Assembly (NCBI GenBank): GCA_039715015.1
Contig: JBDLIE010000005.1
Span: forward strand, 5,575 to 69,574
Reading direction: 5' to 3'
Source of the DNA: Thermodesulfobacteriota bacterium
Lineage (GTDB): Bacteria; Desulfobacterota; Desulfobulbia; Desulfobulbales; SURF-16
Length of the DNA stretch: 64,000 nt
In this document: positions 1-64,000 of the stretch, piece after piece
How positions within the stretch are numbered: position 1 is the first letter of the stretch
Layout of the letters: every line of letters begins with the position of its first letter
Notes under the pieces: generated by a model
The model's database searches: none
The model's input: only the letters and a program-made list of their open reading frames with translations
Told to the model about the DNA's origin: nothing
Program-made: the position numbers and the translations under genes

Positions 1-27
1 AATGGTGATTCGATTATGAGGATTATC

Positions 28-67
28 CACCTTCTTACTTCTCAACTACTTATTTCTCAAATTCTCC
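28..67. repeat. pyrimidine-rich repeat arm (ccaccttcttacttctcaactacttatttctcaaattctcc); partial copy of the ttctcaacttctcaaattc family, cut by the window edge
   Basis: Shares the words ttctcaac / tttctcaaattc with the right arms at 2190-2211 and 11738-11788. Lies directly upstream of the ACP start. Confidence 0.5.
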
Positions 68-82
68 ATATAGAGGCATCCC

Positions 83-334
83 ATGACGCGCGATGAAATA
101 AAAAATTTAATCCTGGATATCATTGCTGATATTGATGAAGACGCAGAATTCGATGGTTTGGACCCTGATAAACCTCTTCGCGATCAGCTTGACCTTGATT
201 CTATGGATTTTCTTGACATCGTTATGGAACTCCGCAAGCGTCATCAATTACAGATTCCTGAAGAGGATTATCCTGAGCTTGCCACTCTAAATAGCTGTGT
301 CAACTATCTCGAACCAAAGCTGAAAGACAAATAA
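83..334 (+). CDS. acyl carrier protein
   Basis: 83-aa ORF. DLDSMDFLDIVMEL fits the ACP phosphopantetheine-attachment Ser motif. It is the first gene of a co-directional lipid cluster. Confidence 0.85.
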   Translation: MTRDEIKNLILDIIADIDEDAEFDGLDPDKPLRDQLDLDSMDFLDIVMELRKRHQLQIPEEDYPELATLNSCVNYLEPKLKDK

Positions 335-338
335 GAAT

Positions 339-1715
339 TTGGCTGACTACCAGCTTGTCATAATCGGCGCAGGTCTTTCCGGCCTCGCCTCCGGCATACG
401 TGCTGCCCGTTTTGGTTTAAAGACCCTCATCCTTGAGCAGCATTCACTTCCCGGTGGATTAAACTCCTATTATTTCCGTAAAGGTTTCTTGCTTGAAACC
501 GGCCTCCATGCAATGACCAACTATGCAGAGGCTGGCGATAAACGTGCACCTTTAAATCGTCTCTTTCGGCAACTGAAGTTGTCGCGCAAGAAATTCGCTA
601 CCCACCAGCAATTCTCCTCCCTGATCCGCTTTCCGCATACATCTCTGCAGTTTTCAAACGACATTACTCTTCTGCAGGCTGAGATTGATGAGCATTTTCC
701 CCATTGTCGTGATTCCTTTCAGGATTTGCTGACCAATGTTGCTGATTACGACCCTTTTGCTCCGTCATCCTGGCGCTCTACCCGCCAATTTCTTAACAAT
801 CTGATACCTGACCCCTTGCTCATCGATATGCTTCTGCTGCCCCTTATGGTTTATGGCAATAGCGAGGAGCATGATATGGACCTTGGCCAGTTCGTCATTA
901 TGTTTCGCTCAATATTTCTTGAGGGATTCTTCCGGCCTGACGACACCATGAAGGAGTTCCTTGCTATGCTTGTTGAGCATTATAAGGGCTTTGGTGGAGA
1001 GCTGAGATACAAGGCTAAAGTCGAGTCTGTTGAACGAAAAGATGAAGAGGTGAAGGGGGTCCGGATCGCTGGGGGTGATTATGTCAGTTGTGATACCTTG
1101 CTTTCGACGGTGGGTGCACCTGGCACGGCAAAACTTGTTGACTGGCCTAAAGAGCCCGCAAACTATGAAGGGCGAATGAGTTTTGTAGAATCCATCTCGG
1201 TTTTACCTTCTGCGCAGCGGCGTGTTCTCAATGCCGACCACACCATCATTTTTTATAATAGTCAGCAGGAACTATCATATGCCAGACCGCAAAGAGCTTT
1301 GAGTCCGGACTGGGGTGTTATTTGTTTCCCTGAAAACTTCCATGACCTGCCTAAACAGGATTTTTTTCAGGTTCGGGTTACCAATGCAGCAAATTATGAT
1401 ATCTGGAAGCAGACAAATTCTGAAGAATATCAACAGTTGAAGGTAGATGCGGAGGCTCAGACCTTTGCAGTCGTATCTGAAATAATTGGGAATTATCAGA
1501 AGAATAGAGTATATCAGGATAGCTTTACACCGCTTACCATTGAACGTTTTACATCCAAAGCTCAAGGGGCTGTCTATGGAAGTCCCGTCAAAATTAAAGA
1601 CGGCTTAACTCCATACAGCAATCTCTTCGTCGCTGGTACTGACCAAGGCTTCTTGGGTATTGTTGGCGCAATGTTGAGCGGGGTAACCATCGTGAATCAG
1701 CAGGTCTTGAGGTAG
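339..1715 (+). CDS. FAD/NAD(P)-binding oxidoreductase, phytoene-desaturase (CrtI)-like
   Basis: N-terminal Rossmann motif VIIGAGLSGLASG...LEQ. Length about 458 aa, typical of the CrtI/amine-oxidase family. TTG start 5 nt after the ACP stop. Confidence 0.75.
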   Translation: MADYQLVIIGAGLSGLASGIRAARFGLKTLILEQHSLPGGLNSYYFRKGFLLETGLHAMTNYAEAGDKRAPLNRLFRQLKLSRKKFATHQQFSSLIRFPHTSLQFSNDITLLQAEIDEHFPHCRDSFQDLLTNVADYDPFAPSSWRSTRQFLNNLIPDPLLIDMLLLPLMVYGNSEEHDMDLGQFVIMFRSIFLEGFFRPDDTMKEFLAMLVEHYKGFGGELRYKAKVESVERKDEEVKGVRIAGGDYVSCDTLLSTVGAPGTAKLVDWPKEPANYEGRMSFVESISVLPSAQRRVLNADHTIIFYNSQQELSYARPQRALSPDWGVICFPENFHDLPKQDFFQVRVTNAANYDIWKQTNSEEYQQLKVDAEAQTFAVVSEIIGNYQKNRVYQDSFTPLTIERFTSKAQGAVYGSPVKIKDGLTPYSNLFVAGTDQGFLGIVGAMLSGVTIVNQQVLR

Positions 1716-1736
1716 AAGTTGAGAAATAAGAATTTG
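1715..1736. repeat. left arm of inverted repeat flanking the four-helix-bundle gene (gaagttgagaaataagaatttg)
   Basis: 21 of 22 nt are complementary to 2190-2211. The arm starts on the last base of the upstream stop codon. Confidence 0.85.
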
Positions 1737-1787
1737 TGAAATAAGAACAACAGCTTCTTAATTTACTTCGTCAGCAAGGCAAGTTAA

Positions 1788-2145
1788 ATGGCAGCAGCTA
1801 AAAGTTTTCAGGATTTGGTGGTTTGGCAGAAGGCGCACACCTTTGTCTTACGAGTATATCAAGTAACTACTGAATTTCCTGCAGATGAACGCTTTGGATT
1901 GACTTCACAGTTTCGCCGGGCCGCAGTTTCCATACCTGCCAATATTGCCGAAGGTTTCCGTAAGAGCGGTAAAGCGGATAAGCTTAGATTCTACAACATC
2001 TCCCAAGGCTCCCCTTGAGGAATGTCGATATTATGTTCTTCTAGTAAGTGACTTAGGATTCGCCGAAGTTCCCGAACTTGAGGTCTTGTTAGAGGAGGTG
2101 AGTAAATTGCTAAATGCTTACAACCGATCCATACGGACATCATAA
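1788..2145 (+). pseudogene. four-helix-bundle protein (23S rRNA intervening-sequence protein family), frameshifted
   Basis: Two overlapping ORFs (1788-2018 and 1945-2145). Together they read FQDLVVWQKAH...RFGLTSQFRRAAVSIPANIAEGF...KLRFYNISQGS / LEECRYYVLLVSDLGF...LLNAYNRSI, which is colinear with the family. The frames join if one C is removed from the C4 run at 2011-2014. Confidence 0.8.
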
Positions 2146-2189
2146 ATTTTAAAAAAGATGCTCCACTACTTTTTTTACTACCTATTTGA

Positions 2190-2211
2190 CAAATTCTTAC
2201 TTCTCAACTTC
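2190..2211. repeat. right arm of inverted repeat flanking the four-helix-bundle gene (caaattcttacttctcaacttc)
   Basis: Reverse complement of 1715-1736 with one mismatch. Ends 10 nt before ATG 2222. Confidence 0.85.
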
Positions 2212-2221
2212 TCAGAAAACA

Positions 2222-3631
2222 ATGCCTTTCACTCCTCTTAACGAAACAAAAGATAAGTATGATGTCATCGTCATCGGCTCCGGTCTCGGTGGTCTTACCT
2301 GCGCCAACCGTCTAGCAAGTGTTGGTCACTCGGTTCTTCTTCTCGAGCATCATTTTAAGCTCGGTGGTCTTGCCACCTGGTTCAAACGTAAATCCCATGT
2401 TTTTGACGTGTCCCTCCATGGATTTCCTTATGGGATGGTCAAGACTTGCAAAAAGTATTGGACAAAAGAAATTCGTGATTCCATTGTCCAACTTAAGGAT
2501 ATCGTTTTCGATAATCCGCAGTTTTCCTTGAAAACAACCTTTGACAAGACAAATTTTAGCGATCTGTTAGTTAAGAAATTTAAAATTGCCAGAGGTGTGG
2601 TGGATAATTTCTTTGAGACCGTCAATAAGATGAATTTCTACGACGATCTCTCCATGACAACCAGAGAGCTCTTTGAGAAGTTTTTTCCCGGCCGGACAGA
2701 TGTCCATCGTTTTCTCATGGAGCCCATCACCTATGCCAACGGCTCAACATTTGACGAGCCAGCCATTACCTACGGCATTGTCTTTTCAAACTTCATGAAT
2801 AAGGGCGTCTTTACCTTTAAAGGCGGCACAGACAAGCTCATTGGCCTGATGGGCGAAGAGCTGCAGCGTAACGGCGTTACTATCTGCACCAAGGCCAAGG
2901 TGGATAAGGTCGTTGTTGAAAATGGAAAGGTCACAGGGGTTGCTGTGGGTGGCCGAATTATTAATTCCCCGTGTGTTGTCTCAAACAGCGGAATAACTAA
3001 TACCATTTATAATCTTGCCGGCCGTGAGGCCTTTTCCGAAGATTTTTTAAACCAGATTGACACGGTCAAGGTCAATAACTCCAGCTGTCAGGTTTACTTT
3101 GGTCTGAAGCCCGGCGAATCATTCCCTGCTGTTGGTGACCTTCTCTTTACCTCAACCTCTGAAGAGTTTTCCTCCCAAGAGATGCTGAAGGCGGACACCA
3201 AGAGCCGCACTTTCTCTGTCTATTATCCGAAAACAAGACCGGATGGCAAAGAGGATTATACCGTTGTGGCCTCCATGAACGCCGATTACGATGACTGGGC
3301 GAACATGACTGACGCGCAATACAAGAAGGCCAAGGAGGATATGATAGAGCGTTGTTTTGATGATCTTGAGCGCTATATCCCCGGCATTCGCAATAAGTGT
3401 GACTGGGTAGAGGCCGCTACCCCCATGACTTTTAACCGTTATACCTTGCATACCAAGGGCACTTCCTTTGGCACCAAATTCGAGGGCCTTGATGTTTCTC
3501 GTAATCTTTTCAAGGTATTACCTGGCCTTTTCCACGTTGGCTCTGTGGGTATCATTATGAGCGGCTGGCTCGGTGCCATCAACTACGGCGTCATTGTCGC
3601 CAACGATGCAGATGCCTATCTGCGTAGTTAG
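2222..3631 (+). CDS. FAD/NAD(P)-binding oxidoreductase, phytoene-desaturase (CrtI)-like, second paralogue
   Basis: [16 protein letters not shown]...LLEHH Rossmann motif. The ORF track opens at TTG 2186, but that stretch is the inverted-repeat arm, so ATG 2222 (MPFTPLNE) is preferred. Confidence 0.75.
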
Positions 3632-3657
3632 CAGCTTCCAATTTTATCATAGAAATT

Positions 3658-4398
3658 ATGTCAGATTTTAATGACCAGAAAATAGTCGTAACCGGCGCAA
3701 CACGGGGAATCGGTGCCGCCATCTCCTTGGCGTTTCTTAGCCAGGGGGCTACTGTTATTGGCCTTTATGGCGGTAATGATTCGGCAGCTGAGGCCTTTCG
3801 TGGCCAATGTGGTGATAATGCCCAGCGTCTCCATCTCTTTAAATGCGATGTCAGTGATTACGCTGCTGTTGAGGCCTTCTATACCGATATTGAATCGCGG
3901 TTTGACACCATTGATGTCTTGGTCAATAATGCCGGGATACGCCGTGATGCCGTTCTTGCCATGATGAAGGAGGAAGATTGGCGCCAGGTTATTGATATTA
4001 ACCTTACTGGCGGCTACAACATGAGTAAATTCGCTGTCCAACTCATGATGAAGCAGAAGTATGGCCGTATAATTTTCATCACCTCACCCATGGCCCATTT
4101 GGGTTTTGTTGGCCAGGCCAACTATGCTGCATCCAAGGCCGGCCAGATTGGTATGATGAAGTCTCTTTGCAAAGAAACGGCAAAGCGTAAAATTACGGTT
4201 AACTGTGTGTCGCCAGGCTTTATCGCCACCGAGCTTCTTGATGATCTAGAGAAGGAACAGGTAAAGGCCTATAAGAAAATGGTGCCGGCGCGGCGTTTTG
4301 GTAAACCAGAAGAGGTTGCTGATTCTGTTCTTTTCCTTGCCGGACGCAATGCTGCATATATCAATGGCGCTGTCCTGGAAATTACCGGCGGTCTGTAA
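3658..4398 (+). CDS. fabG: 3-oxoacyl-ACP reductase (SDR), FabG-like
   Basis: TGATRGIGAAIS cofactor motif, NNAG, and the YAASKAG catalytic Y-x3-K. 246 aa. Confidence 0.85.
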   Translation: MSDFNDQKIVVTGATRGIGAAISLAFLSQGATVIGLYGGNDSAAEAFRGQCGDNAQRLHLFKCDVSDYAAVEAFYTDIESRFDTIDVLVNNAGIRRDAVLAMMKEEDWRQVIDINLTGGYNMSKFAVQLMMKQKYGRIIFITSPMAHLGFVGQANYAASKAGQIGMMKSLCKETAKRKITVNCVSPGFIATELLDDLEKEQVKAYKKMVPARRFGKPEEVADSVLFLAGRNAAYINGAVLEITGGL

Positions 4399-4442
4399 AA
4401 TACCGATACAGAACGCAGAATTCTGAATTCAGAAATGCCTTT

Positions 4443-4895
4443 GTGAAAAAAATGGATATACAAGACTCTGAATTCATTACATCACGTATTCCCCACAGGC
4501 CTCCTTTTCTTTGGCTTGATTCTATTATTTCTCTCACCAATGATGAGATTGTAGCTGAAAAAGAGATTGCTGCTGATCTTGATGTCTTTAATGGCCATTA
4601 CCCGGATTATCCCATAATGCCAGGGGTCCTTCTTTGTGAGGCTGTTTTCCAGGCAGGTGCTCTGCTCATATCTGAAAGTCTCAATAAAAATGAGGTTGAG
4701 GCTCCAGAAGGTGTTCCTGTCCTTACCCGGATTCTCGGGGCTAAATTTAAACGTGAAGTGGTGCCGGGCGATACCATTACCCTGACCGCTGCTCTTGCTG
4801 AAAAAGTAGGGCCAGCCTGGTTTATGAAGGGGTCGGTAAAGGTGGCTGGTAAGGTGGCCGTCAAGGTTGAGTTTGCCTGCACCTTAAAAAGCTAG
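4443..4895 (+). CDS. fabZ: 3-hydroxyacyl-ACP dehydratase, FabZ/FabA hot-dog fold
   Basis: IPHRPPFLWLD...FNGHYPDYPIMPGVLLCEAVFQAG is colinear with the E. coli FabZ active-site region. Confidence 0.8.
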   Translation: MKKMDIQDSEFITSRIPHRPPFLWLDSIISLTNDEIVAEKEIAADLDVFNGHYPDYPIMPGVLLCEAVFQAGALLISESLNKNEVEAPEGVPVLTRILGAKFKREVVPGDTITLTAALAEKVGPAWFMKGSVKVAGKVAVKVEFACTLKS

Positions 4896-4930
4896 AAGGT
4901 AAAGGAGGTACAGAAGGTAAAGGAGGTACA
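4895..4930. repeat. perfect 18-bp tandem direct repeat x2 (gaaggtaaaggaggtaca)
   Basis: Read directly. Each unit carries an aaggagg Shine-Dalgarno-like core. It is followed by a pyrimidine-rich tract at 4963-5010. Confidence 0.9.
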
Positions 4931-5012
4931 GAAGAGATGAGTGATTAAAGAAACTTTTTTTGCCTCTTTACATTCATCTAACTTTTCTAACTTCTTTAAC
5001 TTCTCATCTGAA

Positions 5013-5813
5013 ATGAGTTTTCTTGGACTGCATGGTAAAAAAATAATTGTCTTTGGCTTGGCAAACAAGAAGTCTGTTGCCTGTGCTATAGGTAAGGTAC
5101 TTGTGGAAGAGGGCGCGGAGCTGGTCCATGTAGTTCGCAGCGAGGAGCGGGCCCAGACTGCTCGGAAGCTTTTTCCCAAAAGTCCTGTTTTTATCTGTGA
5201 CGTTGAGGATGAGGAAAACATTGTCCGGCTCCGTGATGAGATTAAAGGCAAAATCGATGCCCCTATAGATGGCATCGTTCATTCCATTGCCTTTGCCAAC
5301 TACTCTGAGGGGATGAAGCCTTTTCATGCCACCTTGAAAAAGGATTTTCTTCAAGCCGTGGATATATCCTGCTTTTCCTTTATTTCCATTGCTAATCATT
5401 TCAAGGACATGCTTGCTCCTCATGGTTCCATGGTGACCATTTCCATTTCAGCAACCCGGATGGCAGCTGAGAATTATGGCTATATGGCCCCGGTAAAGGC
5501 CGCCCTTGAATCCTCGCTTTGTTTTCTCACTAAGAGTTTTTCAGCCTTTTCCGAGGTTCGTTTTAACGCAGTTTGCCCCAGTCTGTTAAAAACGTCGGCT
5601 TCAGCAGGAATTCCGGGCTATATTGACAGCTATCTCTTTGCCGAAAAAGTCATCCCCCGTAAAAAGGCCCTCAAGACTCAAGAGGCTGCCGATGTTGCCG
5701 CCTTTTTACTTTCTGAACGTTCCTCCGGCATGACCGGTCAGTGCCTGGTGGTCGATGCTGGTATGTCCCTTAATTATTTCGATGCCGCGGTGGTGGAAAA
5801 GGTCGTAAGTTAA
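5013..5813 (+). CDS. fabI: enoyl-ACP reductase, FabI-like
   Basis: [21 protein letters not shown] resembles E. coli Fab[34 protein letters not shown] supplies the catalytic Tyr and Lys. ATG 5013 is preferred over GTG 4941, which lies in the repeat region. Confidence 0.8.
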
Positions 5814-5933
5814 TGTTTGCCACGGAACCCACGAAATTGTCCGAAGAAGTTAAAGAATATAAAGGAGGTAAAGAATGTAGAGGAAGAAGATGAGAATTGT
5901 TAGGAGTAGGGGGCAAGGTGCTTGTTTTTCCTT

Positions 5934-5978
5934 TACCTTCTCTACCTTCTCTACCTTCTCTATCTTCTCTATCTTCTG
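5934..5978. repeat. 9-bp tandem repeat x5 (taccttctc x3, then tatcttctc, tatcttctg)
   Basis: Read directly. It is a pure-pyrimidine-rich tract facing a purine-rich tract at about 5842-5895. It ends 9 nt before the oleA ATG. Confidence 0.9.
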
Positions 5979-5986
5979 TTTTCTTC

Positions 5987-7021
5987 ATGAAATATTCCCG
6001 CGTTTGTCTCCATAATCCTGGCTATGCCCTGCCGCCCAATGAGGTCTCTTCGTCTGCAATTGAGGCTCGCCTTGCCCCTGTTTACCAGCGTCTTAAATTA
6101 CCTGAAGGCCGTCTTGAGTTGATGAGTGGCATTAAAGCTCGCCGTTTCTGGAACAAAGGAACACGGCCCAGCGATGGTGCTGCCCTGGCCGGCAAAGATG
6201 CCATAGCAAAGGCCGGAGTTAAGCCTGATGAACTTGAGTGTTTAATATTTACCTCTGTCTGCCGGGACATGATGGAGCCTGCTACTGCCGCCTTTGTTCA
6301 TCGTCAGCTTGACCTGCCTGAAAGATGCCAGATCTTTGATCTCTCCAATGCCTGTCTTGGCTTTTTAAACGGCATGATAATGCTGGCCAATATGATTGAG
6401 CTTGGCCAGATAAAGAAGGGGATTGTTGTTGCCGGAGAAACAGCCGAGGACTTGGTGGAATCAACCATTAATCATCTCCTTCAAGACAACAGTCTGACCC
6501 GCAAATCCATCAAGCCCGCCTTTGCCTCCTTTACCATTGGTTCCGGTGCCGTAGCCCTGGTGATGCAGGATAAACAATGTGCTGACACCGGCCACTATCT
6601 GGTTGGTGGTGCCTGCCGGGCCAATACAACCCATAATGATCTTTGCCAGGGCGGCCAGGCCGGTACCGAAGGCGTGCTCATGGCCACTGATTCTGAGCAA
6701 CTTCTCCAAGAGGGCGTCGACACCGCTGCCCTTTGCTGGCAGGACTTTCTGCCAGAGCTTAATTGGCAAAAAGATGATATAGATCGTTTTTTCTGCCATC
6801 AGGTGGGCAGGGCCCATGCCCAGCTCCTTTTTGAGACCCTGGATCTTGACCCTGCCAAAAATTTTGAAACATTGCCTGTGCTGGGCAATGTCGGTTCTGT
6901 CTCGGCACCTATTACCATGGCCATGGGTATAGAGCAGGAGGTCCTCAGGAACGGGGACAGGGCCGCCCTGTTGGGTATTGGCAGCGGCATCAACTCCCTT
7001 ATGCTTGGCATTGACTGGTAA
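5987..7021 (+). CDS. oleA: OleA, thiolase-fold (FabH-like) acyl-CoA head-to-head Claisen condensing enzyme
   Basis: Colinear with my recollection of Xanthomonas OleA, not an alignment: GIKARRFW, TSVCRDMMEPATAA, FDLSNACLGFLNGM, VVAGE, HQVGRAH, LGNVGSVSAPI, GDRAALLGIGSGIN..W. Followed by oleBCD in canonical order. Confidence 0.85.
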   Translation: MKYSRVCLHNPGYALPPNEVSSSAIEARLAPVYQRLKLPEGRLELMSGIKARRFWNKGTRPSDGAALAGKDAIAKAGVKPDELECLIFTSVCRDMMEPATAAFVHRQLDLPERCQIFDLSNACLGFLNGMIMLANMIELGQIKKGIVVAGETAEDLVESTINHLLQDNSLTRKSIKPAFASFTIGSGAVALVMQDKQCADTGHYLVGGACRANTTHNDLCQGGQAGTEGVLMATDSEQLLQEGVDTAALCWQDFLPELNWQKDDIDRFFCHQVGRAHAQLLFETLDLDPAKNFETLPVLGNVGSVSAPITMAMGIEQEVLRNGDRAALLGIGSGINSLMLGIDW

Positions 7022-7899
7022 TGGAGAATCTAGCTCAGTATCCCTTTTCCCCGAAGACCATCACCATTAATGGCAACCGTCTTTCCTACCTTGATGAGGG
7101 GCAGGGGCCTGTTTTGGTCATGCTGCACGGCAACCCTTCCTGGTCCTATCTCTACCGGAACCTGGTCAGTCATCTCCGTGATCGTTTTCGGATCATTGTC
7201 CCTGATCACATGGGGTGCGGTTTTTCTGATAAGCCCCAGGATTACGCCTATACCTTACGAACCCATATTGATAATCTCACTACGCTGCTAGATCATCTTG
7301 ATGTAGAGCAATGTAGCTTGGTAGTCCATGATTGGGGCGGAGCCATAGGCATGGGTTGGGCCGTTGATCATCCGGAGAAGGTTGATAAGATTTGTGTCTT
7401 GAACACCGCCGCCTTTTTGTCCAAGCGCATTCCCCTGCGTATCAATATCTGCCGTATCCCTGTTGTCGGGAAGATGATTGTGCAAGGCTGTAATGGTTTT
7501 GCCTGGCCGGCGACCTTTATGGCGGTGACAAAAAAAATGACTAAAGAGGTGGCTCAGGGATTTTTATACCCTTATGATTCCTGGGCCCATCGAATAGCCA
7601 CCCATCGTTTTGTTCTGGATATACCTTTGCAAAAAAAGCACCCATCCTGGCCAGATCTGGCCCATATTGATAAAAGTCTGGCTAAGCTTAAGGGCAAACC
7701 CATGCTCCTGTGCTGGGGCGGCAAGGATTTTTGTTTTAATGACCATTTTTACAAGGAGTGGCAGCACCGTTTCCCTGCTGCCCAATGCCATTATTTCCCT
7801 GCTGCCGGTCATTATATTCTTGAAGACGCCTTTGATGAAGTGGCTCCCTTGATTGACAAATTCTTTTCCAATTCAAAGAGTAGTGCTGATGAATTTTAA
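7021..7899 (+). CDS. oleB: OleB, alpha/beta-hydrolase (haloalkane-dehalogenase-like) beta-lactone decarboxylase
   Basis: MLHGNPSWSYLYR and VVHDWGG nucleophile-elbow region. The TAATG overlap with oleA suggests translational coupling. Confidence 0.8.
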   Translation: MENLAQYPFSPKTITINGNRLSYLDEGQGPVLVMLHGNPSWSYLYRNLVSHLRDRFRIIVPDHMGCGFSDKPQDYAYTLRTHIDNLTTLLDHLDVEQCSLVVHDWGGAIGMGWAVDHPEKVDKICVLNTAAFLSKRIPLRINICRIPVVGKMIVQGCNGFAWPATFMAVTKKMTKEVAQGFLYPYDSWAHRIATHRFVLDIPLQKKHPSWPDLAHIDKSLAKLKGKPMLLCWGGKDFCFNDHFYKEWQHRFPAAQCHYFPAAGHYILEDAFDEVAPLIDKFFSNSKSSADEF

Positions 7900-9505
7900 T
7901 ATCGCCCAAACCTTCGCCGATGTAGCCGCCGAGCGACCTGCCGAGGTTGCTTTGGTTCAAGGAAAGAGGGGTAGATATCAAGAGTGCACTTTTAAAGATC
8001 TCCACGAGCAAAGCGCCCTTTATGTCGCAGCCTTAAAAGGGCAGGGGATTTGCCCGGGGCAGCGGGTTATGCTGATGGTGCCCCCGTCGCTGGAGTTTCT
8101 CTCCCTCACCTTTGCCTTGTTTAGCCTGGGCGCCACGGTTATTCTCATTGATCCAGGTATGGGGTATAAGAATCTTCTACGCTGCATTGGTGCTGTCAGG
8201 CCTGATGTCTTGATCGCCATTCCTAAGGCCCATATCTTTAAGCTCATCTTTCCCCGGCCTTTTCAGACTATCTGCACCAATATCTGTGTTGGGAGATCCT
8301 TGGGAATCTTCGGCCATTCCTTGGCCACCATATGCTCTCAGGTTGAACCTGATTTTAAGGTCTTTGAGGCCGGTGAAGATGATTTGGCTGCTATCATTTT
8401 CACCACTGGTTCCACGGGGCCGCCTAAAGGTGTCCAGTATAGCCATGGGATTTTCCATGCCCAGCTTGAGCTAATCCGCTCCTATTATAAGATTGGCCCG
8501 GGTGAAATCGACCAGCCTGCCTTTCCCCTCTTTGCACTTTTTTCTACAGCTCTCGGCGCTAGGGCGGTCTTGCCCGACATGAATCCTGCTAAACCCGCCC
8601 AGGTCAATCCTGAGGAATTTATCCGCTCTCTTAATGATCAGGGTGTGACCTATTCTTTTGGTTCTCCTGCAATCTGGAGCGTTGTGAGCCGTTATTGTCT
8701 GCAAAAAAAGATTGTTTTACCTCTTAAAAAAATCCTCATGGCCGGCGCCCCTGTTTCCGGGGAACTTATTGAGCATGTTCTAGAAATTATGGCCCCGGGG
8801 GGAGAGGTACATACCCCTTACGGTGCCACTGAGAGCCTGCCTATTTCCTCTATGGCCGGCACTGAGGTCGTTGACGAAACATGGGCCCAAACTCAGATTG
8901 GCAAGGGAACGTGTGTTGGCAGACCGTTACCCGGGATCACCATCAAAGTCATGAGGGTTGCGACAAGGCCAGTGGAAAATTATAGCCAGGTTGCAATTCT
9001 CCCAGTTGGTGAAATTGGTGAAATTATTGTTAAAGGACCTGTGGTGACTCGGGCCTATGATCATAATCCCGAGGAAAGTTACGCAGCTAAGATACAGGAT
9101 GGCGATTCATTCTGGCACCGCATGGGCGATATGGGATATTTTGATGATAAGGGCCGTCTCTGGTTTTGTGGACGAAAGGCCCATCGGGTCCTGACTTCCC
9201 ACGGGCCACTCTACACTATCCCCTGCGAGGCGATTTTCAATGTCCATAAGGATGTTTATCGAACAGCCCTTGTGGGAATAGGCCCGGCGGGGCGCCAGAC
9301 CCCGGTTCTATGTGTCGAATGCCGAGATCAAAAGTGCGACAAGGAACGGCTTGCCATGGAGCTGCGGGCCCTTGGTATCCAAAATAAGGTGACAAGAGGG
9401 ATAGATGAAATCCTCTTTCATCCGGCATTCCCGGTGGATATCCGTCATAATGCCAAAATCTTCAGAGAGAAGTTGGCTGTTTGGGCTGCTCGAAAATTAG
9501 GGTAA
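7889..9505 (+). CDS. oleC: OleC, AMP-dependent synthetase family beta-lactone synthetase
   Basis: Adenylate-forming motifs IIFTTGSTGPPKG, YGATE and GDMGYFDDKGRLWFCGRK. ATG 7889 overlaps the oleB stop. Confidence 0.8.
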   Translation: MNFNIAQTFADVAAERPAEVALVQGKRGRYQECTFKDLHEQSALYVAALKGQGICPGQRVMLMVPPSLEFLSLTFALFSLGATVILIDPGMGYKNLLRCIGAVRPDVLIAIPKAHIFKLIFPRPFQTICTNICVGRSLGIFGHSLATICSQVEPDFKVFEAGEDDLAAIIFTTGSTGPPKGVQYSHGIFHAQLELIRSYYKIGPGEIDQPAFPLFALFSTALGARAVLPDMNPAKPAQVNPEEFIRSLNDQGVTYSFGSPAIWSVVSRYCLQKKIVLPLKKILMAGAPVSGELIEHVLEIMAPGGEVHTPYGATESLPISSMAGTEVVDETWAQTQIGKGTCVGRPLPGITIKVMRVATRPVENYSQVAILPVGEIGEIIVKGPVVTRAYDHNPEESYAAKIQDGDSFWHRMGDMGYFDDKGRLWFCGRKAHRVLTSHGPLYTIPCEAIFNVHKDVYRTALVGIGPAGRQTPVLCVECRDQKCDKERLAMELRALGIQNKVTRGIDEILFHPAFPVDIRHNAKIFREKLAVWAARKLG

Positions 9506-9523
9506 GCAGGGAGCAGAGAAAAG

Positions 9524-10522
9524 ATGAAAAATGTCCTGGTAACTGGTGGGGGAGGGTTTATCGGTCTTGGTATTGTCCGTTCCCTCTGTAAAATGGGAGT
9601 TCGTACCTTGGTGGTGGGCCGCCATCGCTATCCTGCCGTTGAAGAACTGGGAGCCCATTGTTTAGTCGGTGACATCCGCGATAAAGAGTTCATGGTTCAG
9701 GCCTGCTGTAATGTTGATACGGTCTTTCATGTGGCTGCTAAGGCTGGTGTTTGGGGAAGTTGGGACGATTATTTTGGCATTAATGTTAAAGGCACAGAGA
9801 ATATTATTGCCGCTTGCCAGGAAAATTTGGTCTCCCGTTTGGTCTATACCAGTACCCCTAGCGTTGTGTTTGATCGTGGTCATTTGCGCGGTGTTGATGA
9901 GACAGTACCCTATGCAGAGGATGTTCTTTGCCATTATGCTCGGAGCAAAATCATGGCAGAAATCCTTGTTCTTCAAGCCAACAGTCCCACCTTGAGGACC
10001 ACAGCGCTCCGCCCTCATCTTGTTTGGGGACCTGGCGATACGAATCTCATCCCTCGCCTCATCAAGCGTGGTCGTGCCGGCAGCCTGAAGATTGTCGGTG
10101 ATGGCCGAAATAAAGTTGATATATCGTATATCGATAACGTAGTGGATGCCCATATTCAGGCTGCTATTAATTTAGAGCGATACGGTACGGCAGCAGGTGA
10201 GATCTTTTTTATCTCCCAGGGAGAGCCTGTTAAACTCTGGGAATGGATTAATGATCTCTTTGTTCAGCTCGCCATTCCGCCAGTGGCCAAGTCCATTACC
10301 TTTGATAAGGCCTATAAAATTGGTTTTCTTCTGGAGAAGATCTATGGATTCCTGCGCATCAAAAGGGAACCGAAGATGACCCGTTTTGTTGCTGAGCAGC
10401 TCGCTAAATCACACTGGTTTTCAATCAAAAAGGCAGAAAAGGTTCTGCCCTATACCCCAAGGGTGTCAACCGCTGAAGGAGTAAAAAGGGTAGTGGCCTG
10501 GGTCCGTGAGGTGGGCCTGTGA
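9524..10522 (+). CDS. oleD: OleD, NAD(P)H-dependent 2-alkyl-3-ketoalkanoate reductase (3-beta-HSD / epimerase SDR family)
   Basis: VLVTGGGGFIGLGIV, YARSK catalytic Y-x3-K. Position after oleC. Confidence 0.8.
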   Translation: MKNVLVTGGGGFIGLGIVRSLCKMGVRTLVVGRHRYPAVEELGAHCLVGDIRDKEFMVQACCNVDTVFHVAAKAGVWGSWDDYFGINVKGTENIIAACQENLVSRLVYTSTPSVVFDRGHLRGVDETVPYAEDVLCHYARSKIMAEILVLQANSPTLRTTALRPHLVWGPGDTNLIPRLIKRGRAGSLKIVGDGRNKVDISYIDNVVDAHIQAAINLERYGTAAGEIFFISQGEPVKLWEWINDLFVQLAIPPVAKSITFDKAYKIGFLLEKIYGFLRIKREPKMTRFVAEQLAKSHWFSIKKAEKVLPYTPRVSTAEGVKRVVAWVREVGL

Positions 10523-10953
10523 GAGGAAAATGTGGGGGGCTGCTTGTTGCCTGCCAGTTTGTTTTTCTCGCCTTGCTGATTGCAACAACCAGCTGGCGCG
10601 ATCTAAACCTCCTTGCCCTCCCATTTTTTCTTGCCTCACTCTTTTTGGCTGGCTGGGCCATCAAGGTGATGCGCCTTGGTCATTTTAATATCAGGCCGGC
10701 AATAAAAGAGGGCGCTATTCTTGTCACCCATGGTCCCTACCGCTATATCAGGCATCCCATGTATGCCAGTATCTTGCTTGCCGGTACCGGCCTTCTTCTG
10801 ATTACTTTTAATTGGCTTCGTCTCTGTGCGTTTTGTCTTTTGTGGCTTGTTTTATATCTTAAACTTCGTATGGAAGAAAAACTTTTGGAGCAGCATTTCC
10901 CCGACTACTTATCCTATAAAAAACGTTCTCGTTTTTTTTCTCCCTGGTTCTGA
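10519..10953 (+). CDS. ICMT/PEMT-family membrane methyltransferase
   Basis: HGPYRYIRHPMYASILLAGTGLLL matches the isoprenylcysteine carboxyl / phospholipid methyltransferase signature. Several hydrophobic segments. The start overlaps the oleD stop by 4 nt. Confidence 0.65.
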   Translation: MRGKCGGLLVACQFVFLALLIATTSWRDLNLLALPFFLASLFLAGWAIKVMRLGHFNIRPAIKEGAILVTHGPYRYIRHPMYASILLAGTGLLLITFNWLRLCAFCLLWLVLYLKLRMEEKLLEQHFPDYLSYKKRSRFFSPWF

Positions 10954-11018
10954 GAGTTTAATTCTCATTTTTCTTGCTATCTAAGGTAAAAGAGCTAAGA
11001 TGACCACCTGGTCATCTT

Positions 11019-11675
11019 ATGGATTTTCACAAACTTGAAAAAGGCACATTTGCCAATTTAGCCGACGAAAAGCAGCATGCCATAATGAAGGCGGCGATCT
11101 TTGAGTTCGCCTCTCAGGGCTACCAGAAGGCGAGTTGTAACAGTGTCGTTAAGGAAGCTGGAATTTCTAAGGGCTCCCTGTTTCAATATTTCGGCAGTAA
11201 AGAAGGCCTCTTTCTTTTTGTCTTTGGCCGCTTTATTGGCAAGGTGAAAGCTTCGGTGAAAGAGGCAACCACCAGGAAGACAGATTTTTTTGATCTCGTA
11301 CAGGCCATTTTGGTAGCTGGTTTGCAGTTTGTTGATAGCTACCCGCAATATTTTCAGATGTACCTCCGGGTTCTCTTTGAGCAGGAGATCCCGCGCAGGG
11401 AGGAGCTGTTGGCTGAAGTCCGCCTCTTCTCCAGGGAGTATTTCGGCCCCCATTGCCAAGCTGCTCAGGAACAGGGCATCATTCGCAATGATATTGCGGT
11501 TGAAATGGTCATCTTCATGCTTGATGCGGCTATTGATCGTTTTTTGCAGGCCTATGCCAGGCCCTATCTCGACAGTGGTCTCGGCCTGGCTGGTTTGAGC
11601 AAGAAAGAGCTGCAGGAGAGGGTGGCGGAATTACTCATTGTTTTAAAGGATGGCTTAAGGCCTGCCACTAAATAA
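11019..11675 (+). CDS. TetR/AcrR-family transcriptional regulator
   Basis: N-terminal HTH region AAIFEFASQGYQKASCNSVVKEAGISKGSLFQYFGSKEGLF. Confidence 0.85.
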   Translation: MDFHKLEKGTFANLADEKQHAIMKAAIFEFASQGYQKASCNSVVKEAGISKGSLFQYFGSKEGLFLFVFGRFIGKVKASVKEATTRKTDFFDLVQAILVAGLQFVDSYPQYFQMYLRVLFEQEIPRREELLAEVRLFSREYFGPHCQAAQEQGIIRNDIAVEMVIFMLDAAIDRFLQAYARPYLDSGLGLAGLSKKELQERVAELLIVLKDGLRPATK

Positions 11676-11788
11676 GAATTTGAGGAATAAGAAATAAGAA
11701 GTTGAGAAGAAGGTACTTTTCTTTATTGATAACCTTTCCTTCTATTTATTTCTCAACTTCTCAAATTCTTGTTTCTCAAATTCTCAAC
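11676..11788. repeat. cargo-less imperfect hairpin of the same word family as the IVS-like cassette arms
   Basis: The purine-rich arm 11676-11713 (gaatttgaggaataagaaataagaagttgagaagaagg) faces the pyrimidine-rich arm 11738-11788 (ccttctatttatttctcaacttctcaaattcttgtttctcaaattctc). It starts right after the TetR stop codon. Confidence 0.75.
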
Positions 11789-11811
11789 AATAATTCAACA
11801 TAGATAGAAAA

Positions 11812-12906
11812 ATGGAATCACTAGTAATTAAAGCAGGGTTAGGGGATATTCTTGACAAGGTGAAGAGTGGTGAGCGTATCACCAGAGAGGAGGGGGTTCG
11901 TCTCTATGAATGTCCTGATCTCCTTGCTGTTGGCTATCTTGCCAATTTGGTGCGGGAACGCAAGAATGGCCATAGGGCTTACTTTATCTACAATCAGCAC
12001 CTCAACTATTCAAATATCTGCACCAATCTCTGTAAGTTCTGTGCCTTTGGTAAAGAAAAGGATACCGACAAATCGTACGAGATGACTGTGGACGAGGCCA
12101 TTGGCAAGGTGCGTGACCGTCTTGATGAACCTATCACGGAGGTTCATATGGTGGGTGGCATTCATCCTGATCTCCCCTTTTCTTACTACACCGATATTCT
12201 CAAGGGCATCAAAGATGTCCGCCCCGATATCCATATCCAGGCCTTTACCTGTGTTGAGATTGATCACCTGGCCAAACTTGCCGAAAAGCCGGTGAAAGAA
12301 ACCCTGGAAATCCTCATGGATGCGGGTCTTGATTCCATCCCCGGGGGCGGTGCTGAAGTTTTTAGCCCCCGCATTAGGGAAAAAACCTGCCCGGATAAGC
12401 TCTCCGGTGAGGGGTGGCTCGAGGTGGCGAAAACCGCCCATCGTCTTGGCTTAAACACCAATGCCACCATGCTCTACGGCCATATCGAAACCATAGAGGA
12501 ACGGGTCGAGCATCTTGCCGCTCTTCGTGAGGCCCAGGATGAAACTGGTGGCTTCCTGGCCTTTATTCCCCTGGCCTTTCATCCCAAGAATACCGAGATG
12601 GACGATCTCTCCCGGACTTCAGGTGTTGATGACCTGAAGAATATCGCTGTTTCCCGGATCTTCCTTGATAACTTCCCTCATATCAAGGCCTATTGGGTCA
12701 TGATCGGCCCCAAGATGGCCCAAGTTGCCCTTTCGTTTGGCGCTGATGACGTGGACGGCACTGTCAAGGAGGAGATCATCACCCATATGGCAGGAGCTGA
12801 AACCGAACAGGCCATGGCCATTCCTGAGCTTGTCCGGATCATCAAGGAGGCTGGCCGCACTCCTATCCAGCGCGGCACTCTGTATGATGTTGTTAAGGAA
12901 TATTGA
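11812..12906 (+). CDS. mqnE: radical-SAM futalosine-pathway enzyme, probably aminodeoxyfutalosine synthase MqnE
   Basis: CTNLCKFCAF radical-SAM CxxxCxxC. CofH/MqnC/MqnE family layout of about 364 aa. The MqnE versus MqnC assignment rests only on remembered N-terminal patterns and is uncertain. Confidence 0.6.
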   Translation: MESLVIKAGLGDILDKVKSGERITREEGVRLYECPDLLAVGYLANLVRERKNGHRAYFIYNQHLNYSNICTNLCKFCAFGKEKDTDKSYEMTVDEAIGKVRDRLDEPITEVHMVGGIHPDLPFSYYTDILKGIKDVRPDIHIQAFTCVEIDHLAKLAEKPVKETLEILMDAGLDSIPGGGAEVFSPRIREKTCPDKLSGEGWLEVAKTAHRLGLNTNATMLYGHIETIEERVEHLAALREAQDETGGFLAFIPLAFHPKNTEMDDLSRTSGVDDLKNIAVSRIFLDNFPHIKAYWVMIGPKMAQVALSFGADDVDGTVKEEIITHMAGAETEQAMAIPELVRIIKEAGRTPIQRGTLYDVVKEY

Positions 12907-13034
12907 TGGCCACCTTGTACTCATACAAAATGGCTAATTTTTTGAGACACCCTTGAGAAACTTTTTCAAAGAGGAGAATGAAGAAAAACTCAGAGTTAGA
13001 AGATCGTTCTCTTTTGTTGTGAGTAATAAAAAAA

Positions 13035-14084
13035 ATGAAAGAATTGATTACAAAAATTTTAGATGGTGAACGAATAACTAGGGACGAAGGGGCAAAGCTC
13101 TTTCGTGAGGGCAGTTTTTATGAACTCGGTATGCTCGCTGATGAGATTCGTAAACGCAAGCATCCGGAACCCATCGTCACCTATGTCATAGATCGTAATA
13201 TCAACTATACCGATATATGTCTTTCAGCCTGTAAATTCTGCGCCTTTTTTAAAGCTCCTGAAGATAAGGCTGGATCCGTGCTCTCCTTTGAGGAGCTTGG
13301 TAAAAAGATTGAAGAGACCCAGCGCCTTGGCGGCAACCAGATTCTTCTTCAAGGCGGTCTGCATCCTGATCTGAGTTTGGAATATTATGAAGATATGTTG
13401 CGCTTCATGAAGGGCTATGGAGTCCATGTCCATGGTTTTTCTCCACCCGAAGTGATGCATTTTTCCCAGATTTCTGGAAAATCCATGCCTGAGGTCCTGA
13501 TCCGTCTGCAGCGAGCTGGTCTTGACTCCATTCCCGGCGGTGGTGCCGAGATCTTAAATGATCGGGTGCGTCAAGATACAGCGCCAAAGAAATGTTCAGC
13601 AGACGAATGGATCGCTGTAATGGAAGAGGCCCATAAGCAGGGCATGCGCACCACAGCCACCATGATGTTTGGCCATGTTGAGACGTTGGAAGAACGACTT
13701 GAACATCTTCAGCGCCTTCGTGATCTGCAGGATCGCACGGGTGGTTTTACCGCCTTTATACCCTGGCCCTTTCAACCTGACAATACGGTCTTTGATGACA
13801 TGCCAAAGACCACCGGTCATGAGTATCTTAAGATGCTTGCTCTGTCTCGTATCTTCCTTGATAATTTTGACAATATCCAGGCCTCCTGGGTCACCCAGGG
13901 GCCGAAGATTGCCCAGATCTCCCTCTTCTTTGGAGCCAATGATTTTGGTTCCACCATGATTGAGGAGAACGTGGTGGCGGCGGCAGGGGTCAGTTTTCGT
14001 CTCTCCGAGGATGAAATTCGTAAATTGGTGACCGCAGTGGGCATGACCCCTGTGCAGCGCCGGATGGATTATACCCCGGTCTGA
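13035..14084 (+). CDS. mqnC: radical-SAM futalosine-pathway enzyme, probably cyclic dehypoxanthinyl futalosine synthase MqnC
   Basis: VTYVIDRNINYTDICLSACKFCAFF. Paralogous to the preceding gene. Same assignment caveat. Confidence 0.6.
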   Translation: MKELITKILDGERITRDEGAKLFREGSFYELGMLADEIRKRKHPEPIVTYVIDRNINYTDICLSACKFCAFFKAPEDKAGSVLSFEELGKKIEETQRLGGNQILLQGGLHPDLSLEYYEDMLRFMKGYGVHVHGFSPPEVMHFSQISGKSMPEVLIRLQRAGLDSIPGGGAEILNDRVRQDTAPKKCSADEWIAVMEEAHKQGMRTTATMMFGHVETLEERLEHLQRLRDLQDRTGGFTAFIPWPFQPDNTVFDDMPKTTGHEYLKMLALSRIFLDNFDNIQASWVTQGPKIAQISLFFGANDFGSTMIEENVVAAAGVSFRLSEDEIRKLVTAVGMTPVQRRMDYTPV

Positions 14085-14086
14085 TC

Positions 14087-15268
14087 ATGATTACTCTCCA
14101 CCGGGCCCCCTGGGTGCTACCCATTTCATCTCCTGCCATTGCTGATGGTGCTGTTGTCGTTGATGACGAACAGATTTTGGCGGTGGGGCCTTACGCTGAT
14201 ATGCGAGATGAATCACATGATACGTTTGTTGATCATGAATCGCGCATACTTATGCCGGGTCTTGTGAATGCTCACTGTCACCTTGAGCTTTCTCCTTTTG
14301 CCGAACTAAGCCAGCATCCGCTTGAGCCTGGTAATATGCCAGCCTGGATTGCCGATCTACTCGCTCTGCGGGATGGCATGGATACGGATGAAATTGATAG
14401 CAGTGTGTGTCTGGCTGCCTTGGCCGCTCAATATGCTGATGGAGTTGGCCTATTGGTGGATATCGGCAATGCGCTTTCTCCGTCAGTCGGTGCTTATAGC
14501 GGTGTGGATGTTCACTATTTCACCGAATTACTGGGGCTTTCTAAACAGGGTACAGCCCATGGTTTGCAGATAATGGCTAAACATGGTCCAGACCATCAAT
14601 TTACCGGTCACGCGCCCTATTCAACAAGTGGTCCATTGCTGCAAGCTGTTAAAAAGAGAACGCAACAGACAGAGCAGCTTTTTCCCATCCATGTTGCTGA
14701 GTCCCTTGATGAGGTTGATTTTTTAAAGAGTGGCAAGGGCCGATTTCGCAGCTTTTTGGAAGAGCGCGGTGTTTGGGACGGCTCTTTCACAGCTCCTGGC
14801 CTGGGCCCAGTTGCCTATCTTGATCAACTCAATCTTGTCGATGAAAAGACACTCTGTGTGCACTGTGTGCATCTTGATGACGAGGAGATTGCTCTTTTGT
14901 CTCGTAGAAAAGCCAAGGTCTGCCTCTGCCCTGGTTCTAATCGTTTTCTCGGGGTGGGAAAGGCTCAGGCTGATATGATTGTCGATGCCGGCATCAGGCC
15001 CTGTTTAGGGACGGATAGTCTGGCCAGTAATCCTGAACTTTCCATCTGGCGGGAAATGACGATTCTTGCTGAGGATCATCCAGGCCTTGACCCTGAAATA
15101 ATTGTCGCCATGGCTACCTATAATGGTGCTGAGGCTGTTGCTGACCCAAGAAGGGGAAGGCTTGAAAAGGGGTGTTGCCCGCAATTTCTTGAGATTGGTT
15201 ATAATGGTACGGCGCCATTTGACTTTCTGGCTTGCGAGCAGGGTGCAAAGGCCATTGCCTGGATCTGA
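14087..15268 (+). CDS. metal-dependent amidohydrolase (candidate aminodeoxyfutalosine deaminase)
   Basis: VNAHCHLELS HxH metal motif, a late HV..S and GTDS motifs of the amidohydrolase superfamily. Sits between mqnC and mqnA. Confidence 0.6.
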   Translation: MITLHRAPWVLPISSPAIADGAVVVDDEQILAVGPYADMRDESHDTFVDHESRILMPGLVNAHCHLELSPFAELSQHPLEPGNMPAWIADLLALRDGMDTDEIDSSVCLAALAAQYADGVGLLVDIGNALSPSVGAYSGVDVHYFTELLGLSKQGTAHGLQIMAKHGPDHQFTGHAPYSTSGPLLQAVKKRTQQTEQLFPIHVAESLDEVDFLKSGKGRFRSFLEERGVWDGSFTAPGLGPVAYLDQLNLVDEKTLCVHCVHLDDEEIALLSRRKAKVCLCPGSNRFLGVGKAQADMIVDAGIRPCLGTDSLASNPELSIWREMTILAEDHPGLDPEIIVAMATYNGAEAVADPRRGRLEKGCCPQFLEIGYNGTAPFDFLACEQGAKAIAWI

Positions 15269-15270
15269 CC

Positions 15271-16113
15271 ATGAAAGAAGATAAAAAATACACTGCCCGG
15301 ATCGGCATGGTAAATTTTATTAATACAGCTCCTTTTTATGAGGTGTGGCGCCGCAGTGTCCACCGGCCGGAATGGCATGTTACTGAGGCTCCTCCAACAA
15401 AGCTTAATGAGATGCTCTACCATGGAGAGCTCGATCTTGGATTTATCTCATCCCATGAGTATGGGGCTCATCCTGAATTATATAAGATACTGGGTGGGCT
15501 TTCCATTTCCGCCACTGGGCCGGTGGGCTCTGTTTTTCTCTTTTCCAGAGAGAAGGCCGCAGATCTTCAAGGCAAAAAGGTGTTGCTTTCAGCCCAGTCG
15601 CAAACCTCTGTTGCCTTGGTTAAGATTATTCTTGAGGAGTTTTATGGCGTTCAACCCATTTATGAGCAGGGTGCTGTTAATTTGGCTGAGGTGAGTAGAG
15701 AGTATGCAGCCGTCCTTGCCATAGGTGATGATGCCCTCCGTCTTAAAGAACAGGGGAACTATCCTGTGCAGATGGATTTAAGCGAGGTGTGGCACCAGCA
15801 AACCGGACTTCCTTTTGTCTTCGCTGTTTGGGCGGTAAGGGAAGAATTTTGCCAGTATGACCCTGTAACCGTTGTCGAAATCCATCACGAATTGCAACGC
15901 TGCATTCAAGAGGGGAGGGATGATTTGCTCCAGATCTGTGAATTGGTTGCCCCTCGTATTCCCATGGAAGTGACGGCCTGTCATACCTATTTGCAGGGAA
16001 TGGAGTATGATTTAGGCCCACAGAAGGTGGAAGCCCTGGAGAGGTTTTTTGAGCTTTTGGTCCAAAGGGGTGAGATGACTGCGAGCTCTTTACCTTTAAA
16101 AATTTGTGAATAA
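15271..16113 (+). CDS. mqnA: chorismate dehydratase MqnA
   Basis: The IGMVNFINTAPFY N-terminus is typical of MqnA and lacks the MqnD SPCPND motif. ATG 15271 follows the previous stop by 2 nt. Confidence 0.7.
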   Translation: MKEDKKYTARIGMVNFINTAPFYEVWRRSVHRPEWHVTEAPPTKLNEMLYHGELDLGFISSHEYGAHPELYKILGGLSISATGPVGSVFLFSREKAADLQGKKVLLSAQSQTSVALVKIILEEFYGVQPIYEQGAVNLAEVSREYAAVLAIGDDALRLKEQGNYPVQMDLSEVWHQQTGLPFVFAVWAVREEFCQYDPVTVVEIHHELQRCIQEGRDDLLQICELVAPRIPMEVTACHTYLQGMEYDLGPQKVEALERFFELLVQRGEMTASSLPLKICE

Positions 16114-16123
16114 AGGTTCTACG

Positions 16124-16678
16124 ATGAAGGATAAAATTATAGTTGCCATTACCGGTGCCTCTGGAATGATGTATGCCAAAGAGCTGCTGGCCATTCTTGA
16201 TGGCACGGATGTCGAGATCCACGCCATTATTTCCGAGGCTGGGGAGCAGGTTTTGAAACTTGAGCTCGGGATGCAAAAGAGTGATTTTCCCAGGGTGCGC
16301 TGGTGGGACATTAAACAGTTTACGGCCCCCATGGCCTCTGGTTCTGCCCGTTTCCAAGCCATGGCAGTGGTTCCTTGTACCATGGGCACCCTGGCCGCCA
16401 TTGCCAGTGGTCTGTCGACAAATCTCATCCACCGGGCCGCTGACGTCATGCTGAAGGAAAGACGTAAGGTTGTTTTATCAGTACGCGAGACTCCTTTTAA
16501 CCGTACCCATCTGCAAAATATGCTCGCCGTCCATGATGCCGGTGCTACTATCTGTCCGGCCATGCCTTCTATGTATCAGAAGCCGCAATCCATTGAAGAA
16601 ATGGCCCGGAACTATGCATCTCGAGTTGTCGAGACATTGGGCCTTGAGGTGGACTATCCCCGCTGGCAGGGTGAGTAG
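16124..16678 (+). CDS. ubiX: UbiX-family flavin prenyltransferase
   Basis: IIVAITGASG N-terminus and VVPCTMGTLAAIASG. 184 aa. Confidence 0.85.
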   Translation: MKDKIIVAITGASGMMYAKELLAILDGTDVEIHAIISEAGEQVLKLELGMQKSDFPRVRWWDIKQFTAPMASGSARFQAMAVVPCTMGTLAAIASGLSTNLIHRAADVMLKERRKVVLSVRETPFNRTHLQNMLAVHDAGATICPAMPSMYQKPQSIEEMARNYASRVVETLGLEVDYPRWQGE

Positions 16679-16722
16679 TTGCACCTTTCTGCATCTAAAT
16701 AACAATAGAGAAGATCGAAAAA

Positions 16723-17577
16723 ATGCTAAAGAAAATCTCCACACTCCTTGAAATGATCAAGTTCAAGCACACGGTATTCGCACTTCCTTTTGCTTTCATG
16801 GGTGCCTGGCTTGCCCAGGGCGGAGTGCCTGGTGGCATGGTTTTTATGTGGATTGTCTTGGCCATGGCCGGAGCCAGAACAAGCGCCATGGGTTTTAACC
16901 GGATTATTGATGCCCGTTTCGATAAGGAGAACCCCCGTACGGCCAGCCGGGCTATCCCAGCTGGAGACATCAAGATGGTTGAGGCCTGGGCCATGGTTAT
17001 TATAGCGACCATTCTTTTTTTTGTGGCCTGTGCCCAGCTTAACCCCCTGACCCTGAAGCTTTCCCCCTTTGCTTTGGGTCTCACCCTTTTTTATTCATAC
17101 ACCAAGCGCTTTACCTGGTTTTGCCATGTGGTTCTCGGCGTGGCTTTGGCCTTTTCTCCCTTGGGTGGTTTTGTTGCCGTAAAGGGTTCCTTTGACAATT
17201 TTCCTTGGATGCTTTCGGCAGCAGTTCTCTTCTGGGTTGCCGGTTTTGATGCTGTTTACGCCTGTCTGGATGCCGATTTTGATAGGAAGCGAGGGCTTCA
17301 TTCCATGCCAGCCCGTTTCGGGAGAGAGGGTGCCTTTAAGCTGGCTGTTCTCTTTCATGCCATCGCCTTTGTCCTCTTTACCTATACAGGGTTATATTGC
17401 CGTCTTAATATCTACTACTTCCTTGGTGTTGCCATCACTGGCCTGGCCCTTTTTTATCAGCACCTCATTGTTAATCCAAGGGATCTCTCCAATATCAGCA
17501 TGAGTTTTTTTACCATGAATGGCATTATAAGTGTCACCCTCTTTGCTGCCACTTGGTTGTCCATCCTCACCTCTTAA
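16723..17577 (+). CDS. UbiA-family aromatic prenyltransferase (MqnP-like)
   Basis: GFNRIIDARFDKENPRTASRAIPAG (NxxxDxxxD) and a second Asp-rich motif CLDADFDRKRG. Polytopic. Confidence 0.8.
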   Translation: MLKKISTLLEMIKFKHTVFALPFAFMGAWLAQGGVPGGMVFMWIVLAMAGARTSAMGFNRIIDARFDKENPRTASRAIPAGDIKMVEAWAMVIIATILFFVACAQLNPLTLKLSPFALGLTLFYSYTKRFTWFCHVVLGVALAFSPLGGFVAVKGSFDNFPWMLSAAVLFWVAGFDAVYACLDADFDRKRGLHSMPARFGREGAFKLAVLFHAIAFVLFTYTGLYCRLNIYYFLGVAITGLALFYQHLIVNPRDLSNISMSFFTMNGIISVTLFAATWLSILTS

Positions 17578-17716
17578 AGATCTTTTCTTGGCGCATTCTT
17601 TAGGCCGCCTCATTTCAGCATTGATTTTTAACTGCCTTTTATGACAACATTAAAATGTTGTTAAGCAGAGGTGTCGTCATAAATAAAGGCCAAGGGCGTG
17701 AGGGAGAGTTTTATCA

Positions 17717-18700
17717 ATGAGTCAGCAAAGTAGCTTGAATCAATCAAAGATTCTTTTAGAGGTCGGTACCAATGAGCTTGAGGTAATTACCTTTTATCTA
17801 GAGTTTGTCGACCCGAACACAGGAAAACTTACCAAGAATGCCTTTGGGATCAATGCCGCCAAGGTGCGTGAGTTAGTCGCATTGCCAGATGATGTTACAG
17901 ACGTAATTAATAGTCCTGACTGTGTGAAGGGTGTTTTCTTGTTGAGGGACGCCACCATTCCTCTGGTGGACATAAGTGAGTATTTTGGCTTCGAGGTTGA
18001 AAATACCCCGGAGTTCCAAAAGAAATGCGTTGTAATTGTTGCTGAATTAAACGGTAAGGCCTTCGGTTTCATTTCCCACGGCGTGGATAAGGTCCATCGT
18101 ATCTCTTGGAGCCAGATAACTCCTCCTCCTGAAATTATTGCTGCCAATGCCTCCATCACCGGTATCTGTTTGCTTGATGGCCAGACCATTCAAATGGTGG
18201 ATTTCGAGAAGATTACCGCAGACATTGACCCATCAATGATGATGCGCAGCGATCGTGACGAGAAACAATCGTCATTAATTGAAGATAAATATTCCAAAGA
18301 GGTAGTTGTTGCTGATGACTCCCGGGTGATCTTGATGCAGCTCTCCAGTACCTTGCAGAAGGCCGGTTTCCATGTGAAAGCCCATCCAGATGGCCTGTTT
18401 GCCTGGGAATATTTAGAGGGTCTCCGGGAGGCAGGTGAACTTGATGAAAAAGTCTTGGCAATCATTTCTGATATTGAGATGCCCCGGATGGATGGACACC
18501 ATTTTTGTATTCAAGTAAGAAAGAGCGCGGCCTACAGTAAAATCCCAATAATTCTTTTTTCATCGATGATCAACGATGCCCTGAGAAAGAAAGGGGTTGC
18601 TGTGGGAGCAGACGATCAAGTAACAAAGCCGGAACTTGACACACTTATAGAGCGCCTTGAGCAGTGCGTCTCTCGACGTAATCCTGAATATGATAATTGA
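17717..18700 (+). CDS. cheV: chemotaxis protein CheV (CheW domain plus receiver domain)
   Basis: N-terminal CheW-like region (LEVGTNELEVITFYL...FGINAAKVREL) and C-terminal REC (VVVADDS...ISDIEMPRMDG...K). Confidence 0.8.
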   Translation: MSQQSSLNQSKILLEVGTNELEVITFYLEFVDPNTGKLTKNAFGINAAKVRELVALPDDVTDVINSPDCVKGVFLLRDATIPLVDISEYFGFEVENTPEFQKKCVVIVAELNGKAFGFISHGVDKVHRISWSQITPPPEIIAANASITGICLLDGQTIQMVDFEKITADIDPSMMMRSDRDEKQSSLIEDKYSKEVVVADDSRVILMQLSSTLQKAGFHVKAHPDGLFAWEYLEGLREAGELDEKVLAIISDIEMPRMDGHHFCIQVRKSAAYSKIPIILFSSMINDALRKKGVAVGADDQVTKPELDTLIERLEQCVSRRNPEYDN

Positions 18701-18727
18701 TTAGGGGCTGTCTGCACTCATTCTTGC

Positions 18728-20452
18728 TCAGAGGAGCCCTATCTCAGCGAGCATGGTTTTTGCTGTCTCGAAAAGGTCGTTCTTGCCGTTCTCCGTCCTT
18801 GATTCGACGTAAAATCGAACCTTTGGTTCAGTGCCGGAGGGTCTAATGAGCAGCCAGCTCTTGTCCTCAAAGATAAGCTTGAGGCCATCAATATCTATCA
18901 CATCTGATACATTCTTTGTTTCTGGGCCAACCTGAATGGATGACCCTTTGTTATACTTTTTTAACTGATCAAGGGTTTCTTGCAGTTCTGTTCCTTGCTG
19001 GCTGACAACAACTCCATCCTTTGCCGGGAAAAAGGCCCCATACTCACTGGTGATTTCTCTAAAATAATCACCGAGATTTTGTTTGCGGCTTACCACCATG
19101 TCTATGGCCAACATAAGGCCGACATAGGCGTCTTTTTCCGGAGTGTGGCCGATGACAGTGATTCCGTCAGATTCTTCAAAGCAGACCAGAGCCTTATCTA
19201 TTACCGGCTTAAACTCTTTAAATCCCACCCTGGGTTCAAAGACTTCTTCTTGAAAGGCTGCGGCAAGGGCATTGGCCATATTGCTGGTGGCAACGGTTTT
19301 GGCAACCATACCTTTTATCCCTTTCCCTTCATGGAGGAAATGGTAGGCCATGGCGCCGAAGACATTCATGTCGATTTCAGTGGTGCCGTCAGTGAAGCGA
19401 ATCCTATCGCCGTCAGGATCCATAATAACGCCGATCTTAAGGGGCTGGGGCTTGTCGTTTAATGCCTCATTGACCAAAACCATATTGGCTGTTGATGGCT
19501 CTGGGGCAACCCCTCCAAAGGTGGGGTCAGCATTGGAACGGATTTTGACGAATCTCTCAGGGGGAAGAGACTTAAAGAAGCGGTCAATATGTATTCTCGT
19601 CGCACCATGAACAGGGTCCGCCGCCACAACAATGTCAGGATTATCAGCCAAGCTGGCCATTATCTCGTCGTAGTTAAGGCCGTGTTGATGACTGCTCTTC
19701 TTGAAGCGATCAAGCCAGAGATCCAAGGCATTACAATCCTTTATGAGGTTTTTATCGGGAACAGGTTCAAACTGCACCTCTTGGTCGATGAATTGCTGGG
19801 TAAGCTCAGTGATGCGCGTGGTGAGAATAGGGGCTGCCGGTCCACCATCCGCTGCGTTATATTTAAACCCAGCGTACTCCAGGGGGTTGTGACTTGGAGT
19901 AAGGTTGATGGAAAATGCGGCGCCAAGTTCGAGAACGGTTGCTGATAGAGCACCTGTTGTCGATTCACCTGCGTAATGAACTGTGAAGCCAAGAGAGGTG
20001 AGAACATCACAGGAAATCCCTGCAAACAGGTGACCGCCAAAACGGTTGTCGAAACCGATGACAGCCCCCATTTTCCTCGCTTTATCAAGGGAATCTACTC
20101 CTAGCTGACCGGCGAGTTCCTGGTTGTGCTGGAGGTCAAGATACATCTGGGCTATGGCACGCGTTACGAGCTTAACAGTGTATAAATTGATGTCTTTGCC
20201 AATGATGCCTCGCCAACCAGAAGTGCCAAATTTGACAGGGGTGCGTGGCGGTTTATCGTTGGATTTAATTTCCTTTTCTATTTTGGTGTAGACCTGTTCG
20301 ATTTTTTCTTGGCAGGAAAGATAATCCTTTGATTCGGCAACTGTCTTATTGCGTTCATTCACTAGCATTTTAATGATTTGAAAATAGTCGTGGTCGGCAT
20401 GACTACCCTTGTTTAAATCTGTAAAAAGTTGATTTAGTTTATCTCCAGCCAT
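18728..20452 (-). CDS. alpha-D-phosphohexomutase (phosphoglucomutase/phosphomannomutase family)
   Basis: Active-site loop TPSHNP, metal loop DPDGDR, and C-terminal RPSGTEP. Confidence 0.85.
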   Translation of the reverse strand: MAGDKLNQLFTDLNKGSHADHDYFQIIKMLVNERNKTVAESKDYLSCQEKIEQVYTKIEKEIKSNDKPPRTPVKFGTSGWRGIIGKDINLYTVKLVTRAIAQMYLDLQHNQELAGQLGVDSLDKARKMGAVIGFDNRFGGHLFAGISCDVLTSLGFTVHYAGESTTGALSATVLELGAAFSINLTPSHNPLEYAGFKYNAADGGPAAPILTTRITELTQQFIDQEVQFEPVPDKNLIKDCNALDLWLDRFKKSSHQHGLNYDEIMASLADNPDIVVAADPVHGATRIHIDRFFKSLPPERFVKIRSNADPTFGGVAPEPSTANMVLVNEALNDKPQPLKIGVIMDPDGDRIRFTDGTTEIDMNVFGAMAYHFLHEGKGIKGMVAKTVATSNMANALAAAFQEEVFEPRVGFKEFKPVIDKALVCFEESDGITVIGHTPEKDAYVGLMLAIDMVVSRKQNLGDYFREITSEYGAFFPAKDGVVVSQQGTELQETLDQLKKYNKGSSIQVGPETKNVSDVIDIDGLKLIFEDKSWLLIRPSGTEPKVRFYVESRTENGKNDLFETAKTMLAEIGLL

Positions 20453-21023
20453 AATCGTCCCCTGATAATTTTAAAGAAAAAAGCTTGTTATGATTTTGCC
20501 GACAATATTTCCGGGAATCAAGTTTAAATTATTGTCGAATTTTGTGCAGGTGTTTATACGTAGCACCTGACATCTTTATTGCGTATTGAAAGGGCTTCAT
20601 TGATTGAGAAAAAAGAAATGGTAATAGTTGTCCTAAAAAGGCATGGGCCTAGGTGTATATGCCTAGGCGGTATGCTGGTGAGGAAAAGTTATTTTATGGG
20701 TTGCCACCGTAATCAGAAATCACCCTATAACCTCTTGAAAATAAAGTAAAAAAAATCAAGTTTGTTTTTGACAAGATTGACCTGGTTTTCTTCTCTTAAA
20801 AACTCAATGTTTTCGCACTGTTTAGGGTTGACCATGCGGTTAAGATTAGCTATATGAGATGTAATCTTTAGTCGGATAAATAAGACATCTTGATTGCTCA
20901 TTTTCCACGAGGGAGCAACATCGCTTTACATCCTCTTTCCATCCAGCTAGAGTTTTTAACTCTACACAGTCTTTAGTAAACAATATCTATCGTACAAATT
21001 TAACCTTTTCAGGAGTAAACGAA

Positions 21024-23465
21024 ATGGCAGATAAACATGACGAGGCCTTCATCCTTTGGTTTGATGACATCGGCATTGACGATGTCCCCCTGGTCGGCGG
21101 CAAAAATGCCTCTTTGGGCGAGATGTACCAACATCTCACTGGAAAAGGAGTGGCAGTTCCCCATGGCTTTGCTATCACGGCCTATGCCTATCGTTACCTT
21201 CTGAAGCACGCAGGCATTGAAGACGATATTAAGGAGGTTCTTTCTGATCTTGATACCGAAGATATGCATAATCTTGCTGAGCGCGGCGAAAAATGCCGTA
21301 ACATCATTCGCCACGCTAAGTTCCCGGATGATCTTCGCGATGCCATCATTGAGGCATACCAGAAAATGGAAGCCGAGTATGGCGAGAATGTTGATGTAGC
21401 GGTTCGTTCCTCGGCCACGGCTGAGGATCTTCCGGATGCCTCTTTTGCCGGGCAGCAGGAGACCTATCTTAACATCCACGGTTATGAGAATATCATTGAG
21501 AATTGCCGGAAATGTTTTGCCTCTCTCTTTACCAATCGGGCAATCTCTTATCGTAAGCATCAAGGCTATGGTCAGTTTGACGTCTATCTTTCCATTACCA
21601 TTCAGAAGATGGTTCGTTCCGACTCCTCCTCCTCCGGTGTTTTGTTCTCCATTGATACCGAGTCTGGTTTTCAGGACGCCGTTTTCATCACCGGCGCCTG
21701 GGGACTTGGCGAGAATGTTGTTCAGGGTGCGGTGAATCCTGATGAGTATTATGTCTACAAGCCTACCCTGAAAGAGGGTAAGCGCCCCATCGTTTCTAAG
21801 CGTGTCGGCTCAAAAGAGATCAAAATGATCTACGACAATGATCCTTCCACCAATGAACCGGTGCAAAATATTGACACCACCCCTGAAGAGCGCAACTCCT
21901 TTGTTGTCAATGATGATGAAATTCTCCAGCTTGCCAAATGGGCCTGTATTATTGAGGACCATTACGGTAAGGGCATGGATATTGAGTGGGCCAAGGATGG
22001 TGATGGCGTTAATGTCGGTACCGGCAATCTTTTTATCGTCCAGGCCCGTCCTGAAACTGTTCATTCCCAGGCCTCCAAGCGCACCATGGAGACCTATAAG
22101 CTGCAAGAGACTGGCGATGTCGTTGTTGAAGGGCTGGCCGTCGGTGCTAAGATCGGGCAGGGTACAGCGCATTGTATTGATGATGTTGCTGATATCCATA
22201 CCTTCAAGAAGGGAGAGGTTCTTGTCACTGATATGACCGATCCTGATTGGGAACCGATCATGAAGATCGCCGGCGCCATTGTCACCAACCGTGGTGGTCG
22301 TACCTGCCATGCTGCTATTATTTCCCGCGAGCTTGGTATCCCCTGTGTTATTGGTACCGGTAACGGCTCTGTCCTCATTAAAAATGGGCAGGATATTACC
22401 GTTTCTTCCGCTGAGGGTGAGACAGGCTACGTCTACGACGGTATACTTAAGTTTGATATCGAGAGGCTCGATCTGGATGAGGTCCCTGAGACCAAGACTA
22501 AGATCATGATGAATGTCGGTATTCCTGAGAAGGCCTTTACCGAATGCCAGATCCCCAACGAGGGCGTTGGCCTTGCCCGTGAGGAGTTTATTATTAACTC
22601 CCATATCGGTATCCATCCCCTTGCTCTCATGAATTATGAAGAGTTGAAAAACTCCGATGATCCTGAAAAGCAGGCCGTTGCTAAGCAGATTGACGAGCGC
22701 ACAGGCGCCTATCCAGACAAGAAGCAATTTTTCATTGATAAGGTTGCTGAGGGTGTGGGGCGTATTGCTGCTGGTTTCTATCCTAAGGATGTCATCGTCC
22801 GCCTTTCCGACTTTAAGAGTAACGAATATGCTAACCTGGTTGGTGGTCAATTCTATGAGCCGGATGAAGAAAACCCGATGATCGGCTGGCGTGGCGCTTC
22901 CCGTTATTACGATCCCAAATATCGCCCTGCCTTTGAGCTTGAATGTGAAGGACTGAAGAAGGCCCGGAACGACATGGGGCTCAACAACATCAAGCTTATG
23001 GTTCCCTTCTGCCGCACCCCGGAAGAGGGTAAAAAGGTCATCGATGTCATGAAGGACTGCGGTCTTGTTCAGGGCGAAAACGGCCTGGAGCTCTACGTTA
23101 TGTGCGAGATCCCCAGTAATGTTATTTCAGCCGATGCCTTTGCCGACATCTTTGATGGTTTTTCCATCGGCTCCAATGATCTTACCCAGCTTACCTACGG
23201 ACTTGACCGTGATTCCGGCCTCATTGCCGGAATTGCTGATGAACGTAATGAAGCGGTTAAAGATATGATTAAGATGGTTATTGCCACTGCTCAACGGCGT
23301 GGTAAGAAGATTGGTATCTGTGGTCAGGGTCCTTCTGATTTTCCTGATTTTGCCACCTTTCTTGTTGAGCTTGGCATCGACTCCATGAGTCTTATCCCTG
23401 ATACCGCCATCAAAACCAGATTGGCAGTTCATGAAAAAGAAAAGGAATTGGGCATTGCTCCCTGA
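21024..23465 (+). CDS. ppsA: phosphoenolpyruvate synthase
   Basis: 813 aa. GGKNASLGEM ATP-grasp N-terminus, phospho-His swivel GGRTCHAAIISRELGIPCVIG, and C-terminal PEP-utilizer GSNDLTQ. Confidence 0.95.
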   Translation: MADKHDEAFILWFDDIGIDDVPLVGGKNASLGEMYQHLTGKGVAVPHGFAITAYAYRYLLKHAGIEDDIKEVLSDLDTEDMHNLAERGEKCRNIIRHAKFPDDLRDAIIEAYQKMEAEYGENVDVAVRSSATAEDLPDASFAGQQETYLNIHGYENIIENCRKCFASLFTNRAISYRKHQGYGQFDVYLSITIQKMVRSDSSSSGVLFSIDTESGFQDAVFITGAWGLGENVVQGAVNPDEYYVYKPTLKEGKRPIVSKRVGSKEIKMIYDNDPSTNEPVQNIDTTPEERNSFVVNDDEILQLAKWACIIEDHYGKGMDIEWAKDGDGVNVGTGNLFIVQARPETVHSQASKRTMETYKLQETGDVVVEGLAVGAKIGQGTAHCIDDVADIHTFKKGEVLVTDMTDPDWEPIMKIAGAIVTNRGGRTCHAAIISRELGIPCVIGTGNGSVLIKNGQDITVSSAEGETGYVYDGILKFDIERLDLDEVPETKTKIMMNVGIPEKAFTECQIPNEGVGLAREEFIINSHIGIHPLALMNYEELKNSDDPEKQAVAKQIDERTGAYPDKKQFFIDKVAEGVGRIAAGFYPKDVIVRLSDFKSNEYANLVGGQFYEPDEENPMIGWRGASRYYDPKYRPAFELECEGLKKARNDMGLNNIKLMVPFCRTPEEGKKVIDVMKDCGLVQGENGLELYVMCEIPSNVISADAFADIFDGFSIGSNDLTQLTYGLDRDSGLIAGIADERNEAVKDMIKMVIATAQRRGKKIGICGQGPSDFPDFATFLVELGIDSMSLIPDTAIKTRLAVHEKEKELGIAP

Positions 23466-23490
23466 TTCTAACTTTCTTGATAGTGCAAAT

Positions 23491-23530
23491 AAAAAAGGCT
23501 TATTCCTTAGCGGGAATAAGCCTTTTTTAT
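23491..23530 (+). terminator. rho-independent terminator of ppsA
   Basis: aaggcttattcc / ggaataagcctt stem followed by a T-run. Confidence 0.8.
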
Positions 23531-23535
23531 TTGTC

Positions 23536-23825
23536 CATCACGGATTACCGTGGAACTTCTGGTTTTAAAGGTTTTGATTTTGCTTTTCCCCATTCAGGCC
23601 TGAGCGAGCAGGGAGCTGGGCAAGGCGAAGAGCATTGCAGCATGTCTGAGCGCAAGCGAGTTCCTGCAATGCCGCCTGGCACAGCGGAAGGCGAGTGGTG
23701 CCGAAGGCCAGGACTGTTAGGGGTGCCTTTTTTGGTTCGTTTTTGGGCAAGCAAAAATGAACAAAACAACATTCCTTGTAGAAAGGTAATACAGGGCACA
23801 GGCCTTCCCACCGTAATCCGTGATG
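23536..23825. mobile_element. MITE-like non-autonomous element (about 290 bp) with terminal inverted repeats and flanking direct repeats
   Basis: TIRs are catcacggattaccgtgg (23536-23553) and ccaccgtaatccgtgatg (23808-23825), 17 of 18 complementary. Near-identical direct repeats ccttttttatttg (23521-23533) and cctttttatttg (23828-23839) flank it. There is internal dyad symmetry (gcattgcag...ctgcaatgc) and no credible ORF. Confidence 0.6.
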
Positions 23826-23855
23826 ATCCTTTTTATTTGCTGTGCAGCACTTGTC

Positions 23856-24239
23856 TTAGAGTGGCTTTGAAAGTTCTAGGAGGTTTTGGTCAGGGTCTCT
23901 GAAATAGATGGATAAAAGGGAACCTTGGGCTCCAAGCCTCTGCACCGGGCCTTCAATAATTTGCACGCCATTTTCCTTTAGGAAAGAAATCACCTCGGCA
24001 AGTGAGGTTGTCGTCAGAAAGCAGAGGTCGGCTGAGCCTGGCGTTGGTGCGTGGGCTTTGGGTGAAAATTCAGCCCCTTTCTTGTGAAGATTTATCTTGT
24101 GAGTGCCAAAGGATAAAGAGACCCTGTTGTTGGCAGAAACAACCACTTTCATGGCAAGGATCTTAGAGTAGAACAGGCAGGTCTCCTCAATATCCCGAAC
24201 AGTAAGAACGAGATGATCTATCTCACTAATTTCTATCAA
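23856..24239 (-). CDS. VOC/glyoxalase-family protein
   Basis: IDHLVLTVRDIEETCLFYSKILAMKV is a typical glyoxalase/bleomycin-resistance fold N-terminus. 127 aa. Confidence 0.75.
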   Translation of the reverse strand: MIEISEIDHLVLTVRDIEETCLFYSKILAMKVVVSANNRVSLSFGTHKINLHKKGAEFSPKAHAPTPGSADLCFLTTTSLAEVISFLKENGVQIIEGPVQRLGAQGSLLSIYFRDPDQNLLELSKPL

Positions 24240-24373
24240 TTCTCATGAACGGTTCTGATTACCACCATGTTTCAGCCATTATCTCATCATCAAGCGACAA
24301 ATAGGGATCTTTAGAAGCTTCACCCCTGTGAGCAATGGACGGCCTGACGAGTCACAATTGTCTCTTTAATCGC

Positions 24374-24437
24374 CCGGAGGGCCGGGTGCCCCGCAGGAGA
24401 TAAGCGAAGACTTCGAATACCCTTGGGGTGCTCCTAC
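24374..24437 (+). repeat. 64-bp dispersed repeat, copy 1
   Basis: ccggagggccgggtgccccgcaggagataagcgaagacttcgaatacccttggggtgctcctac is the exact reverse complement of 37256-37319. Confidence 0.95.
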
Positions 24438-24516
24438 GGCATCATCCTGGGAAGGTGGCTGAAATTCGATGGTGATCAGATAAACGGTACAATAAAACCG
24501 TAGCCACCGGTAAATT

Positions 24517-25539
24517 TTACTGCAGCTTGCCTAAAAGCTTCTTGGCCTTGGCGGCCTGTTCCGATTTTGGATAGTAGGTAAGAATGTCCTTATAGAGTTT
24601 TTTCTGAACCATCTTGTCGCCGAAATGTTCAAAGGCTTTGGCTTGTTTAAGCAGGGCCTCAGGGGCTTTGGGGTGGCCTGGATAATCGGCAACGATGTTC
24701 TGGAATTCAAGAACAGCACCGCTATAATCACCACTCTTTAAAAGGCCTGAACCTAGCCAAAAGCGGGCATTGGGCACCAGCTTGCTGTTGTGGTGCCTGT
24801 CCAGAAAGGTGGTGAAGCTTGTAATGGCGCCCTTGTAATCTTCGCTACGATACTGGCCAAGCCCCAAATCATAAAGTTTTTCAGCAGGAGTCTTTGCTGA
24901 AGCTGGAACAGGGGCTGGTTGCTCTGTCTGGACAGGTGTTTTGGTGGAGACCGAAGAACCTGTCTTCTTCTTTTTATGGATACGCGGAGTAATTTCTTTA
25001 GTCTGGTCAGAAGCTGTTGCGGTAGCCGCCTGGGCGGCAGCTGCAACAGCAGCCCTTCTTTTCGCGTCTTTAGCAGCCTGCAAGGCATCTAGGGCTCGTT
25101 GTTCTGCTTCTTCAGCCATTTTTGTCTTTATTTCAGTGATATTATCACCGAGTACTACAAGCTTTGCGGCGTTAGTTTGGCCCATGGCCTCAAGATTCAG
25201 GAGCCTATTGTCTAATTCTTGTTGGAGGCGAAGGTTTTCTTCCTGCAAGGTTCTGCTTCGATGTCTTGCCTCATCAAGTTGACCCTTAATTTGGAGAATT
25301 TCCATTGAAAGGCGCTCCAGTTCAGAAGATATAGAGGCCTGCTGTTTTTGCACGGACTGGGTGGCGCTAGTCCCGCCGCTGGATATTTGCTCCATCTGAT
25401 TTTCAATGTCAACAAGGCGATTATCCTGATTGCGAACGTTAAACTGGAGGTTTCTGAATTTTTGGCCGGTGACACAGCCGGAAAGCAGAGGAAGCAGAGA
25501 GAGAAAAAGGGTGCTACGGAGAAGAATTTTTTTTGTCAT
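24517..25539 (-). CDS. cpoB: Tol-Pal system protein YbgF/CpoB (coiled coil plus TPR)
   Basis: Long Q/E/L-rich coiled coil, Ala/Pro linker, and C-terminal TPR (YDLGLGQY...PNARFWLGSG...YPGHPKAPEALLKQA). Position after tolB. The start MTKKILL...LLSGC resembles a lipobox. Confidence 0.8.
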   Translation of the reverse strand: MTKKILLRSTLFLSLLPLLSGCVTGQKFRNLQFNVRNQDNRLVDIENQMEQISSGGTSATQSVQKQQASISSELERLSMEILQIKGQLDEARHRSRTLQEENLRLQQELDNRLLNLEAMGQTNAAKLVVLGDNITEIKTKMAEEAEQRALDALQAAKDAKRRAAVAAAAQAATATASDQTKEITPRIHKKKKTGSSVSTKTPVQTEQPAPVPASAKTPAEKLYDLGLGQYRSEDYKGAITSFTTFLDRHHNSKLVPNARFWLGSGLLKSGDYSGAVLEFQNIVADYPGHPKAPEALLKQAKAFEHFGDKMVQKKLYKDILTYYPKSEQAAKAKKLLGKLQ

Positions 25540-25596
25540 GATATTTATTGTCTGCGCTGAAGTGAGAGGCAAAAGTTATAAATTTCTACCTGACAA

Positions 25597-26907
25597 TTAG
25601 TAAAATTTCAACCTTTGCGACCACTGAGGGCTTGATTGGCTGCCATCCAGAACAAAAAGTACCTGAAGCCACTGGCCCTCGCTGGTTATTGTGCAAAGTT
25701 TGCTCTTGCCATTTCTAGTCTGTGTAAAAGCGATTTGGCGCGAATCTGGTGACCAGGTTGGCGACTCGTGGCTGCCCCAGGAGGCAGTGAGTTGGATAGG
25801 CCGTCCACCTGACTCCTTAATCTTGTAAATTTGATAGCCGGCGTCACCGTTTCCTGTATAGGCAACCCATTTTCCATCCGGTGACCAGCTAGGCGTCGTG
25901 TTTTCTCGTCCTTCATAGGTGAGCCGTTGGACGCGGCCACTGCTAAGTTCCATGGTATAAATCTGTGGTTCGCCGGTGCGGTCAGAGACAAAGGCAATTT
26001 TACTTCCATCTGGAGAAAAAGAGGGAGAAACATTAATACCGGCATTTATTGTTAGTCTTTTTAAAATGAGGCCGGTGGGAGCAATTTTATAAAGATCCGG
26101 GTTGCCGTCTTTACTGAGGGTGACCACAAGAAAAGAGCCGTCAGGCGCCCAGGCCGGAGCATAATTAATCCCTTCCCGTCGAGAGATGGCCCTGGTCAGT
26201 TTACTGGATTTGGTGAAGTCGATGAGGTAGAGGTTAGGATTGCCGTTATGATATGAGGTGTAAACAAGCTTATTACTGTCGGGGGAAAGTCGAGGGGTAA
26301 TGGCGAGATTCTGATGGCGGGTAACCTGGCGAATATCATCTCCCAAGGCATCGGCGATATATATTTCCTTATGGCCGGAAGTGTCTGACACAAAAGCGAT
26401 CTTGCTTGAGCTTATGCCCTGTTTCCCGGTGATCTTATGAATGACTTCATCACAAAACTTAAGGATCATCTGGCGCTGTTTTTCCCTTTTGTCACGAAAA
26501 CGTTTGCCCATGAGCATCTTGCCCGTGGATGCATCGACAAGACGGAACTCAAGAACAAGGCGAGGCCCTTCGCTGATGTATTTGCCAATCACCACATAAT
26601 TTGCCCCCAGCATGCGCCAATTTTGGTCCTGACCACCGCCATAAACCTCCGGACTTATAATGTTGATAAAGCCGTGGAAATCTAAGCCCTTGGCAAGAAG
26701 TTCAGCCATGGATTTTCCTGAGTCGTGATCCTGCTCAGGCCGATTTTTGTCGGTAAAATAGGGGACCGCAAAGTTAACCTTTTTGATCGCCGCATCAGTG
26801 ATATCAATATCAATTACCTGTTGGGCGTTTGAAGGTAAAGGTGTGCCGAAAATTAAAATGGCAGCAAGAAAAACAGTAGATGCGAAGTGGAGTTTCTTAA
26901 TAGGCAT
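25597..26907 (-). CDS. tolB: Tol-Pal system beta-propeller protein TolB
   Basis: Repeated SPDG/WSPDG blades (PRLSPDSNKLVYTS, PAWAPDGSFLV, PSFSPDGSKIAFVSDR, PSWSPDGKWVAY, PTWSPDSRQIAF). Confidence 0.9.
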   Translation of the reverse strand: MPIKKLHFASTVFLAAILIFGTPLPSNAQQVIDIDITDAAIKKVNFAVPYFTDKNRPEQDHDSGKSMAELLAKGLDFHGFINIISPEVYGGGQDQNWRMLGANYVVIGKYISEGPRLVLEFRLVDASTGKMLMGKRFRDKREKQRQMILKFCDEVIHKITGKQGISSSKIAFVSDTSGHKEIYIADALGDDIRQVTRHQNLAITPRLSPDSNKLVYTSYHNGNPNLYLIDFTKSSKLTRAISRREGINYAPAWAPDGSFLVVTLSKDGNPDLYKIAPTGLILKRLTINAGINVSPSFSPDGSKIAFVSDRTGEPQIYTMELSSGRVQRLTYEGRENTTPSWSPDGKWVAYTGNGDAGYQIYKIKESGGRPIQLTASWGSHESPTWSPDSRQIAFTQTRNGKSKLCTITSEGQWLQVLFVLDGSQSSPQWSQRLKFY

Positions 26908-26939
26908 AGTTAGCGACAAAGCTGAAAATAGAGGGAAAA

Positions 26940-27800
26940 TCACATCATACCCTCAGGGTAGAATTTAAGGCGTAAGGGGCGGTGTGGTATTTCTTCAGGG
27001 AAGGGTGGTAGAGGAGAAGACTGTTCAATGGTTTGCATGACGAATTTATCGAATTGGCCGTTTGCTGAAAGTTTTTCAAAGCTGCTTTCCGTTACAATTC
27101 CATCAAGACGGACTTCGATGATAACTATGGCCCGAAGATCTTTCGGCCAGATTTGACCTTCCGGCAGGCTCCAGAATCTGCCGATATGTTGGGCAACAAG
27201 GGCCTTATATTTTTTAAGGGCCGTGTTGGCAGCCATACCCCTTTGTGAGCCAGAGCCTGTTGGAGTTCCGGTCTTGGCTGGGGCAATGATATCCATAACA
27301 GGCTCAGAGGCTGATTCTCTGGCCATGATCGATTGACGAATGGCCTTGAGGGCCTTTTCTTTTTCTGTCACCGCCTTTTCTTGCTGCTGAATACGGTCTA
27401 AGGCGGCAAGTACCATGGTTGGGTCCATGGGCGGCAGACGGACATCCTTTTTAAGAGCGCGTGGGCGGATCAACTTAATCTCTGTGGGAGCCTTGGGAAT
27501 AGTCCGGGTCGAGAGAAGGGGCTGAAGGCTTCGTGAGTTTTCTGTTGGGGCTGCATTCTCTCGCGGCGCAGGCTCATAGACATCATCGGGGGGGAGGGGG
27601 ATCTCGTCTAGATCAATGAGGTCCACTGAATAAATTTCCGGAATATTGCGGCTGAAAAAAAATAAGTCGCTGGGCAAGAGGGCAATACAAAGAATGGCCA
27701 GATGGATTGCAGCAGAAAAGAGAAAGGGATTACGCCATTTCTCGTCTTCCCATCGTGTTAGGAAGAAATCCTGCGGTGAAAATTTGAGTTGGCCAACCAT
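26940..27800 (-). CDS. tolA: TolA-like / TonB-C-domain energy transducer of the Tol system
   Basis: N-terminal membrane anchor, Pro/charged linker, C-terminal TonB/TolA-type domain. Position between tolR and tolB. Confidence 0.7.
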   Translation of the reverse strand: MVGQLKFSPQDFFLTRWEDEKWRNPFLFSAAIHLAILCIALLPSDLFFFSRNIPEIYSVDLIDLDEIPLPPDDVYEPAPRENAAPTENSRSLQPLLSTRTIPKAPTEIKLIRPRALKKDVRLPPMDPTMVLAALDRIQQQEKAVTEKEKALKAIRQSIMARESASEPVMDIIAPAKTGTPTGSGSQRGMAANTALKKYKALVAQHIGRFWSLPEGQIWPKDLRAIVIIEVRLDGIVTESSFEKLSANGQFDKFVMQTIEQSSPLPPFPEEIPHRPLRLKFYPEGMM

Positions 27801-27875
27801 TTTTAGCTTAAATAATTCCTCTAGTGTCAGGTGAAACAGCAGCTATGCCGGAGTTTTTATTCAAAGGTGAGTGAG

Positions 27876-28295
27876 TTACCGTTTCTTTTCTACAGGGATA
27901 GTTACCATGCCCAGGTTGTCGAAGCCTGCCCTTTTGATATCGGCCATGACCTGGACAACAAGGCCATACTCCACCTTTTTGTCCGCCTTTATAAGGATAG
28001 TTTTTCCGGTATCATGGGTGGCAAGTTTGCTCAGTTCCTGGCGCAGAAGTTTGCGGTCTCCCTTAATCTTATCTATGCCAATGGCACCATTCTTCTTTAT
28101 AGTTATAACAACAGGTTTATCATCCTGACGCAGGGCTTTGGCGGTTGTTTCGGGGAGATTGACCTCCAGACCTTCGGTCATCATGGGAGCTGTAATCATG
28201 AAAATGATGAGCAGCACCAGCATAACATCAACAAGGGGGGTGACATTGATGTCAGCCATCAGCCTTTTGCTGCCCCTGTTCGCTGTAAGGGCCAT
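27876..28295 (-). CDS. tolR: TolR (ExbD/TolR family)
   Basis: ADINVTPLVDVMLVLLIIFM signature. 139 aa. Confidence 0.85.
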   Translation of the reverse strand: MALTANRGSKRLMADINVTPLVDVMLVLLIIFMITAPMMTEGLEVNLPETTAKALRQDDKPVVITIKKNGAIGIDKIKGDRKLLRQELSKLATHDTGKTILIKADKKVEYGLVVQVMADIKRAGFDNLGMVTIPVEKKR

Positions 28296-28987
28296 TATTT
28301 TTCACCCTTTGAAATAAGATCACGCTCAACTAGATTGAGGAAGTCTGCTGAGAAGTTTGCCATGTCACTCTCAAGATAGCCTAATTTGTTGGAGTAAAAG
28401 TTGTAGAAGATAACAGCAGGAATGGCCACGGCTAGACCGGCGGCAGTGGCCACCAGTGCTTCGGAGATACCCGGTGCGACCACAGCAAGGGATGCCGAGC
28501 CATGGGTGCCGATTTCATTAAAAGAAACCATGATGCCCCACACCGTGCCAAAAAGGCCAATGAAAGGGGTGGAGGAGCCGGTGGTGGCCAGAAAGGGCAG
28601 ATATTTGCCGATGGTAACACTTTCAATTGCCTCTGCCTTTTGCAAAACGCGTTTAAGGTTATTCATACCGGCGAGTCTCATTTCCAGGGTCTCCTGGCCA
28701 TGCTCCCTGGCGCGTTCAATTTTCTGCATTTCGGTATAGCCAGTCTGGAAAATCTGGGCTTCGGGGCAAGGGCTCTCCTTGGCTATATGGAGGGCTTCCG
28801 TTAATGTTTTACAGAGCCAGAAGGAGGAAAGAAAGGTCTCAGATTCTTTTTCCAGTTCCTTGAAAAGAATAAATTTCTGGTAGACAATGAACCAGGAATA
28901 GCCTGAAAAGGTGAGAAGGACGAACATGACAAATTTTACTGTGAAACCTGCATGCCAAAAGAGTGTAAAGATGTTGAGATCCTGCAC
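28295..28987 (-). CDS. tolQ: TolQ (MotA/TolQ/ExbB proton channel)
   Basis: LATTGSSTPFIGLFGTVWGIM and the C-terminal helix EALVATAAGLAVAIPAVIFYN. Confidence 0.9.
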   Translation of the reverse strand: MQDLNIFTLFWHAGFTVKFVMFVLLTFSGYSWFIVYQKFILFKELEKESETFLSSFWLCKTLTEALHIAKESPCPEAQIFQTGYTEMQKIERAREHGQETLEMRLAGMNNLKRVLQKAEAIESVTIGKYLPFLATTGSSTPFIGLFGTVWGIMVSFNEIGTHGSASLAVVAPGISEALVATAAGLAVAIPAVIFYNFYSNKLGYLESDMANFSADFLNLVERDLISKGEK

Positions 28988-29349
28988 TGTTAGACCTGTT
29001 GGGAAGTTGAATTAGATATAATGATGGATGTTCTTGGAGCAAGATGTAAATTGATTATGAATCTATATCGTTTTTTTTGTTGATTATAAAGGAAATTCTT
29101 GGCTTCTGGGCGTGATAAAAACGCCTTGGTGCCTTTCAGATGGAAATTACCCTGCCATCCGCCTAAGTAAAGTGAAGGAAAATCCCCAAAAGGTTCCTTT
29201 TTTTCTTATGTCGTGTGGCTTTTTGCCTGTTTTTTTAACGGGCGATTTTTTTTGACACGTTCTTAAGCTTAATGGTAAATGATAAAATTCCAACAAAACT
29301 CATATTTTAATCGTTATCCCATAGATATTGCAGGTAGATTACCCCACCA

Positions 29350-30663
29350 ATGAAGACAATACATATCGGCATGATCGGCTTTGGCACCGTTGGCAGTGGT
29401 ACGGCCCAGGTACTTCTTGAGCAGAGTAAGCGCATAACGCGCCGCACCGGTGTTCAAATCTGTCTAAAAACCGTTCTGGTTCGTTCTCCCCGGCAACTAC
29501 CTGAAGAATTTGCAGATATTACTGTAACCTGTGAGCCGGATGATCTTTTTAATGACCCGGATATTGATATCATCGTTGAGCTTATTGGTGGCATCGAACC
29601 TGCCCGTACCTATGCTCTCAAGGCTATTGAAAAGGGCAAGCATGTGGTTACCGCCAACAAGGCCCTGCTTTCAGAGTGCGGTATTGAAATCTTTCAGGCT
29701 GCTGCCAAAAATAATGTTGAAGTAGGTTTTGAAGGCAGTGTGGCTGGTGGGATCCCGGTTGTTAAAACCATTAAAGAAGGTCTTGCAGCCAATCGTATTG
29801 TTTCCCTTATGGGTATTTTAAACGGTACTGCTAACTACATTCTTACCCAGATGACCGATCATGGTTTGCCTTTTGCTGAGGTCTTGAAGGATGCCCAGGG
29901 CAAAGGCTATGCCGAGGCCGATCCTACCTTTGATATTGAAGGTATTGATACGGCCCATAAGCTGGCAATTTTGGTTACCATGGCCTATGGCATTAAGGTC
30001 AATCTCGATGATATAGCGGTGGAAGGGATCAGTCGTATTGAGCCCATTGATATTAACTTGGCCCATGAGTTTGGCTACCGCATTAAGCTGCTGGCAATCA
30101 GTTGCAACCATGGTGATCATGTCGAGCTGCGGGTTCATCCTACTTTGGTTGCCGAATCCCATCTCCTGGCATCAATTAATGGTGCTTTTAATTCCGTTCA
30201 TATTCAGGGAGATATGGTTGGTGATATTCTCCTCTATGGACCTGGGGCGGGCAAGCTTGCAACCGGTAGTGCTGTTGCCGCAGATATTGTCGACATTTCC
30301 AGGAATATCGTCCATGGCGCCATTAATCGTGTCTCGTGTCTCTCCTATCTTCCCGAGCATATAGAGTCACGCAAAGTTACTCCGATCAGCCAGTTGCGCT
30401 GTCCCTATTATTTCCGCTTCACCACCCTGGATCAGCCTGGTGTGCTGGCAACCATTGCCGGAATTTTAGGGAAATTCAATATCAGTATCGAGTCCGTTAT
30501 CCAGAAATCCAATCATAAAAGCAAGACCGTGCCTATTGTTATGCGCACCTACGAGGCAGTTGAGGCTTCCGTTGTTGAGGCCTTGGCCGAGATAGACAAG
30601 CTACCCATGGTTGCAGCTGAAACGGTGAAGATTCGAATCCTGGCTCAAGGGGATGAGGACTGA
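29350..30663 (+). CDS. hom: homoserine dehydrogenase with C-terminal ACT domain
   Basis: IGMIGFGTVGSG, NKALL, and GILNGTANYILT motifs. C-terminal ACT (YYFRFTTLDQPGVLATIAGILG). Confidence 0.95.
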   Translation: MKTIHIGMIGFGTVGSGTAQVLLEQSKRITRRTGVQICLKTVLVRSPRQLPEEFADITVTCEPDDLFNDPDIDIIVELIGGIEPARTYALKAIEKGKHVVTANKALLSECGIEIFQAAAKNNVEVGFEGSVAGGIPVVKTIKEGLAANRIVSLMGILNGTANYILTQMTDHGLPFAEVLKDAQGKGYAEADPTFDIEGIDTAHKLAILVTMAYGIKVNLDDIAVEGISRIEPIDINLAHEFGYRIKLLAISCNHGDHVELRVHPTLVAESHLLASINGAFNSVHIQGDMVGDILLYGPGAGKLATGSAVAADIVDISRNIVHGAINRVSCLSYLPEHIESRKVTPISQLRCPYYFRFTTLDQPGVLATIAGILGKFNISIESVIQKSNHKSKTVPIVMRTYEAVEASVVEALAEIDKLPMVAAETVKIRILAQGDED

Positions 30664-31859
30664 TGAAGACTGTAATTTTGGTGGGGGATGGCATGGGGGA
30701 TTACGCCCATGAGGATCTTGGTGGTAAGACCGTCCTTGAGGCTGCTCGTACCCCTGGCATGGACCATCTCGCCCAAAATGGCAAGATGGCCCTCTTGCAA
30801 ACAGTTCCTGATGGGATGCTGCCTGGCAGCGATGTTGCCAATTTGTCTCTGCTCGGATATCGGCCGGAGGAGTTTTATACCGGTCGCTCTCCCCTTGAAG
30901 CTGCCAGTATGGGGGTTGATCTTGGTCCTGAAGATATTGCCTTTCGCCTTAACCTGGTGAATGTCAGGGAGAAAGACGGGGCAATGACCATGATTGATTA
31001 TAGTGCCGGTCATATCTCTACAGCTGAAGCCCATGAGTTGATTGATAGTCTGCAGGCCGCCCTGCCAGCTGAATACCTGGCCCTATATCCCGGTATCAGC
31101 TATCGCCATTTGCTTGTGGTGGATGCCGATATTGCGGACCTAAAGACAGTACCGCCCCATGATTATCCAGAAAAGGATGTGACCCCCTTTTGGCAGAGTT
31201 ACTCCTCAGTGCCTTTACTTGCTGATTTTATCCGCAAGGCAAAGATCATTCTTGCCGATCATCCGGTTAACCTGAAACGCGTTAGTGAAGGAAAATTGCC
31301 AGCTAATTGTGTCTGGCTTTGGGGACAAGGCAAGGCACCAGCCATGCTGGACCTGCAAGAGCTCTACGGAGTGAGCGGGGCCCTTATCTCCGCAGTAGAT
31401 CTCCTGAAAGGCATAGGCGTTTATGCCGGTATGGAAGTGCTGGAAGTTGAAGGGGCCACCGGATATCTTGACACCAATTACCAGGGCAAGGTTGAGGCAG
31501 CCTTGGATTCCTTAACGCGCCATGACCTAGTTTTCGTCCATGTGGAAGCGCCTGATGAAACAGGCCATCAAGGGTTGCTCAGAGAAAAAATTCAGGCTGT
31601 TGAAGATTTTGACAGCAAAATTGTCCGGCCTATTTTTGCCGGCCTTGAGAAATTAGATTCCTTTCGCCTCGTTGTCTGCATGGACCATTTTACCCCGGTT
31701 TCATTGAAGACCCATACCAATGACCCGGTGCCGGTAGCTATCTATGATCCCAGCCAGCTTGGGCAGAATGATTTTTCTTCTTACACCGAAGAAAGCGGCC
31801 GTCAGGCAGGAGTAATTTATAATGATGGTGCACAGTTCATGAAAGCGGTGCTTGCGTGA
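30663..31859 (+). CDS. ApgM-type cofactor-independent phosphoglycerate-mutase-like protein (proposed alternative homoserine kinase family)
   Basis: VILVGDGMGD...GKTVLEAARTPGMDHLA...PGSDVANLSLLGY and C-terminal HVEAPDETGH. The ATGA overlap with hom suggests coupling. Confidence 0.75.
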   Translation: MKTVILVGDGMGDYAHEDLGGKTVLEAARTPGMDHLAQNGKMALLQTVPDGMLPGSDVANLSLLGYRPEEFYTGRSPLEAASMGVDLGPEDIAFRLNLVNVREKDGAMTMIDYSAGHISTAEAHELIDSLQAALPAEYLALYPGISYRHLLVVDADIADLKTVPPHDYPEKDVTPFWQSYSSVPLLADFIRKAKIILADHPVNLKRVSEGKLPANCVWLWGQGKAPAMLDLQELYGVSGALISAVDLLKGIGVYAGMEVLEVEGATGYLDTNYQGKVEAALDSLTRHDLVFVHVEAPDETGHQGLLREKIQAVEDFDSKIVRPIFAGLEKLDSFRLVVCMDHFTPVSLKTHTNDPVPVAIYDPSQLGQNDFSSYTEESGRQAGVIYNDGAQFMKAVLA

Positions 31860-32299
31860 CAAGAAAACTTACCATGTCTATGTCCGAACCTGTCAAGAAA
31901 AGCCAGGTTCGTGTTCTATACGGCGATACCGATGCTGGTGGTATGGTGTATAATGCTACCTATCTTCGCTATTTTGAACAGGGACGTGGAGATTTAATGA
32001 GGGAATGCGGTCTTCCCTATAAACTCCTTGAGGAAAGGGGCTATATTCTTCCCCTTGTTGAAAGTTATCTGCGCTACAAGGCGCCGGCGCGCTATGATGA
32101 CCTGCTTTTGATAGAAACCTGTTTGGCCGATCTCTCTCCTTTTTCCTGCCGTTTTCATTGCCGTATTAAAAATAGTGAGGACGGCAGGCTGCTCGTTAAA
32201 GGATTTACCCATCATGCCGCAATTAACCGGCAGGGAAAATTAACACCGTTGCCGGATGATGTTATTGATGTACTGAGTGGCTATCTTTGCGAGAAGTAG
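31856..32299 (+). CDS. ybgC: YbgC/4HBT-family acyl-CoA thioesterase
   Basis: VRVLYGDTDAGGMVYNATYLRYFEQGR hot-dog thioesterase signature. An alternative ATG lies at 31871. Confidence 0.8.
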   Translation: MTRKLTMSMSEPVKKSQVRVLYGDTDAGGMVYNATYLRYFEQGRGDLMRECGLPYKLLEERGYILPLVESYLRYKAPARYDDLLLIETCLADLSPFSCRFHCRIKNSEDGRLLVKGFTHHAAINRQGKLTPLPDDVIDVLSGYLCEK

Positions 32300-32335
32300 G
32301 ATCGTGCTTTTTAAGGGACGATCTTGAGTTGATGG

Positions 32336-32373
32336 CATAAAAAAAGGCTAACCTAAAAAAAAGGTTAGCCTTT
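32336..32373 (-). terminator. rho-independent terminator downstream of the tRNA (bidirectional hairpin)
   Basis: aaaggctaacc / ggttagccttt stem. On the minus strand it is followed by a T-run. Confidence 0.7.
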
Positions 32374-32382
32374 GGAAGTACA

Positions 32383-32459
<77 letters not shown>

Positions 32460-32569
32460 TCAGTGAAAAAGACAATACTTCTTGTCCCTTGCTATGTCAA
32501 CGTTTTTGTTGCATTTAACTTGCTCTAAAAGGGCTTTTCCCTACAGTGCTGTAAGTAGCGAAGGTTATC

Positions 32570-33715
32570 ATGAAACATGCGCATGAAGAAGAGATTGGGG
32601 ATAGGCGAAGCAGTATCCTCCTTGTTGATGATTTGATCAGCAACGTCAAATTACTTGCTCGTCACCTCGATGAATATAAACTTTTTTTTGCTTTGGATGG
32701 CGCCACGGCCCTATCTGTTGCCGAAGAAAGCCAACCTGATATCATTCTCCTTGACGTAATGATGCCTGATATCGATGGTTATGAGCTCTGCCGTCGTTTT
32801 AAGGAGAATCCCAAAACAAAAAAGATACCTGTCATTTTTGTTACAGCAAAAAACCAAGAGGATGATGAGGAGTTGGGTCTACAGGTCGGAGCCATCGATT
32901 TTATCTCAAAACCGGTAAATGGCGCCATTCTCCGTGCCCGTCTGGGTAATCATCTTGAGCTTAAGGAGCATCGTGATAATCTCGCCGGCCTTCTTTCTGA
33001 AAAGAGCCAAGAGCTTGATGCAACCTATGAACAATTGCTTCATGCTGAGAAACTGAGCACCCTTGGCAAGTTGACCTCGTCAATCTCCCATGAGTTTTCC
33101 AGTCCTCTTTTTGGAATGGAGCAGATACTGACCACCTTTTTTGAAGAAGAGGGCAATGATGATAAAAAACATTTGCTTGGTGTCTGTATCGATGAGTGCC
33201 GGCGGCTGAGAGAGCTCATTCGGTCCATGCAGAATTTTGGCAGACCAACCTCTTCTCATATGGGGCCAACCGATTTGAATGATGTCATCGGTGATGTCTT
33301 ACGGCTCTGCGCTAAAAATTTCGAGAAAAATAGTATTAATATAGAGAAAAAACTCCAGCAAATTCCTCTGATCAATGCCATTGATGACCAGATGAAGCAG
33401 GTGGTTTTCAATCTCGTAACCAACGCCTGTGACGCTGTTGACAAGCCGGGCGGCAGGGTATTACTCTCTACCAGCAACAAGGGAAAGTTTGTGATTTTCT
33501 CTGTTACGGATAATGGCAGCGGTATTGACTCCTCAGATGTTCAGGCAGTCTTTGCTCCTTTTTTTACCACCAAGGAAGAGGGGAGGGGCACCGGCTTGGG
33601 GCTTTCAATTTGCTATGGAATCGTCGCAACCCACAAAGGTACCATTGAGGTTAAATCAAAACCAGGCTATGGCTCTACCTTCACAGTTCGTATTCCTGTT
33701 ATGGAGAAGAAATGA
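32570..33715 (+). CDS. hybrid sensor: N-terminal receiver domain fused to a HisKA-HATPase histidine kinase
   Basis: REC (ILLVDD...DIILLDVMMPDIDG...K), H-box SSISHEFSSPL, and ATPase G-boxes DNGSGI, GTGLGLS. Confidence 0.85.
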   Translation: MKHAHEEEIGDRRSSILLVDDLISNVKLLARHLDEYKLFFALDGATALSVAEESQPDIILLDVMMPDIDGYELCRRFKENPKTKKIPVIFVTAKNQEDDEELGLQVGAIDFISKPVNGAILRARLGNHLELKEHRDNLAGLLSEKSQELDATYEQLLHAEKLSTLGKLTSSISHEFSSPLFGMEQILTTFFEEEGNDDKKHLLGVCIDECRRLRELIRSMQNFGRPTSSHMGPTDLNDVIGDVLRLCAKNFEKNSINIEKKLQQIPLINAIDDQMKQVVFNLVTNACDAVDKPGGRVLLSTSNKGKFVIFSVTDNGSGIDSSDVQAVFAPFFTTKEEGRGTGLGLSICYGIVATHKGTIEVKSKPGYGSTFTVRIPVMEKK

Positions 33716-34365
33716 TGGAAAATGAGGTAAAGGTTCTTCTGGTCGATGACCATCTTCTTGTCAGGTATGGCCTAAAAGCCATGTTGGAGCGTATTGATGG
33801 TTTTGTCTGTGTGGCAGAGGCCGATAATGGTAGAGAAGGGATTTCCCTGGCCCGTGAGCACGAGCCGGATGTTGTGGTCCTTGATATTGATCTCGGTAAA
33901 GGTATGAATGGCTTTGATGTTGCCGAGGAGATTAAAGCTACCTCGCCAAATTCGAGAATTCTCATGCTCACGGGTAATCCTAAGCCACAGTTTTTTCAGA
34001 TGGCCATTCAGACAGGTTGTGCTGGCTATGTCCTTAAGGTCGATTCTGACCAGGAATTCAAGCAGGCCCTTGAAACCGTGGCCAAAGGCGGAAAATATCT
34101 GTCAAGATCTTTTACTGACGATGTCTTTCAGCTTCTTCAACAGAGCAATAATCTTGAGGGGGATAACCCTGAAAACCTTCTTACCCCCAGGGAGAACTCC
34201 ATAGCGCATCTCATCTGTAAAGGCCTTAATGACGATGCCATTGGTGAAGAACTCTGTATCAGTCCAAAGACGGTGCGTGTCCATAAGTCTAATATTAAAA
34301 GGAAATTTAACTGTAAGACCAGCGGTGAGCTTATTTTGAAATTAACGTCCCTTGATTTTGGTTAA
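33712..34365 (+). CDS. NarL/FixJ (LuxR-HTH) response regulator
   Basis: REC (VLLVDDH...DVVVLDIDL) plus C-terminal LuxR HTH (LTPRENSIAHLICKGLNDDAIGEELCISPKTVRVHKSNI). ATGA overlap with the kinase gene. Confidence 0.85.
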   Translation: MMENEVKVLLVDDHLLVRYGLKAMLERIDGFVCVAEADNGREGISLAREHEPDVVVLDIDLGKGMNGFDVAEEIKATSPNSRILMLTGNPKPQFFQMAIQTGCAGYVLKVDSDQEFKQALETVAKGGKYLSRSFTDDVFQLLQQSNNLEGDNPENLLTPRENSIAHLICKGLNDDAIGEELCISPKTVRVHKSNIKRKFNCKTSGELILKLTSLDFG

Positions 34366-34514
34366 ATGCCTCTCTTTTTTTAGTAAACTCTATCTACTTT
34401 CCCCTAACTCCCTTGAAATACAATATTTTCTTGCATTTTGCTTTTTTGAATGGTAGTCATTATCAATCTCGTTGTTTTAAATAACCAATGTGATGTTCAT
34501 GGGGGTGGCACACA

Positions 34515-35504
34515 ATGGCAATGCAAGAAAAGATTTTTGAAGTTGATTTTGACAAGCTGCGAGACCGTGCTGATAAGCTCGATAACGCATTATCTGTAGA
34601 AACAACGGGGCTTGCCAGACATGTCAATAATGACCAGATATGGCAGTGTACATTTGATTTCATAGAGGATCTCCTCTTTATTGTTGATCGACAGTTTAAC
34701 ATTATCCGTGCCAATAAAGCGGCACAGGATCTCTTCCCAGACAGACCGATTCTCGGTCAAAAATGCTTTAAAATTTTCCATAACTCAAACCAGCCCATAG
34801 AAAAATGCCCGGGCTGCCGTGTTTTCCATTCCGGCAATCCAGAATCCATGGAAAGCAGTGAGTGTAATATGTTTGGTCGTTCGTTTGAGGTAAACGTCCG
34901 CCCTGTCAAGGATGACCACGGTTTTGTCTGGCAGGTCCTTCATATCTGCAAAGATATCACCAAGCTTAAAAAGCTTGAACAACGACTCAGAGATTTAGAG
35001 ATAAAAGATAGCCTTACCGCCCTATTTAACAGGCGTACTTTTAACAAGATACTGACCAGAGAGTATGAGTTGGCCGCTGTGCGGCGCTCCGATCTGACCG
35101 TGCTGGTCATGGAACTCGATGGGTTGAAATTGATTAACCAGGAATGTGGCCATCAGTATGGTGATTATATCCTGCAAGAATTTAGTCATGAGCTGCAAAA
35201 TAGGCTGGGTCCCGCATCTCTCTGTGCTCGAACCACAGGTGAACAATTTGCTGTTTTGTTGCCTCAGGTTGATTTTGAGGGGGCACAACGGCTTGCTGAG
35301 GATATTCATCAAATGGCCGAAAATCATATTTATGATGATTTTTTCTGTCGCCAGGTCACGGTGAGTATCGGTGTTGCCTCTCTCCTTGATCATAATCCCA
35401 ACAGTCAGGACCAATTATTTTGTTTTGCTGAGAATGCCCTGCGTGTTGCAAAACGTTGCGGCCGAAATCAAATAACGGTTTACAATCTGGAAGATTTTAT
35501 TTGA
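34515..35504 (+). CDS. PAS-domain protein with degenerate GGDEF domain
   Basis: The GGDEF-domain scaffold is present (LTALFNRRTF...GHQYGD...SIGVA...AKRCGRNQ). The active-site pentapeptide reads TGEQF instead of GG(D/E)EF. Confidence 0.75.
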   Translation: MAMQEKIFEVDFDKLRDRADKLDNALSVETTGLARHVNNDQIWQCTFDFIEDLLFIVDRQFNIIRANKAAQDLFPDRPILGQKCFKIFHNSNQPIEKCPGCRVFHSGNPESMESSECNMFGRSFEVNVRPVKDDHGFVWQVLHICKDITKLKKLEQRLRDLEIKDSLTALFNRRTFNKILTREYELAAVRRSDLTVLVMELDGLKLINQECGHQYGDYILQEFSHELQNRLGPASLCARTTGEQFAVLLPQVDFEGAQRLAEDIHQMAENHIYDDFFCRQVTVSIGVASLLDHNPNSQDQLFCFAENALRVAKRCGRNQITVYNLEDFI

Positions 35505-35505
35505 T

Positions 35506-36513
35506 TTACCAGCCTTGGTAGAATTCCTGGCTGTTTCCCTGCTTGATTCGAACTATCTGTGTTTCAAGATCACCTATTTCCCGTTGCCAATACCCTTCTG
35601 TGCCCCAGTCAGGAATAATCGTGCTTGCCGCTTGTCTGTCATGGGATTGATAGGCGCACCAGGCCATGAAATGGATATAACGCATGGCCCGCAAGGGTTC
35701 AATGAGGGCCAGCTCACGCCGGTCAAAAGCTCTAAACACCTCATACCCATCCAGAAAATGTTCTATTTCCTGAAAGCTGTCATCCCGATATCCCGGCAAA
35801 ACCATCCAGAAGTCCTGTACAGCCGGCCCCATAACCATGTCATCAAAATCGATGAGAAGAAAGGATTCCTGGCTACGGTGTAAAATGTTGCCAAAGTGGC
35901 AATCGCCATGGAGGCGGATGGTATCTGCATCGGTAAAGAGTGGCGTAATAAGCTCAAGGAGTTCCCGGCATACCCTTTCAAAAAGAGGGGCCAGTTCGCT
36001 TGGAAAGAAGTCCCCTGATAACAGAAATTCTATCTGTTTACGGGTCATGTGGTCCGGCAAGAGGACGGGGCGGGCCTCGGCTTTTTTGGTGGCGGCAATG
36101 GTATGCATGCGGCCAATAAAACGGCCTAGCTCCTGCCACTGCTCTAATGAGTACTCATCAAGAAAGCGACCGCTCCGCTTTGGGTAGAGGGCATAATAAA
36201 TGGAGTTATGGCAAAAGAGAGTTTGGTCGCCGTTTAAGGAGAGTGGGGAGACCACTGATAATTCTTGTTGGGCAAGCTCACCGACAAAGGCATGCTCTTC
36301 AAGGATGGCCTTTTTGCTCCAGCGGCCCGGACGGTAAAATTTAGCAATGAGCCTCGTTCCATCCTCTTTTTCAAGCTCGTAAACCCTATTTATATAAGAG
36401 TTAAGAGCCAAACAGTAGGGGGTGAAGTGGGATGATGTCGCCGCCTCTGCTGTTGAGATAATCTCATCAGGGCCAAGGGCGGCAAAAGAGTCCATGTCTT
36501 GAATTTTTGGCAA
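35506..36513 (-). CDS. srkA: stress-response Ser/Thr kinase SrkA (YihE/RdoA, APH fold)
   Basis: HGDCHFGNIL catalytic loop, IDFDD, NRVYELE N-lobe. 335 aa. Confidence 0.75.
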   Translation of the reverse strand: MPKIQDMDSFAALGPDEIISTAEAATSSHFTPYCLALNSYINRVYELEKEDGTRLIAKFYRPGRWSKKAILEEHAFVGELAQQELSVVSPLSLNGDQTLFCHNSIYYALYPKRSGRFLDEYSLEQWQELGRFIGRMHTIAATKKAEARPVLLPDHMTRKQIEFLLSGDFFPSELAPLFERVCRELLELITPLFTDADTIRLHGDCHFGNILHRSQESFLLIDFDDMVMGPAVQDFWMVLPGYRDDSFQEIEHFLDGYEVFRAFDRRELALIEPLRAMRYIHFMAWCAYQSHDRQAASTIIPDWGTEGYWQREIGDLETQIVRIKQGNSQEFYQGW

Positions 36514-36528
36514 AATGTTTGGTTGGCA

Positions 36529-37116
36529 CTAGTTGTTTATGACCCGGTAATAACGGCCATGGGCACAGCTTTTACAAAGGGTTTTCCCGTCTGTTTCTAC
36601 TTCGCGGCAATCCTGTACCCAATCACCGCATCCGTCACATTGCACCCTTTTTAAAGGGCGGCCAGGCATATCTGCAGGGGGAATGGTGATCTCTACCTCT
36701 TCAATCTTAAAGAGCTCATCTTCAGGCATGACACGGTAGGCCTCAAGCTGTTGTTTATACTTTCCCTCCGCCTCCGGCACATATTTCTTGGCAAGCTCCC
36801 GGGATTCCTCCCGTGCGGTAATGCGTACGGCTTTACCTGTCTCTAAGTTCACAAAGGTAGCAGCCATGATTCCATAATCCAGCCATTTCAAAGAGCGTTT
36901 GCCCAGGGTGCAACCAGTAACTGTCTGGATGGCATCGGTGGCGCAACGGTCGATTTCAACGAGGACATAAAACTTTTTGCGCTCACTGCCCTTGGGGTCT
37001 GAAATATCTATTTCCCTAAGACCAATCATCGACATGCGAACGCCGATGACCTGTCCGGCACAGACATGGCCGTGGATGGTGGTGGAGTGTTCAAGAAGTT
37101 CTTCGAAAGTCTGCAT
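36529..37116 (-). CDS. FmdE/FwdE-family protein with C-terminal zinc ribbon
   Basis: TIHGHVCAGQVIGVRM is the FmdE signature. The C-terminus is CDGCGDW...CKSCAHG. Confidence 0.75.
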   Translation of the reverse strand: MQTFEELLEHSTTIHGHVCAGQVIGVRMSMIGLREIDISDPKGSERKKFYVLVEIDRCATDAIQTVTGCTLGKRSLKWLDYGIMAATFVNLETGKAVRITAREESRELAKKYVPEAEGKYKQQLEAYRVMPEDELFKIEEVEITIPPADMPGRPLKRVQCDGCGDWVQDCREVETDGKTLCKSCAHGRYYRVINN

Positions 37117-37255
37117 GCTGCCCTCATGGTATAAGTTTGTTGATTCCTAGCATGGGCAACGGCAATTGTCAAAAAGCAATTTGGAATTTGATTAGCATGG
37201 AGCTTCAACCAAACATTGATCATCATGGCGCATGGTTGCATGAACGGCCTGATTT

Positions 37256-37319
37256 GTAGGAGCACCCCAAGGGTATTCGAAGTCTTCGCTTATCTCCTGC
37301 GGGGCACCCGGCCCTCCGG
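37256..37319 (-). repeat. 64-bp dispersed repeat, copy 2 (inverted relative to copy 1)
   Basis: Exact reverse complement of 24374-24437. Confidence 0.95.
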
Positions 37320-37475
37320 CATCGTGTCTCAAGAATGACTGAAGATGAGTGATAATCAAAATTTAGAATGAGATCGTGGCTGTCTCAATACAATCTCTTA
37401 AAGCAAGAAGAAGGGGGAAGATTTTCTGGCCGTGCAGAGAGAAGAGCTCTTTGGCAGTGTTTGTCCTGGTTTTTT

Positions 37476-38666
37476 TTACTCTTCTTTAATGGCCAGTAAA
37501 GGCTCAAGGCGGGCTAAACGGATCACCGGCAGGGCGGCGCCGGCAAGACAAATCAAAACACCAGCCAGGCATCCCAAGGCGCTGATAATGATGTTTTGGC
37601 TCGATGTTAAAGAGGTAGCGCCTAGGCTGGTGAGGAGATTAAAGTCCTCAGCCAGAAAATAGATGAGATAATGGCCGACAAATATACCCAGGCAGGCACC
37701 AATAATACTGATGAAGAATGCCTCACTGAGAAAAAGAGAAATGACGTGTGATTTCTGGGCACCAAGGGCGCGTAGGATACCAACCTCACGCCGCCGTTCG
37801 TTTGCCAGAGCGGAAAAGGTGGACCAAGCCAGAAGAATGGCCAGAAGTGATGAGATTAGAATAGTTATGGTGAATACTCGGACAATATCGCGCAAGGTTG
37901 TGCGAACATCTGCGCCGATATTACCGCGGGTCATAATGCCAACACGTGGATTGATATCACGGATTTTTGCCACCACCCGCTCGACATCAAAGCCTTCTTT
38001 GACTTTGAGAAAGACAATGGATATCTGGCCACGTTTATAGCTACCTAAAGCCTCATCAGTGATATCGTCAAGGTCTTCAAGGCGCATGAACAGGCCGTGG
38101 TCAAGACCGGTACCGGTGACCTCAAGATGATCAACCATCTTTATTTCATTGCCGAAAAGGGCCATTGTGTCGATGAGCCCCAGGTATTCCCAGACATAAT
38201 TGCCCACATAGACCTCTCCTTTCTTGAGAGGGGTAGGGGTTTTTATCCATGGTGTAATGACAAAATCTTCGTCTTGATTAAAGGCGATGATTTGGCCTTC
38301 GATGATAGAACAGCAACCGGAATCTAAGGTGTTAAGGTAGACATGGTAGGTGGAGTCGGCGATCTCATCCATTCCCTTTGTTTCATCATAAATCCCTCTA
38401 TCCATGTAGAAGATCTTTTCCTTGCTCTCAAGGATGAACTCTTCAGCCATGGACTTTGCCTTGGAGGGCACAATAACAATATCGGCTCCCAGCCGTTTTG
38501 TCGCCTGGTCAAGGTCCTCCTGCACAGCCTGCTTAAAGAGCAGAGCGAAAACGAGAAGGGCCACGAGAAGGGCCACGGCAATAACCAGGACGATATTGCG
38601 AAATAATTTACGGGAAAATCCCTTCCAGGCAACAAGGGGAAGGGGAAGTCGACCAGGGTTGGACAT
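37476..38666 (-). CDS. ABC transporter permease, FtsX/MacB type
   Basis: N-terminal TM segment, large periplasmic loop, and a C-terminal FtsX 3-TM bundle (REVGILRALGAQKSHV...). Confidence 0.8.
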   Translation of the reverse strand: MSNPGRLPLPLVAWKGFSRKLFRNIVLVIAVALLVALLVFALLFKQAVQEDLDQATKRLGADIVIVPSKAKSMAEEFILESKEKIFYMDRGIYDETKGMDEIADSTYHVYLNTLDSGCCSIIEGQIIAFNQDEDFVITPWIKTPTPLKKGEVYVGNYVWEYLGLIDTMALFGNEIKMVDHLEVTGTGLDHGLFMRLEDLDDITDEALGSYKRGQISIVFLKVKEGFDVERVVAKIRDINPRVGIMTRGNIGADVRTTLRDIVRVFTITILISSLLAILLAWSTFSALANERRREVGILRALGAQKSHVISLFLSEAFFISIIGACLGIFVGHYLIYFLAEDFNLLTSLGATSLTSSQNIIISALGCLAGVLICLAGAALPVIRLARLEPLLAIKEE

Positions 38667-38688
38667 GTGAAGACCTTAAAGTACAAAT

Positions 38689-38720
38689 AAAGAAAGGGAG
38701 ACCTGAGTCTCCCTTTCTTT
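38689..38720. terminator. palindromic hairpin between the beta-propeller gene and the FtsX gene (possible partial terminator)
   Basis: aaagaaagggagac / gtctccctttcttt, a 14-bp perfect stem with a 4-nt loop. Only a weak T-tract follows. Confidence 0.5.
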
Positions 38721-38745
38721 ATTCAATTATGGTGAAAAGGTTACT

Positions 38746-39894
38746 CTATTTCTTATACTCTGCATCCAAACCACAGAGTACAGCATGAACACCGTCTTCA
38801 CCAGCGCCAATCTCTTCATCATGGCAGGCAAGACATACGGAGGTCGCTTTGCCGACGAATTTCTTGGCCTTCACATCATAGAGCTTGAGCTGACCGTCCA
38901 TCAGATACTCATCTGGAGCAGGCTTAGTACGATCCTGGCAGTCCTCAGCAAAGATGGCCTTGGTCCTGGAGGTAACGACAACGTACTTGTCATCCGGGGT
39001 GAACATGGCGTCATGGGTCTCTTCCAGAGGAGGCATGGTCTCGGCATCAATGGTTTCCAAGGTGTTGGCATCAATAAGGAACATGATGTCACCGGTGGCA
39101 TTGGCAATCATGGAAGAATCGTTTGACCAGTACTGCCTAAAAGAAATAGTCTTCTTCTTGTTGCCGTCAGCAACGCCAGAGGCAAGGAGCTTTACTTTGC
39201 CTTTTTCAAGGGCTTTGGCATCGAGCATTTTCAGGTGCAGTTTGCCGACACCGGTGCCGTAGCTGGCAAGAGAGGAGGAATCACTCTCGTTAATTGTGAT
39301 GAGCATCTTGCTCATGTCTGGAGAGGTGGTGCCGTGAAAGTATTTATAGGGTACTTTGGGGTCAGCCTCAGAGCCTTCCAGGAAAACACGATGTTTGATC
39401 TTGAGATCTTTTTTGGTAAATACATCGATGTAGGCAGGGTTTGACATGGTGATGGGCATGAAATAATCTTTGGTCTGCCCTGATGCGCAGTACATCTTCT
39501 TGGTAACCTTGACTTGCTTCGGGGTGGGAACATTAACGTCCATGATAACCTCACCGGTGCGCAGATCTGTTTTGCCAACGTGGGTTTTGCCAGTGGCTGG
39601 GTCAAGTTTATAGGTAGACCAATACATGGTGTTACGGTCTTTATAATCGATACGGGCATCGTGGACTGGATGGGACTCGCCATCACCAATATCAATTTTA
39701 GTAAGCTCATTACAGGTAATGGGGGACTCTTTAGCTGGGTCTATGGTACAAACGGCCTTGGCAAAATGGCCACCCATGGCTGCTACATAAAAAGTAGCTT
39801 CGTAGGTTTTGCCTGCCATGGCGCCAGTTGCAATTCCTGCAGTGAGAGCAGTAGCGGTTACAGTGCTCAGCAATGCCTTTTTGGAAATCTTCAT
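38746..39894 (-). CDS. secreted beta-propeller-like protein with C-terminal CXXCH motif, function unknown
   Basis: ATG 39894 is preceded by gaggag. Signal peptide MKISKKALLSTVTATALTAGIATGAMA. Recurrent blade-like H-containing motifs (SHPVHDARIDY, FHGTTSPDMSKMLIT, THDAMFTPDDKYVVVTS). SVCLACHDEE lies near the C-terminus. Confidence 0.7.
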   Translation of the reverse strand: MKISKKALLSTVTATALTAGIATGAMAGKTYEATFYVAAMGGHFAKAVCTIDPAKESPITCNELTKIDIGDGESHPVHDARIDYKDRNTMYWSTYKLDPATGKTHVGKTDLRTGEVIMDVNVPTPKQVKVTKKMYCASGQTKDYFMPITMSNPAYIDVFTKKDLKIKHRVFLEGSEADPKVPYKYFHGTTSPDMSKMLITINESDSSSLASYGTGVGKLHLKMLDAKALEKGKVKLLASGVADGNKKKTISFRQYWSNDSSMIANATGDIMFLIDANTLETIDAETMPPLEETHDAMFTPDDKYVVVTSRTKAIFAEDCQDRTKPAPDEYLMDGQLKLYDVKAKKFVGKATSVCLACHDEEIGAGEDGVHAVLCGLDAEYKK

Positions 39895-40082
39895 TTTTTC
39901 TCCTCGCTTGAGTGTTGTCGCGATCTCTGTTGCAATCGCATTAACATTTGGATTCTGGAACAATGTGTCACTGGTAAAGGGATCAGAGAAGCCCTGTAGC
40001 AGCAGGTTTTACGCTCTCTTTTAGACCTCTTTGGTTTTTCTCCAGTTACAGGAAAATCATGTTGCCAGAAAAAATACTTTGT

Positions 40083-40097
40083 GTGACAATCTGTCCC
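40083..40097. promoter_or_regulatory. degenerate GYGAC-N5-GYCAC box (GTGACAATCTGTCCC)
   Basis: Lies 5 nt upstream of the perfect palindrome in the same divergent promoter region. Confidence 0.4.
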
Positions 40098-40098
40098 T

Positions 40099-40119
40099 AG
40101 TGTGACAAATTGTCACACT
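40099..40119. promoter_or_regulatory. 21-bp perfect palindrome agtgtgacaaattgtcacact (core GTGAC-AAATT-GTCAC), candidate operator
   Basis: Read directly. It is located in the divergent intergenic region between the beta-propeller gene and the ABC/TlpA/NosL operon. Confidence 0.65.
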
Positions 40120-40250
40120 GGAAGGTTCCGAAAATAAATGATTGCGAAAAATTTGCAACAAGAAAAAAGAGAAAAACCCTCCCTTTTCTTGTTTAAAGTT
40201 GATTCCTGTTAACGGGGTTATGATCAGTGGCAGGGGCTGGGAAAATAAAA

Positions 40251-40931
40251 ATGTATATCGAATGTGAAAACCTGAACAAAAAATACAAGTCTGAAGGGGC
40301 TGTTTTAACAGCAGTTGATCAAGTCAATCTTCAGGTGAACAAAGGGGAGTTCGTCGTCATCTTGGGTCATTCCGGTTCTGGAAAGACGACGCTTCTATCA
40401 TTAATTGGCGGATTAACCAAGCCCGATGGCGGCACGGTTAGAATCGACAATATTGATAATTGGCAGCAGGCTGATGATGAGCTTGCTGTGATGCGCAATA
40501 AGAAGATCGGCTTTATTTTTCAATTTGCCAGTCTTATCCCCACCCTGACTGTTCTCGAGAATATTCTTTTACCTCTTTCCTTCACAAGCGACCCGCAAGG
40601 GGACAGGCAATATGCATTGGACCTTCTGGAGAGAGTCGGCCTCAGTGGCCGGCAGGATGATCTTCCCGGCCAATTGTCAGGCGGCCAGCAACGCCGTGTC
40701 GCCATTGCCCGTTCTTTTATAAATCGCCCAGATATTATTTTAGCAGACGAACCCACAGGTGATCTGGATGAAGAGACTGAGAAAGAAATTCTTGCCATTT
40801 TTAAGGATTTTAATAAACAGGGGATCACTTTTCTTGTTGTAAGCCATAATAAAGATCTGGCTCTCAGTCAGGACAGACCGCGTATGTTAACCATGAAAAA
40901 CGGCTCTTTAGCTGAGACTTCTTCTCCATGA
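40251..40931 (+). CDS. ABC transporter ATP-binding protein (MacB/LolD-like)
   Basis: Walker A GHSGSGKTT, signature LSGGQQRRVAIAR, Walker B ILADEPTGDLD. An alternative GTG lies at 40227. Confidence 0.9.
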   Translation: MYIECENLNKKYKSEGAVLTAVDQVNLQVNKGEFVVILGHSGSGKTTLLSLIGGLTKPDGGTVRIDNIDNWQQADDELAVMRNKKIGFIFQFASLIPTLTVLENILLPLSFTSDPQGDRQYALDLLERVGLSGRQDDLPGQLSGGQQRRVAIARSFINRPDIILADEPTGDLDEETEKEILAIFKDFNKQGITFLVVSHNKDLALSQDRPRMLTMKNGSLAETSSP

Positions 40932-41422
40932 AAAAACTTTTTTTATTGTGCACCCTGTTGCTATGTTTAGCCGCTTGCGGGCAGTCCCAACAGGCTCCAG
41001 AGCTGCAGGTCGGTGGACCAGCTCCTGGATTTTCCGGCCTTGATATTTCAGGTAATTCCTTTGACCTGGCTGATTTTTCTGGAAAGCCGGTTATTATTCG
41101 TTTTTGGTCAACTGAGTGTAATTACTGCCGGGCAGACACCCCTGTTTTTAATAAGTTGTACGCGAAATATCACGACAAGGGCCTACAAATTGCTTATATT
41201 AATACATTGTCAAGTTTGCCCCAGGTTAAAGAGTTTGTTGCTGATCTTGCTATTACATTCCCTGTCCTCATGGACGAGGATGGAACCATGGCGCGTAGCT
41301 ACCAGGTGAAGCTTGTTCCCCAAACAATAATTATCGATAAAAAACACAACATTGCTGCTGCTATTCTTGGCGGTGTCAGTGAAAAGGAAGTTATGGATTT
41401 GCTTCAGGAGGATTTGAAATAA
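40928..41422 (+). CDS. TlpA/ResA-like periplasmic thioredoxin-fold lipoprotein
   Basis: Lipobox LLCLAAC and the redox motif WSTECNYC (CxxC). Confidence 0.8.
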   Translation: MKKLFLLCTLLLCLAACGQSQQAPELQVGGPAPGFSGLDISGNSFDLADFSGKPVIIRFWSTECNYCRADTPVFNKLYAKYHDKGLQIAYINTLSSLPQVKEFVADLAITFPVLMDEDGTMARSYQVKLVPQTIIIDKKHNIAAAILGGVSEKEVMDLLQEDLK

Positions 41423-41423
41423 A

Positions 41424-41927
41424 ATGAGAACTTTGAAAAACATCTTTGTGGTCCTGTGTCTTGCTTTCTTGGCCTCTTCTGCTGTTGCCGTTGCCGAACC
41501 ATTAGAAAATATTGCCGATGATAGCCGTTGCAATGTCTGTGGTATGTTTGTTGCCAAGTATCCCAATTGGCTCACCCAGGTTCATAGAGCCGATGGACAG
41601 GTTTCCCTTTTTGACGGGGTCAAGGATATGATGGTCTTTTATTTCAACCCAGAGAAATATGGTGCCAAGGCAGACACTTTAAAGGATATTTGGGTAAAAG
41701 ATTATTACACCATGAATTGGCTTGATGGCCGTAAAGCCCTCTACGTTGTTGGTAGTGATGTTCATGGCCCCATGGGCCACGAATTCATCCCCTTTGCCAG
41801 TCATGAAGCAGCGGCATCTTTCTTAAAAGATCATTCTGGTAAAGCCATCCTTGCCTTTGATGATATTACCTCTGAAAAGGTGGAATCCATGCGCATGGGT
41901 ATGAAGATGAAAATGAAGATGAAATAG
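41424..41927 (+). CDS. nosL: NosL-family copper-chaperone-like protein with Met-rich tail
   Basis: The CNVCGMFVAKYPNW signature of the NosL family, a signal peptide, and the C-terminal tail MRMGMKMKMKMK. Confidence 0.75.
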   Translation: MRTLKNIFVVLCLAFLASSAVAVAEPLENIADDSRCNVCGMFVAKYPNWLTQVHRADGQVSLFDGVKDMMVFYFNPEKYGAKADTLKDIWVKDYYTMNWLDGRKALYVVGSDVHGPMGHEFIPFASHEAAASFLKDHSGKAILAFDDITSEKVESMRMGMKMKMKMK

Positions 41928-41953
41928 AGTGCAGCCATCATCTCCATCTTCCT

Positions 41954-42238
41954 GTGCTCTTAATGCGTCCATCCTCCCTTTTTTTCTTTGTTCTTTTCGC
42001 CCTGGCCGTTACTACTGTAACGCTAGCGGCCCATGGCCGTCATCGTGCCCTTAAGGAGAAGGACGCATATTTTGTGCGCGATAGCCTGACCAGAGAACTT
42101 GGTTTAACCGACCTATGTCTGGCCACCGAAGCTCGTTACACCAGACATCCTGCCCTGAGTGATGATCTTGCCCCTTTTATGGATTATCCAGCAGCCCTGG
42201 AGCATTTTCCCTCAGGTCTCTTCTGGGCGCCCAAATGA
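41954..42238 (+). CDS. hypothetical membrane-anchored protein
   Basis: A single N-terminal hydrophobic helix. Overlaps the next gene by 4 nt. No recognisable motif. Confidence 0.4.
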   Translation: MLLMRPSSLFFFVLFALAVTTVTLAAHGRHRALKEKDAYFVRDSLTRELGLTDLCLATEARYTRHPALSDDLAPFMDYPAALEHFPSGLFWAPK

Positions 42239-43416
42239 AAGAATTCCTTGAAAAACAGACCAATATTCTTGATTATGCCCTGGCTTCGCTCTGGCGCCGG
42301 AAGGGGAAGAATCTTAGTGTTTTTTGTGTCTTTACCCTGGTTATCTTTCTCTTAGCCTCTTTCCAGTTTTTAACACGATCTCTGTTGGTGTCTGCTGCTG
42401 ATACTTTGCAGCAGACACCCGAAATCACCGTCCAACGCATGGTTGCCGGTCGTCAGGAAACAATCCCTGTTGCCTATGGTGAAAAGATTAAAGCAATCTT
42501 CGGGGTGACTAGGGTCAGTGAAAGAGTGTGGGGCTATAAATTTAACGAAGTAACCGGCGCCAACCTTACTGTGATGGCTCTTGCCGACTTTTCCAAAGAC
42601 AATCAGGCTGCTCTTGCTGAGGGGCGTTTTTTGGTTCAGGGAGATGCTGGCCAGGCCCTTATTGGTCAAGGGGTTTTAAAAGATCTGGGTTTGGGGAAAC
42701 GGCGCAGCTTTTCTTTTTTTAGACCAGATCTCACCCTGAAATCGTTTTCAGTCAGCGGTATTTTTGCTCCTGCAACCGATATACTGACCTATGATTTGGT
42801 TGTCATGAATATCGGCGATGGCCGTGATCTTTTCGGACTCCAGCCTGATGTGGCCACTGATCTTCTTGTCGAAGTTGGAAACCCTGTGGAGATTGATACC
42901 ATTGCTAAGAAAATCTCAACGATCTTGCCAGATACCAGAGTGGTTACCCGTCCGCAGATTTTAATGACATACCAGGCTGTTTTTAGCTGGCGTTCAGGTT
43001 TTGCTTCAGTGTGTCTGTTAACAGCTCTTGCTGCCTTTATTATCTTGGCCTGGGACAAGGCCTCCGGCATGTCGCCTGAAGAACGGCGGGAAATTTCTAT
43101 TCTGAAAATCCTTGGTTGGCAGACCCCTGATGTTTTAGCAGTTCGGTTCTGGGAAAGTTTTGCCATGGCACTGGTTGCCTTTGTCTCTGGTAATATTCTG
43201 GCCTATATCCATATTGGTTATTTCCATGCAGCCCTTTTTCGTTCGGTGATGATGGGTTGGTCTGTGCTCCGTCCCACTCTTGATATTGTTCCGGCTGTAT
43301 ATTCTACGGACCTTTTCTTGCTCTTTTCTCTCTCCGTGCTTCCTTATTTGGCAGCCACGGTAATCCCTGCCTGGCGCTGTGCCTCAGTTGCCACTGATTC
43401 TGCGCTGAGGGGGTAA
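42235..43416 (+). CDS. ABC transporter permease, FtsX/MacB type (second copy)
   Basis: Same architecture as 37476-38666. C-terminal REISILKILGWQTPDV FtsX region. Confidence 0.8.
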   Translation: MKEFLEKQTNILDYALASLWRRKGKNLSVFCVFTLVIFLLASFQFLTRSLLVSAADTLQQTPEITVQRMVAGRQETIPVAYGEKIKAIFGVTRVSERVWGYKFNEVTGANLTVMALADFSKDNQAALAEGRFLVQGDAGQALIGQGVLKDLGLGKRRSFSFFRPDLTLKSFSVSGIFAPATDILTYDLVVMNIGDGRDLFGLQPDVATDLLVEVGNPVEIDTIAKKISTILPDTRVVTRPQILMTYQAVFSWRSGFASVCLLTALAAFIILAWDKASGMSPEERREISILKILGWQTPDVLAVRFWESFAMALVAFVSGNILAYIHIGYFHAALFRSVMMGWSVLRPTLDIVPAVYSTDLFLLFSLSVLPYLAATVIPAWRCASVATDSALRG

Positions 43417-43420
43417 GTTC

Positions 43421-44104
43421 ATGATTGTTGAGCTCGAGGATATTGTTAAGATTTATAACCAGGGTGAGGCTAATGAAGTAACGGCCCTTGAGCAGGTTGA
43501 TCTCACCATTGAGCATGGCTCCATGGTCTGTCTCAAGGGGCCCAGTGGCTCGGGGAAATCGACACTGCTTTCCATTATTGGCTGTATTTATCCGCCTACC
43601 AGCGGCAGGGCCGTTATAGGCGGCAAGCAGTTGTCACGTCTGCCAGATCGTTTTTTGACCATCCACCGCCGGCAGACCATCGGCTTTATCTTTCAACAAT
43701 TCAATATTTTGCCGAAGCTTTCTGTTTTTGAGAATATTGTTCTGCCTCTTCTGCCTTTGGGGGTCTCTCCTGCAAAGCGAAGAGCCATGGCTGAACCTCT
43801 GCTTGAACGTTTTGCCATTAAGCATCGTCAGAATTTTCCTGCCGGCTCTATTTCTGGCGGTGAACTGCAAAGAGTCGCAATTGCCAGGGCCTTAATTAAT
43901 AATCCGCCTATCATCATTGCCGATGAACCCACAGCACATCTTGATAGCAACCTTACCAGGGGTTTTCTGCAAACAATGATGGAGCTGAAGGAGGAGGGGA
44001 AAACCATCATTATTGCCTCCCACGACCCGCTTGTCACCGAAGATGCCAGAGTGGACAAGATGTTTAATGTTCTGGATGGCAGGGTGAGCCAGGATGTTTC
44101 TTAA
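43421..44104 (+). CDS. ABC transporter ATP-binding protein (second copy)
   Basis: GPSGSGKST, ISGGELQRVAIAR, IIADEPTAHLD. Confidence 0.9.
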   Translation: MIVELEDIVKIYNQGEANEVTALEQVDLTIEHGSMVCLKGPSGSGKSTLLSIIGCIYPPTSGRAVIGGKQLSRLPDRFLTIHRRQTIGFIFQQFNILPKLSVFENIVLPLLPLGVSPAKRRAMAEPLLERFAIKHRQNFPAGSISGGELQRVAIARALINNPPIIIADEPTAHLDSNLTRGFLQTMMELKEEGKTIIIASHDPLVTEDARVDKMFNVLDGRVSQDVS

Positions 44105-45104
44105 CCCATGGAGTCTAGCCCTGTGTCTGCTTAGCGGACTCAGTATCTTTTTGATTGGGGTGGCCTGTAAAACGGCGATCAGGGTCATCCGCCAGTGGAA
44201 CCCGGCCGCTGATAGCCAACAACAGATTGAGCTTGAATCGGAGATTTGGCTGTCATCCACCCTGGTCCAGTATGGGCTTGGCTTTCAGATTATTTCCATG
44301 TTTCTCTACGTTCTGGCTGCAGATTCTTTTGCCCAGATGCTTTCCGGGGCCATGTGTGCCACCGGGTCTCTGCTGGCCAACGATTATGGCATTCCGCTTC
44401 TTGTTGTCAAAATTGCCGGCATGTTCCTGTACGGCTTGTGGATTGTTCTTCATCAGCTCGATATCAGCAGTGAGGAGTATCCTTTAGTACGGGTTAAATA
44501 TGTCCTCCTTCTTTTTTTGCTGCCGCTGCTTGTCAGTGACACAGTCCTGTTGATTCTCTACCTGGCTGGATTGGAACCAGATATCATTACATCGTGCTGT
44601 GCAATTATTTTTGATGAAGGGGCCGGGGGCACGGTTCAGAATCTTTTCGGTGGACGGGGAGGGGAGGGGAGTTTGGCCTTTTATTACGGCTGGGCGATGC
44701 TTCTTTTCTGTCTTGGTTTTCTTGCCTGGTGGTGGCAGAAATTGGCCGCTTATCTTATCTACGGGATTGGTGTTGCCTTTTTTGGTGTTCTGGCACTGGA
44801 GACTCTCATCACTGTATTTTCATCGTATATATACGCCATGCCCTTCCATAATTGCCCTTTTTGCATACTGAAGAAAGAGTATGGATATATTGGTTTTTTT
44901 ATCTACATCCCCCTCTTTGTTGCTGTTTTCTGTGGCATCACTCCCATGCTTCTTGAGCCGTGTAAAAGAAAGAGTTCCATTGCCAGTACAGTAGCAACCA
45001 TGCAGAAAAAACTTGTGGTTGTCTCCCTGGCCTCTCTGGCATTTTATGTCACCCTCTCGTCCTATCATTATCTTGCCTATACCCTGTTGGGAGGGGAGGG
45101 GTAG
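44094..45104 (+). CDS. polytopic membrane protein with CC and CPFC motifs, unknown function
   Basis: About 8 or more hydrophobic segments. IITSCCAIIFDEG and PFHNCPFCILK. Overlaps the ATPase stop. Confidence 0.55.
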   Translation: MFLNPWSLALCLLSGLSIFLIGVACKTAIRVIRQWNPAADSQQQIELESEIWLSSTLVQYGLGFQIISMFLYVLAADSFAQMLSGAMCATGSLLANDYGIPLLVVKIAGMFLYGLWIVLHQLDISSEEYPLVRVKYVLLLFLLPLLVSDTVLLILYLAGLEPDIITSCCAIIFDEGAGGTVQNLFGGRGGEGSLAFYYGWAMLLFCLGFLAWWWQKLAAYLIYGIGVAFFGVLALETLITVFSSYIYAMPFHNCPFCILKKEYGYIGFFIYIPLFVAVFCGITPMLLEPCKRKSSIASTVATMQKKLVVVSLASLAFYVTLSSYHYLAYTLLGGEG

Positions 45105-45156
45105 GCGAGGCTAAAGGGCTGGCTGTAAAGACGATGAGTACTTGGGGTACCAAGTA

Positions 45157-45684
45157 TCAGAGGGTGGGGGGGAATTTTTGGAGTTTGCGCTGCAGGGTGC
45201 GGCGATGAATACCCAGCTTCTTAGCGGCCTGTGAAATATTATTGTTGCAGTCGCTTAAAACACGGCTGATATGCTCCCACTCAACCCGGGCAAGGGATGG
45301 AGCACTGATGCTGTCATCTTCCATTTCACGGAGATCTTCCGATTCAAAGGCAGCTATAATATCTTCAACTTCAGCAGGTTTGGTGAGATAGCCGATTGCT
45401 CCAAGCTTAATCGCCTTGGTGGCTGTGGCAATGGAGCCATAACCCGTCAAAACTACGGCTCGTAGATCGGGGTGGTGCCGCATGCCAGTCCGGATGACGT
45501 CAAGTCCTGACTTCCCTTCCATCTTGAGATCCACAACGGCAAAGGCGGGCTTGTGTCGCGCAATGATCTCCACAGCCCCGATGTAGTTACTCGCAGTCTC
45601 TACGTCGAAGCCACGGCGCTCTAGGGCCTTGGATAAACGGTTCCGGAAAATATCCTCGTCATCAACAAGTAAAATGGTCGGCAT
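45157..45684 (-). CDS. regA: RegA/ActR/PrrA-type response regulator (REC plus Fis-type HTH, no AAA+ domain)
   Basis: REC (ILLVDDE...AVVDLKMEGKSG...K). The C-terminal ISQAAKKLGIHRRTLQRKLQK closely resembles the conserved RegA HTH (..RRLNMHRRTLQRIL..). Confidence 0.8.
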   Translation of the reverse strand: MPTILLVDDEDIFRNRLSKALERRGFDVETASNYIGAVEIIARHKPAFAVVDLKMEGKSGLDVIRTGMRHHPDLRAVVLTGYGSIATATKAIKLGAIGYLTKPAEVEDIIAAFESEDLREMEDDSISAPSLARVEWEHISRVLSDCNNNISQAAKKLGIHRRTLQRKLQKFPPTL

Positions 45685-45689
45685 GGTTC

Positions 45690-47045
45690 TTACACCTCCA
45701 AATCAGAGTCTGTTTGGGTGGCTAATGATTTGCTGAAAGAGATAGTTATAGTTGTTCCTGTGTCTTCATGGCTTTCAATATCGAGGGCCCCTTCGAGCTG
45801 GGTTGCCAACGATTTTGCCAGAAAAAGGCCAAGTCCCATACCCTTGCCAACAGGTTTTGTGGTGAAGAAAGGGTCTGTCGCCTGTTCAGCAACTTCTTGT
45901 GACATACCACAACCTTGATCAGTTACTATGAAATAAATGTACTCGCCATCCTCTTTACATTCAAGGGTGATTTCTCCGTCAGGCGGGCTTGCATCTGCTG
46001 CATTGGATAACAGGCCCTTTAATGACCAAGAGACAGCATGAGAGGGGACATGGAGTTGTTTGCTTGGAAGCATATTGTTTACAACAAGGTTTTGAGAGAT
46101 ATTGCCAAGCAATTCTCGAGCGCTTTCGATGAGTTCATCAGTGGTACTGGGAGTATGTTTTTCCCCTTGGATAGCGCCGGCATCTGCAGACATTTGAAAG
46201 AGGATCTTTTTGCAACGGTTGGTTTGTTCCCGAATGAGCTGGGCGTCATCTAAGAGATCTTTGTCATAGATTTCATTCTCACAATGATAGACCATTTCCC
46301 CTGATGCCAGACCAATGGTGGCGAGGGGGGTGGAGAGTTCATGGGCAGCCCCTGCAGCCAGGGTGGCAAGAGCGCTAAGCTTGTCGTTTTGCAGCTTTTC
46401 CTGGCGCAGCTTGGCAATGGTACGATGATAGTCCCTGAGGGATTGTTGGATGCGTGAAGCGAAAAAGGTGATCAAAACGGCACTAACAGCATAGGCAAAC
46501 CACATACCCTGTAGATGAAGATCCATATTAAAATTAGTGATATTGCAAACCTGCTGAACCTCCTGACTTGCCCCAGCTCCACTTTGTTTGAGAAGTGAGG
46601 GCAGAAACATGCCCCCATAAGAAAGAATTGTAGAGATGGAAAGGCCCCAGGCAAGAAGAGATGATAACAAGATGGCGCCAAGGGTGATATGGACCAGATA
46701 GATAAAGGTAAATGGGTTCATTGTGCCGCCAGTAATATAGAGCAACCCTGTGAGAAGGATTATGTCGCCATATAAAGTCAGAGGCAGAAGATATTCAGGT
46801 GGTGGCTTTTGGTGGCTGTGAAGACGAAGAGCAAGGGCGGTGTTGGTAATAATTTCAACAATAATTACAGTACTGACGGCAAAGATAGGAAGGTCAAGAT
46901 GGAAAAAGAATGAACCAATGGCAATGGTGAGAATCTGGCCAGCAACGGCCCACCATCGCAATTTGACTAACCAGTTAAGGCCAATACTCCGCGTATCATG
47001 GAGATTTTGTTGTGATTCTAAGCTGGTAAAAAGTGAGTGATGCAT
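45690..47045 (-). CDS. regB: RegB/ActS/PrrB-type redox sensor histidine kinase
   Basis: Multi-TM N-terminus containing GGTMNPF (the RegB quinone-site GGxxNPF motif), H-box AAHELSTPLATI, a downstream Cys in QTNRCKKIL (redox-box-like), and HATPase DQGCGM, GKGMGLGL. Confidence 0.8.
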   Translation of the reverse strand: MHHSLFTSLESQQNLHDTRSIGLNWLVKLRWWAVAGQILTIAIGSFFFHLDLPIFAVSTVIIVEIITNTALALRLHSHQKPPPEYLLPLTLYGDIILLTGLLYITGGTMNPFTFIYLVHITLGAILLSSLLAWGLSISTILSYGGMFLPSLLKQSGAGASQEVQQVCNITNFNMDLHLQGMWFAYAVSAVLITFFASRIQQSLRDYHRTIAKLRQEKLQNDKLSALATLAAGAAHELSTPLATIGLASGEMVYHCENEIYDKDLLDDAQLIREQTNRCKKILFQMSADAGAIQGEKHTPSTTDELIESARELLGNISQNLVVNNMLPSKQLHVPSHAVSWSLKGLLSNAADASPPDGEITLECKEDGEYIYFIVTDQGCGMSQEVAEQATDPFFTTKPVGKGMGLGLFLAKSLATQLEGALDIESHEDTGTTITISFSKSLATQTDSDLEV

Positions 47046-47177
47046 TTGGTGTTGATTTAATAATTAATAGAAAAAATGCTCTTAATTAAAACACGTTAGC
47101 ATATCAATTTTATGGCTGCTAGGTATTTGAAAAAAGGCTTTGGCATAGCTTGGTGAAAAGGGAAAAAACAGGCCTAT

Positions 47178-47192
47178 GCGACAATTTGCCAC
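47178..47192. promoter_or_regulatory. GCGACAATTTGCCAC box upstream of regB
   Basis: Identical 15-mer at 57107-57121. Lies 133 nt upstream of the regB start codon. Confidence 0.6.
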
Positions 47193-47309
47193 ATTTTTCC
47201 GGTCGGCAACTTGTGTTCATGTGAATCCTTTACATATTTCTGATGAGCGAACCCAAGTAAACATTGAATATTTACCCTTTTATCCTTCTGCTTGTTATGT
47301 TGAGACACC

Positions 47310-47627
47310 TTAAACAGCATCATCGTCGATAAAACCCGCGAATATTTTTGCAAGCATGGGTTTGACATAACAACCAATGAATTCCCTGATCATCTTGTTG
47401 TTGAGCTTGACTTCATCGCCTCGCCTGAGGATGAAAAAGAGGCCAGCAGCGAAGAATTTCTGCGCATCTATTTCCGGCCTTGGTTTGGTCAATTTCGCAA
47501 CCTTGTTTGTAAAGAAGTTGAGGTTCGCGATATTAAAGCGGCTGTGGAGGGGGTAGATTTTTTCACGAGCAATGAGACTGACGCGGACTCGGACCAGGCC
47601 GCTTAAGATTAGAGCCCTAGAAGGCAT
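47310..47627 (-). CDS. orphan 105-aa ORF, possible gene remnant
   Basis: ORF only. No motif recognised. Sits in an 870-bp otherwise non-coding gap. Confidence 0.2.
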   Translation of the reverse strand: MPSRALILSGLVRVRVSLIAREKIYPLHSRFNIANLNFFTNKVAKLTKPRPEIDAQKFFAAGLFFILRRGDEVKLNNKMIREFIGCYVKPMLAKIFAGFIDDDAV

Positions 47628-47714
47628 ATTTTTTTATGGTCTTCATCCATTTGGACACTTTGAATTAGTCCTACTCCGCGCCGCCGCACACCCTTGCGGC
47701 TGTCAATGAAATCT

Positions 47715-47724
47715 CCCCCCCCCC
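47715..47724. repeat. homopolymeric C10 tract
   Basis: Read directly (atctcccccccccccttc). About 195 nt upstream of the TonB-dependent receptor start. Confidence 0.9.
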
Positions 47725-47803
47725 TTCACCTGCCGCGGGAAACACTCCCCTTTGCGGGGCGAGAATAGAAGCCCCTTCCCAGCCTGCGACACTTCACCAA
47801 TCT

Positions 47804-47818
47804 GCGACAATTCGCCAT
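47804..47818. promoter_or_regulatory. GCGACAATTCGCCAT box, preceded by weaker GCGACACTTCACCAA at 47786-47800
   Basis: Same half-site and spacing as the other boxes. About 100 nt upstream of the receptor start. Confidence 0.5.
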
Positions 47819-47917
47819 ATTGATAAAAATTGTATCGGTGGTGTTAACTATTCCTAGAGATTTTCAAGTCTCTGAAATGAATCTTATTTTTTAACTTTAA
47901 CAAGAGAGTACTGAGGC

Positions 47918-50014
47918 ATGATTCTGCGATGCAATGAACGTACTTTATTGCGCGCTGCCCTGGTTACCGGGACAGCGGCATTCTTTGTTTTGCCGCAACA
48001 GGTTTTTGCGGCTGAAGACCAGGTTGTCGAACTCAGTGACGTTGTTATCACGGCCTCCAGGATCAGTCAGCAGGTTAAGGATGCCCCGGTTGCCATCAGT
48101 ATTGTTTCCGAACAGGAACTGGACAAAATAAAGGCCAGGAATCCGCAAGAGTTTCTTTCCAGGGTCCCAGGTGTCAACTCCAGTAACTTTGGCGGTGAAT
48201 CAGAGCTTACCTCCATCAGGATACCAACCCATTTCACCAATCCATATACCGTTGTGTTGGTTGATGGCGTGCAGTATGGCAGCTATGGTTCCGGTAGCTC
48301 GAGCCAGTTTCGGGAGATTAACCTCAACAACATCGCACGTATCGAGGTGATCAAAGGGCCTGCCTCAGCTCTGTATGGCAGTAACGCCATCGGCGGTGTC
48401 ATTAACGTGATCACCAAGGAGCCTTCAGCTTTCCCCCAGGCCAGGATCTGGTCGGAACTGGGAGATTACAGGCAATGGCGGGCCGGCGTCTCCGGCAGTG
48501 GCGGATTTGATAAACTCAGCTATTTTATCGACGCCAATCACACCGATACGGAAGCTGCCCGGGAGCATAGTGGTGTTGATAAGCAGTCTGGCTCCGTGAA
48601 GTTGAACTATACCGCCACTGATGTGTCATTGCTGACCTTTAAAATAGACTATGTCACTGTCGAGAATGACTCCCCAGGCTCTATTAACCAGGATGATTTC
48701 GAAGAAGACTGGCTGCAGAGTTATCATAATTTTGCCTACAACAAGTCAGACAGGGTGGCACCTGCCCTCTCCTATGTCCATTATCTTGATGCTGCTGAGA
48801 TGCGGGCAATTTTTGTCTTACGGGACACTGAGGAGGAAACCATACCTAACTACAGCATTCGCCAGCTGACCTTTGGCCCATTTCCACGCCCCTATATTGG
48901 CAGTTATACAGAGGATGACAGTCTCGATATGAGCCTGCAGCTCTTATATAGTCACGACCTCTCCCTTTGGCGCAGCAAGGTAATTGTCGGCCTTGATACG
49001 GAGTATGGCAGCAAATATTCAAAGACCTATGACCTTTCGGTATCCTATGACAGCGCTCTCAACAAATATGAGAGCTATACCTTAGGGGACCTCGACAAGT
49101 CCTATGATATGACAACCAAGGTGGCAGCGCCATATCTGCAGCTCGAGAGTTCCCCTTGGAAAAAGCTGCGCATAACTGTCGGCGCCCGCTATGACTCGGC
49201 CCGGTATGAAGTTGAAGATCAATTGAGCAACAGCATTGAAAACAAGCGGGGGTTTGCCAAGACCAGCCCCAAAGCCGGTGTTACCTATGATATTAATGCC
49301 AACCTCAACACCTATGTCAGTTACTCAAAGGGCTTTGTTGTGCCCACCACTAGTCAGCTGTGGACCTCGCGCTATGACAACGCCGATCTGGATCCTGAAA
49401 ATGCCGAAAATTATGAGGTCGGTCTGCGCAGCAGCTTTATGAACAGACGTCTTAGGCTCGACATCTCTGTTTATGATATGACTATCACAGATAAGATCGT
49501 TATCAACAACACCCCGGCGCCGAATACCCGCTACATAAATGCGGGTAAGAGCTCACAGAAAGGCATCGAGGTAATGACCTCTTACGCGCCGCTGGAAAGC
49601 GTTCAGTTGAGTGTTGCCTACACATATGCCCGCAACAAGTATGAATCTTATAGTGATCAGGGTGTCGATTATAGCGGCAACTGGCAACCGCGCTCCCCTA
49701 AACATCACCTCAACGCCCGCCTGTCTGTATTCCCAGTCGACGGTGTAGAGGTCGAGCTGGAAATGGATGAGGTCAGCAGCCAGTTTGCTGACGACGCCAA
49801 CCTTTTTGAGTACACCAGGCCTACCCTTTTTAACCTCCGCGCCTCATACTACTGGAAGCGCTTCACTTTCTGGGGCCATATCCTGAATCTTACCGATAAG
49901 GAGCATGCAAACTATATGAGCTATAGTACCTCGGAAGACACCATGACCCTCTTTCCTGGTATTGCCAGAACGGCATTTGTCGGCCTTTCCTATCGGTTCG
50001 GAGGAGACAAGTAG
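47918..50014 (+). CDS. TonB-dependent outer-membrane receptor
   Basis: Signal peptide, TonB-box/plug region (VVELSDVVITASR...DAPVAISIV...RVPGV...IEVIKGPASALYGSNAIGGVINVITK), and a long beta-barrel ending ..GLSYRF.... Confidence 0.9.
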   Translation: MILRCNERTLLRAALVTGTAAFFVLPQQVFAAEDQVVELSDVVITASRISQQVKDAPVAISIVSEQELDKIKARNPQEFLSRVPGVNSSNFGGESELTSIRIPTHFTNPYTVVLVDGVQYGSYGSGSSSQFREINLNNIARIEVIKGPASALYGSNAIGGVINVITKEPSAFPQARIWSELGDYRQWRAGVSGSGGFDKLSYFIDANHTDTEAAREHSGVDKQSGSVKLNYTATDVSLLTFKIDYVTVENDSPGSINQDDFEEDWLQSYHNFAYNKSDRVAPALSYVHYLDAAEMRAIFVLRDTEEETIPNYSIRQLTFGPFPRPYIGSYTEDDSLDMSLQLLYSHDLSLWRSKVIVGLDTEYGSKYSKTYDLSVSYDSALNKYESYTLGDLDKSYDMTTKVAAPYLQLESSPWKKLRITVGARYDSARYEVEDQLSNSIENKRGFAKTSPKAGVTYDINANLNTYVSYSKGFVVPTTSQLWTSRYDNADLDPENAENYEVGLRSSFMNRRLRLDISVYDMTITDKIVINNTPAPNTRYINAGKSSQKGIEVMTSYAPLESVQLSVAYTYARNKYESYSDQGVDYSGNWQPRSPKHHLNARLSVFPVDGVEVELEMDEVSSQFADDANLFEYTRPTLFNLRASYYWKRFTFWGHILNLTDKEHANYMSYSTSEDTMTLFPGIARTAFVGLSYRFGGDK

Positions 50015-51066
50015 TGCCTTCTTTTTCAGGTGGTATACCGGGGCTTAAGGGCTCGGTCTGTTTTCTGACTTCAGTTATGCCGTTTCTTTTGCTGGGCGTT
50101 GCGACAGTGACTGAGGCGCAAGGGCTTCCCCCTTTGCGCCTCGCCCTTTCGCCCACTGCCCCTGTCGGTGAAGAATGCCTAGCGCATGGTCAAGGCGGCC
50201 CTGCCAAGGGCGGCAAGGCTGTAGATGACCGGCGGCCGGTACTTGAGTCAGAGCATAGACCACTGCCTGTCCGCACCTACCACTTCAACGCTCATCGTCG
50301 CTTGGCCGATGTAAAGGCCTATGTCCGGCATCCCGATGGCACAGTAGATGTGCCTGAACTTCGCCTGGGGGCCAATCCGCAACTTACTTTTAAAACACCC
50401 TTTGGCGATGGCCCCAATCATGGGGCACACAATGTCTATGTTGTCGAGCAGGGCGTTGAGGGAGATGTCCTGGTTGTCCGCACCGCAAAATGGATTGTCA
50501 TGCACCATAGCTGCGGTTGGGGACATGATCAAAAATTTAATGAGCAGCTCACCCAACCTCAACCTCTTGAGTCCATTCCCATGGAAATTCTGATCTCAGA
50601 CCTTTGGGACGGCAATTTCCACTTCCGGGTGACCACAGGTCAAAAACTTTCAATAACAGTGCTGCGGAATGGTCACCCCCTTGCCAAAGCCCGGGTAAGC
50701 GTGAGGAGTGAGCAAGGCTGGGTCAAAGAGGTAGATGCAGATAAAGATGGTGTCGCCACCTTTCAGCTGATCAGGGATTATTACCCCACCAGATGGCAGG
50801 AGTTTCACCGCACCCGGCGGGGCGAGTTTTTGGCCACGGCAACCTACGAGGCAGAGGAGCACGGCGAATATAAAGGGATACCGTATGGGCGTGTGCGCTA
50901 TATCACAACCCACCCCTGGACCTATGGCCCTTCAAGCTGGGACTATGCCTCCTATTCGATGGGTTTGCTGATCGCCGTCATTGCCATGGCCCTTACCGGT
51001 GGCGGTGTATTTATCTATCGTGAACGGCGCAAAAAGCCTTATCAGGAGATTGTTTTTGAAGAGTAA
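50014..51066 (+). CDS. DUF4198-like periplasmic protein with C-terminal membrane anchor
   Basis: The transthyretin-like segment GQKLSITVLRNGHPLAKARVSVRSEQGWVKEVDADKDGVATFQL is typical of DUF4198/NikK-like proteins. C-terminal TM MGLLIAVIAMALTGGGVFIY. An alternative ATG lies at 50077. Confidence 0.5.
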   Translation: MPSFSGGIPGLKGSVCFLTSVMPFLLLGVATVTEAQGLPPLRLALSPTAPVGEECLAHGQGGPAKGGKAVDDRRPVLESEHRPLPVRTYHFNAHRRLADVKAYVRHPDGTVDVPELRLGANPQLTFKTPFGDGPNHGAHNVYVVEQGVEGDVLVVRTAKWIVMHHSCGWGHDQKFNEQLTQPQPLESIPMEILISDLWDGNFHFRVTTGQKLSITVLRNGHPLAKARVSVRSEQGWVKEVDADKDGVATFQLIRDYYPTRWQEFHRTRRGEFLATATYEAEEHGEYKGIPYGRVRYITTHPWTYGPSSWDYASYSMGLLIAVIAMALTGGGVFIYRERRKKPYQEIVFEE

Positions 51067-52045
51067 ACTGCAGACCGCCATCAATAACTGTAATGTCAGC
51101 CGCTTTCGGTTTTACGTGCAGATCTTCAGCTTTGCACTCCTCGTTTATGGTGGATACCTGGCCATAAATATTGGCGACCAGTTGCCAACCTTTGCGTGTG
51201 TGTTCGATCAAATGAGGGGAGGGGCCTGCTACCTCATGGGCCTGCAGCATCAGATGACCACCCCCTTCAAGAGCTATTTCAGCGGCCGGGGCATTGGTAT
51301 GCTGACTGGGCTGCTGACTTTTTTTCTCTTTTTTATCGCCCTCAACAAGGCCTGGTGCGGTTTTGTTTGCCCCCTTGGCACCCTTCAGGACTGGCTGAGC
51401 AGCCTGCGCCGTAAATTCGGGATCCGGTACGCAACGTACTCGGCACAGAATTTCAAGGGCCTCGGTACCATCAAGTATATCCTGCTGGCCCTGTTGATTC
51501 TTCTCCCCATGGCCATAGGCAACAGCTTTTTCGGCCTGCCCAAGCTCAATCATGATTTTGGCGTGCCGTTCTGCATGATTTGTCCGGGGAGAACCCTGCT
51601 CCCGGTTTTTCATGGTGATTTTTCGCAGTTCATCATCGATTTCAGTTCAAAGACCAAGATGGTCTTCACGGCCCTGGGTATGGCGGTGACAGGTATGTTA
51701 TTGGCCGGCGCCTTTGCGAAGAAGCGGTTCTTCTGCCTCTTTTGCCCGATGAGCGCCTTTCACTATATCTTCCACAAGGCAGGCTTGCTGCGCCTTACCA
51801 AGGATGGCAGCAAGTGCACCCGTTGCGGAAACTGTTACCGGGCCTGTGATGTTGGTATCCATGCCATCGCCGATGACTTGACCCATAAAAATATTATCAA
51901 GGATGATTGCATGATGTGCCTGAAATGCATTGAAGCATGCCCGGAGGAAGATTGCCTGAAGGCTTCTTTTTTTGCAATGCCGGTTTATGAGTCAAGCGCC
52001 CAAGGGTTTTTTAAAAGGATGCAGGGGAAATGTCATGGAAAATGA
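51056..52045 (+). CDS. NapH/MauN-like membrane polyferredoxin
   Basis: Three membrane-proximal CxxCP motifs (CGFVCPLG, FCMICPGR, CLFCPMS) plus two ferredoxin motifs (CTRCGNCYRACD, CMMCLKCIEACP). The start is uncertain: the ORF is open from 50981, and TTG 51056 avoids overlap. Confidence 0.75.
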   Translation: MKSKLQTAINNCNVSRFRFYVQIFSFALLVYGGYLAINIGDQLPTFACVFDQMRGGACYLMGLQHQMTTPFKSYFSGRGIGMLTGLLTFFLFFIALNKAWCGFVCPLGTLQDWLSSLRRKFGIRYATYSAQNFKGLGTIKYILLALLILLPMAIGNSFFGLPKLNHDFGVPFCMICPGRTLLPVFHGDFSQFIIDFSSKTKMVFTALGMAVTGMLLAGAFAKKRFFCLFCPMSAFHYIFHKAGLLRLTKDGSKCTRCGNCYRACDVGIHAIADDLTHKNIIKDDCMMCLKCIEACPEEDCLKASFFAMPVYESSAQGFFKRMQGKCHGK

Positions 52046-53348
52046 ACGACTAAGGCGAGTGCGGAAGACGACCCTTCTTCATTTGGCCATGGAGGCCAAG
52101 AACACCCTGCTGAAGATAGAAGAAGAGTTTCCCGATAACCCGGCGGCAATGGACTACTTCTACACGCTCTATAAGGATGTATTCAACGACGAGCCGAAGC
52201 TGCCCACCGATAAGAAAATTATCGGGACGATGTGCGTCCAGGTCCCCCAAGAGCTTATACATGCTGTTGGGGCATTCCCCTTACGGTTATGCAATGGGGC
52301 TAGTGCCTATGATCAGGTAGGTGCCGAGTTTATGCCTGCCAAGTCCTGCCCTGTGGTGCGGGCGACAATGGGCATGCTTCATGTCGACCAGGCGCTGTGG
52401 GGGGAATCCCTGCAGGCCGTCGTCATCCCTACCACCTGCGACCAAAAGAAAAAATCATGCCAGATTCTTGCCGATATGGGCTACCCAGTCTATGCCCTGG
52501 ACATGCCAGCGACCAAGGAGAGCGAGGCCTCTCGTTTTTATTGGCAGGAGTCGATAAAAAAATTCACCCTGGATATGCAAAAAATAACCGGGGTGAAAAT
52601 AACTGCAAAGCGTGTCCAGGCAGCCATAGCAAAAGTAGCCTCAGCATCATCCCTGTACCGGAAGTTGCAGGAATTGCGAAAATCTGATTATGCCCTGATT
52701 CTTGGCAAGGATATGTTTTTGGTCACCAATGCCTATTTTTTTGATGAAATTGATCGCTGGCAGCAGTCTGTCAGCCGGCTGGTCGCCGAATTGGAAGAAC
52801 GTAAACGAAACGGCTTTAGCGCCGGCAAGCGCCAGGCCCCACGCATCCTTTTTACCGGTTCGCCACCAATATTTCCCAACCTCAAGGTTCCCATTCTGGT
52901 GGAACAGGCCGGCGGGGTTATCGTGGCAGATGAAACCTGCTCGTCGGGAAGACTTCTCTATGATTCCGTTGCCTTTGATGAAGCAACTCTCAACGACATG
53001 ATTCCCGCTCTTGCCGACCGCTCCCTGAAGCCCTGCACCTGCCCATGTCTCACCCCAAACAAGGACCGGCTGCGGAAGCTCATTAACATGGCCAAAGAAT
53101 TTGAGGCCGATGGCGTTGTCTATCAGGCTTTTTCTGGTTGCCTCCCCTATGAAATGGAGCAGAAGCAGGTTGCCAAGGCCCTGGCCGAAGCCGAAGTGCC
53201 GATGCTATATGTTGAAACCGACTATAGCCCTGAAGATATGGGGCAGCTTTCCACACGGATAGAGGCCTTTATCGAATCGATCCTGGCCCGGAGAAGAAAA
53301 AAGAAGGTTGCCCAGCTTCATCAGAAGGCAGGTGAGGAAGGCTCGTGA
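52035..53348 (+). CDS. 2-hydroxyacyl-CoA dehydratase / BcrC-BadD / double-cubane-cluster-protein family FeS protein
   Basis: Family-typical C-terminus YSPEDMGQLSTRIEAFIESI, with dispersed conserved-looking Cys (KSCPVV, TTCDQKKKSC, DETCSSG, PCTCPC, FSGCLPY). The next gene is the matching activase. Confidence 0.7.
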   Translation: MENERLRRVRKTTLLHLAMEAKNTLLKIEEEFPDNPAAMDYFYTLYKDVFNDEPKLPTDKKIIGTMCVQVPQELIHAVGAFPLRLCNGASAYDQVGAEFMPAKSCPVVRATMGMLHVDQALWGESLQAVVIPTTCDQKKKSCQILADMGYPVYALDMPATKESEASRFYWQESIKKFTLDMQKITGVKITAKRVQAAIAKVASASSLYRKLQELRKSDYALILGKDMFLVTNAYFFDEIDRWQQSVSRLVAELEERKRNGFSAGKRQAPRILFTGSPPIFPNLKVPILVEQAGGVIVADETCSSGRLLYDSVAFDEATLNDMIPALADRSLKPCTCPCLTPNKDRLRKLINMAKEFEADGVVYQAFSGCLPYEMEQKQVAKALAEAEVPMLYVETDYSPEDMGQLSTRIEAFIESILARRRKKKVAQLHQKAGEEGS

Positions 53349-54160
53349 ACTACTTTGCAGGTATTGATATCGGTTCGACCTCGATAAAGATTGTTCTGGC
53401 CGACGACAATGAACAGATTGTTGCCTCAGATGTCTGTCCGACTGGCAGTTTTTTTCATAAAAATACCATGACTGCCTTTGCTGGTTTATTGACCCAAAAA
53501 AATATCGATCGCCAGGAGGTGGTCTATATCATTTCCACCGGCTATGGCCGTAAGCTTTTCAAAGAGTCCGACGAGACTATCAGCGAGATCACTGCCAATG
53601 CCATTGGCGCCCGTAAAATCGGTGAGCGCTATGGCCAGACACGGACAATCATCAATATTGGCGGCCAGGACTTGAAGGTAATTCTTCTTGATGACGAGGG
53701 CCATGTTAAAAACTTTGCCATGAACGACAAGTGTGCGGCTGGTACCGGCCGCTTTCTGGAGATGACTGCCCGCAACCTGGAGGTTGAGGTTGATGAGCTT
53801 GGTGACTTTCATGAAAGGTGCGCCACTATTCCGTTAATCATTAACAGCACCTGTACTGTGTTTGCCGAGTCTGAGATTATCAGCCTGCTCGCCAACGGTC
53901 ATGGCAAAGAAGAACTCATTACCGGCATTCACTATTCCGTTGCCAGAAGGGTAGCGCGTCTGGCAAAACGCCATGGCGTAGAGGACATGGTCTTCTTTGA
54001 TGGCGGGCCTGCCTTAAATCAGGGTCTTGTTAAGGCCCTGGAGGATGAGTTGATGCACCGGGTTGTTGTCCCCGACACTCCACAGATTACCACCGCCTAT
54101 GGTGCTGCCTTGTTGGCCAGGGACGCCTATCTCTGTGAAGACGAGGTGGTTAATGGCTGA
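53345..54160 (+). CDS. BcrA/BadF/HgdC-type ATPase activase (CoA-substrate-specific enzyme activase family)
   Basis: Acetate/sugar-kinase fold N-terminus GIDIGSTSIKIVL and NDKCAAGTGRFLE (bridging-cluster Cys region). 271 aa. Confidence 0.8.
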   Translation: MNYFAGIDIGSTSIKIVLADDNEQIVASDVCPTGSFFHKNTMTAFAGLLTQKNIDRQEVVYIISTGYGRKLFKESDETISEITANAIGARKIGERYGQTRTIINIGGQDLKVILLDDEGHVKNFAMNDKCAAGTGRFLEMTARNLEVEVDELGDFHERCATIPLIINSTCTVFAESEIISLLANGHGKEELITGIHYSVARRVARLAKRHGVEDMVFFDGGPALNQGLVKALEDELMHRVVVPDTPQITTAYGAALLARDAYLCEDEVVNG

Positions 54161-54758
54161 ACTCTTCAGCTTTCTCGGCCTCGGTGTACTGTACGGCTGC
54201 ACCATGTGTAGCTTTACCTGCCTGCCATACCTGGGCATCTATCTCATGGGTACTGGCCAGGGTTTTGGCGACGGGGTGCGGGCATCGTTTTTTTTTCTGC
54301 TGGGAAAGGTTTGCACCTATACCTTGTTCGGGGCCTTGGCCGGGGCCTTGGGGATGGTCCTTGATTTGAGCGCCACCCAGGGCAAGGTATTGGGCCTTGT
54401 CTTGATAACGACCGGTATTTTCTTGCCCTTTGTGGCCAGGAAGCAATGCCAGGGGACTTGCCGGCAATCAGGGAAAAGACTCTCTCTCTTTTCCCTGGGC
54501 ATGGCCACCAGTCTGTTACCATGCCCGCCCTTGGCTGCGGTTTTTCTTGTGGCTGCCCAAAAAGGCTCCTGGCTCCTGGGGGCAGGATACGGAGCGCTGT
54601 TCGGTCTGGGCCTTTTTGTGTCGCCGCTCCTGCTGGCTGGAGGAGGGCTGGCCCATATAACAAAGACAATCCAGTTTGAAGCAAAGGGATTCACCCCCTA
54701 CCTGCAGGGTATTTCCATGTTGATAATAGTAGTGATTGGTCTGCGAGTTTTTATCTAA
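54153..54758 (+). CDS. DsbD_2/CcdA-like polytopic membrane protein
   Basis: Six hydrophobic segments. Cys-rich first helix GCTMCSFTCLPYLG and LLPCPPL later. The assignment is tentative. Confidence 0.4.
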   Translation: MAELFSFLGLGVLYGCTMCSFTCLPYLGIYLMGTGQGFGDGVRASFFFLLGKVCTYTLFGALAGALGMVLDLSATQGKVLGLVLITTGIFLPFVARKQCQGTCRQSGKRLSLFSLGMATSLLPCPPLAAVFLVAAQKGSWLLGAGYGALFGLGLFVSPLLLAGGGLAHITKTIQFEAKGFTPYLQGISMLIIVVIGLRVFI

Positions 54759-54764
54759 GGGGGA

Positions 54765-55199
54765 ATGGCTATGGAATGGCTTAAGGATGTCATTGATTAT
54801 GGAATAATTGGTTTCTTGCTGGTGATGAGTGTGGTTGCATGCGCCATCGCCATAGAAAGGTTCTTGGTTTTTCGTTCTATCAGGCTTGACGACTACCCCA
54901 ACAAGCAGCTCTTGCAGATTGAGCTCACCAAAAAGCTGCATGTCATTGCGATCATCGGCAGCAATGCCCCCTATTTGGGTCTGCTTGGCACGGTCCTCGG
55001 TATTATGCTGACCTTCTATAATCTGGGCCGGGAAGGCTTTATGGATACCAGCGAGATAATGGTGGGTTTGGCCTTGGCCCTGAAGGTAACAGCTGTTGGC
55101 TTGGTCGTGGCGATTCCGGCCGTTTTTCTTTATAATATGCTGCTGCGCCAGGCAAAGGTGCTGATGTTGCAATGGGAGAGTACCCATGGACGAGACTGA
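54765..55199 (+). CDS. exbB: ExbB (MotA/TolQ/ExbB family)
   Basis: IGSNAPYLGLLGTVLGIM and ALKVTAVGLVVAIPAVFLYN. Confidence 0.85.
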   Translation: MAMEWLKDVIDYGIIGFLLVMSVVACAIAIERFLVFRSIRLDDYPNKQLLQIELTKKLHVIAIIGSNAPYLGLLGTVLGIMLTFYNLGREGFMDTSEIMVGLALALKVTAVGLVVAIPAVFLYNMLLRQAKVLMLQWESTHGRD

Positions 55200-55566
55200 G
55201 TTCAATACCTTGAATGTGATCCCCCTCGTCGATGTGATGCTGGTCTTGCTGACCATTGTTTTGATGACATCGACTTTTATTGCGGTGGGCGGACTTTCCA
55301 TTGAATTGCCGCAAGCCGCCGGGGAAAAAGTGGAAATGTTAAAGACGCTGACCATCGAAATAGATAGTGAGGGCACCATATTTCTTGAGGCCGCGGCAAT
55401 ATCACTTGCCGGGTTGACTGATTCCTTGGCCGGAACCGATAAGGAGACACCCCTAATCATCCGGGCCGACAAGAAATTGGCCTTACAACATTTTGTTGAG
55501 GTGATGAGTGCGGCAAAGGCTTTGGGTTTCACCAAGGTAAGCCTGCAAACCGAGGTGACCTCATGA
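55186..55566 (+). CDS. exbD: ExbD
   Basis: LNVIPLVDVMLVLLTIVLM signature. 126 aa. Confidence 0.85.
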   Translation: MDETEFNTLNVIPLVDVMLVLLTIVLMTSTFIAVGGLSIELPQAAGEKVEMLKTLTIEIDSEGTIFLEAAAISLAGLTDSLAGTDKETPLIIRADKKLALQHFVEVMSAAKALGFTKVSLQTEVTS

Positions 55567-56297
55567 ATTATCAAGGCTGGGGCTTAGGAATATCCATGAT
55601 GCTCCATGGCCTTTTGGCCTGGGGGCTGTTGAGCACAATTACCACTTCCACCCTGAATCCCTTGGACGGCAAGAGCCGGATAAGCCTTGATTTCTGCCTG
55701 CTGCCTCTCCAGGCGGTGGTGCTGGCACAAAGCTCACCATCTCCGCCCCAACCTAGGAAGGTGGTGAAAAAAAAACCAGCCACGCCTGTCAAGGTGCGGG
55801 AGATAGCCAAACCTGAAGCCAGCAAGAAAAAAACTGTCGTTGCCGAAAAACAACCCGATCCGGCCCAGGTTGCCCCGGCACTGGCTGAAGAACGGCTGGT
55901 TGCCAAACAGGAAGTTGGAGCTGAAGATTTGCCGCCAGCCGGCTTTAGCGAGGCTGGGCCGGGCACGGCTGACGAGGCTGCCACCGTTCCGCAGGCTTCT
56001 CTGCAAGCCGCCAAACGGCAGCAGTATGTTGATACCTATTTTTCTGATATCTGCCAAAAGATACAGCAAAACATGCGTTATCCCAAACTAGCCCGCCGTA
56101 TGGGCCTGGAAGGGAAGGTTGTGGTCTCATTTATGGTTCATAAAGATGGCAATATTGATGATGTGCGTATAGTGCAAAGCTCCGGGGTGAGAATTCTTGA
56201 TAAAAACGCCATTGATACCATAAAAAATACGGCCCCCTTTCCGAAGCCGCCGATCACTGCCGAGTTGATTGTGCCGATCAAATACGGTTTGGTCTGA
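55563..56297 (+). CDS. tonB: TonB energy transducer
   Basis: N-terminal anchor, Pro/Lys-rich spacer (PSPPQPRKVVKKKPATPVKV), and C-terminal TonB domain (YPKLARRMGLEGKVVVSFMVHKDGNI..VRIVQSSG..LD). Confidence 0.85.
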   Translation: MNYQGWGLGISMMLHGLLAWGLLSTITTSTLNPLDGKSRISLDFCLLPLQAVVLAQSSPSPPQPRKVVKKKPATPVKVREIAKPEASKKKTVVAEKQPDPAQVAPALAEERLVAKQEVGAEDLPPAGFSEAGPGTADEAATVPQASLQAAKRQQYVDTYFSDICQKIQQNMRYPKLARRMGLEGKVVVSFMVHKDGNIDDVRIVQSSGVRILDKNAIDTIKNTAPFPKPPITAELIVPIKYGLV

Positions 56298-56684
56298 AAC
56301 CGTTGATCCTTGCAGGTCTTCTTGCCTGTAATCCCATGGCAGGTAATGTAACTGCCTGCTGTTAATGGCTTTTTCCAAGACTCTCATTTCATCGACTTAG
56401 ATACAAATCCAAAGACCTGGCAGGTATCGGCTAGGTGCTTGGATTTTGTGGTACTTGAGCGAGAATCAAACTCGAACGGGCGCAATGTCAAACCGCTTTG
56501 AAAATTAACCTCTCAACCGCGTCCAATTTTGCCCCCTTATTTTAAACAAAAGAGATCATTTTCTGTTTTTCAACCTCCAATTCTCCCTTGTGAAGAGTGT
56601 CATTGCAGGGCCAATCAGCAACCGGTTCTTTACGGAGCGTCAGGGGCTCAGTCGGGGTGATTCTTGCCAAGGCGGTTGGCTCCT

Positions 56685-56979
56685 ACTCTCTGGCAATGGT
56701 GCGGTGTCACTCGCTTAAGGATTGCTGAATGTGCGAGACGAAAAAGGTCGTTAAAATTGCACTTATGGCAGAAGCAAGCTCCATACCCTATAGATGAAGG
56801 TCCATATTCAAGGTAGTAATAGTGCAAACCTGCTGGAAAAGAAATGAACCGATCTTGATCGTAAGAATTTGGCTGGCCACGGCCCACCAACGTAATTTTA
56901 GCAGCCACAAGAGACCAATTCGCTTGGTGTTATGAGTATTTTGCTAAGGATTCAGTCTGCTTAGAAAAGTGGGATCCAT
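56685..56979 (-). pseudogene. decayed, internally deleted copy of the regB-type kinase 5' region
   Basis: The minus strand translates to MDPTFLSRLNP*QNTHNTKRIGLLWLLKLRWWAVASQILTIKIGSFLF-QQVCTITTLNMDLHL*GMELASAISAILTTFFVSHIQQSLSE*HRTIA. The intact kinase reads ...RSIGLNWLVKLRWWAVAGQILTIAIGSFFF...QQVCNITNFNMDLHLQGMWFAYAVSAVLITFFASRIQQSLRDYHRTIA. The copy has three in-frame stops and lacks about 340 bp (46567-46905 equivalent). Confidence 0.8.
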
Positions 56980-57106
56980 TGTGTTTGGTTGAGGTGGAAG
57001 GGAAGGTGTCGACTGAATCAAAATCAGCACATCAACCTCAAGCCCGCCAACCACCTAAGGGACACTTTCTCAATATCTTTTGGCCAAAAGGATCAACGAG
57101 ACTTAT

Positions 57107-57121
57107 GCGACAATTTGCCAC
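57107..57121. promoter_or_regulatory. GCGACAATTTGCCAC box upstream of the TorD/molybdoenzyme operon
   Basis: Identical to 47178-47192. It is embedded in a roughly 60-bp block (57104-57163) that is homologous to 47175-47235. Confidence 0.6.
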
Positions 57122-57318
57122 ATTTTCCCTGCCGCTAACTTGTGTTAAGGAGAATCGTTTACAAGGAAAAGGTGAATTGGCCTAAGTATGCAATGCTTAT
57201 ACAAAATTCATTCTCTTATTTTTTTTAACGAGTATGTAAAGCTCCTTTGAATATTTGATTCTCATTTTTTTTATTTTGTAATGAGTACACCAATATATTC
57301 TGACAACCACGGTATCTT

Positions 57319-57870
57319 ATGTCAGCAGCAGACGAGCCAATCAGGCTTGCAGAAATCTATCGTTTCCTGGCGCAGACCATGCGCTATCCAGAGTCATCAT
57401 GGTTCCATGATGACTATCTCTCTGTTTTTAAAGAGATGCTCGTTCAGCTTGAGTGGCAAGATAACGTCAATGCCCTTCCTGAGAGGATTACTGACGAGAT
57501 CCTTGAAGAGATTCAGGTTGATTACACCCGCCTTTTTATCAATGCCGTTCCTCATGTTATAGCCCCTCCTTATGCCTCGGTATATATCGATGGTACCTTA
57601 AATAGCACCACTGCTGATAAGACCCGCGAGTATTTCCGCCAGAAAGGCTTCGATACCACAAACACCGAGTTCCCTGACCATCTTGTTACTGAACTTGATT
57701 TCCTGTCCTTGCTTGAGGATGAGAGTGAGGGCAGTAGCGAAGAATTTTTAACCCAATATTTTCGCCCCTGGTTTGAGATGTTTCGCGATCTTGTTCTAAA
57801 AGAGGTTGAAGTTTCATACATCAAATCAGCCATTGAACTAATAGATTTTTTCACCACCAATGAGACCTAA
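57319..57870 (+). CDS. TorD/DmsD-family redox-enzyme maturation chaperone
   Basis: YRFLAQTMRYPE, DYTRLFINAVPHVIAPPYASVYIDG, and FPDHLVTELDFLS match the TorD-family pattern. Confidence 0.75.
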   Translation: MSAADEPIRLAEIYRFLAQTMRYPESSWFHDDYLSVFKEMLVQLEWQDNVNALPERITDEILEEIQVDYTRLFINAVPHVIAPPYASVYIDGTLNSTTADKTREYFRQKGFDTTNTEFPDHLVTELDFLSLLEDESEGSSEEFLTQYFRPWFEMFRDLVLKEVEVSYIKSAIELIDFFTTNET

Positions 57871-57970
57871 GCGGGCTGTGAACAGGCCGCTTAATATATG
57901 AGTCTACAAAGCATATTTTTTTTGAAGCTTACTGTTTCAAATAATTAAAACCTGAGGGAGGTAAGAGAAT

Positions 57971-60175
57971 ATGGCTTTCAACTTAACAAGACGTAAATTC
58001 CTGCAAACGGCTTCGCTTGCAGCGGCTTCTGTGCCGTTGGCAAATGTTGTCGCTGCAGAGGCCGGCGTTGCCAAGTCGCCATTTACACCGTCTGGTACCA
58101 TTGCAGATAAAACTGCTGTTGGCGGTATCTGTGAGATGTGTTTTTGGCGCTGTCAGCTTGTCGGTAAGGTTCGTGACAACAAGCTCATGAAGCTTGAGGG
58201 TAACCCCAAGTCGATTGACAACGGCAAGGCGATTTGTGCCCGCGGTAATGCCGGTGTCCAGCTTCTTTATGATAAGGATCGTCTCAAGTACCCCATGAAA
58301 AATGTCGGTAAGCGTGGTGCTCCTAAGTGGAAGAGAATCTCCTGGGACGAAGCCCTTGATACCTGTGCCAAGAAGCTGAAAGCCACTGAGAAGAAGTTTG
58401 GCGCCAAGGGTATCTGTATGTTTCCCCATGGTGCTTCAGCCAAATATCCCATGCATTATTTTGAGAAGACAGTTGGTACTCACAATGTAAGTGAGGCCTC
58501 TTTCTTCCAGTGCCGTGGTATCCGTGACACTGCCTTTGTTAATACCATCGGAACCCCTCCAGGTGAGAATGTTGATATGGCAAACGCCAAGGTTATCTTT
58601 GCCCTTGGTGGCCATTTTGGCGAGAACGTTCATGTCTCCCATGTGAAGCGTTACCTGAAAGGCCTGGAGAATGGTGCCAAGCTGGTTATCGTTGATCCCC
58701 GTTTTTCCGCCTCTGCCGCCAAGGCTGATGAGTGGGTACCTGTTAAGCCTGGTACTGATACCGCTCTTATGCTCGGTATGATGAACTACATCATCAAAAA
58801 AGGTAAGCACAACAAGGCATTCATTGAGAAGCACGGAAGCGGTTTTGACGAGTTCAAAGAGGCTATTTCCGGCTGGTCCATTAAGAAGACCGCTAAGACC
58901 TGTGACGTTCCTGCTGATCAGATCAAACGCGTTGCTAATCTTTTGGCTGACAATGCTCCTAATGTATCAATCCATCCCGGCCGTCACGTAAGTTGGCATG
59001 GTAATGACTTCCAGCGTCAGCGCTCTCTTGGCTGTATGATGGGTCTGCTTGGCGCCATGGGGGTCAAGGGCGGATTTGTTAAGGGTAAAGGCCCTAAAGG
59101 TGTCGGCAAGGTGAGCTGGCCTAAAGGTGACCATCATGAAGAGGCCCTTCATGTCGCCGCAGATGTCCATCATTTCGCGCCTCCAGGAACACCCACTGAT
59201 CTGATTCGTGATGCGGCAATTACCGGTAATCCCTATCCGATCAAGTCCTGCGTTATCTGGGGCCAGAACCCTATGCAGACTATTCCGAACCAGAAAAAGA
59301 CCATCGATATGCTTAAGCAGATGGATTTTGTAATGTGTGTTGATGTTATGCCCACCGACATCACCATGTATGCTGATATCCTCCTGCCCGAGGGTTCGTA
59401 TCTGGAACGTTACGACTATATCAAGAAGGGTACTCAGTGGAACCTCTCCGGCAAACAGGAGCAGTATATCTCTGCTCGTATGCCAATGGTGAAGGCTGAT
59501 TTCGAACGTAAGGACCAGGTCTACATCACCAACGAAATAGCTGAACGTATGGGTTATGGTGATAAGATTCCTGTTAAGACTCTTCCCGAGATGGTTGATA
59601 AGCAGCTTGCCGGTGCCGGTCTTTCTATCAAGAAACTAGTTGCTGAAAATGGTATCCATGTCCAGCCAGGTAAAGATCCCTATGGTGTTTCCGAGGACCT
59701 GGAAGTCATCTTCAATAATGAAGAGATTGGCGAGCTCGGTTATCCGTCCTCACCGACCTATATTCCTGTTGAAGAGGTGCCATCCGGTCATTTTCGTCTG
59801 CTTTACGGTCGTTCACCTGTGCATACCTTTAACCGCAGTCAGAACAATGTTTGGCTCCATAACGCCATGCCTGAAAATCCTGTATGGCTTAATGATGCAA
59901 TGGCTGAAAAACTTGGTCTTAAAGATGGTGACCGGGTATATTGTGTTAACAGCGAAGGCGTGAAGTCTCGCACCACTACATCTGTCAAGGTCACCCCAGG
60001 TATCCGCAAAGACTGCGTATACATGGCCCATGGCTATGGTTCCATGAACCCTGCTTTGAGCGTTGGTGTGGGCGCTGGTATTGATGATCAGTCTCTGATC
60101 ACCAAGCTGGCTGTGGATCCAGAAACAGGTTGTCACGGTATGCGTAATAACTTTGTTAAACTGGTTAAAGCGTAA
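57971..60175 (+). CDS. Tat-exported molybdopterin oxidoreductase catalytic subunit (Psr/Phs/Sre/Arr-type)
   Basis: Twin-arginine signal LTRRKFLQTASLAAA. N-terminal FeS motif CEMCFWRC...CARG. The candidate Mo ligand is in the FFQCRG region. 734 aa. Confidence 0.85.
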   Translation: MAFNLTRRKFLQTASLAAASVPLANVVAAEAGVAKSPFTPSGTIADKTAVGGICEMCFWRCQLVGKVRDNKLMKLEGNPKSIDNGKAICARGNAGVQLLYDKDRLKYPMKNVGKRGAPKWKRISWDEALDTCAKKLKATEKKFGAKGICMFPHGASAKYPMHYFEKTVGTHNVSEASFFQCRGIRDTAFVNTIGTPPGENVDMANAKVIFALGGHFGENVHVSHVKRYLKGLENGAKLVIVDPRFSASAAKADEWVPVKPGTDTALMLGMMNYIIKKGKHNKAFIEKHGSGFDEFKEAISGWSIKKTAKTCDVPADQIKRVANLLADNAPNVSIHPGRHVSWHGNDFQRQRSLGCMMGLLGAMGVKGGFVKGKGPKGVGKVSWPKGDHHEEALHVAADVHHFAPPGTPTDLIRDAAITGNPYPIKSCVIWGQNPMQTIPNQKKTIDMLKQMDFVMCVDVMPTDITMYADILLPEGSYLERYDYIKKGTQWNLSGKQEQYISARMPMVKADFERKDQVYITNEIAERMGYGDKIPVKTLPEMVDKQLAGAGLSIKKLVAENGIHVQPGKDPYGVSEDLEVIFNNEEIGELGYPSSPTYIPVEEVPSGHFRLLYGRSPVHTFNRSQNNVWLHNAMPENPVWLNDAMAEKLGLKDGDRVYCVNSEGVKSRTTTSVKVTPGIRKDCVYMAHGYGSMNPALSVGVGAGIDDQSLITKLAVDPETGCHGMRNNFVKLVKA

Positions 60176-60221
60176 GACTTTATAAGCCTACGAGATACTC
60201 TATTAAGGAGGATTTACCGTT

Positions 60222-61022
60222 ATGCAATACGGAATGGTTATAGATTTAAATAAGTGTGTTGGCTGTCACGCCTGCACCATCGCCTGTAAAGCCGAGTGGG
60301 AAGTGCCGGCAGATAAGGGCAGAAACTGGGTTCATCGTCTGGGCCCTGCCAATACTCCCCATGGCCTGGCTTCCACTTACTATCCAGGTCTATGCAACCA
60401 CTGCAATGAGCCTGCCTGTGTTCCTGTCTGCCCTGCTGACACCGTTCAGAAGACCTTCAAGGACAAGAAAACCGGCAAGACCAAGAGCATGGAAGTGGCT
60501 GCAACATATAAAGATCCCTTTAACGGTACTGTTCAGATCGATAAGGAACGTTGCCTGGGTTGTGGTGCTTGTGCTGATGCCTGTCCTTACAGCGCTCGTT
60601 ATGTGAACGAGAACCAGATCAACGAGGAAATTGGCAGTGAAGGTACGGCTGACAAGTGCACTTACTGCATGCCCCGGGTAGAGAAGGGCCTTGAACCTGC
60701 CTGTGTTCAGACCTGTCTGGCTGGCGCTCGCATCTTTGGCGACCTGGATGATCCTAACTCTGCGCCTTCCAAGTACAAGAAGGATGGGGCCAAGAGTCTG
60801 TCGTCCGCCAAGGTCAATATTGGCTCTAACGGTCTCTATTACGGCAACAAACGTGATATGGCACTGCTAACCTCCATGTCAACTCCCCAGGAGATGCCGG
60901 AGGCCAATATGCGCCGTATCCTGATGGCTAAAATGAAGCCTGGCTTCAATAAGGCCAAAAAACTTGGCATGCTGGGCCTTGTTGGCGCAGTAGCTATGAA
61001 AGGAATGAGCGAAGAAGAGTAG
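60222..61022 (+). CDS. four-cluster 4Fe-4S electron-transfer subunit with C-terminal hydrophobic helix
   Basis: CVGCHACTIACK, CNHCNEPACVPVCP, CLGCGACADACP, and CTYC...CVQTC. C-terminal LGMLGLVGAVAM segment. Confidence 0.85.
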   Translation: MQYGMVIDLNKCVGCHACTIACKAEWEVPADKGRNWVHRLGPANTPHGLASTYYPGLCNHCNEPACVPVCPADTVQKTFKDKKTGKTKSMEVAATYKDPFNGTVQIDKERCLGCGACADACPYSARYVNENQINEEIGSEGTADKCTYCMPRVEKGLEPACVQTCLAGARIFGDLDDPNSAPSKYKKDGAKSLSSAKVNIGSNGLYYGNKRDMALLTSMSTPQEMPEANMRRILMAKMKPGFNKAKKLGMLGLVGAVAMKGMSEEE

Positions 61023-61047
61023 ACTCTTTAGATCTTTAGGCCTTGTA

Positions 61048-61087
61048 AGGCGTCCCCGGGGAATTTTTCCGGGGACGCCTTTTTTTA
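61048..61087 (+). terminator. rho-independent terminator of the molybdoenzyme operon
   Basis: aggcgtccccgg / ccggggacgcct stem followed by ttttttt. Confidence 0.85.
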
Positions 61088-61323
61088 TGTCAGAAATGGT
61101 GAGCGAAAAACTAAGGGGCCTCGATATGCAGGGTCCCGCTGAGGGTAATGGGTAGAAACGCGAATATGAACATGTAGGAGTTAAATAGCTATATATATGG
61201 CCATTCTCGTAAATGATGGAGGTTTGAGTGTCTCAAGAAATATGTCTGGACAACTTTCTGAGGATGATAGAGGCAGTTAACGTACTGATTTGTAAATATT
61301 GAATTACTTTAAAGAAAGAGAGC

Positions 61324-61965
61324 TTAAGAGAGAATTGCTTTCTTAAGACTTTCTATACCTGCCCGTTCTACAAAACGAGCTGTTCTTTCCCCCTTCTTGG
61401 CATTTTTTAGGTAATAATTAAGGCATTTCTCCACAACGGAAAACACCTCACTGTCGCTTAAGCCTTCAATAATTATATCCGCAATGCGTGGTTTGGCGCC
61501 GGCATTACCACCAAAGACCAGGGTCCAGCCACTGAGATTAGCAAAAAGGCCAATGTCTTTAGTGAAACTGGCACAACAGTTTCTGGGACAGCTTGAGATC
61601 CCGATCTTGAGTTTTGCTGGTGATAAGAGGTTGTTGAAAAGGCTTTCAATGTCTGCTGTGAGAGCATCTAATGAAAAACAGGCATGTTTGCAGCTGTTAC
61701 GTTCCTGGCAGGCTATGACATAACCCGTAGTACCCCTGGCCCCCACGTGAAAATAACGATCAATATGGTCCTTGATTGACTCCCTATCTTTTTCTTTGGC
61801 CCCACTAAAGGCAAGGCGTTTAGCCGAGGTAATCTTTATTCTTGGGACCTGGTATTTTTTGGCAATATGGATGATTTCTTCCATATCGGCAAGAGACATC
61901 ACTCCTGATGCTTTACCTGGGATAATGAGGGGGGATGATGGTTTTTTTTGGGATCCATTGGGCAT
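61324..61965 (-). CDS. small (about 213 aa) nitrite/sulfite-reductase-domain protein, assimilatory-type low-molecular-weight sulfite reductase-like
   Basis: Siroheme-FeS Cys spacing CQERNSC (Cx5C) and CPRNCC (Cx3C). The size is as I recall for the Desulfovibrio alSiR class. Confidence 0.65.
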   Translation of the reverse strand: MPNGSQKKPSSPLIIPGKASGVMSLADMEEIIHIAKKYQVPRIKITSAKRLAFSGAKEKDRESIKDHIDRYFHVGARGTTGYVIACQERNSCKHACFSLDALTADIESLFNNLLSPAKLKIGISSCPRNCCASFTKDIGLFANLSGWTLVFGGNAGAKPRIADIIIEGLSDSEVFSVVEKCLNYYLKNAKKGERTARFVERAGIESLKKAILS

Positions 61966-62040
61966 TTGATACTCTTTTGGTTATAGATATGGCAAAGGTA
62001 ACCAGTGCTTATCGTTTTAAGTAGGAAGAAACTGTAGCTT

Positions 62041-63870
62041 ATGTCGTCACAAAATATTTCTAAACATCCAGTGCTTACGAACGCCTTTCTCAAGGGAGTG
62101 GCGACCGGTCCGGGTGTTTATTTAATGAAGGATAGCAAAAAACGGGTCATCTATGTTGGTAAGGCGCGTAACCTTCGTAAGCGGCTTACCTCCTATGCCC
62201 GCCTGCAGGCCCAGGCACATAATAAGACCAAGGCCCTGGTCGCCAAAATAGCAGCAGTAGAGACAATCCTCACTGCCACTGAAAAAGAGGCTCTCATTCT
62301 TGAAGCCTCTCTCATAAAAAAAAATAAACCAAAATATAATGTCATTTTACGTGATGACAAGAACTATCCCTTTATAAAGGTCACAGTTCAGGACAAGTGG
62401 CCACGGCTCATGATGACCCGCAGGCGTCTTAAAGATAAGGCCCGTTATTTTGGGCCGTATTCATCTGTGTCGTCCATGTGGGCTGCCATAAAACTTTTGG
62501 GGAACCTTTTCCCTCTGCGGCGCTGTAAAGTAGTAAGGCCGAGGAAGAGGCCGTGTTTGAACGGTCAGATGGGTGCCTGCTTGGCGCCCTGTGTCCCAGG
62601 TTGTGACGAGCGTATGTATATGCAAGCGGTTGACAATGTCATCATGGTTCTTGAAGGAAAGAGCCAGGAACTGCTTAAGCGATTGCGTGAGAAGATGACG
62701 GTGGCTTCAGGTAATCTCGATTTTGAAGAGGCAGCGCTTTGTCGTGACCAGATTACATCCCTGGAAAAAACTCTGGAAAAGCAGGTGATGGTGGCCAGCA
62801 GCAGCCATGATATTGATGTTTTCGGAGTCCAGAGACAGGCCGGCTCAATGGCGATATCAGTTATCACAGTGCGGAGCGGCAAGGTGGAGGGGCACCAATC
62901 ATTTTTTATTGCCGAACCGGTTGGTGATGATCATGACGTCCTCGCTGAGGCCCTTCGGCGATTTTATAGTGATGATATCTATATCCCCAAATTGGTTTTG
63001 CTCCCGTGGTCTACAGGGGAAGAGGCGTTTTTTGAGGAGTACCTTACTGATCAGAAAAGTGGCAAGGTTACCATGCGCATTCCACAAAAGGGCGATTTGC
63101 GTCGTCTTGTAGCCATGGCAAATGAAAATGCCGCCCAGGTTTTTAGTGATAGGGATAAACAGGAAAAGTCGTGGCAGGTTATGGCTCGTCAGCTCAAAGA
63201 AACTCTTAACCTCTCAAGGTTACCCCGCCGGATTGAATGTTTGGATATTTCCAACACAAGCGGCAAGGAGGCTGTGGGCTCCCTCGTCTGTTTTGTGGAT
63301 GGGGAGAAGGCTGCAACTCATTATCGTCATTATAAGATTAGGAGTGTTGCAGGGCCCGATGATTACGCAATGATGGCCGAAGTTCTTTGCCGTCGTTTTG
63401 CCCCTGAGAAGGGTCCTGAATTGCCCGATCTGTTTATTGTTGATGGCGGTAAAGGGCAGCTGAATATCGGGGTGAAAATTTTCAAAGATCTGGCTATTTT
63501 TAACGAAGTTGATCTTCTGGGCATTGCCAAGGAGCGGCAAGGGGAAGGGGAAAAACTCTTTCGGCCCGGCAGAAAAAATCCATATCAGCTGGCCCGTCAC
63601 TCCCAGCTTCTTCTTTTTGTTATGCGTATTCGTGATGAATCGCATCGCTATGGTGTTACCTTTCACCGAAAGTTGCGGAAGAAAAGAACCCTTACATCCG
63701 AGCTCGATCATGTCGTGGGAATTGGGCCTGCCAGGCGGAAGAGATTGCTTAGTCATTTCGGCAGCGTTGCAGGGGTTAAAAAGGCCTCTCTTGAAGAGCT
63801 TGCATCCGTTGATACCGTCGGCAAAGAGCTTGCGCAAACCATCTTTCACGCCTTGCACCGTCAAGGTTAA
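62041..63870 (+). CDS. uvrC: excinuclease ABC subunit C
   Basis: GIY-YIG N-terminus (PGVYLMKDSKKRVIYVGKARNLRKRLTSY), UVR domain, endonuclease V-like region and C-terminal HhH. 609 aa. Confidence 0.95.
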   Translation: MSSQNISKHPVLTNAFLKGVATGPGVYLMKDSKKRVIYVGKARNLRKRLTSYARLQAQAHNKTKALVAKIAAVETILTATEKEALILEASLIKKNKPKYNVILRDDKNYPFIKVTVQDKWPRLMMTRRRLKDKARYFGPYSSVSSMWAAIKLLGNLFPLRRCKVVRPRKRPCLNGQMGACLAPCVPGCDERMYMQAVDNVIMVLEGKSQELLKRLREKMTVASGNLDFEEAALCRDQITSLEKTLEKQVMVASSSHDIDVFGVQRQAGSMAISVITVRSGKVEGHQSFFIAEPVGDDHDVLAEALRRFYSDDIYIPKLVLLPWSTGEEAFFEEYLTDQKSGKVTMRIPQKGDLRRLVAMANENAAQVFSDRDKQEKSWQVMARQLKETLNLSRLPRRIECLDISNTSGKEAVGSLVCFVDGEKAATHYRHYKIRSVAGPDDYAMMAEVLCRRFAPEKGPELPDLFIVDGGKGQLNIGVKIFKDLAIFNEVDLLGIAKERQGEGEKLFRPGRKNPYQLARHSQLLLFVMRIRDESHRYGVTFHRKLRKKRTLTSELDHVVGIGPARRKRLLSHFGSVAGVKKASLEELASVDTVGKELAQTIFHALHRQG

Positions 63871-64000
63871 GGCAAGATATGACAAACAATAATTGACAGC
63901 CCGGAGAACCGTTGTTAGAAGTCTAATCTGCTAGAATTTTTTATGATATTACTCTTTTCATGCCCTATGGCTGAAATGTCAAATGACAGGGGGCTCACCG

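Follow-up and report, generated by a model that had tools for sequence, protein, structure and literature searches.

Within the window, i.e. the whole analysed stretch of 64,000 nucleotides from a bacterium of the sulfate-reducer type, positions 83-10953 carry eleven intact and closely packed open reading frames, all on the plus strand. As judged from the ORF list and profile search this gene content, claimed already by the sequence-only reading, is real, and the following features were assigned (scores are given with the model cutoffs where these apply).

1..82, plus strand: tail of the spacer between the ketosynthase (KS) and ACP genes, 119 nt in full, with one copy of a short repeat motif at 32-56.
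83..334, plus strand: ACP, 83 aa; PF00550 (PP-binding), 37 bits; DSM phosphopantetheine-attachment motif.
339..1715, plus strand: Crt1, 458-aa FAD-binding flavoprotein, distant member of the CrtI/amine-oxidase family; Amino_oxidase, 49.5 bits, also NAD_binding_8.
1714..2212, plus strand: IVP cassette, a frameshifted 23S-rRNA-IVP/four-helix-bundle pseudogene (1788-2145) between the Crt1 and Crt2 genes, with a 30-nt inverted repeat on either side.
2222..3631, plus strand: Crt2, 469-aa FAD-binding flavoprotein (homologues 468-469 aa); Amino_oxidase, 46.7 bits, also NAD_binding_8.
3658..4398, plus strand: FabG-like 3-oxoacyl-ACP reductase (KR); NF009466, 251 bits vs 222; TIGR01830, 280 vs 298.
4452..4895, plus strand: FabZ-type 3-hydroxyacyl-ACP dehydratase (DH); PF07977, 76.5 bits; NF000582, 112.9 vs 113.
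5013..5813, plus strand: divergent FabI-like enoyl reductase (ER; SDR, Yx6K motif); top FabI models about 162 bits vs cutoffs of at least 360.
5987..7021, plus strand: OleA, thiolase-fold non-decarboxylative Claisen condensing enzyme; NF006720, 447 bits vs 285.
7021..7899, plus strand: OleB, haloalkane-dehalogenase-like alpha/beta-hydrolase, predicted beta-lactone decarboxylase; Abhydrolase_1, 109 bits; dehalogenase models, 164 vs 241.
7889..9505, plus strand: OleC, AMP-dependent beta-lactone synthetase; NF006754, 661 bits vs 478.
9524..10522, plus strand: OleD, NAD(P)H-dependent 2-alkyl-3-oxoalkanoate reductase; NF042422/NF042423, 370/365 bits vs 580, far ahead of other matches.
10519..10953, plus strand: small membrane methyltransferase of the PEMT/ICMT family; PF04191, 44 bits; PF04140, 40 bits.
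10996..11675, plus strand: region of a TetR-family regulator (gene at 11019-11675); TetR_N, 50 bits; weak FasR/FadR-type matches.

Start codons of Crt2, FabI, OleA and OleC were listed too far upstream (2186, 4941, 5897 and 7853; an alternative start of the FabZ-like gene is 4443), and homologue lengths together with profile alignments indicated 2222, 5013, 5987 and 7889 as better ones. The ole genes stand in canonical order, and the overlapping boundaries described for them earlier were found (1 nt between oleA and oleB, 11 nt between oleB and oleC with ATG at 7889), save for oleC and oleD, separated by 18 nt; the last 4 nt of oleD are shared with the ICMT-like gene. No surplus of terminator-like sites was registered within 83-10953.

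The first gene of the array lies outside the window. An independent Logan contig (L001), which spans window positions 1-5962 at 99.95% identity, carries on the same strand, at its positions 639-1886, a gene for a 415-aa FabF-like KS (PF00109/PF02801), whose end lies 37 nt upstream of window base 1 and 119 nt upstream of the ACP gene. Thus, positions 83-10953 represent eleven of the twelve genes of one single-strand array, which is probably transcribed as one unit, and the earlier statement that OleA is the only elongating ketosynthase is true inside the window only, because its edge cuts the array and produces an artefactual absence. The Cys-His-His triad of this KS is intact, and a Phe-to-Met swap at the gating position is found in 67 of 71 family members. 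The protein is FabF-like but stays under curated cutoffs (TIGR03150, 317 bits vs 494), and with the PfaA model it gives only 88 bits against a cutoff of 1010. The ACP, situated 5' of Crt1 in every locus with sufficient upstream sequence and retaining the motif LDLDSMDFLD in 53 of 66 orthologues, is likewise under all curated ACP equivalog cutoffs (44.6 bits vs 66 for the top one). The best PDB matches of the FabI-like protein are FabI enzymes (E = 1e-35), and the dehydratase has a His...Glu active-site motif, with both HYPDYPIMPG and LLCEAVFQ present, and precomputed ApeI-like Pfam matches. Since the FAS-like members are all under housekeeping equivalog cutoffs, they can be considered specialised paralogues.

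Both flavoproteins are too far from all characterised enzymes for a reaction to be assigned (49-101 bits at model cutoffs of 238-587, TM-scores at most 0.64). With TIGR02734 (crtI_fam, cutoff 238) Crt1 reaches 48.6 and Crt2 89 bits; they share 23% identity (E = 5e-25), Crt2 being the better conserved of the two. Crt1, which has more than 4000 homologues, chiefly in Desulfobulbales, matches CrtI 4DGK among PDB sequences (E = 1e-5); its AF2 model is poor (pLDDT 60.8), with 4REP and 4DGK as leading fold matches. The model of Crt2 (pLDDT 72.8, pTM 0.72) gave carotenoid desaturase 4REP as the best Foldseek match (TM 0.64). A natural Crt2::FabZ fusion (P0362) was found on one 5.8-kb metagenomic contig, from which alone it is known; its Crt2 part is 51% identical to Crt2 and its FabZ-type dehydratase part 40% identical to FabZ of the window, and the next gene of this locus (L083) encodes an SDR 45% identical to the FabI-like protein. 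The cassette between the Crt1 and Crt2 genes, recognised earlier as a frameshifted four-helix-bundle insertion, is a PF05635 (23S_rRNA_IVP) pseudogene bordered by inverted repeat I2 (1714-1743 and 2183-2212, 93% complementary). Its gene is broken into 1788-2018 and 1945-2145 (97 bits for the 5' part) by one extra base in the C-run near 2008-2012, as became clear when it was aligned with the intact copies, 119-125 aa long, that two related loci (L002 and L013) have in this place, and the same frameshift is present in L001.

OleA matches Xanthomonas OleA structures 3FK5 and 3ROW over the full length (E = 1e-61), and its motifs RDMMEPAT (Glu), SNACL (Cys), HQVG (His) and GNVG (Asn) are kept in 28-29 of 29 orthologues. 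OleB has the motif VHDWGG with its nucleophilic Asp as well as the His of AAGHYILED. OleC scores 518 and 515 bits with olefin beta-lactone synthetase models having cutoffs of 900 and 850, and OleD gives 172 bits with 3Beta_HSD. In gene number, order, junctions and the retained OleA Cys/Glu/His/Asn and OleB Asp/His motifs the ole genes resemble canonical oleABCD of Xanthomonas campestris and Shewanella oneidensis; since OleC and OleD are under two curated equivalog cutoffs they belong to a divergent branch, and unlike the canonical clusters the array has a seven-gene substrate module 5' and the ICMT-like gene 3'. Characterised OleA enzymes take acyl-CoA, whereas the chains considered below would be ACP-bound, and this was counted against the supply of OleA by that module.

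The array is not private to the source organism. The order KS-ACP-Crt1-Crt2 is kept in all 64 related loci that extend far enough upstream, most of them from Desulfobulbales. Of the 47 loci that continue for 9.5 kb or more downstream, FabG-FabZ-FabI-OleABCD comes next in 25, and two more have it partially. The full order KS-ACP-Crt1-Crt2-FabG-FabZ-FabI-OleA-B-C-D occurs in 25 species-level genomes at protein identity of only 55-85%, and has therefore been held over long divergence. Desulfobulbus alkaliphilus DSM 24258, Desulfogranum japonicum DSM 18378 and isolate B35 are among the strains with the fused array. In about 20 of the 47 loci, including those of all sampled cable bacteria, the six-gene core KS-ACP-Crt1-Crt2-FabG-FabZ has no adjoining ole genes, so the core serves, solely or additionally, a purpose independent of ole. 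The FabI-like gene tracks ole in Desulfobulbales, being present in 25 of 25 ole-containing and in none of 20 core-only loci. A Planctomycetota locus (L081) has the order KS-ACP-OleA-KS-Crt1-Crt2 with an OleA 48% identical over its full length to that of the window, and a Chloroflexi locus (L080) carries the same set together with genes for a FabD-like acyltransferase and a PPTase. The array of the window encodes no acyltransferase or PPTase, and no thioesterase either. An identical six-gene core in a Desulfotalea MAG (L082) has tol genes 3' of it and no ole over the 10 kb fetched, unlike the array described here, where the core is fused to the FabI-like gene and oleABCD. The suggestion of an upstream gene set working for the Ole pathway gains support from the 25 genomes and from OleA placed inside the core of another phylum. 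The set is not tied strictly to ole. On the whole, the observation of the sequence-only reading is partly confirmed and its interpretation partly supported.

The idea that such clusters make polyunsaturated fatty acids anaerobically is not new. It dates from Rattray et al. 2009 (PMC2649909), who described a FASII-like cluster with an adjacent “phytoene dehydrogenase” pair (DP2405/DP2406) in Desulfotalea psychrophila, where C31:8/C31:9 hydrocarbons were found and pfa genes are absent, and who proposed FASII/“phytoene dehydrogenase” clusters, including those of Kuenenia stuttgartiensis, as a new anaerobic route to PUFA and ladderanes. For the Pfa type, too, a fusion of substrate-synthase genes with oleABCD has been described (PMC4882568). 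The novelty implied earlier for the idea is not supported. The remark that the combination has no characterised example agrees with published data: Kuenenia “phytoene desaturase” homologues did not complement crtI in E. coli and could not otherwise be assigned an activity (PMC4790861), and in a 2026 review the desaturase still has hypothetical status (PMC13459092). No biochemical proof of the route proposed in 2009 was found in the literature within reach of our search.

The genes present, their catalytic motifs, their synteny and the Crt2::DH fusion were observed directly; supply of OleA by the upstream module, a polyunsaturated state of the chain and the part taken by the flavoenzymes are inferred. 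KS, its own ACP, KR, DH, the divergent FabI-like ER, Crt1 and Crt2 would form a dissociated (type II) factory building an unsaturated, probably polyunsaturated, chain on a private ACP without oxygen. OleA would condense two such chains head-to-head, OleD would reduce the 3-keto group, OleC would close the beta-lactone and OleB would decarboxylate it to a long-chain olefin; the Ole chemistry cited earlier, i.e. head-to-head condensation through a beta-lactone, is correct. By analogy with D. psychrophila the predicted product is a polyunsaturated hydrocarbon of the C31:8/C31:9 type. The array can thus be read, with moderate confidence, as a type II functional analogue of pfa-ole, in favour of which the intact catalytic motifs throughout were also counted, and as such it is a compact and testable candidate for the oxygen-free polyunsaturated-hydrocarbon route proposed in 2009. 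Our tentative preference, itself open to considerable doubt, is that Crt2 and/or Crt1 isomerise or re-dehydrogenate the enoyl-ACP made by DH so that a double bond survives elongation, a role played elsewhere by FabA/FabM/FabX or, in Pfa synthases, by domains of the FabA type. A step next to that of the dehydratase would agree with the Crt2::FabZ fusion. Alternatively, they may desaturate the finished chain.

A close functional parallel is given by pfa-ole superclusters (pfaD-A-B-C-oleA-B-C-D-pfaE in tandem in Geobacter bemidjiensis, pfa plus oleABCD in Shewanella), which make hentriacontanonaene (C31:9) (PMC4882568). As in G. bemidjiensis, a dedicated chain-building system lies directly 5' of oleABCD on the same strand, and the hosts are also anaerobes or facultative anaerobes, with C31:8/C31:9 as the product class in related D. 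psychrophila (PMC4882568, PMC2649909). Unlike pfa-ole, the array has no multidomain Pfa protein (the largest ORF of the window is 813 aa) and no FabA-type domain, consisting of discrete KS, ACP, KR, DH and ER plus two CrtI-family flavoenzymes. With the clusters of D. psychrophila, another member of Desulfobulbales, and K. stuttgartiensis (kuste3603-3608, kuste3336) it shares the combination of FabF-like KS, ACP, FabZ, FabG and amine-oxidase-family flavoproteins, the likeness to Kuenenia being one of gene kinds (128 N-terminal residues were the sequence used); unlike those clusters it contains no radical SAM gene. UfaD of the Rhodobacter sphaeroides furan fatty acid pathway, likened here by its description, is a phytoene-dehydrogenase-like FAD protein that desaturates not a carotenoid but a fatty acyl chain; it differs in its phospholipid-bound methylated 18:1 substrate, in needing O2 in vivo and in being unlinked to KS, ACP and DH (PMC7380195). 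FabX of Helicobacter pylori, a flavoenzyme of dehydrogenation/isomerisation on acyl-ACP, resembles FabA, FabM and, in their proposed role, the Crt enzymes in acting on enoyl/acyl-ACP after DH and before KS acts again (PMC8626469), but is an FMN/[4Fe-4S] enzyme of a fold unrelated according to the literature to the two-dinucleotide-binding-domain FAD fold predicted for Crt1 and Crt2.

Another explanation, which we find unlikely but of some weight, is that the six-gene core is the lineage's general anaerobic route to unsaturated fatty acids for membranes, replacing FabA/FabB, and that ole genes are merely neighbours supplied from the usual acyl pool. In that case the olefin would have the unsaturation of bulk fatty acids only, for instance be of the C31:3 type. 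Presence of the core in every sampled Desulfobulbales locus, about 20 of them without adjoining ole, is consistent with this, as are the housekeeping neighbours (alaS and acs 5' of the core, tolQRAB or ATP-synthase b subunit genes 3' of it), the high conservation of KS, ACP and Crt2 (70-93% identity) and the 13C signature of the D. psychrophila hydrocarbon, which is close to that of monounsaturated fatty acids (PMC2649909). However, the ACP, KS and FabI-like proteins are far under housekeeping equivalog cutoffs, two distinct flavoenzymes, kept everywhere, seem more than one cis double bond needs, the D. psychrophila product is C31:8/C31:9 and not C31:3, with pfa absent (PMC2649909), and an OleA orthologue sits inside the core at L081. 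The two explanations overlap, as one core might supply membranes as well as olefins.

It is improbable that Crt1 and Crt2 act after the Ole enzymes, converting a low-unsaturation olefin to C31:8/C31:9 by stepwise dehydrogenation, within the membrane, of this long hydrocarbon or of its precursor, as CrtI does with phytoene. Their fold and top sequence matches are indeed carotenoid desaturases of long hydrophobic chains (4REP, 4DGK), the above-mentioned 13C similarity would fit, and UfaD acts beside an existing double bond of a lipid-bound chain (PMC7380195). Nevertheless, in all 64 loci they adjoin KS and ACP, yet ole follows in only about half; the fusion of Crt2 to a FabZ-type acyl-ACP dehydratase points to ACP-bound intermediates, and about 8 dehydrogenations would call for an electron acceptor in a strict anaerobe.

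Least probable of all, and very unlikely, is that the modules are unrelated neighbours, the core making some other lipid or polyene (e.g. an aryl-polyene-like or ladderane-type precursor) and OleABCD using ordinary fatty acyl-CoAs: core-only loci lacking an enoyl reductase, the evolutionary separability of the modules, the ApeI/ApeP-like Pfam matches of DH, as in polyene clusters, and the slightly higher G+C of the ole genes (0.48-0.53 vs 0.43-0.48 in the core) speak for it, but order, strand and tight spacing are kept in at least 25 species at 55-85% identity, the FabI-like gene bridges the modules and also accompanies the Crt2::FabZ fusion, and OleA inside the core of another phylum independently supports the link. 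Aryl-polyene (APE) type II clusters do share discrete KS, ACP, KR and DH with the ER-free core, as well as these Pfam matches, but the array of the window has no chain-length-factor partner, aryl-starter genes or APE export/lipid-attachment genes. To our knowledge, APE clusters have nothing comparable to the two flavoenzymes.

The ICMT-like gene recurs after oleD only in L013 (46% identity) and is a lineage-specific accessory rather than a conserved member of the array. The TetR gene has no match at the equivalent position of other loci; a perfect 24-nt palindrome (10996-11019) covers its start codon, and its product is a possible local regulator.

The co-directional gene run that the sequence-only reading had placed at positions 83–10953 proved to be real. 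Open reading frames of one strand follow each other over this span with very short gaps or with overlaps, and Pfam and NCBIfam profiles assign them to the families given below, the start codons of Crt2, FabI, OleA and OleC being revised (Crt1 and Crt2 denote two distant flavoproteins of the CrtI/amine-oxidase family).

Genes of the array found in the window
83–334, plus strand: ACP (Pfam/NCBIfam), DSM motif
339–1715, plus strand: Crt1, FAD/amine-oxidase family, N-terminal GxGxxG
2222–3631, plus strand: Crt2, FAD/amine-oxidase family, N-terminal GxGxxG
3658–4398, plus strand: FabG-type ketoreductase
4452–4895, plus strand: FabZ-type dehydratase, His/Glu motif
5013–5813, plus strand: FabI-like SDR, Yx6K motif
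5987–7021, plus strand: OleA, NF006720 447 bits (cutoff 285)
7021–7899, plus strand: OleB-type alpha/beta hydrolase, Abhydrolase_1 109 bits
7889–9505, plus strand: OleC, broader model NF006754 661 bits against a cutoff of 478
9524–10522, plus strand: OleD, best models those of OleD, NF042422 (370 bits) and NF042423 (365 bits), cutoff 580
10519–10953, plus strand: PEMT/ICMT-like membrane protein

The motifs of ACP (DSM), FabZ (His/Glu), FabI (Yx6K) and OleB (Asp/His) are present and kept in the orthologues. Scans for promoters and terminators registered no excess of sites over shuffled controls and no prominent internal terminator, which is compatible with a single transcription unit, without proving one. 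Neither a thioesterase or transferase for the hand-over from ACP to OleA nor an acyltransferase or PPTase was found in the array, and no FabD, FabH or PPTase is encoded within window positions 1–11700 or on the overlapping contig L001. The G+C content is 0.48–0.53 in the ole genes (6001–9500) versus 0.43–0.48 in the upstream module (1–5500), a mild hint of differing histories.

The claim that no elongating ketosynthase besides OleA is present turned out to be an artefact of the window edge. The window begins 82 nt ahead of the ACP gene. L001, a 7.9-kb Logan contig with 99.95% identity to window positions 1–5962, reaches 1.9 kb farther upstream and holds there, on the same strand and 119 nt upstream of ACP, the gene of a 415-aa FabF-like ketosynthase (KS), itself preceded by a divergent gene without a family assignment. 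Thus the array consists of twelve genes, and for chain elongation its upstream module possesses a condensing enzyme of its own. The best PDB match of KS is 1E5M and its Cys-His-His triad is intact; the FabF profile gives it 317 bits against a cutoff of 494, and Met replaces the gating Phe in 67 of the 71 members of the KS family. Scores below the housekeeping equivalog cutoffs were also obtained for ACP (44.6 vs 66 bits), FabI (162 vs 370), FabZ (112.9 vs 113) and FabG (280 vs 298), and the sole FAS-like model that was passed is that of the FabG subfamily NF009466 (251 vs 222 bits). By these comparisons, ACP, KS, FabG, FabZ and the FabI-like protein are divergent paralogues of housekeeping FAS proteins with intact catalytic motifs. 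On the PfaA model TIGR02813 KS reaches 88 bits against a cutoff of 1010, and no large multidomain protein of PfaA/PfaC type, with tandem ACPs and FabA-type DH domains, is encoded within the 64-kb window, the largest ORF of which has 813 aa.

The canonical order of oleA-D was confirmed: the four genes are contiguous on one strand at 5987–10522, where two of the junctions overlap (by 1 and 11 nt) and the third leaves a gap of 18 nt. OleA aligns over its full length with the Xanthomonas OleA structures (E = 1e-61) and in this alignment retains the positions of the catalytic Cys, the Glu of the second chain, His and Asn, which in X. campestris are C143, E117, H285 and N315, respectively. It thus belongs to the thiolase-fold OleA proteins with Cys/Glu/His/Asn, and its motifs RDMMEPAT, SNACL, HQVG and GNVG are conserved in 28–29 of 29 orthologues. 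OleB, for which the profile libraries used include no specific model, was called from Abhydrolase_1 and from the motifs VHDWGG and AAGHY, which carry an Asp nucleophile and His of haloalkane-dehalogenase type. OleC scored 518 and 515 bits on the models of olefin beta-lactone synthetases (cutoffs 900 and 850), and for OleD the family next to the two OleD models reached 135 bits. This part of the array is most probably an additional member of the known OleABCD pathway, with a long-chain olefin as the predicted product.

The two flavoproteins share only 23% identity with each other. Both exceed the cutoffs of Pfam Amino_oxidase and NAD_binding_8 and both fail the crtI family model TIGR02734 (48.6 bits for Crt1 and 89.1 bits for Crt2 against a cutoff of 238), while the scores on equivalog models of CrtD, CRTISO, CrtO and HpnE are far under the cutoffs. 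The solved structures nearest to them in sequence are those of CrtI (4DGK) and of a carotenoid desaturase (4REP), matched at E-values from 1e-5 to 1e-11. The structural model of Crt2 (pLDDT 72.8) gave 4REP as the top match (TM 0.64), followed by protoporphyrinogen oxidase, amine oxidases and CrtI (4DGK), and these matches do not separate a desaturase from an isomerase or an oxidase. With a pLDDT of 60.8 the model of Crt1 is poor, and the folds that it matches (TM 0.38 at most) only repeat the sequence result. Since all curated subfamily scores are far under their cutoffs, the subfamily names CrtI, CrtD, CRTISO, CrtO, HpnE and RetSat-type were rejected, and “phytoene desaturase” and “retinol 13,14-reductase”, which some sources use as labels, were dropped as functional names. 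Crt1 and Crt2 have a CrtI-like fold outside the curated CrtI family cutoff, and their reaction is not readable from homology. No carotenoid genes (crtB/crtE) stand beside them in 80 related loci, where the neighbours are KS, ACP, FabG and FabZ.

The Crt2 family proved compact: when 1.8 billion representatives were scanned without a profile, 179 clusters were obtained at E ≤ 1e-30, about 10 of them full length. One full-length member, P0362 (625 aa), is a Crt2 orthologue (51% identity) joined to a FabZ-type dehydratase, the latter 40% identical to FabZ of the window. This fusion, known from a single 5.8-kb JGI metagenome contig (L083; the locus spans 2209–5792), is followed there by a FabI-like SDR gene, whose product is 45% identical to that of the window, and by a radical SAM gene, a set recalling kuste3604/3607/3608 of anammox bacteria. 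The fusion argues that Crt2 may handle ACP-bound intermediates beside the dehydration step; desaturation of the hydrocarbon after the Ole pathway is less likely.

With each species represented by one genome, a scan registered at least 586 loci encoding a relative of Crt1, of which the best 80 were fetched and searched by tblastn with the proteins of the window. Almost all of these best 80 belong to Desulfobulbales (Desulfobulbus, Desulfogranum, Desulfobia and the cable bacteria Ca. Electrothrix and Ca. Electronema), with one locus from Chloroflexi (L080) and one from Planctomycetota (L081); close relatives carry the labels Desulfurivibrionaceae or Desulfobulbaceae. KS and ACP lie directly upstream of Crt1 in all 64 loci with enough sequence, Crt2 comes after Crt1, and FabG and FabZ are next in most loci, the six genes forming a core. 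Downstream sequence of 9.5 kb or more is available for 47 loci. In 25 of these FabI-OleA-OleB-OleC-OleD follow in exactly the order of the window, and two further loci keep this order up to the contig end; about 20 of the 47, including every cable bacterium and Desulfocapsaceae, have the core without adjacent ole. Within Desulfobulbales all 25 ole-containing loci have the FabI-like gene, and none of the 20 core-only loci does. The flanks are of housekeeping nature (alaS, acs and an isochorismatase-like gene upstream, ATP-synthase b subunits or tolQRAB downstream), so the array is chromosomal and vertically inherited and not an island. Two genes were rejected as conserved members of the cluster: no other locus has the TetR gene, and one has the ICMT-like gene.

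The Planctomycetota and Chloroflexi loci, like the fusion P0362, count as independent links between the modules. The planctomycete has the order Dus-KS-ACP-OleA-KS-Crt1-Crt2, and its OleA, 48% identical to that of the window over the full length, keeps the catalytic motifs. The Chloroflexi locus has the order KS-Crt1-Crt2-FabG-FabZ-FabI-PPTase-FabD-like acyltransferase and is, by this gene content, a self-contained type II synthase, the only one in which PPTase and the FabD-like acyltransferase accompany the set.

Polyunsaturated acyl chains are made by two established routes, one with O2-dependent desaturases and the other with Pfa-type megasynthases. Hentriacontanonaene (C31:9) of Shewanella is attributed to OleABCD condensing two 16:4 chains of the Pfa synthase, and Geobacter bemidjiensis, which also makes C31:9, has a tandem pfaDABC-oleABCD-pfaE (PMC4882568). 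In the array the KS-ACP-Crt1-Crt2-FabG-FabZ-FabI module takes the position that pfa genes have in Geobacter, and the type II/CrtI-like module fused to ole is a new form of a known architecture, “substrate synthase plus ole”. FASII-like clusters with amine-oxidase/“phytoene dehydrogenase” genes were described in Kuenenia and Desulfotalea psychrophila (DP2405, DP2406, DP1860) by Rattray et al. 2009 (PMC2649909). According to the same paper, C31:8 and C31:9 hydrocarbons make up about 5% of D. psychrophila lipids, ladderanes were not found and pfa genes are absent; a novel anaerobic PUFA route was proposed, its type II/phytoene-desaturase-like enzymes being meant to explain both the Desulfotalea hydrocarbons and the anammox ladderane precursors. 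In a Desulfotalea MAG the identical core of six genes is found, with tol genes behind it. Neither kuste3336 nor kuste3607 replaces crtI, and no further assignment was obtained (Javidpour et al. 2016, PMC4790861). Fragments of these two proteins, 128 residues translated from the ~385 nt at the start of the published synthetic genes, are 32–52% identical to both Crt1 and Crt2, mostly in the FAD motif. In a 2026 review the desaturase is still hypothetical (PMC13459092), and in the literature searched we found no experimental resolution of the 2009 proposal; a search for papers that name oleABCD alongside phytoene desaturase and ACP, or hentriacontanonaene from Desulfobulbales, gave none linking ole to the KS/ACP/Crt core. 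Flavoenzymes acting on acyl chains have precedents in UfaD, which resembles phytoene dehydrogenase and desaturates a fatty acyl chain (PMC7380195), and in FabX, a dehydrogenase/isomerase on acyl-ACP (PMC8626469).

Based on these data the best-supported reading is that the module would be a specialised type II chain factory supplying OleA with unsaturated chains, so that the product of the array would be a long polyunsaturated olefin. Cooperation of the module with ole we infer from conserved synteny, from the locus with OleA inside the core and from the chemistry of a relative; that the chains would be polyunsaturated is suggested solely by D. psychrophila. The earlier suggestion that the upstream genes tailor a substrate for OleA is thus reasonable and has gained far stronger comparative support, but it restates a published hypothesis and brings no new concept. 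What may be added are three new arguments for a link between core and ole: their fusion in at least 25 species, OleA within the planctomycete core and the fusion of Crt2 with a dehydratase. That core and ole are merely coincidental neighbours is less likely. The main rival explanation sees the core as the general anaerobic unsaturated-fatty-acid pathway of the order, with ole merely adjacent. It is favoured by the occurrence of the core in genomes without adjacent ole and by its housekeeping neighbourhood, and it is compatible with a module that feeds OleA.

How the module would introduce double bonds is a matter of speculation. Action of the Crt flavoenzymes on enoyl-ACP beside the dehydratase is favoured by the Crt2::FabZ fusion, by the fact that they are strictly paired with KS and ACP, and by the anaerobic lifestyle: isomerisation, or dehydrogenation and isomerisation, of enoyl-ACP would let the double bond escape reduction. 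Going further, one may tentatively suppose, though this is rather less likely than not, that the array is a complete O2-independent dissociated synthase of polyunsaturated chains, in which Crt1 and Crt2, acting on ACP-bound enoyls, replace the FabA-type isomerising dehydratase domains of Pfa. If true, it would be a third biochemical route to polyunsaturated acyl chains, not characterised before, based on new flavoenzyme chemistry on acyl-ACPs; it would explain the C31:8/C31:9 hydrocarbons in Desulfobulbales devoid of pfa genes, might also provide the first steps of the proposed anammox ladderane lipid pathway and would offer a compact gene set for anaerobic production of polyunsaturated hydrocarbons. 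The locus brings the candidate genes and their consumer OleABCD together in one ~12-kb array, and a neutral hydrocarbon product would give an easy GC-MS readout. The same array is present in cultured strains, Desulfobulbus alkaliphilus DSM 24258 (L050), Desulfogranum japonicum DSM 18378 (L044) and isolate B35 (L030), which makes the question open since 2009 directly testable.

Intergenic spots of the operon seem to be favoured insertion sites. In the cable bacteria L014, L018 (6387–9531), L036, L040 and L043 the Crt1-Crt2 spacer contains 1.4–2 kb of extra genes, encoding a cold-shock/DUF1294 protein and PAS-domain proteins, and in some loci genes for an ATP-grasp/peptidase S58 protein and a deacetylase are inserted between KS and ACP. 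A PD-(D/E)XK (PDDEXK_3) gene separates Crt2 from FabG in L002 and L013. Between the FabI-like gene and oleA about 10 relatives (including L005, L017, L024, L044, L050, L064, L065 and L079) have a small conserved ORF of family f15 (10 loci), ~75–80 aa, hydrophobic and possibly a membrane protein. In the window this position is occupied by a repeat-rich spacer of 173 nt. Arrays of 9-nt tandem repeats lie at 4894–4934, 4977–5005, 5845–5895 and 5931–5977: a purine-rich array (AGAAGGTAA) and then a pyrimidine-rich one precede the ATG of both the FabI-like gene (5013) and OleA (5987). Repeat arms 4894–4924 and 5929–5959, 90% complementary, flank the FabI-like gene, and local folds of the arrays are weakly better than those of shuffles (z = -1.3 and -1.7). 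The sole Rfam output for positions 1–12500, sub-threshold plant-miRNA look-alikes on the purine/pyrimidine hairpin 5844–5979, was dismissed as chance.

Downstream of the array a perfect 24-nt palindrome TAAGATGACCACCTGGTCATCTTA (10996–11019) overlaps the start codon of a TetR-family gene (11019–11675) and is a candidate autoregulatory operator or terminator of the ole array. A futalosine-type menaquinone gene set follows at 11812–17577, with two MqnC/MqnE-like radical SAM genes, an amidohydrolase, VitK2_biosynth (MqnA/D-type) and a UbiA prenyltransferase. It was rejected as evidence for an electron-acceptor link with a CrtI-type dehydrogenase, because other loci carry ATP-synthase or tol genes there and the neighbourhood is not conserved.

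The frameshifted cassette noticed earlier between Crt1 and Crt2 was identified as a gene of the 23S-rRNA intervening-sequence protein family (IVP, PF05635), in which a single additional base disrupts the reading frame, as shown by the intact copies that two relatives have at this position. The pseudogene is flanked by a 30-nt inverted repeat (arms 1714–1743 and 2183–2212, 93% complementary). The motif GAAATAAGAATTTG or its complement occurs in 7 copies (43–56, 328–341, 1723–1736, 2190–2203, 11669–11682, 11691–11704 and 11762–11775), which are confined to the first 11.8 kb and absent from the remaining 52 kb; about one is expected by chance. At 11675–11785, after the TetR gene and ahead of the first gene for menaquinone synthesis, an “empty” copy can form a hairpin of ~110 nt (-43.7 kcal/mol, z = -8). 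By its appearance the cassette is a palindromic element that carries an IVP ORF as its load, which recalls the intervening sequences of rRNA and their RNase III stems.

Follow-up and report, generated by a model that had tools for sequence, protein, structure and literature searches.

A probable IVS-type hairpin cassette with a decaying four-helix-bundle gene in the mRNA spacer of a conserved lipid/olefin operon of Desulfobulbales

Intervening sequences (IVSs) of bacterial 23S rRNA typically sit in helix 9, 25 or 45. IVSs carrying an S23p open reading frame have been described in Coxiella burnetii, Leptospira, Xanthomonas and Brucella, and both the origin and spread of bacterial rRNA IVSs and the function of the S23p ORF have been open questions since the early 1990s (PMC4990558). 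The Coxiella IVS is composed of a 28-bp terminal stem (with one mismatch and a bulge), a decaying S23p ORF in the loop and purine-rich heptamers upstream of it, and was found to be cut by RNase III in vitro (PMC4990558). Genes assigned to 23S_rRNA_IVP also occur inside cas loci, which Zhang, Doak and Ye (2014) read as a functional association with nucleases (PMC3936711).

Here, we analysed a 64,000-nt stretch of a Desulfobulbales genome (hereafter the window), in which a gene of this kind is enclosed by an inverted repeat and sits in a conserved lipid/olefin operon, between two of its genes. We are highly confident of the identity of this element, of its status as an insertion and of its turnover at the site. 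The more comprehensive reading, namely that it is a decaying IVS-type hairpin cassette resident in an mRNA spacer and not in 23S rRNA, appears probable to us.

The inverted repeat and its enclosed gene

The element is located between a gene for a CrtI-like FAD oxidoreductase (339-1715, + strand; Pfam Amino_oxidase and NAD_binding_8) and a second gene of this type (CrtI-2; 2222-3631, + strand), a distant paralog of the first (23% identity, E 3e-25). A look-up with FabG led to L001, a near-identical contig from a second assembly (Logan SRR27843389) with 3 differences to the window over 5962 positions, on which the upstream gene is also called; an exact-protein look-up of CrtI-2 gave no match. 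The initial annotation had described an inverted repeat with 22-nt arms in this gap, and the arms are exact as quoted, with GAAGTTGAGAAATAAGAATTTG at 1715-1736 and its complement, containing one mismatch, at 2190-2211. The repeat is thus real, but longer than first assumed: after extension, the arms comprise 30 nt each (1714-1743 and 2183-2212, + strand) and are complementary at 28 of 30 positions (93%). For the arms as quoted, none of 100 dinucleotide-preserving shuffles yielded a match, and the extended pair is the top-ranked local inverted repeat of the whole window. The arms also fill the intergenic gap as claimed, since the left arm begins inside the upstream TAG stop codon (1713-1715) and the right arm stops 9-10 nt short of the ATG at 2222. 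When 1700-2225 was folded as RNA, the arms were paired in both the MFE and the centroid structure, in agreement with the proposed stem. The arm duplex has a dG of -34.2 kcal/mol; the fold of the entire 526 nt is not significantly more stable than shuffles (z-score only -1.75).

The left arm is purine-rich and made of degenerate AGAA-NNN(N) units, the repeat run reaching 1747, and the right arm is pyrimidine-rich; they are identical at 32 of 34 and 27 of 30 positions, respectively, to the arms of the relative L002. The units of the window arms (AGAAGTTG/AGAAATA/AGAATTT) are a degenerate variant that failed a strict test for three AGRA units at period 7. The spacer between left arm and start codon of the enclosed gene (1748-1787, + strand; 30 of 39 positions identical to L002) contains only a weak AAGG ribosome-binding motif, and the A/T-rich segment on the 3' side of the ORF (2146-2182, + strand) is devoid of the nested inner hairpin of ~100 nt present in L002. 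Predictions on the + strand gave neither a sigma-70-like promoter nor an intrinsic terminator within 1715-2211, which leaves the assumption of an own promoter inside the cassette without support. A role of the stem as intrinsic terminator was likewise rejected, as 1715-2225 contains no terminator-like site and the stem is A/U-rich and followed by CAGAAAAC. No direct repeat indicative of a target-site duplication was found outside the arms (...cttgaggt/AGAAG ... CTTCT/cagaaaac). Searches against Rfam gave no match for the element at the gathering threshold and none for 1600-2300 even at E<=1, and no rRNA was found in the window.

The claim that the arms enclose a gene of the four-helix-bundle family holds, but its reading frame is broken and the gene is a pseudogene. 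Frame 0 (1788-2018, + strand) covers the N-terminal 76 codons of this PF05635/TIGR02436 gene and ends at a premature TGA (2016-2018); the C-terminal 43 codons (LEECRYY...RTS) are found in the +1 frame (2014-2145, + strand; stop codon TAA at 2143-2145). The frameshift site is a run of cytosines at 2011-2014 (+ strand), which has four residues in the window versus three in the intact ortholog of L002. The extra base, and with it the frameshift, is also present in L001. Deletion of one C from the run restores a protein of 118 aa. The window thus departs from the intact frame of about 115-130 codons that characterises the family and that is found in the orthologs of L002, L177, L178 and L180. The repaired protein matches PF05635 (7.9e-36, 122.9 bits, cut-off 33.8), TIGR02436 (1.9e-33, 114.9 bits, cut-off 24) and the Xanthomonas S23p pentamer in PDB 2gsc (E 8e-18). 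It also contains the motif RxxxSxxxNxxE (R44, S48, N52 and E55 in ...FRRAAVSIPANIAEGF...), described as conserved in Xcc0516 homologs (PMC3936711). Programmed +1 frameshifting at CCU-UGA would lead to a product with QGSPEEC instead of QGSLEEC; nothing supports this reading, and the orthologs are simply without the extra C.

Insertion, descent and turnover in Desulfobulbales

We mapped the locus with tblastn in 80 Desulfobulbales species; the window's own species is absent from the GTDB representatives, among which the best match is 90%. More than 70 of the 80 species have a spacer of 2-100 nt without cassette at the CrtI-CrtI site, and within these 80 loci the four-helix-bundle gene was restricted to those with a CrtI-2 identity of 81% or more; a single subclade carries a cassette there. 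The close relative L011 (CrtI-2 90% identical) has an empty, unstructured spacer of 59 nt, which shows no more than suggestive homology to the right-arm region of the cassettes. This comparison of orthologous clusters confirms the initial view of the element as an insertion. Within the occupied subclade, presence is sporadic: the site harbours three unrelated protein lineages, is empty in one case and contains a decayed copy in another, namely the N-terminal remnant of the gene in L016.

The window-type proteins (window, L002, L177, L178 and L180) form a clade with 96% bootstrap support, all five members of which reside at the CrtI-CrtI site, and the host clade has a bootstrap support of 1.0. 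For the gene of the window versus that of L002, dN/dS is 0.088 at a dS of 0.83 (CrtI-2: dS 1.14), and values of 0.09-0.13 for site-resident four-helix-bundle genes indicate purifying selection. The arms are the best-conserved part of the cassette, differing between window and L002 at only 5 of 64 positions, compared to 17% in the ORF, 23-41% in the spacers and a pS of 0.50. At the same site, the proteins of L005, L006 and L009 are merely 62-67% identical, while their CrtI-2 is 81-90% identical, and monophyly of all site-resident copies was recovered in 0 of 200 bootstraps. In L005, the 3' end of CrtI-2 is duplicated. A recent arrival does not fit these data, because relatives with about 80% nucleotide identity have the cassette too, including its structure and conserved arms, and it was inherited vertically. 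Of the suggested mobility, only turnover at a single site was seen, since copies of the window-type lineage turned up at no other genomic site. Near-identical copies of a Nostoc cassette at other plasmid loci were also not found (only copies of about 80% identity), so that, together with the missing target-site duplication, active transposition is hypothetical; turnover could result from recombination between orthologous loci. As sister lineages hold other protein lineages, a decayed copy or nothing at all, the cassette is dispensable and turns over. A dN/dS of 0.09 over a long vertical residence is nevertheless unlike a purely passive passenger and leaves room for a host-level function.

The initial annotation had also pointed to related cargo-less hairpins elsewhere in the window, and sequence matches and fold z-scores support their existence and their membership in the arm family of the cassette. 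One is located in the KAS-ACP spacer (loop and right arm at 1-66, right arm 32-66, + strand), with its left arm just upstream of the window (L001 1870-2010, z -3.7), and another between two co-directional genes (11675-11784, + strand; dG -43.7, z -7.96). Purine repeats of 9 nt (GAAGGTAAA/GGAGGTACA) together with their complement make up a hairpin in the FabZ-FabI spacer (4906-5009, + strand; z -2.0), and the same repeat type forms another in the FabI-OleA spacer (5843-5986, + strand; z -2.9). The latter spacer additionally contains tttGCCACGGAAcCCACGAAattg (5816-5839, + strand), a remnant of the kind of left arm (CACGGAA type) by which a GxxExxY/PDDEXK_3 gene is enclosed in this very spacer of L009 and L012. 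Arm-like copies within the window are short and 86-95% alike. In L017, L025, L032 and L048, unrelated cargo-less heptamer hairpins occupy the CrtI-CrtI spacer itself.

Homologs in other contexts and alternative explanations

Not one of 80 unrelated metagenomic four-helix-bundle homologs is located in rRNA. The idea that the cassette landed from an rRNA gene is therefore mistaken: cassettes of this type usually reside between protein-coding genes and only exceptionally in rRNA. Flanking inverted repeats exceed the 95th percentile of controls in 22 of the 56 metagenomic homologs with adequate flanks (about 40%), and upstream tandem arrays with a period of 7, 8 or 14 were detected for 25 of 75 homologs versus 1 of 136 controls. 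Purine-rich heptamers, AGGAGTC among them, make up the flanking inverted arrays, a layout also seen in the Coxiella 23S IVS. A crude strand analysis, which is only modestly informative, gave 29 of 41 metagenomic loci with both neighbours co-directional. Named cases are found on plasmid pNPUN02 of Nostoc punctiforme and in Picosynechococcus PCC 7003, where we confirmed a four-helix-bundle gene between cas10 and cmr3 with inverted arms resembling those of the window. The motif ATAAGAATTTGAGGA is common to the type of arms seen in the window and a cyanobacterial plasmid. Family members reside in unrelated contexts, including an ABC-transporter operon, cas operons and plasmids. The GxxExxY cargo of relatives has its own, distinct CACGGAA arms; in viral contigs, a single GxxExxY protein query gave no match and an alignment query only 7 distant loci. 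PADLOC had no match for either the four-helix-bundle or the GxxExxY proteins.

Could the hairpins instead be host RNA elements, selected for segmental mRNA stability, processing or translational coupling, with the four-helix-bundle gene as an incidental passenger in one loop? The higher conservation of the arms relative to the cargo and the cargo-less hairpins at the same spacer in L017, L025, L032 and L048 are in line with this explanation, which we consider unlikely but the most serious of the alternatives. In L011, however, all spacers of this operon are short and unstructured, so that the hairpins are dispensable, and AGRA-heptamer arrays (e.g. ATAAGAATTTGAGGA) surround four-helix-bundle genes across unrelated phyla and operons, which argues that arms and cargo are one unit. 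The separate CACGGAA arms around the GxxExxY cargo likewise speak against it. Conversely, the protein might be the selected part, as a functional component or regulator of the lipid/olefin cluster, with the repeats as its expression signals. Its presence in the same spacer of nearly all sampled members of the subclade and the purifying selection (dN/dS 0.09-0.13) would be expected in this case. We nonetheless regard it as improbable given that more than 70 other species have the same cluster without the gene, that L011 lacks it as well, that the copy of the window is frameshifted and that of L016 decayed, that the slot is filled by three non-monophyletic lineages, and that the family also occurs in the ABC-transporter operon, in cas operons and on plasmids.

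A remnant of a diversity-generating retroelement, with the ORF as its Avd accessory gene, is very improbable. Weak matches to bAvd (PF22296, 29.8 bits), NF033474 (30 bits) and PHROG 3206 ('Avd protein of DGR') hint at such an origin, but all of these fall short of the curated cut-offs (40 and 80 bits), whereas the scores for PF05635 and TIGR02436 exceed theirs by far, and among the immediate neighbours, both CrtI-like, there is neither a reverse transcriptase nor a TR/VR pair. Sub-threshold scores and neighbouring genes thus led us to reject this reading. A MITE or transposon with terminal inverted repeats was dropped, as the element has no target-site duplication and its cargo encodes no transposase; the arm-like copies in the window are, moreover, short and only 86-95% alike. 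As for an inverted repeat that arose by chance, or an artefact of assembly around a spurious ORF, nothing but the modest z-score of the whole-region fold favours it; its probability is negligible in view of the shuffles, of the recurrence of the structure in the second assembly and in ~20% diverged relatives with conserved arms, and of the match of the ORF to its family at E 1e-35.

We therefore favour an IVS-type hairpin cassette as explanation. Such a cassette consists of a small four-helix-bundle gene (S23p/23S_rRNA_IVP, a relative of Avd) filling the loop of a long stem, which is formed by a purine-rich tandem-repeat arm and its complement. The cassette probably entered the spacer in the ancestor of one Desulfobulbales subclade and was then inherited vertically under purifying selection, its reading frame having been lost only recently in the lineage of the window. 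Having no promoter or terminator of its own, it would be transcribed along with the operon. In the mRNA, the 28/30-bp stem is predicted to form and, with the cargo looped out, to leave no more than about 10 nt between the upstream stop codon and the downstream start codon. The length of this stem suits RNase III, which would make cleavage as in rRNA IVSs likely in principle; whether it takes place at this stem in vivo we would affirm only tentatively. Why should the arms outlive the gene? The stem may render the insertion tolerable, cut or uncut, which would explain this as well as the persistence of cargo-less hairpins. In any specific route by which cassettes spread we have little confidence.

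Comparison with relatives places the cassette of the window in a class of gene cassettes enclosed by hairpins that is widespread but little described and whose members come and go in transcribed spacers, and the stem-plus-heptamer-plus-ORF architecture of IVSs is seen here in ordinary operon spacers. A speculative and rather doubtful extension is that four-helix-bundle genes in inverted Shine-Dalgarno-like heptamer arrays make up a single class of autonomous hairpin cassettes across phyla, with GxxExxY/PD-(D/E)XK genes as a sister type and 23S IVSs as the rRNA-resident minority. Such cassettes would colonise transcribed spacers and rRNA helices, be rendered harmless by the stem and RNase III excision, and spread via their own Avd-like protein, e.g. 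by binding of repeat RNA or DNA, recruitment of a reverse transcriptase or recombination. Since cassettes of this kind split conserved operons, function prediction based on gene context can be misled. With its occupied, replaced, decayed and empty states, the single orthologous site studied here offers a comparative system for insertion boundaries, for selection on arms versus cargo and for effects on neighbouring genes.

Comparison with known systems

The initially proposed IVS-like anatomy is borne out by the Coxiella 23S IVS excised by RNase III, which the element of the window matches (PMC4990558). In both, terminal inverted repeats pair into a long stem around the element (28/30 bp here, 28 bp in Coxiella), with a gene of the same protein family in the loop and purine-rich tandem repeats between stem and ORF. 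They are also alike in size (about 500 nt here versus 428-444 nt), in the decay of the ORF and in their sporadic presence among relatives. Unlike a 23S IVS, the element does not lie inside a 23S (or 16S) rRNA gene, the host site being a protein-coding spacer and not 23S helix 9, 25 or 45. RNase III excision, demonstrated there, is here suggested by the stem length and by the Coxiella and Correia precedents, and cleavage would cut an mRNA, whereas fragmented rRNA stays together in the ribosome. The 23S_rRNA_IVP genes of cas loci share with the window a four-helix-bundle gene wedged between genes of a conserved operon. In the part of PMC3936711 considered here, flanking inverted repeat arrays and insertion polymorphism are not described; these genes more likely represent inserted cassettes than partners in function.

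The Correia elements (nemis) of Neisseria form an RNA hairpin that is bound and cut by RNase III, with altered expression of neighbouring genes (PMC2649163). Inverted-repeat ends and intergenic insertion are common to both, and Correia elements are co-transcribed with neighbouring genes. Correia elements are, however, non-coding MITEs of 100-155 bp with target-site duplications and hundreds of near-identical copies, while the element of the window contains a protein gene, has no target-site duplication and possesses arms of tandem short repeats. A homologous four-helix-bundle fold links the enclosed gene to Avd of diversity-generating retroelements, a pentameric accessory protein that binds nucleic acid and reverse transcriptase (PMC10053308). 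It is set apart from Avd by its scores below the Avd-specific cut-offs and by the lack of an adjacent reverse transcriptase or TR/VR pair. Intergenic tandem heptamer repeats are further known from the STRR sequences of cyanobacteria. The TAACTGA heptamer repeats of Beggiatoaceae and cyanobacteria are direct, enclose no gene and were reported with only one inverted set (PMC4679880). As in these systems, short tandem heptamers lie in spacers directly upstream of start codons and show a patchy spread across phyla; in contrast to them, the arrays described here are inverted pairs that enclose a specific small gene.

Inverted-repeat arms and the enclosed gene

The initial annotation had described a 22-bp inverted repeat around a four-helix-bundle gene, set between two CrtI-like genes, CrtI-1 (339-1715, forward strand) and CrtI-2 (2222-3631, forward strand). 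These arms proved exact, with GAAGTTGAGAAATAAGAATTTG at 1715-1736 and, at 2190-2211, its reverse complement carrying one mismatch; none of 100 dinucleotide-preserving shuffles gave such a match. On extension, the arms reach 30 nt each (1714-1743 and 2183-2212, 93% complementary) and form the highest-ranking local inverted repeat of the 64-kb window. The left arm starts within the TAG stop codon of the upstream gene (1713-1715), and ATG 2222 sits 9-10 nt past the end of the right arm. When 1700-2225 was folded as RNA, the proposed stem appeared in the MFE as well as in the centroid structure, and the arm duplex on its own accounts for -34.2 kcal/mol. Over the full 526 nt, the fold has only a weak z-score (-1.75), so it is the arms that carry the case, not global energy.

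The observation was thus borne out, except that the enclosed gene is a frameshifted pseudogene. In the ORF list, its first piece (1788-2018) runs for 76 codons to a TGA, and the second continues in the +1 frame to 2145. With one C removed from the C4 run (2011-2014), the frame opens to a 118-aa protein matching PF05635 (23S_rRNA_IVP, 7.9e-36), TIGR02436 (1.9e-33) and the Xanthomonas S23p pentamer (PDB 2gsc, E 8e-18). At this site the window reads CCCC, compared to CCC in the intact ortholog of the relative L002, and the extra C is also present in a second assembly, Logan contig L001 (3 differences to the window over 5962 positions). Amino-acid differences to L002 are alike on either side of the shift (10/75 before, 7/43 after) and the overall dN/dS between the two genes is 0.088, which together mark the inactivation as recent.

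Between the window and L002, only 5 of 64 arm positions differ, compared to 17% of the ORF, 23-41% of the flanking spacers and a pS of 0.50 at synonymous sites. Depending on the reference rate chosen (ORF, spacers or synonymous sites), the binomial chance of such a small number of arm differences lies anywhere between 0.03 and 1e-13. Arm sequence varies by lineage, with GAAGTTAAA repeats in L006, GAGGAGTTAGAGAAGGTA in L005 and AGGAGTC/AGGATTC in L178, yet left and right arm are still complementary within each of these relatives. Of all features of the cassette, then, the stem is under the strongest constraint, or else it is homogenised by concerted evolution. Matches to the 22-nt arm (up to four mismatches, 1.4 Mb of fetched loci) are confined to a five-taxon clade, apart from a single 4-mismatch match in the metagenomic locus L091. 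In L002, a further hairpin of this arm family sits between ORF and right arm (940-1038); the window lacks it.

The surrounding genes are co-directional and encode KAS (just upstream of the window, read from L001), ACP, the two CrtI-like FAD oxidoreductases (23% identical to one another), FabG, FabZ, FabI and OleA-, OleB- and OleC-like proteins, presumably a lipid or olefin pathway. This order (window 83-9505, loci L010-L089) is kept in many Desulfobulbales, with part of it fixed and the second half variable; the window's own organism belongs to this order as well, judging by the names of close homologs (Desulfurivibrionaceae/Desulfobulbaceae). Neither a sigma-70-like promoter nor an intrinsic terminator was called on the coding strand within the cassette. 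Four cargo-less hairpins (z -2.0 to -8.0) occupy spacers in the first 12 kb: one between KAS and ACP (right arm 32-66), the others at 4906-5009, 5843-5986 and 11675-11784. Two of the four share the arm sequence of the cassette.

Turnover of the CrtI-1/CrtI-2 spacer

A CrtI-2 scan with one genome per species gave 80 Desulfobulbales loci, for which we combined a tblastn gene map with the extracted CrtI-1/CrtI-2 spacers. In more than 70 species the spacer measures 2-100 nt and lacks the four-helix-bundle gene. Occupied spacers are limited to a subclade sharing at least 81% CrtI-2 identity with the window and comprising the window, L002 (= L010), L005, L006, L009, L177, L178 and L180. Here the arms accompany the ORF every time; a repeat-free ORF as a conserved cluster member, which the initial annotation had named as grounds for refuting its reading, was not seen in these relatives. 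In L011 (CrtI-2 90% identical) the spacer has 59 nt and is unstructured (z 0.1), and its resemblance to the right-arm region is suggestive only. L016 (76%) retains purine and pyrimidine arms around nothing but an N-terminal remnant (AKSFEDLIVWQKAHE), together with another repeat, a 20-bp inverted-repeat element nested in the decayed cassette (6736-6867). The stem outlives its cargo.

A host-gene tree (CrtI-2, FabG, FabZ, FabI) placed the window, L010, L011, L005 and L006 in one internally unresolved clade (bootstrap 1.0) with L009 as sister. The four-helix-bundle proteins fall into three lineages, namely the window type (window, L002, L177, L178 and L180; 96% bootstrap), the L005/L006 type and L009. 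Identity between lineages (62-67%) is no higher than that of the window's protein to homologs in other phyla, and all site-resident copies were monophyletic in 0 of 200 bootstraps. Within lineages the gene follows its host (window-L002 dS 0.83 for the gene, 1.14 for CrtI-2) and is under purifying selection (dN/dS 0.088 for window-L002, 0.125 for L005-L006). The slot turns over: as three non-monophyletic lineages and the empty, decayed and frameshifted states show, this one spacer has gone through three or more acquisitions or replacements, a loss, a decay and a frameshift. No copy of the window-type lineage was found at any other genomic site in the loci searched, so that mobility is visible only as turnover at this one site.

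Cassettes beyond the cluster and their apparent companions

A metagenome scan with the four-helix-bundle protein returned 80 loci (58-70% identity), none of them located in an rRNA gene. In 22 of the 56 loci that have at least 200 nt on either side, the gene is flanked by an inverted repeat exceeding the 95th percentile of controls (shifted and permuted). These arms, up to 186 nt long at 96% identity, consist of tandem heptamers (AGGAGTC, AGAAGTC, AGAATTC, AGAATCC); on the coding strand the upstream arm is purine-rich, and the downstream arm is its complement. They abut the ORF, with a distance of 1-30 nt on its upstream side and of -5 to +10 nt on its downstream side. Upstream tandem arrays of period 7, 8 or 14 were counted in 25 of 75 loci and in 1 of 136 control regions; for three AGRA units at period 7, the figures are 40 of 75 and 3 of 136. 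Three annotated or named examples have this layout. Nostoc punctiforme pNPUN02 (NC_010632.1, 15234-15599) has five AGGAGTC-type units ahead of the ATG. In the Desulfobacterales MAG L004, the gene copy sits in an unrelated transporter operon and has beside it 125-nt arms of AGAAGTC/AGAATAC units. The third is Picosynechococcus sp. PCC 7003 (NZ_CP016476.1, 126543-126899), where the gene with its inverted arms separates cas10/cmr2 from cmr3 in a type III-B CRISPR operon; these arms include ATAAGAATTTGAGGA, identical to window 11672-11686. The metagenomic locus L166 also carries a TwoAYGGAY RNA motif (RF01731, 50.8 bits, 337-495) about 2 kb upstream of its four-helix-bundle gene, to which it is probably unrelated.

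Small GxxExxY / PD-(D/E)XK genes (TIGR04256, PF13366) fill the CrtI-2/FabG and FabI/OleA spacers of relatives (L002 2519-2951; L005 5161-5968; L006 7407-7840; L009 7410-8061 and 10176-10654; L027 8407-8857) and are apparent companions of the IVS-type hairpin cassettes. Most are nested in inverted CACGGAA/CACAGAG heptamer arrays, distinct from the four-helix-bundle cassette arms; no inverted repeat flanks the copy at L009 7416-7817. The genes are gone from the window, where a left-arm remnant (5816-5839) persists. Distant homologs on IMG/VR contigs (L171-L174) also lie within inverted tandem-repeat arrays, of other units. In L005 (5161-5519), a truncated GxxExxY copy and then a duplicated CrtI-2 3' end with its stop codon separate CrtI-2 from the intact GxxExxY gene; it looks as if a second cassette arrived with flanking host sequence, a possible recombination or homing footprint.

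Two further repeats of the window were noted. A 64-nt sequence occurs twice (24374-24437 and 37256-37319; inverted, 100% identical, 12.8 kb apart), both copies apparently between longer ORFs; it has no match in Rfam, and its predicted structure is unremarkable (z about -0.3). Several stretches of 46412-47606 recur in 56691-57894 with 72-79% identity, always about 10.3 kb apart, suggesting two paralogous gene clusters.

Proposed mechanism and known systems

The element is an insertion with IVS-type architecture, its protein was under selection until recently, its arms are constrained, and the slot turns over. The initial reading of an IVS-like, possibly mobile cassette in an mRNA is supported in part. 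We propose that the cassette is co-transcribed with the operon and that its A/U-rich stem (28/30 bp) would bring the upstream stop and downstream start to within about 10 nt, with the cargo looped out. As the stem exceeds two helical turns, RNase III probably cuts it, which would free the cassette RNA, with the two cistrons separated as a result. Ribosomes terminating at the upstream stop codon, where the left arm begins, would melt the stem base and, in canonical family members, expose Shine-Dalgarno-like repeats before the cargo ORF; the cassette might in this way even borrow the operon's translation. Horizontal transfer with recombination in or near the arms would be the simplest account of its spread, and the duplicated CrtI-2 3' end in L005 resembles the footprint of such an event. 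A purely passive passenger would not, however, account for strong purifying selection on a gene that has been resident for so long.

But, could the hairpins be host regulatory elements and the passenger incidental? Arms that are better conserved than the cargo would fit this explanation; against it stand the unstructured spacer of L011 and the similar heptamer arrays around four-helix-bundle genes in unrelated phyla and operons. Purifying selection on the protein would fit a true component of the lipid cluster, an explanation that has to be set against the many species with the short, gene-free spacer. We give lower weight to both, as well as to a DGR remnant, given sub-threshold Avd scores and CrtI-like genes on either side, and to chance or artefact, given the shuffled controls and the second assembly. 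The window copy is an ordinary, decaying member of a class of IVS-type four-helix-bundle hairpin cassettes in mRNA spacers. This class appears under-described: in the literature searched, we found no description of four-helix-bundle genes in inverted heptamer arrays outside rRNA.

Related observations exist. Intergenic heptamer direct repeats are known from Beggiatoaceae and cyanobacteria (PMC4679880), but, unlike the present arms, they were not described as inverted pairs around a gene. Zhang et al. reported 23S_rRNA_IVP genes within cas loci and took this as functional association (PMC3936711); the PCC 7003 case suggests cassette insertion instead, and other published cas-gene 'associations' of the family may have the same origin. 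Correia elements of Neisseria, inverted-repeat insertions in mRNAs which RNase III binds and cuts (PMC2649163), provide a precedent for such insertions as RNase III targets. The cassette class is relevant to the long-standing question of the nature of IVSs. A similar architecture is known from the Coxiella burnetii IVS (428-444 nt), with an S23p ORF in the loop that is subject to reductive evolution, a terminal stem of 28 bp that has one mismatch and a bulge, cleavage by RNase III in vitro, and an AG-rich motif followed by tandem GACAGAT heptamers; its origin was stated as unknown (PMC4990558). Read in another register (ACAGATG), this heptamer is close to the ACAGAAG units found here.

Follow-up and report, generated by a model that had tools for sequence, protein, structure and literature searches.

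The window, the whole 64,000-nucleotide (64-kb) stretch of DNA analysed here, encodes an adjoining RegB-like sensor kinase and RegA-like response regulator, flanked by two divergent units (one of them with ABC, TlpA and NosL genes), a TonB-receptor cassette and a torD/molybdoenzyme operon (Table 1). The regulator has the receiver and Fis-type HTH of Pfam Response_reg and HTH_8. Its best NCBIfam match is ActR/PrrA/RegA (187.6 bits, under the 250-bit cutoff), and it matches the structures 3RQI (E=2e-40) and, over residues 130-173, PrrA 1UMQ. The recognition helix HRRTLQR is conserved with both, and the protein ends in ...GIHRRTLQRKLQKFPPTL. The kinase, whose best NCBIfam match is ActS/PrrB/RegB (224.7 bits, under the 350-bit cutoff), has a Cys in ...REQTNRCKKIL..., about 40 residues past the H-box. 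Sequence and Pfam thus bear out the RegA-type HTH, the GGTMNPF motif and the Cys described in the original prediction. A NarL/GerE-type regulator is also encoded in the window.

Table 1. Coordinates of boxes, promoter elements and genes in the window
Feature	Position	Strand	Description
NarL/GerE-type regulator	33712-34365		6 kb from the box region
Leftward unit	35506-39894	-	Secreted 382-aa protein, FtsX/MacB-type permease, FmdE-like protein, APH-type kinase
Promoter-like match	40062-40090	+	Sigma-70-like: TTGCCA, 17 nt, TG-extended GACAAT
Degenerate neighbour box	40083-40097		GTGACAATCTGTCCC; PWM 14-15 bits
Main box	40099-40119		agtgtgacaaattgtcacact; 21-bp perfect palindrome, core GTGACAAATTGTCAC at 40102-40116
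Rightward unit	40227-45104	+	ABC ATPase, TlpA-like redoxin, NosL, 94-aa ORF, FtsX/MacB permease, ABC ATPase, 336-aa membrane protein
regA-like response regulator	45157-45684	-	175 aa; receiver and Fis-type HTH
regB-like sensor kinase	45690-47045	-	451 aa; GGTMNPF in membrane domain, Cys past H-box
Box	47178-47192	+	GCGACAATTTGCCAC; 25.4 bits; regB-side copy of duplicated regB/torD spacer
torD paralogue remnant, 3' half	47307-47609	+	72% identical, ungapped, to 57595-57897
Weak upstream box	47786-47800	+	GCGACACTTCACCAA; 10.1 bits
Box	47804-47818	+	GCGACAATTCGCCAT; 21 bits; 100 nt upstream of TonB-dependent receptor gene
Nine-gene cassette	47918-56297	+	TonB-dependent receptor, DUF4198-like, Fer4_5, HGD-D, BcrAD/BadFG ATPase, DsbD_2, ExbB, ExbD, TonB
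Box	57107-57121	+	GCGACAATTTGCCAC; 25.4 bits; upstream of torD; aligns with the box of L001-L004
Putative extended -10	57143-57151	+	TGtTAAGGA; hexamer starts 24 nt past box
torD operon	57319-61022	+	torD-like chaperone, 734-aa Tat-signal molybdopterin oxidoreductase, 4Fe-4S subunit

Six boxes were read directly from the sequence, all at the positions originally claimed. Their core is a 7-3-7 inverted repeat, TGYGRCA-WWW-TGYCRCA, commonly TGCGACAATTTGCCACA. The strict pattern GYGAC-N5-GYCAC has 4 matches at 3 distinct sites in the window against 0.24 expected, a count attained in none of 100 shuffled sequences, and GYGACAAWTYGYCAY with at most two mismatches gives 10 matches against 2.5 expected. 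A position weight matrix (PWM) was built from the box sites and scanned over the window and 299 kb of unrelated loci; the original prediction had proposed such a scan for the whole genome. Only 40102 (the palindrome, 24-25 bits), 47178, 47804 and 57107 reached 21 bits in the window, followed by the neighbour at 40083, and no site in the unrelated loci exceeded 15 bits. Strong matches were confined to the intergenic box sites, with none in coding DNA. The boxes are a non-random feature of the window.

The boxes at 47178 and 57107 sit in the two copies of a duplicated regB/torD spacer, which share an identical 23-bp core and 59% identity outside it. The original prediction was right to call these boxes identical, but they are not independent, being copies of a segmental duplication. 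Close relatives have just one box, placed between regB and torD, which are divergent; in the window the nine-gene cassette, an insertion relative to them that is absent between regB and torD in L001-L004, lies between the two spacer copies. In the regB-side copy the downstream -10 has decayed (TGtTCATGT versus TGtTAAGGA). The torD remnant beside it keeps a frame open for 101 codons but lacks a start near its 5' end; no in-frame ATG, GTG or TTG occurs before a GTG close to the 3' end.

It is most improbable that the boxes are an artefact, with the identical ones arising from duplication and the others from chance, repeat-element ends or RNA hairpins. The copies at 47178 and 57107 are truly paralogous, and the adjacent boxes at 40081-40118 were called a terminator-like hairpin (40118-40081). 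Nevertheless, when the duplicated box is counted once, the sites are still conserved at orthologous promoters despite diverged flanks, and within the window the core of the spacer copies stayed identical between diverged flanks. Nor is there a minus-strand gene upstream of the hairpin to terminate; its second arm is not conserved, Rfam gave no match and coding DNA holds no strong site. The conservation data have already largely refuted this reading.

Conservation extends well beyond the window. Among 10 related loci picked by RegB homology alone (RegB down to about 40% identity), all 10 have GCGACAATTTGCCAC with 15/15 identity ahead of either regB or a nosL-regB-regA operon. In L001-L004 its distance upstream of regB is 142-158 nt; in six of the 10 loci it heads nosL-regB-regA, 24 nt upstream of TATAAG/TATAAA. 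The search of orthologous operons suggested at the outset also found the palindrome site and, except in L152, the receptor site at the orthologous promoters. Two cultured Mariprofundus genomes, M. ferrinatatus and M. aestuarium, were selected by RegA homology alone. They carry boxes scoring 20-26 bits ahead of regB, exbB and a TonB-receptor gene, at distances of 76-131 nt, and weaker tandem boxes ahead of a second receptor gene. Their box-headed exbB-exbD-tonB and TonB-receptor units adjoin regBA, and this cassette is related to the nine-gene cassette of the window.

The linkage was recovered in the reverse direction from metagenome contigs, at least 120 of which carry the exact 18-mer box. 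RegB/RegA-type genes with GGxxNPF, Cys and HRR(T/S)LQR occur on 16 of 80 contigs picked by the box alone, and GGTMNPF and the post-H-box Cys are also found in 11-13 other box-linked kinases. Among 150 neighbouring ORFs, HTH_8 was the sole DNA-binding Pfam family enriched within 2.5 kb of the box, bar HTH_30, whose matches are probably the same proteins. In one locus, L095, a near-PrrA regulator adjoins the exact box. Genes downstream of the metagenome boxes include TonB receptors (8/31), TonB and NosL. A linkage to regBA would also be expected if regBA were a frequent target of another regulator.

The boxes stand in a fixed relation to promoters. Among 67 non-redundant metagenome loci, a TAnnnT hexamer starts at offset 24 in 33 and at offset 23 in 8 (41/67 with 23-24 nt spacing), preceded by TGn as in an extended -10; in the opposite box orientation these loci showed no hexamer enrichment. 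The GCCAC half is closest to the -10, and there is no -35. At torD the putative extended -10 is kept in L001-L004 as TGtTAAGGA, TAATGA or TAAAGA, and the box would be centred near -44, counted from a putative start site. Such a strictly fixed distance and orientation to a -10-like hexamer, with no canonical -35, could be expected of a -35-like element for an alternative sigma factor. However, the box ends 23-24 nt before the -10, and about 27 nt separate its TTGCCA from the hexamer, more than a -35/-10 pair allows. Moreover, a two-fold inverted repeat, perfectly palindromic at one site in the window, is the usual target of a dimeric regulator rather than of a sigma factor, and sigma-factor genes showed no enrichment near the boxes. 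A sigma-factor element is therefore very unlikely.

We consider it highly probable that the boxes are operators for the RegA-type regulator encoded beside them. The link to RegB/RegA in the original prediction is supported by the loci picked by RegB, by Mariprofundus, by the contigs picked by the box, by the orthologous promoters and by likeness to known sites. The published consensus for RegR, PrrA and RegA operators (PMC5506826) differs from the box at 2/11, 1/12 and 1/12 positions, respectively. The RegR box given in the original prediction, GNGRCRTTNNGNCGC, agrees with that source, and the proposed sharing of half-site and spacing logic with RegA/PrrA/RegR boxes holds. The Caulobacter SpdR site CTGCGAC-N5-GTCGCAG (cspD, CC0517), validated by EMSA (PMC4830024), likewise has a TGCGAC half-site, a 5-nt spacer, palindromic logic and a RegA homologue as its binder. 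It differs at four of its 14 specified positions, which lie mainly in the second half-site and at the outer edges; SpdR sites are reportedly rare in the Caulobacter genome, and no fixed distance between them and a -10 has been described.

The main competitor to RegA is another factor, encoded elsewhere, by an NtrC-type neighbour or by the NarL-type gene of the window, with regBA merely a target; we regard this as unlikely. Adjacency alone does not separate a protein that binds the box from one that is regulated through it. In L005, L006, L008, L009 and L010 the box is directly preceded by an NtrC-type two-component system, of which L007 shows the 3' end, hence five or six of six distant loci; the NarL/GerE regulator of the window lies 6 kb away. 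Against this, an orthologue of the NtrC-type regulator is absent from the window, L001, L003 and L004, and the promoters bear the fixed-spacing extended -10 instead of the sigma-54 pattern GG-N10-GC; read on its reverse strand, the box gives GG-N9-GC, and the palindrome lacks GG altogether. GerE and Sigma54_activat are unenriched near the box, in contrast to HTH_8, and both the half-site and the spacer length of 5 nt agree with RegA-family sites defined by EMSA.

With RegA as the binder, the recurrence of box, promoter arrangement and partner genes in distant bacteria indicates that the circuit is real and of a type already known, to which the Desulfobulbales system adds a new member. As in PrrB/PrrA, RegS/RegR, ActS/ActR, RoxS/RoxR and SpdS/SpdR, kinase and regulator genes adjoin, the regulator (about 175-185 aa) joins a receiver to a Fis-type HTH with helix HRRTLQR, and the kinase has a multi-pass membrane domain, GGxxNPF and a Cys past the H-box. 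The operators are inverted repeats of GCGNC-type half-sites 5 nt apart, one adjoining the system's own genes. Unlike in that family, the host lineage is Thermodesulfobacteriota (Desulfobulbales), both proteins fall under the NCBIfam equivalog cutoffs, the promoter-proximal half is GCCAC/GTCAC rather than GTCGC/GNCGC, and the spacer is A/T-only. The box is also invariant across lineages, whereas the published motifs from Alphaproteobacteria have been characterised as degenerate and dissimilar (PMC5506826); no motif was derivable from PrrA ChIP-seq (PMC4263372) or RoxR DAP-seq (PMC8599809). The targets differ as well, comprising a PhsA-like Mo-enzyme operon, a TonB-dependent cassette and NosL/ABC units.

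RegB, a membrane kinase carrying a quinone-site motif and the conserved Cys, would phosphorylate RegA according to membrane redox state, after which the box would be bound by a RegA dimer. The redox signal here, and with it the originally proposed label "redox-controlled", would follow from family membership only. Class II activator promoters, with CRP or FNR centred near -41.5, offer a purely mechanistic analogy. The boxes resemble them in that a dimeric regulator site overlaps the -35 region, the -35 itself is weak or missing, and the helical phase to the -10 is fixed; they differ in protein family, in a centre at about -44 (from a putative start site) and in being asymmetric with a fixed orientation. 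Because the box lies at a fixed distance from a TG-extended -10, without a -35 and centred near -44, RegA most likely acts as a class-II-type activator at torD and most related promoters.

The local regulon would comprise the torD/Mo-oxidoreductase operon, the TonB-dependent uptake cassette and one or both divergent units flanking the palindrome, and probably regBA itself. The first has an orthologous operon in L001-L004, and its 734-aa oxidoreductase best matches NCBIfam PhsA, below cutoff. As for regBA, the box at 47178, 133 nt upstream of the regB start (47045) and oriented away from regB, is the ancestral shared regB/torD box facing a now-decayed torD promoter, so autoregulation in this genome is argued chiefly from relatives in which nosL-regB-regA directly follows the box.

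Other Desulfobulbales keep the cassette in different gene surroundings, with a box at -148 (L150), -132 (L151) and -112 (L153) and none at the L152 receptor promoter. The receptor promoter of the window has 26-nt spacing rather than 23-24. The weak box at 47786 has no counterpart in the orthologous L150 promoter, and its role as an operator is doubtful. In Methylomonas sp. DH-1, expression of a TonB receptor, tonB and feo is RegA-dependent, transcripts falling to 3-23% of wild type upon regA deletion. ChIP placed RegA at feo only, undetected at the TonB-receptor and tonB promoters; the authors considered control of receptor and tonB indirect and reported no motif (PMC13274454). This RegA-dependent TonB uptake parallels the box-headed receptor/TonB units here and in Mariprofundus.

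The palindrome, kept at the same position in L001, L003 and L004 as GCGACAAATTGTCAC or GCGACACTTTGTCAC, separates the leftward operon (secreted protein, FtsX, FmdE) from the rightward one (ABC, TlpA, NosL) and misfits the -44 geometry for both divergent genes. It lies just downstream of a conserved sigma-70-like promoter facing the ABC/NosL operon, an element invariant in 4 genomes. The neighbour at 40083 overlaps this element, and solely its half-site TGTGACAATC is conserved in relatives. RegA bound at the palindrome may act as a repressor. Gene order is kept in L001-L004 for the rightward unit and in L003 and L004 for the leftward one, whose FmdE-like protein bears a zinc ribbon and whose 382-aa secreted protein has no Pfam match and carries a C-terminal CLACH motif.

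Direct reading of the sequence confirmed the position of every GYGAC-N5-GYCAC-type box that the original prediction had assigned to a RegB/RegA-type redox system. The strict pattern matches four times in the window, at three distinct sites, against an expectation of 0.24, and 0 of 100 shuffled sequences contained four matches. A position weight matrix (PWM) was built from the box sites and scanned over the whole 64 kb and over 299 kb of unrelated loci. Sites of at least 21 bits occur in the 64 kb only at 40102, 47178, 47804, and 57107, the neighbour at 40083 being the next best. No strong box was found in the coding DNA of the window, and no site above 15 bits in the 299 kb of unrelated loci.

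Predicted RegA boxes and associated genes in the window, and receptor boxes of orthologous cassettes (L150, L151, L153)
Feature	Position	Strand	Remark
Palindrome box, 21 bp, perfect	40099-40119		read from sequence
Degenerate box adjoining the palindrome	40083-40097		PWM 14-15 bits
Box GCGACAATTTGCCAC	47178-47192		read from sequence
Weak box	47786-47800		read from sequence
Box GCGACAATTCGCCAT	47804-47818		upstream of receptor
Box GCGACAATTTGCCAC, second occurrence	57107-57121		upstream of torD
Secreted protein without family match, FtsX permease, FmdE-like protein, APH-type kinase	left of palindrome	-	
ABC ATPase, TlpA-like redoxin, NosL, FtsX/MacB permease, ABC ATPase, membrane protein	right of palindrome	+	
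Regulator, Response_reg and HTH_8	45157-45684	-	Pfam
Kinase, HisKA, HATPase_c and PilS-like 6-TM domain	45690-47045	-	domain search
Cassette: receptor, DUF4198-like, Fer4_5, HGD-D, BcrAD/BadFG ATPase, DsbD_2, ExbB, ExbD, TonB	47918-56297	+	
TorD-like chaperone, Tat-signal molybdopterin oxidoreductase, 4Fe-4S subunit	57319-61022	+	
Receptor box, L150	-148		
Receptor box, L151	-132		perfect consensus
Receptor box, L153	-112		Desulfurivibrio alkaliphilus-type contig

RegB/RegA is a textbook global redox regulator, and the motifs cited in favour of such a system here (the HRRTLQRKL helix-turn-helix, GGTMNPF, and a Cys) are each present in the protein sequences. The regulator (175 aa) comprises Response_reg (residues 4-113) and HTH_8 (residues 131-171) in Pfam, in keeping with the family form of ~180 aa, which has a receiver and, at the C-terminus, a Fis-type HTH, but no AAA+ domain. 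Among solved structures it is closest to 3RQI (E=2e-40) and to the effector domain of PrrA (1UMQ, matched over residues 130-173), and the recognition helix of the family is present, the C-terminal GIHRRTLQRKL aligning with NMHRRTLQRKL in 3RQI. In the kinase, a Cys lies ~40 residues past the H-box AHELSTPL, in the context REQTNRCKKIL, and 13 other box-linked kinases have a Cys there too; in R. capsulatus RegB the redox-active Cys, Cys265, lies downstream of the H-box. The membrane domain of the kinase carries GGTMNPF, which has the form of the quinone-site motif GGXXNPF of RegB-type kinases (PMC8191878) and is kept as GGxxNPF in 11 other box-linked kinases. The top NCBIfam matches, almost full-length, are NF033791 (ActR/PrrA/RegA) for the regulator, at 187.6 bits against an equivalog cutoff of 250, and NF033792 (ActS/PrrB/RegB) for the kinase, at 224.7 bits against a cutoff of 350. 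Since these best matches fall below their cutoffs, we regard both proteins as distant members of the families, not as equivalogs.

Several neighbouring features deserve mention. The molybdopterin oxidoreductase has PhsA as its best NCBIfam match, under cutoff. The first gene left of the palindrome (38746-39894, minus strand) encodes a secreted protein of 382 aa, previously called a beta-propeller, for which Pfam, NCBIfam, and PDB sequence searches all returned no match; its C-terminal CLACH motif fits CXXCH and could bind haem c. A second signalling cluster at 32570-35504, with no box close by, encodes a hybrid kinase (receiver and HATPase_c), a NarL/GerE-type response regulator (33712-34365), and a PAS-GGDEF protein. 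A stretch of 10 C at 47715-47724, ~80 nt before the receptor box, may be either a tract prone to slippage or an artefact of assembly.

As the original prediction had proposed to check, boxes were sought before orthologous operons in related genomes, and they were found at the regB, palindrome, and receptor promoters. The box GCGACAATTTGCCAC is 15/15 identical in all ten loci retrieved by RegB similarity alone. In the six distant loci (L005-L010, RegB 40-46% identical), it lies on the gene strand at the head of a nosL-regB-regA operon, and TATAAG or TATAAA follows exactly 24 nt downstream. The palindrome site is kept in three close relatives (L001, L003, and L004) as GCGACAAATTGTCAC or GCGACACTTTGTCAC, within a nearly invariant block of ~130 bp; in the 40083 neighbour one half only, TGTGACAATC, is conserved. 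The receptor box is present in three of four orthologous cassettes and absent from the fourth (L152, from a Desulforhopalus MAG).

Two further features of the distant loci were observed. There is always an NtrC-type kinase-regulator pair upstream of the box-nosL-regB-regA unit, and at these loci the pair and RegB/RegA may be coupled in function. Between the box promoter and nosL, the leader contains a conserved stem (alignment columns ~205-250; for example, ~9085-9130 in L006) with compensatory changes (CTCCCGG/CCGGGAG, CTGCTGG/CCGGCAG, CTGTCGG/CCGACGG), preceded by a conserved CATGCTTTYCTKCA element. In Rfam this leader had no match beyond a chance snoRNA (E=0.71); the stem could represent an attenuator or regulatory RNA.

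The boxes at 47178 and 57107 had been reported as identical, and they are, but they are not independent, being paralogous copies in a duplicated spacer. Segments 47150-47275 and 57079-57204 align without gaps and have in common an identical 23-bp core, TATGCGACAATTTGCCACATTTT, with 59% identity outside it. Beyond the spacer, 47307-47609 is an ungapped copy of the 3' half of torD (72% identical), the torD-side segment being duplicated up to 57897; in this left copy the 5' half is absent, the frame is open for 101 codons, and no start codon lies near the 5' end. The duplicated segments (47150-47609 and 57079-57897, ~59-72% identity) flank the TonB-receptor cassette. In the four close relatives (L001-L004, RegB 70-75% identical), regB is directly divergent from the torD/Mo-enzyme operon, regB is preceded by one box only, at a distance of 142-158 nt, and the cassette is absent between regB and torD; other Desulfobulbales carry this cassette in unrelated neighbourhoods. 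Given its absence there and its presence elsewhere, the cassette thus lies here between two copies of the regB/torD spacer. The layout looks like the outcome of single-crossover integration, or of tandem duplication followed by insertion. On the regB side, the torD -10 element of the copy has decayed from TGtTAAGGA to TGtTCATGT with the box intact, which is consistent with a box still in use, plausibly for regB. The Desulfobulbales cassette (in the window and in L150-L153) includes an HGD-D gene (2-hydroxyacyl-CoA-dehydratase-like D-component) and a BcrAD/BadFG-type activating ATPase (51972-54160 in the window), an odd pairing within an uptake operon; both are absent from the Mariprofundus cassettes.

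Public metagenome contigs were scanned for exact matches to TGCGACAATTTGCCACAT, which gave at least 120 contigs, of which 80 were read. Among these listed matches, the flanks are mutually unrelated, and 16 of the 80 contigs carry RegB/RegA-type genes; by rough estimate, chance adjacency would account for ~0.1 of 80. On these same listed contigs, box-linked kinases keep GGxxNPF and the Cys, box-linked regulators keep HRR(T/S)LQR, and a census covering 150 ORFs at most 2.5 kb from a box gave HATPase_c (10), Response_reg (9), TonB-receptor Plug (9), and barrel (8) as the top families. HTH_8 (5) was the sole enriched DNA-binding family in the census apart from HTH_30 (4), the matches of which are probably the same proteins. 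The box-linked regulator of one contig (L095) has an effector domain nearly identical to that of PrrA (1UMQ, E=5e-28), and that of another (L031) is zetaproteobacterial. A third contig (L074) has exact 18-mer boxes at 1163-1180 and 1367-1384, 204 bp apart, each followed by a near-identical promoter (…AAAGATTGCTATACTT…), and this pair looks like a tandemly duplicated RegA-type promoter unit.

Among the listed matches, 67 non-redundant loci yielded the consensus TGCGACAATTTGCCACATT, a variable spacer, and TGnTAnnnT. The hexamer starts 24 nt after the 15-mer in 33/67 of these loci and 23 nt after it in 8/67, and no hexamer enrichment was seen for the box in reverse orientation. Judged from this consensus, the box promoter is of the extended -10 type without a -35 element, with the box predicted to be centred near -44 and its GCCAC half nearest the -10; activator-dependent promoters typically have this layout. 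The torD promoter conforms, with TGtTAAGGA at offset 24, and the spacing at the receptor promoter is 26 nt in the window versus 23-24 nt in L150, L151, and L153. The palindrome stands outside the -44 geometry and directly follows a conserved sigma-70-like element (TTGCCA, 17 nt, TG-extended GACAAT) aimed at the ABC/NosL operon, and repression of this promoter by RegA would be possible there.

Other readings of these elements were weighed. A sigma-54 promoter (GG-N10-GC, -24/-12) was rejected, the reverse strand of the box being GG-N9-GC and the palindrome lacking GG. An NtrC enhancer site was also rejected: an NtrC-type orthologue is absent from the window, L001, L003, and L004, and Sigma54_activat is not enriched near boxes. 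The terminator-like call at 40118-40081 has no upstream gene on that strand and a second arm that is not conserved, and is a by-product of two adjacent palindromic boxes. A hairpin at 40157-40193 was dismissed, its arms not being conserved in L003 and L004. No known RNA family was found by Rfam in 36-61.5 kb of the window.

The boxes were compared with published RegA-family sites. The motifs quoted in PMC5506826 are GNGRCRTTNNGNCGC for RegR, YSCGGC(5)GWCRMA for PrrA, and SSGNVRDNHYSNCSS for R. capsulatus RegA, and are described there as 'degenerate' and dissimilar although the HTHs are identical. The torD/regB box has the form of the imperfect inverted repeat GCGNC-N5-GNCGC and mismatches these motifs at 2/11, 1/12, and 1/12 specified positions, respectively. 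In EMSA, the RegA homologue SpdR of Caulobacter binds CTGCGAC-N5-GTCGCAG (PMC4830024); the box differs from this site at 4/14 positions and has the TGCGAC half-site and the spacer length in common with it. ChIP-seq of PrrA gave no strong motif (PMC4263372), and DAP-seq of RoxR gave no reproducible sites (PMC8599809). In Methylomonas, a TonB receptor, the tonB operon, and feo are all RegA-dependent, with ChIP positive at feo only (PMC13274454). Among the papers searched for the box sequence and its reverse complement, none contained either.

Mariprofundus loci were chosen via protein homology and not via the box. In the complete genomes of two cultured species, M. ferrinatatus and M. aestuarium (CP018799), regB-regA precedes exbB-exbD-tonB and then receptor, DUF4198-like, Fer4_5, and DsbD_2 genes. 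In this pair of genomes, regB, exbB, and one receptor gene have boxes of 20-26 bits located 76-131 nt upstream, and tandem weaker boxes (~14 bits) stand before a second receptor gene.

Conservation of the box at orthologous promoters, its linkage to regBA, and its likeness to known operators support the RegA-operator interpretation, and the boxes are best explained as RegA operators. Assignment of the four promoter regions, heading five transcription units, to a local RegB/RegA regulon is likewise supported by these comparisons. Autoregulation, also part of the original prediction, has good support from relatives, in which the box either stands at the head of nosL-regB-regA or precedes regB by 100-130 nt; in the window genome it is only plausible. 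The system belongs to a well-known family as a distant member, and its site is of a known operator type; for the window alone, the outcome amounts to a sound annotation of a regulon and not to a system of a new kind. Three points extend the original prediction: a site near-invariant across lineages, a fixed promoter geometry, and the recurrent partnering of regBA with the TonB cassette and NosL. We tentatively propose, with more doubt than confidence, that the 17-mer TGCGACAATTTGCCACA, when it precedes a TG-extended -10 by 23-24 nt, defines a RegA-dependent promoter class common to distant lineages, with a conserved core regulon of regBA, the TonB-dependent uptake cassette (receptor, DUF4198-like, Fer4_5, DsbD_2, ExbBD, TonB), and NosL-type proteins. 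This promoter arrangement was seen in Desulfobulbales, in Zetaproteobacteria, and on contigs encoding a near-PrrA regulator. If the proposal is true, the optimum site of RegA would be sharp and not 'degenerate', and one basal job of RegB/RegA would be to tie the uptake of a metal (possibly copper or iron) across the envelope, for respiratory enzymes, to the redox state of the membrane. The DNA site of RegB/RegA has so far been hard to define; the sites here are high-information and lineage-conserved, and together with the fixed geometry they could allow sequence scans to predict regulons in uncultured bacteria, among them sulfur-cycling and iron-oxidising ones. The tie to a conserved TonB cassette and to NosL-type proteins offers a concrete, testable lead on targets outside phototrophs.

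Three copper-TBDT papers (PMC13038864, PMC12617631, PMC12914433) contain no connection to RegBA. A gammaproteobacterial MAG (L156) has, just ahead of regB, no more than a weak, GC-shifted palindrome, GCGGCAATTCGCCGC. In M. ferrinatatus (L154, CP018800), a GC-type palindrome near the SpdR consensus, GCGACAAAATGTCGC, lies at 7602-7616, 110 nt ahead of a PF03860 (Csp) gene that immediately precedes regB. PF03860 is the copper-storage protein family, and this finding, NosL, and a DUF1775 gene downstream of boxes hint, speculatively, at a copper theme.
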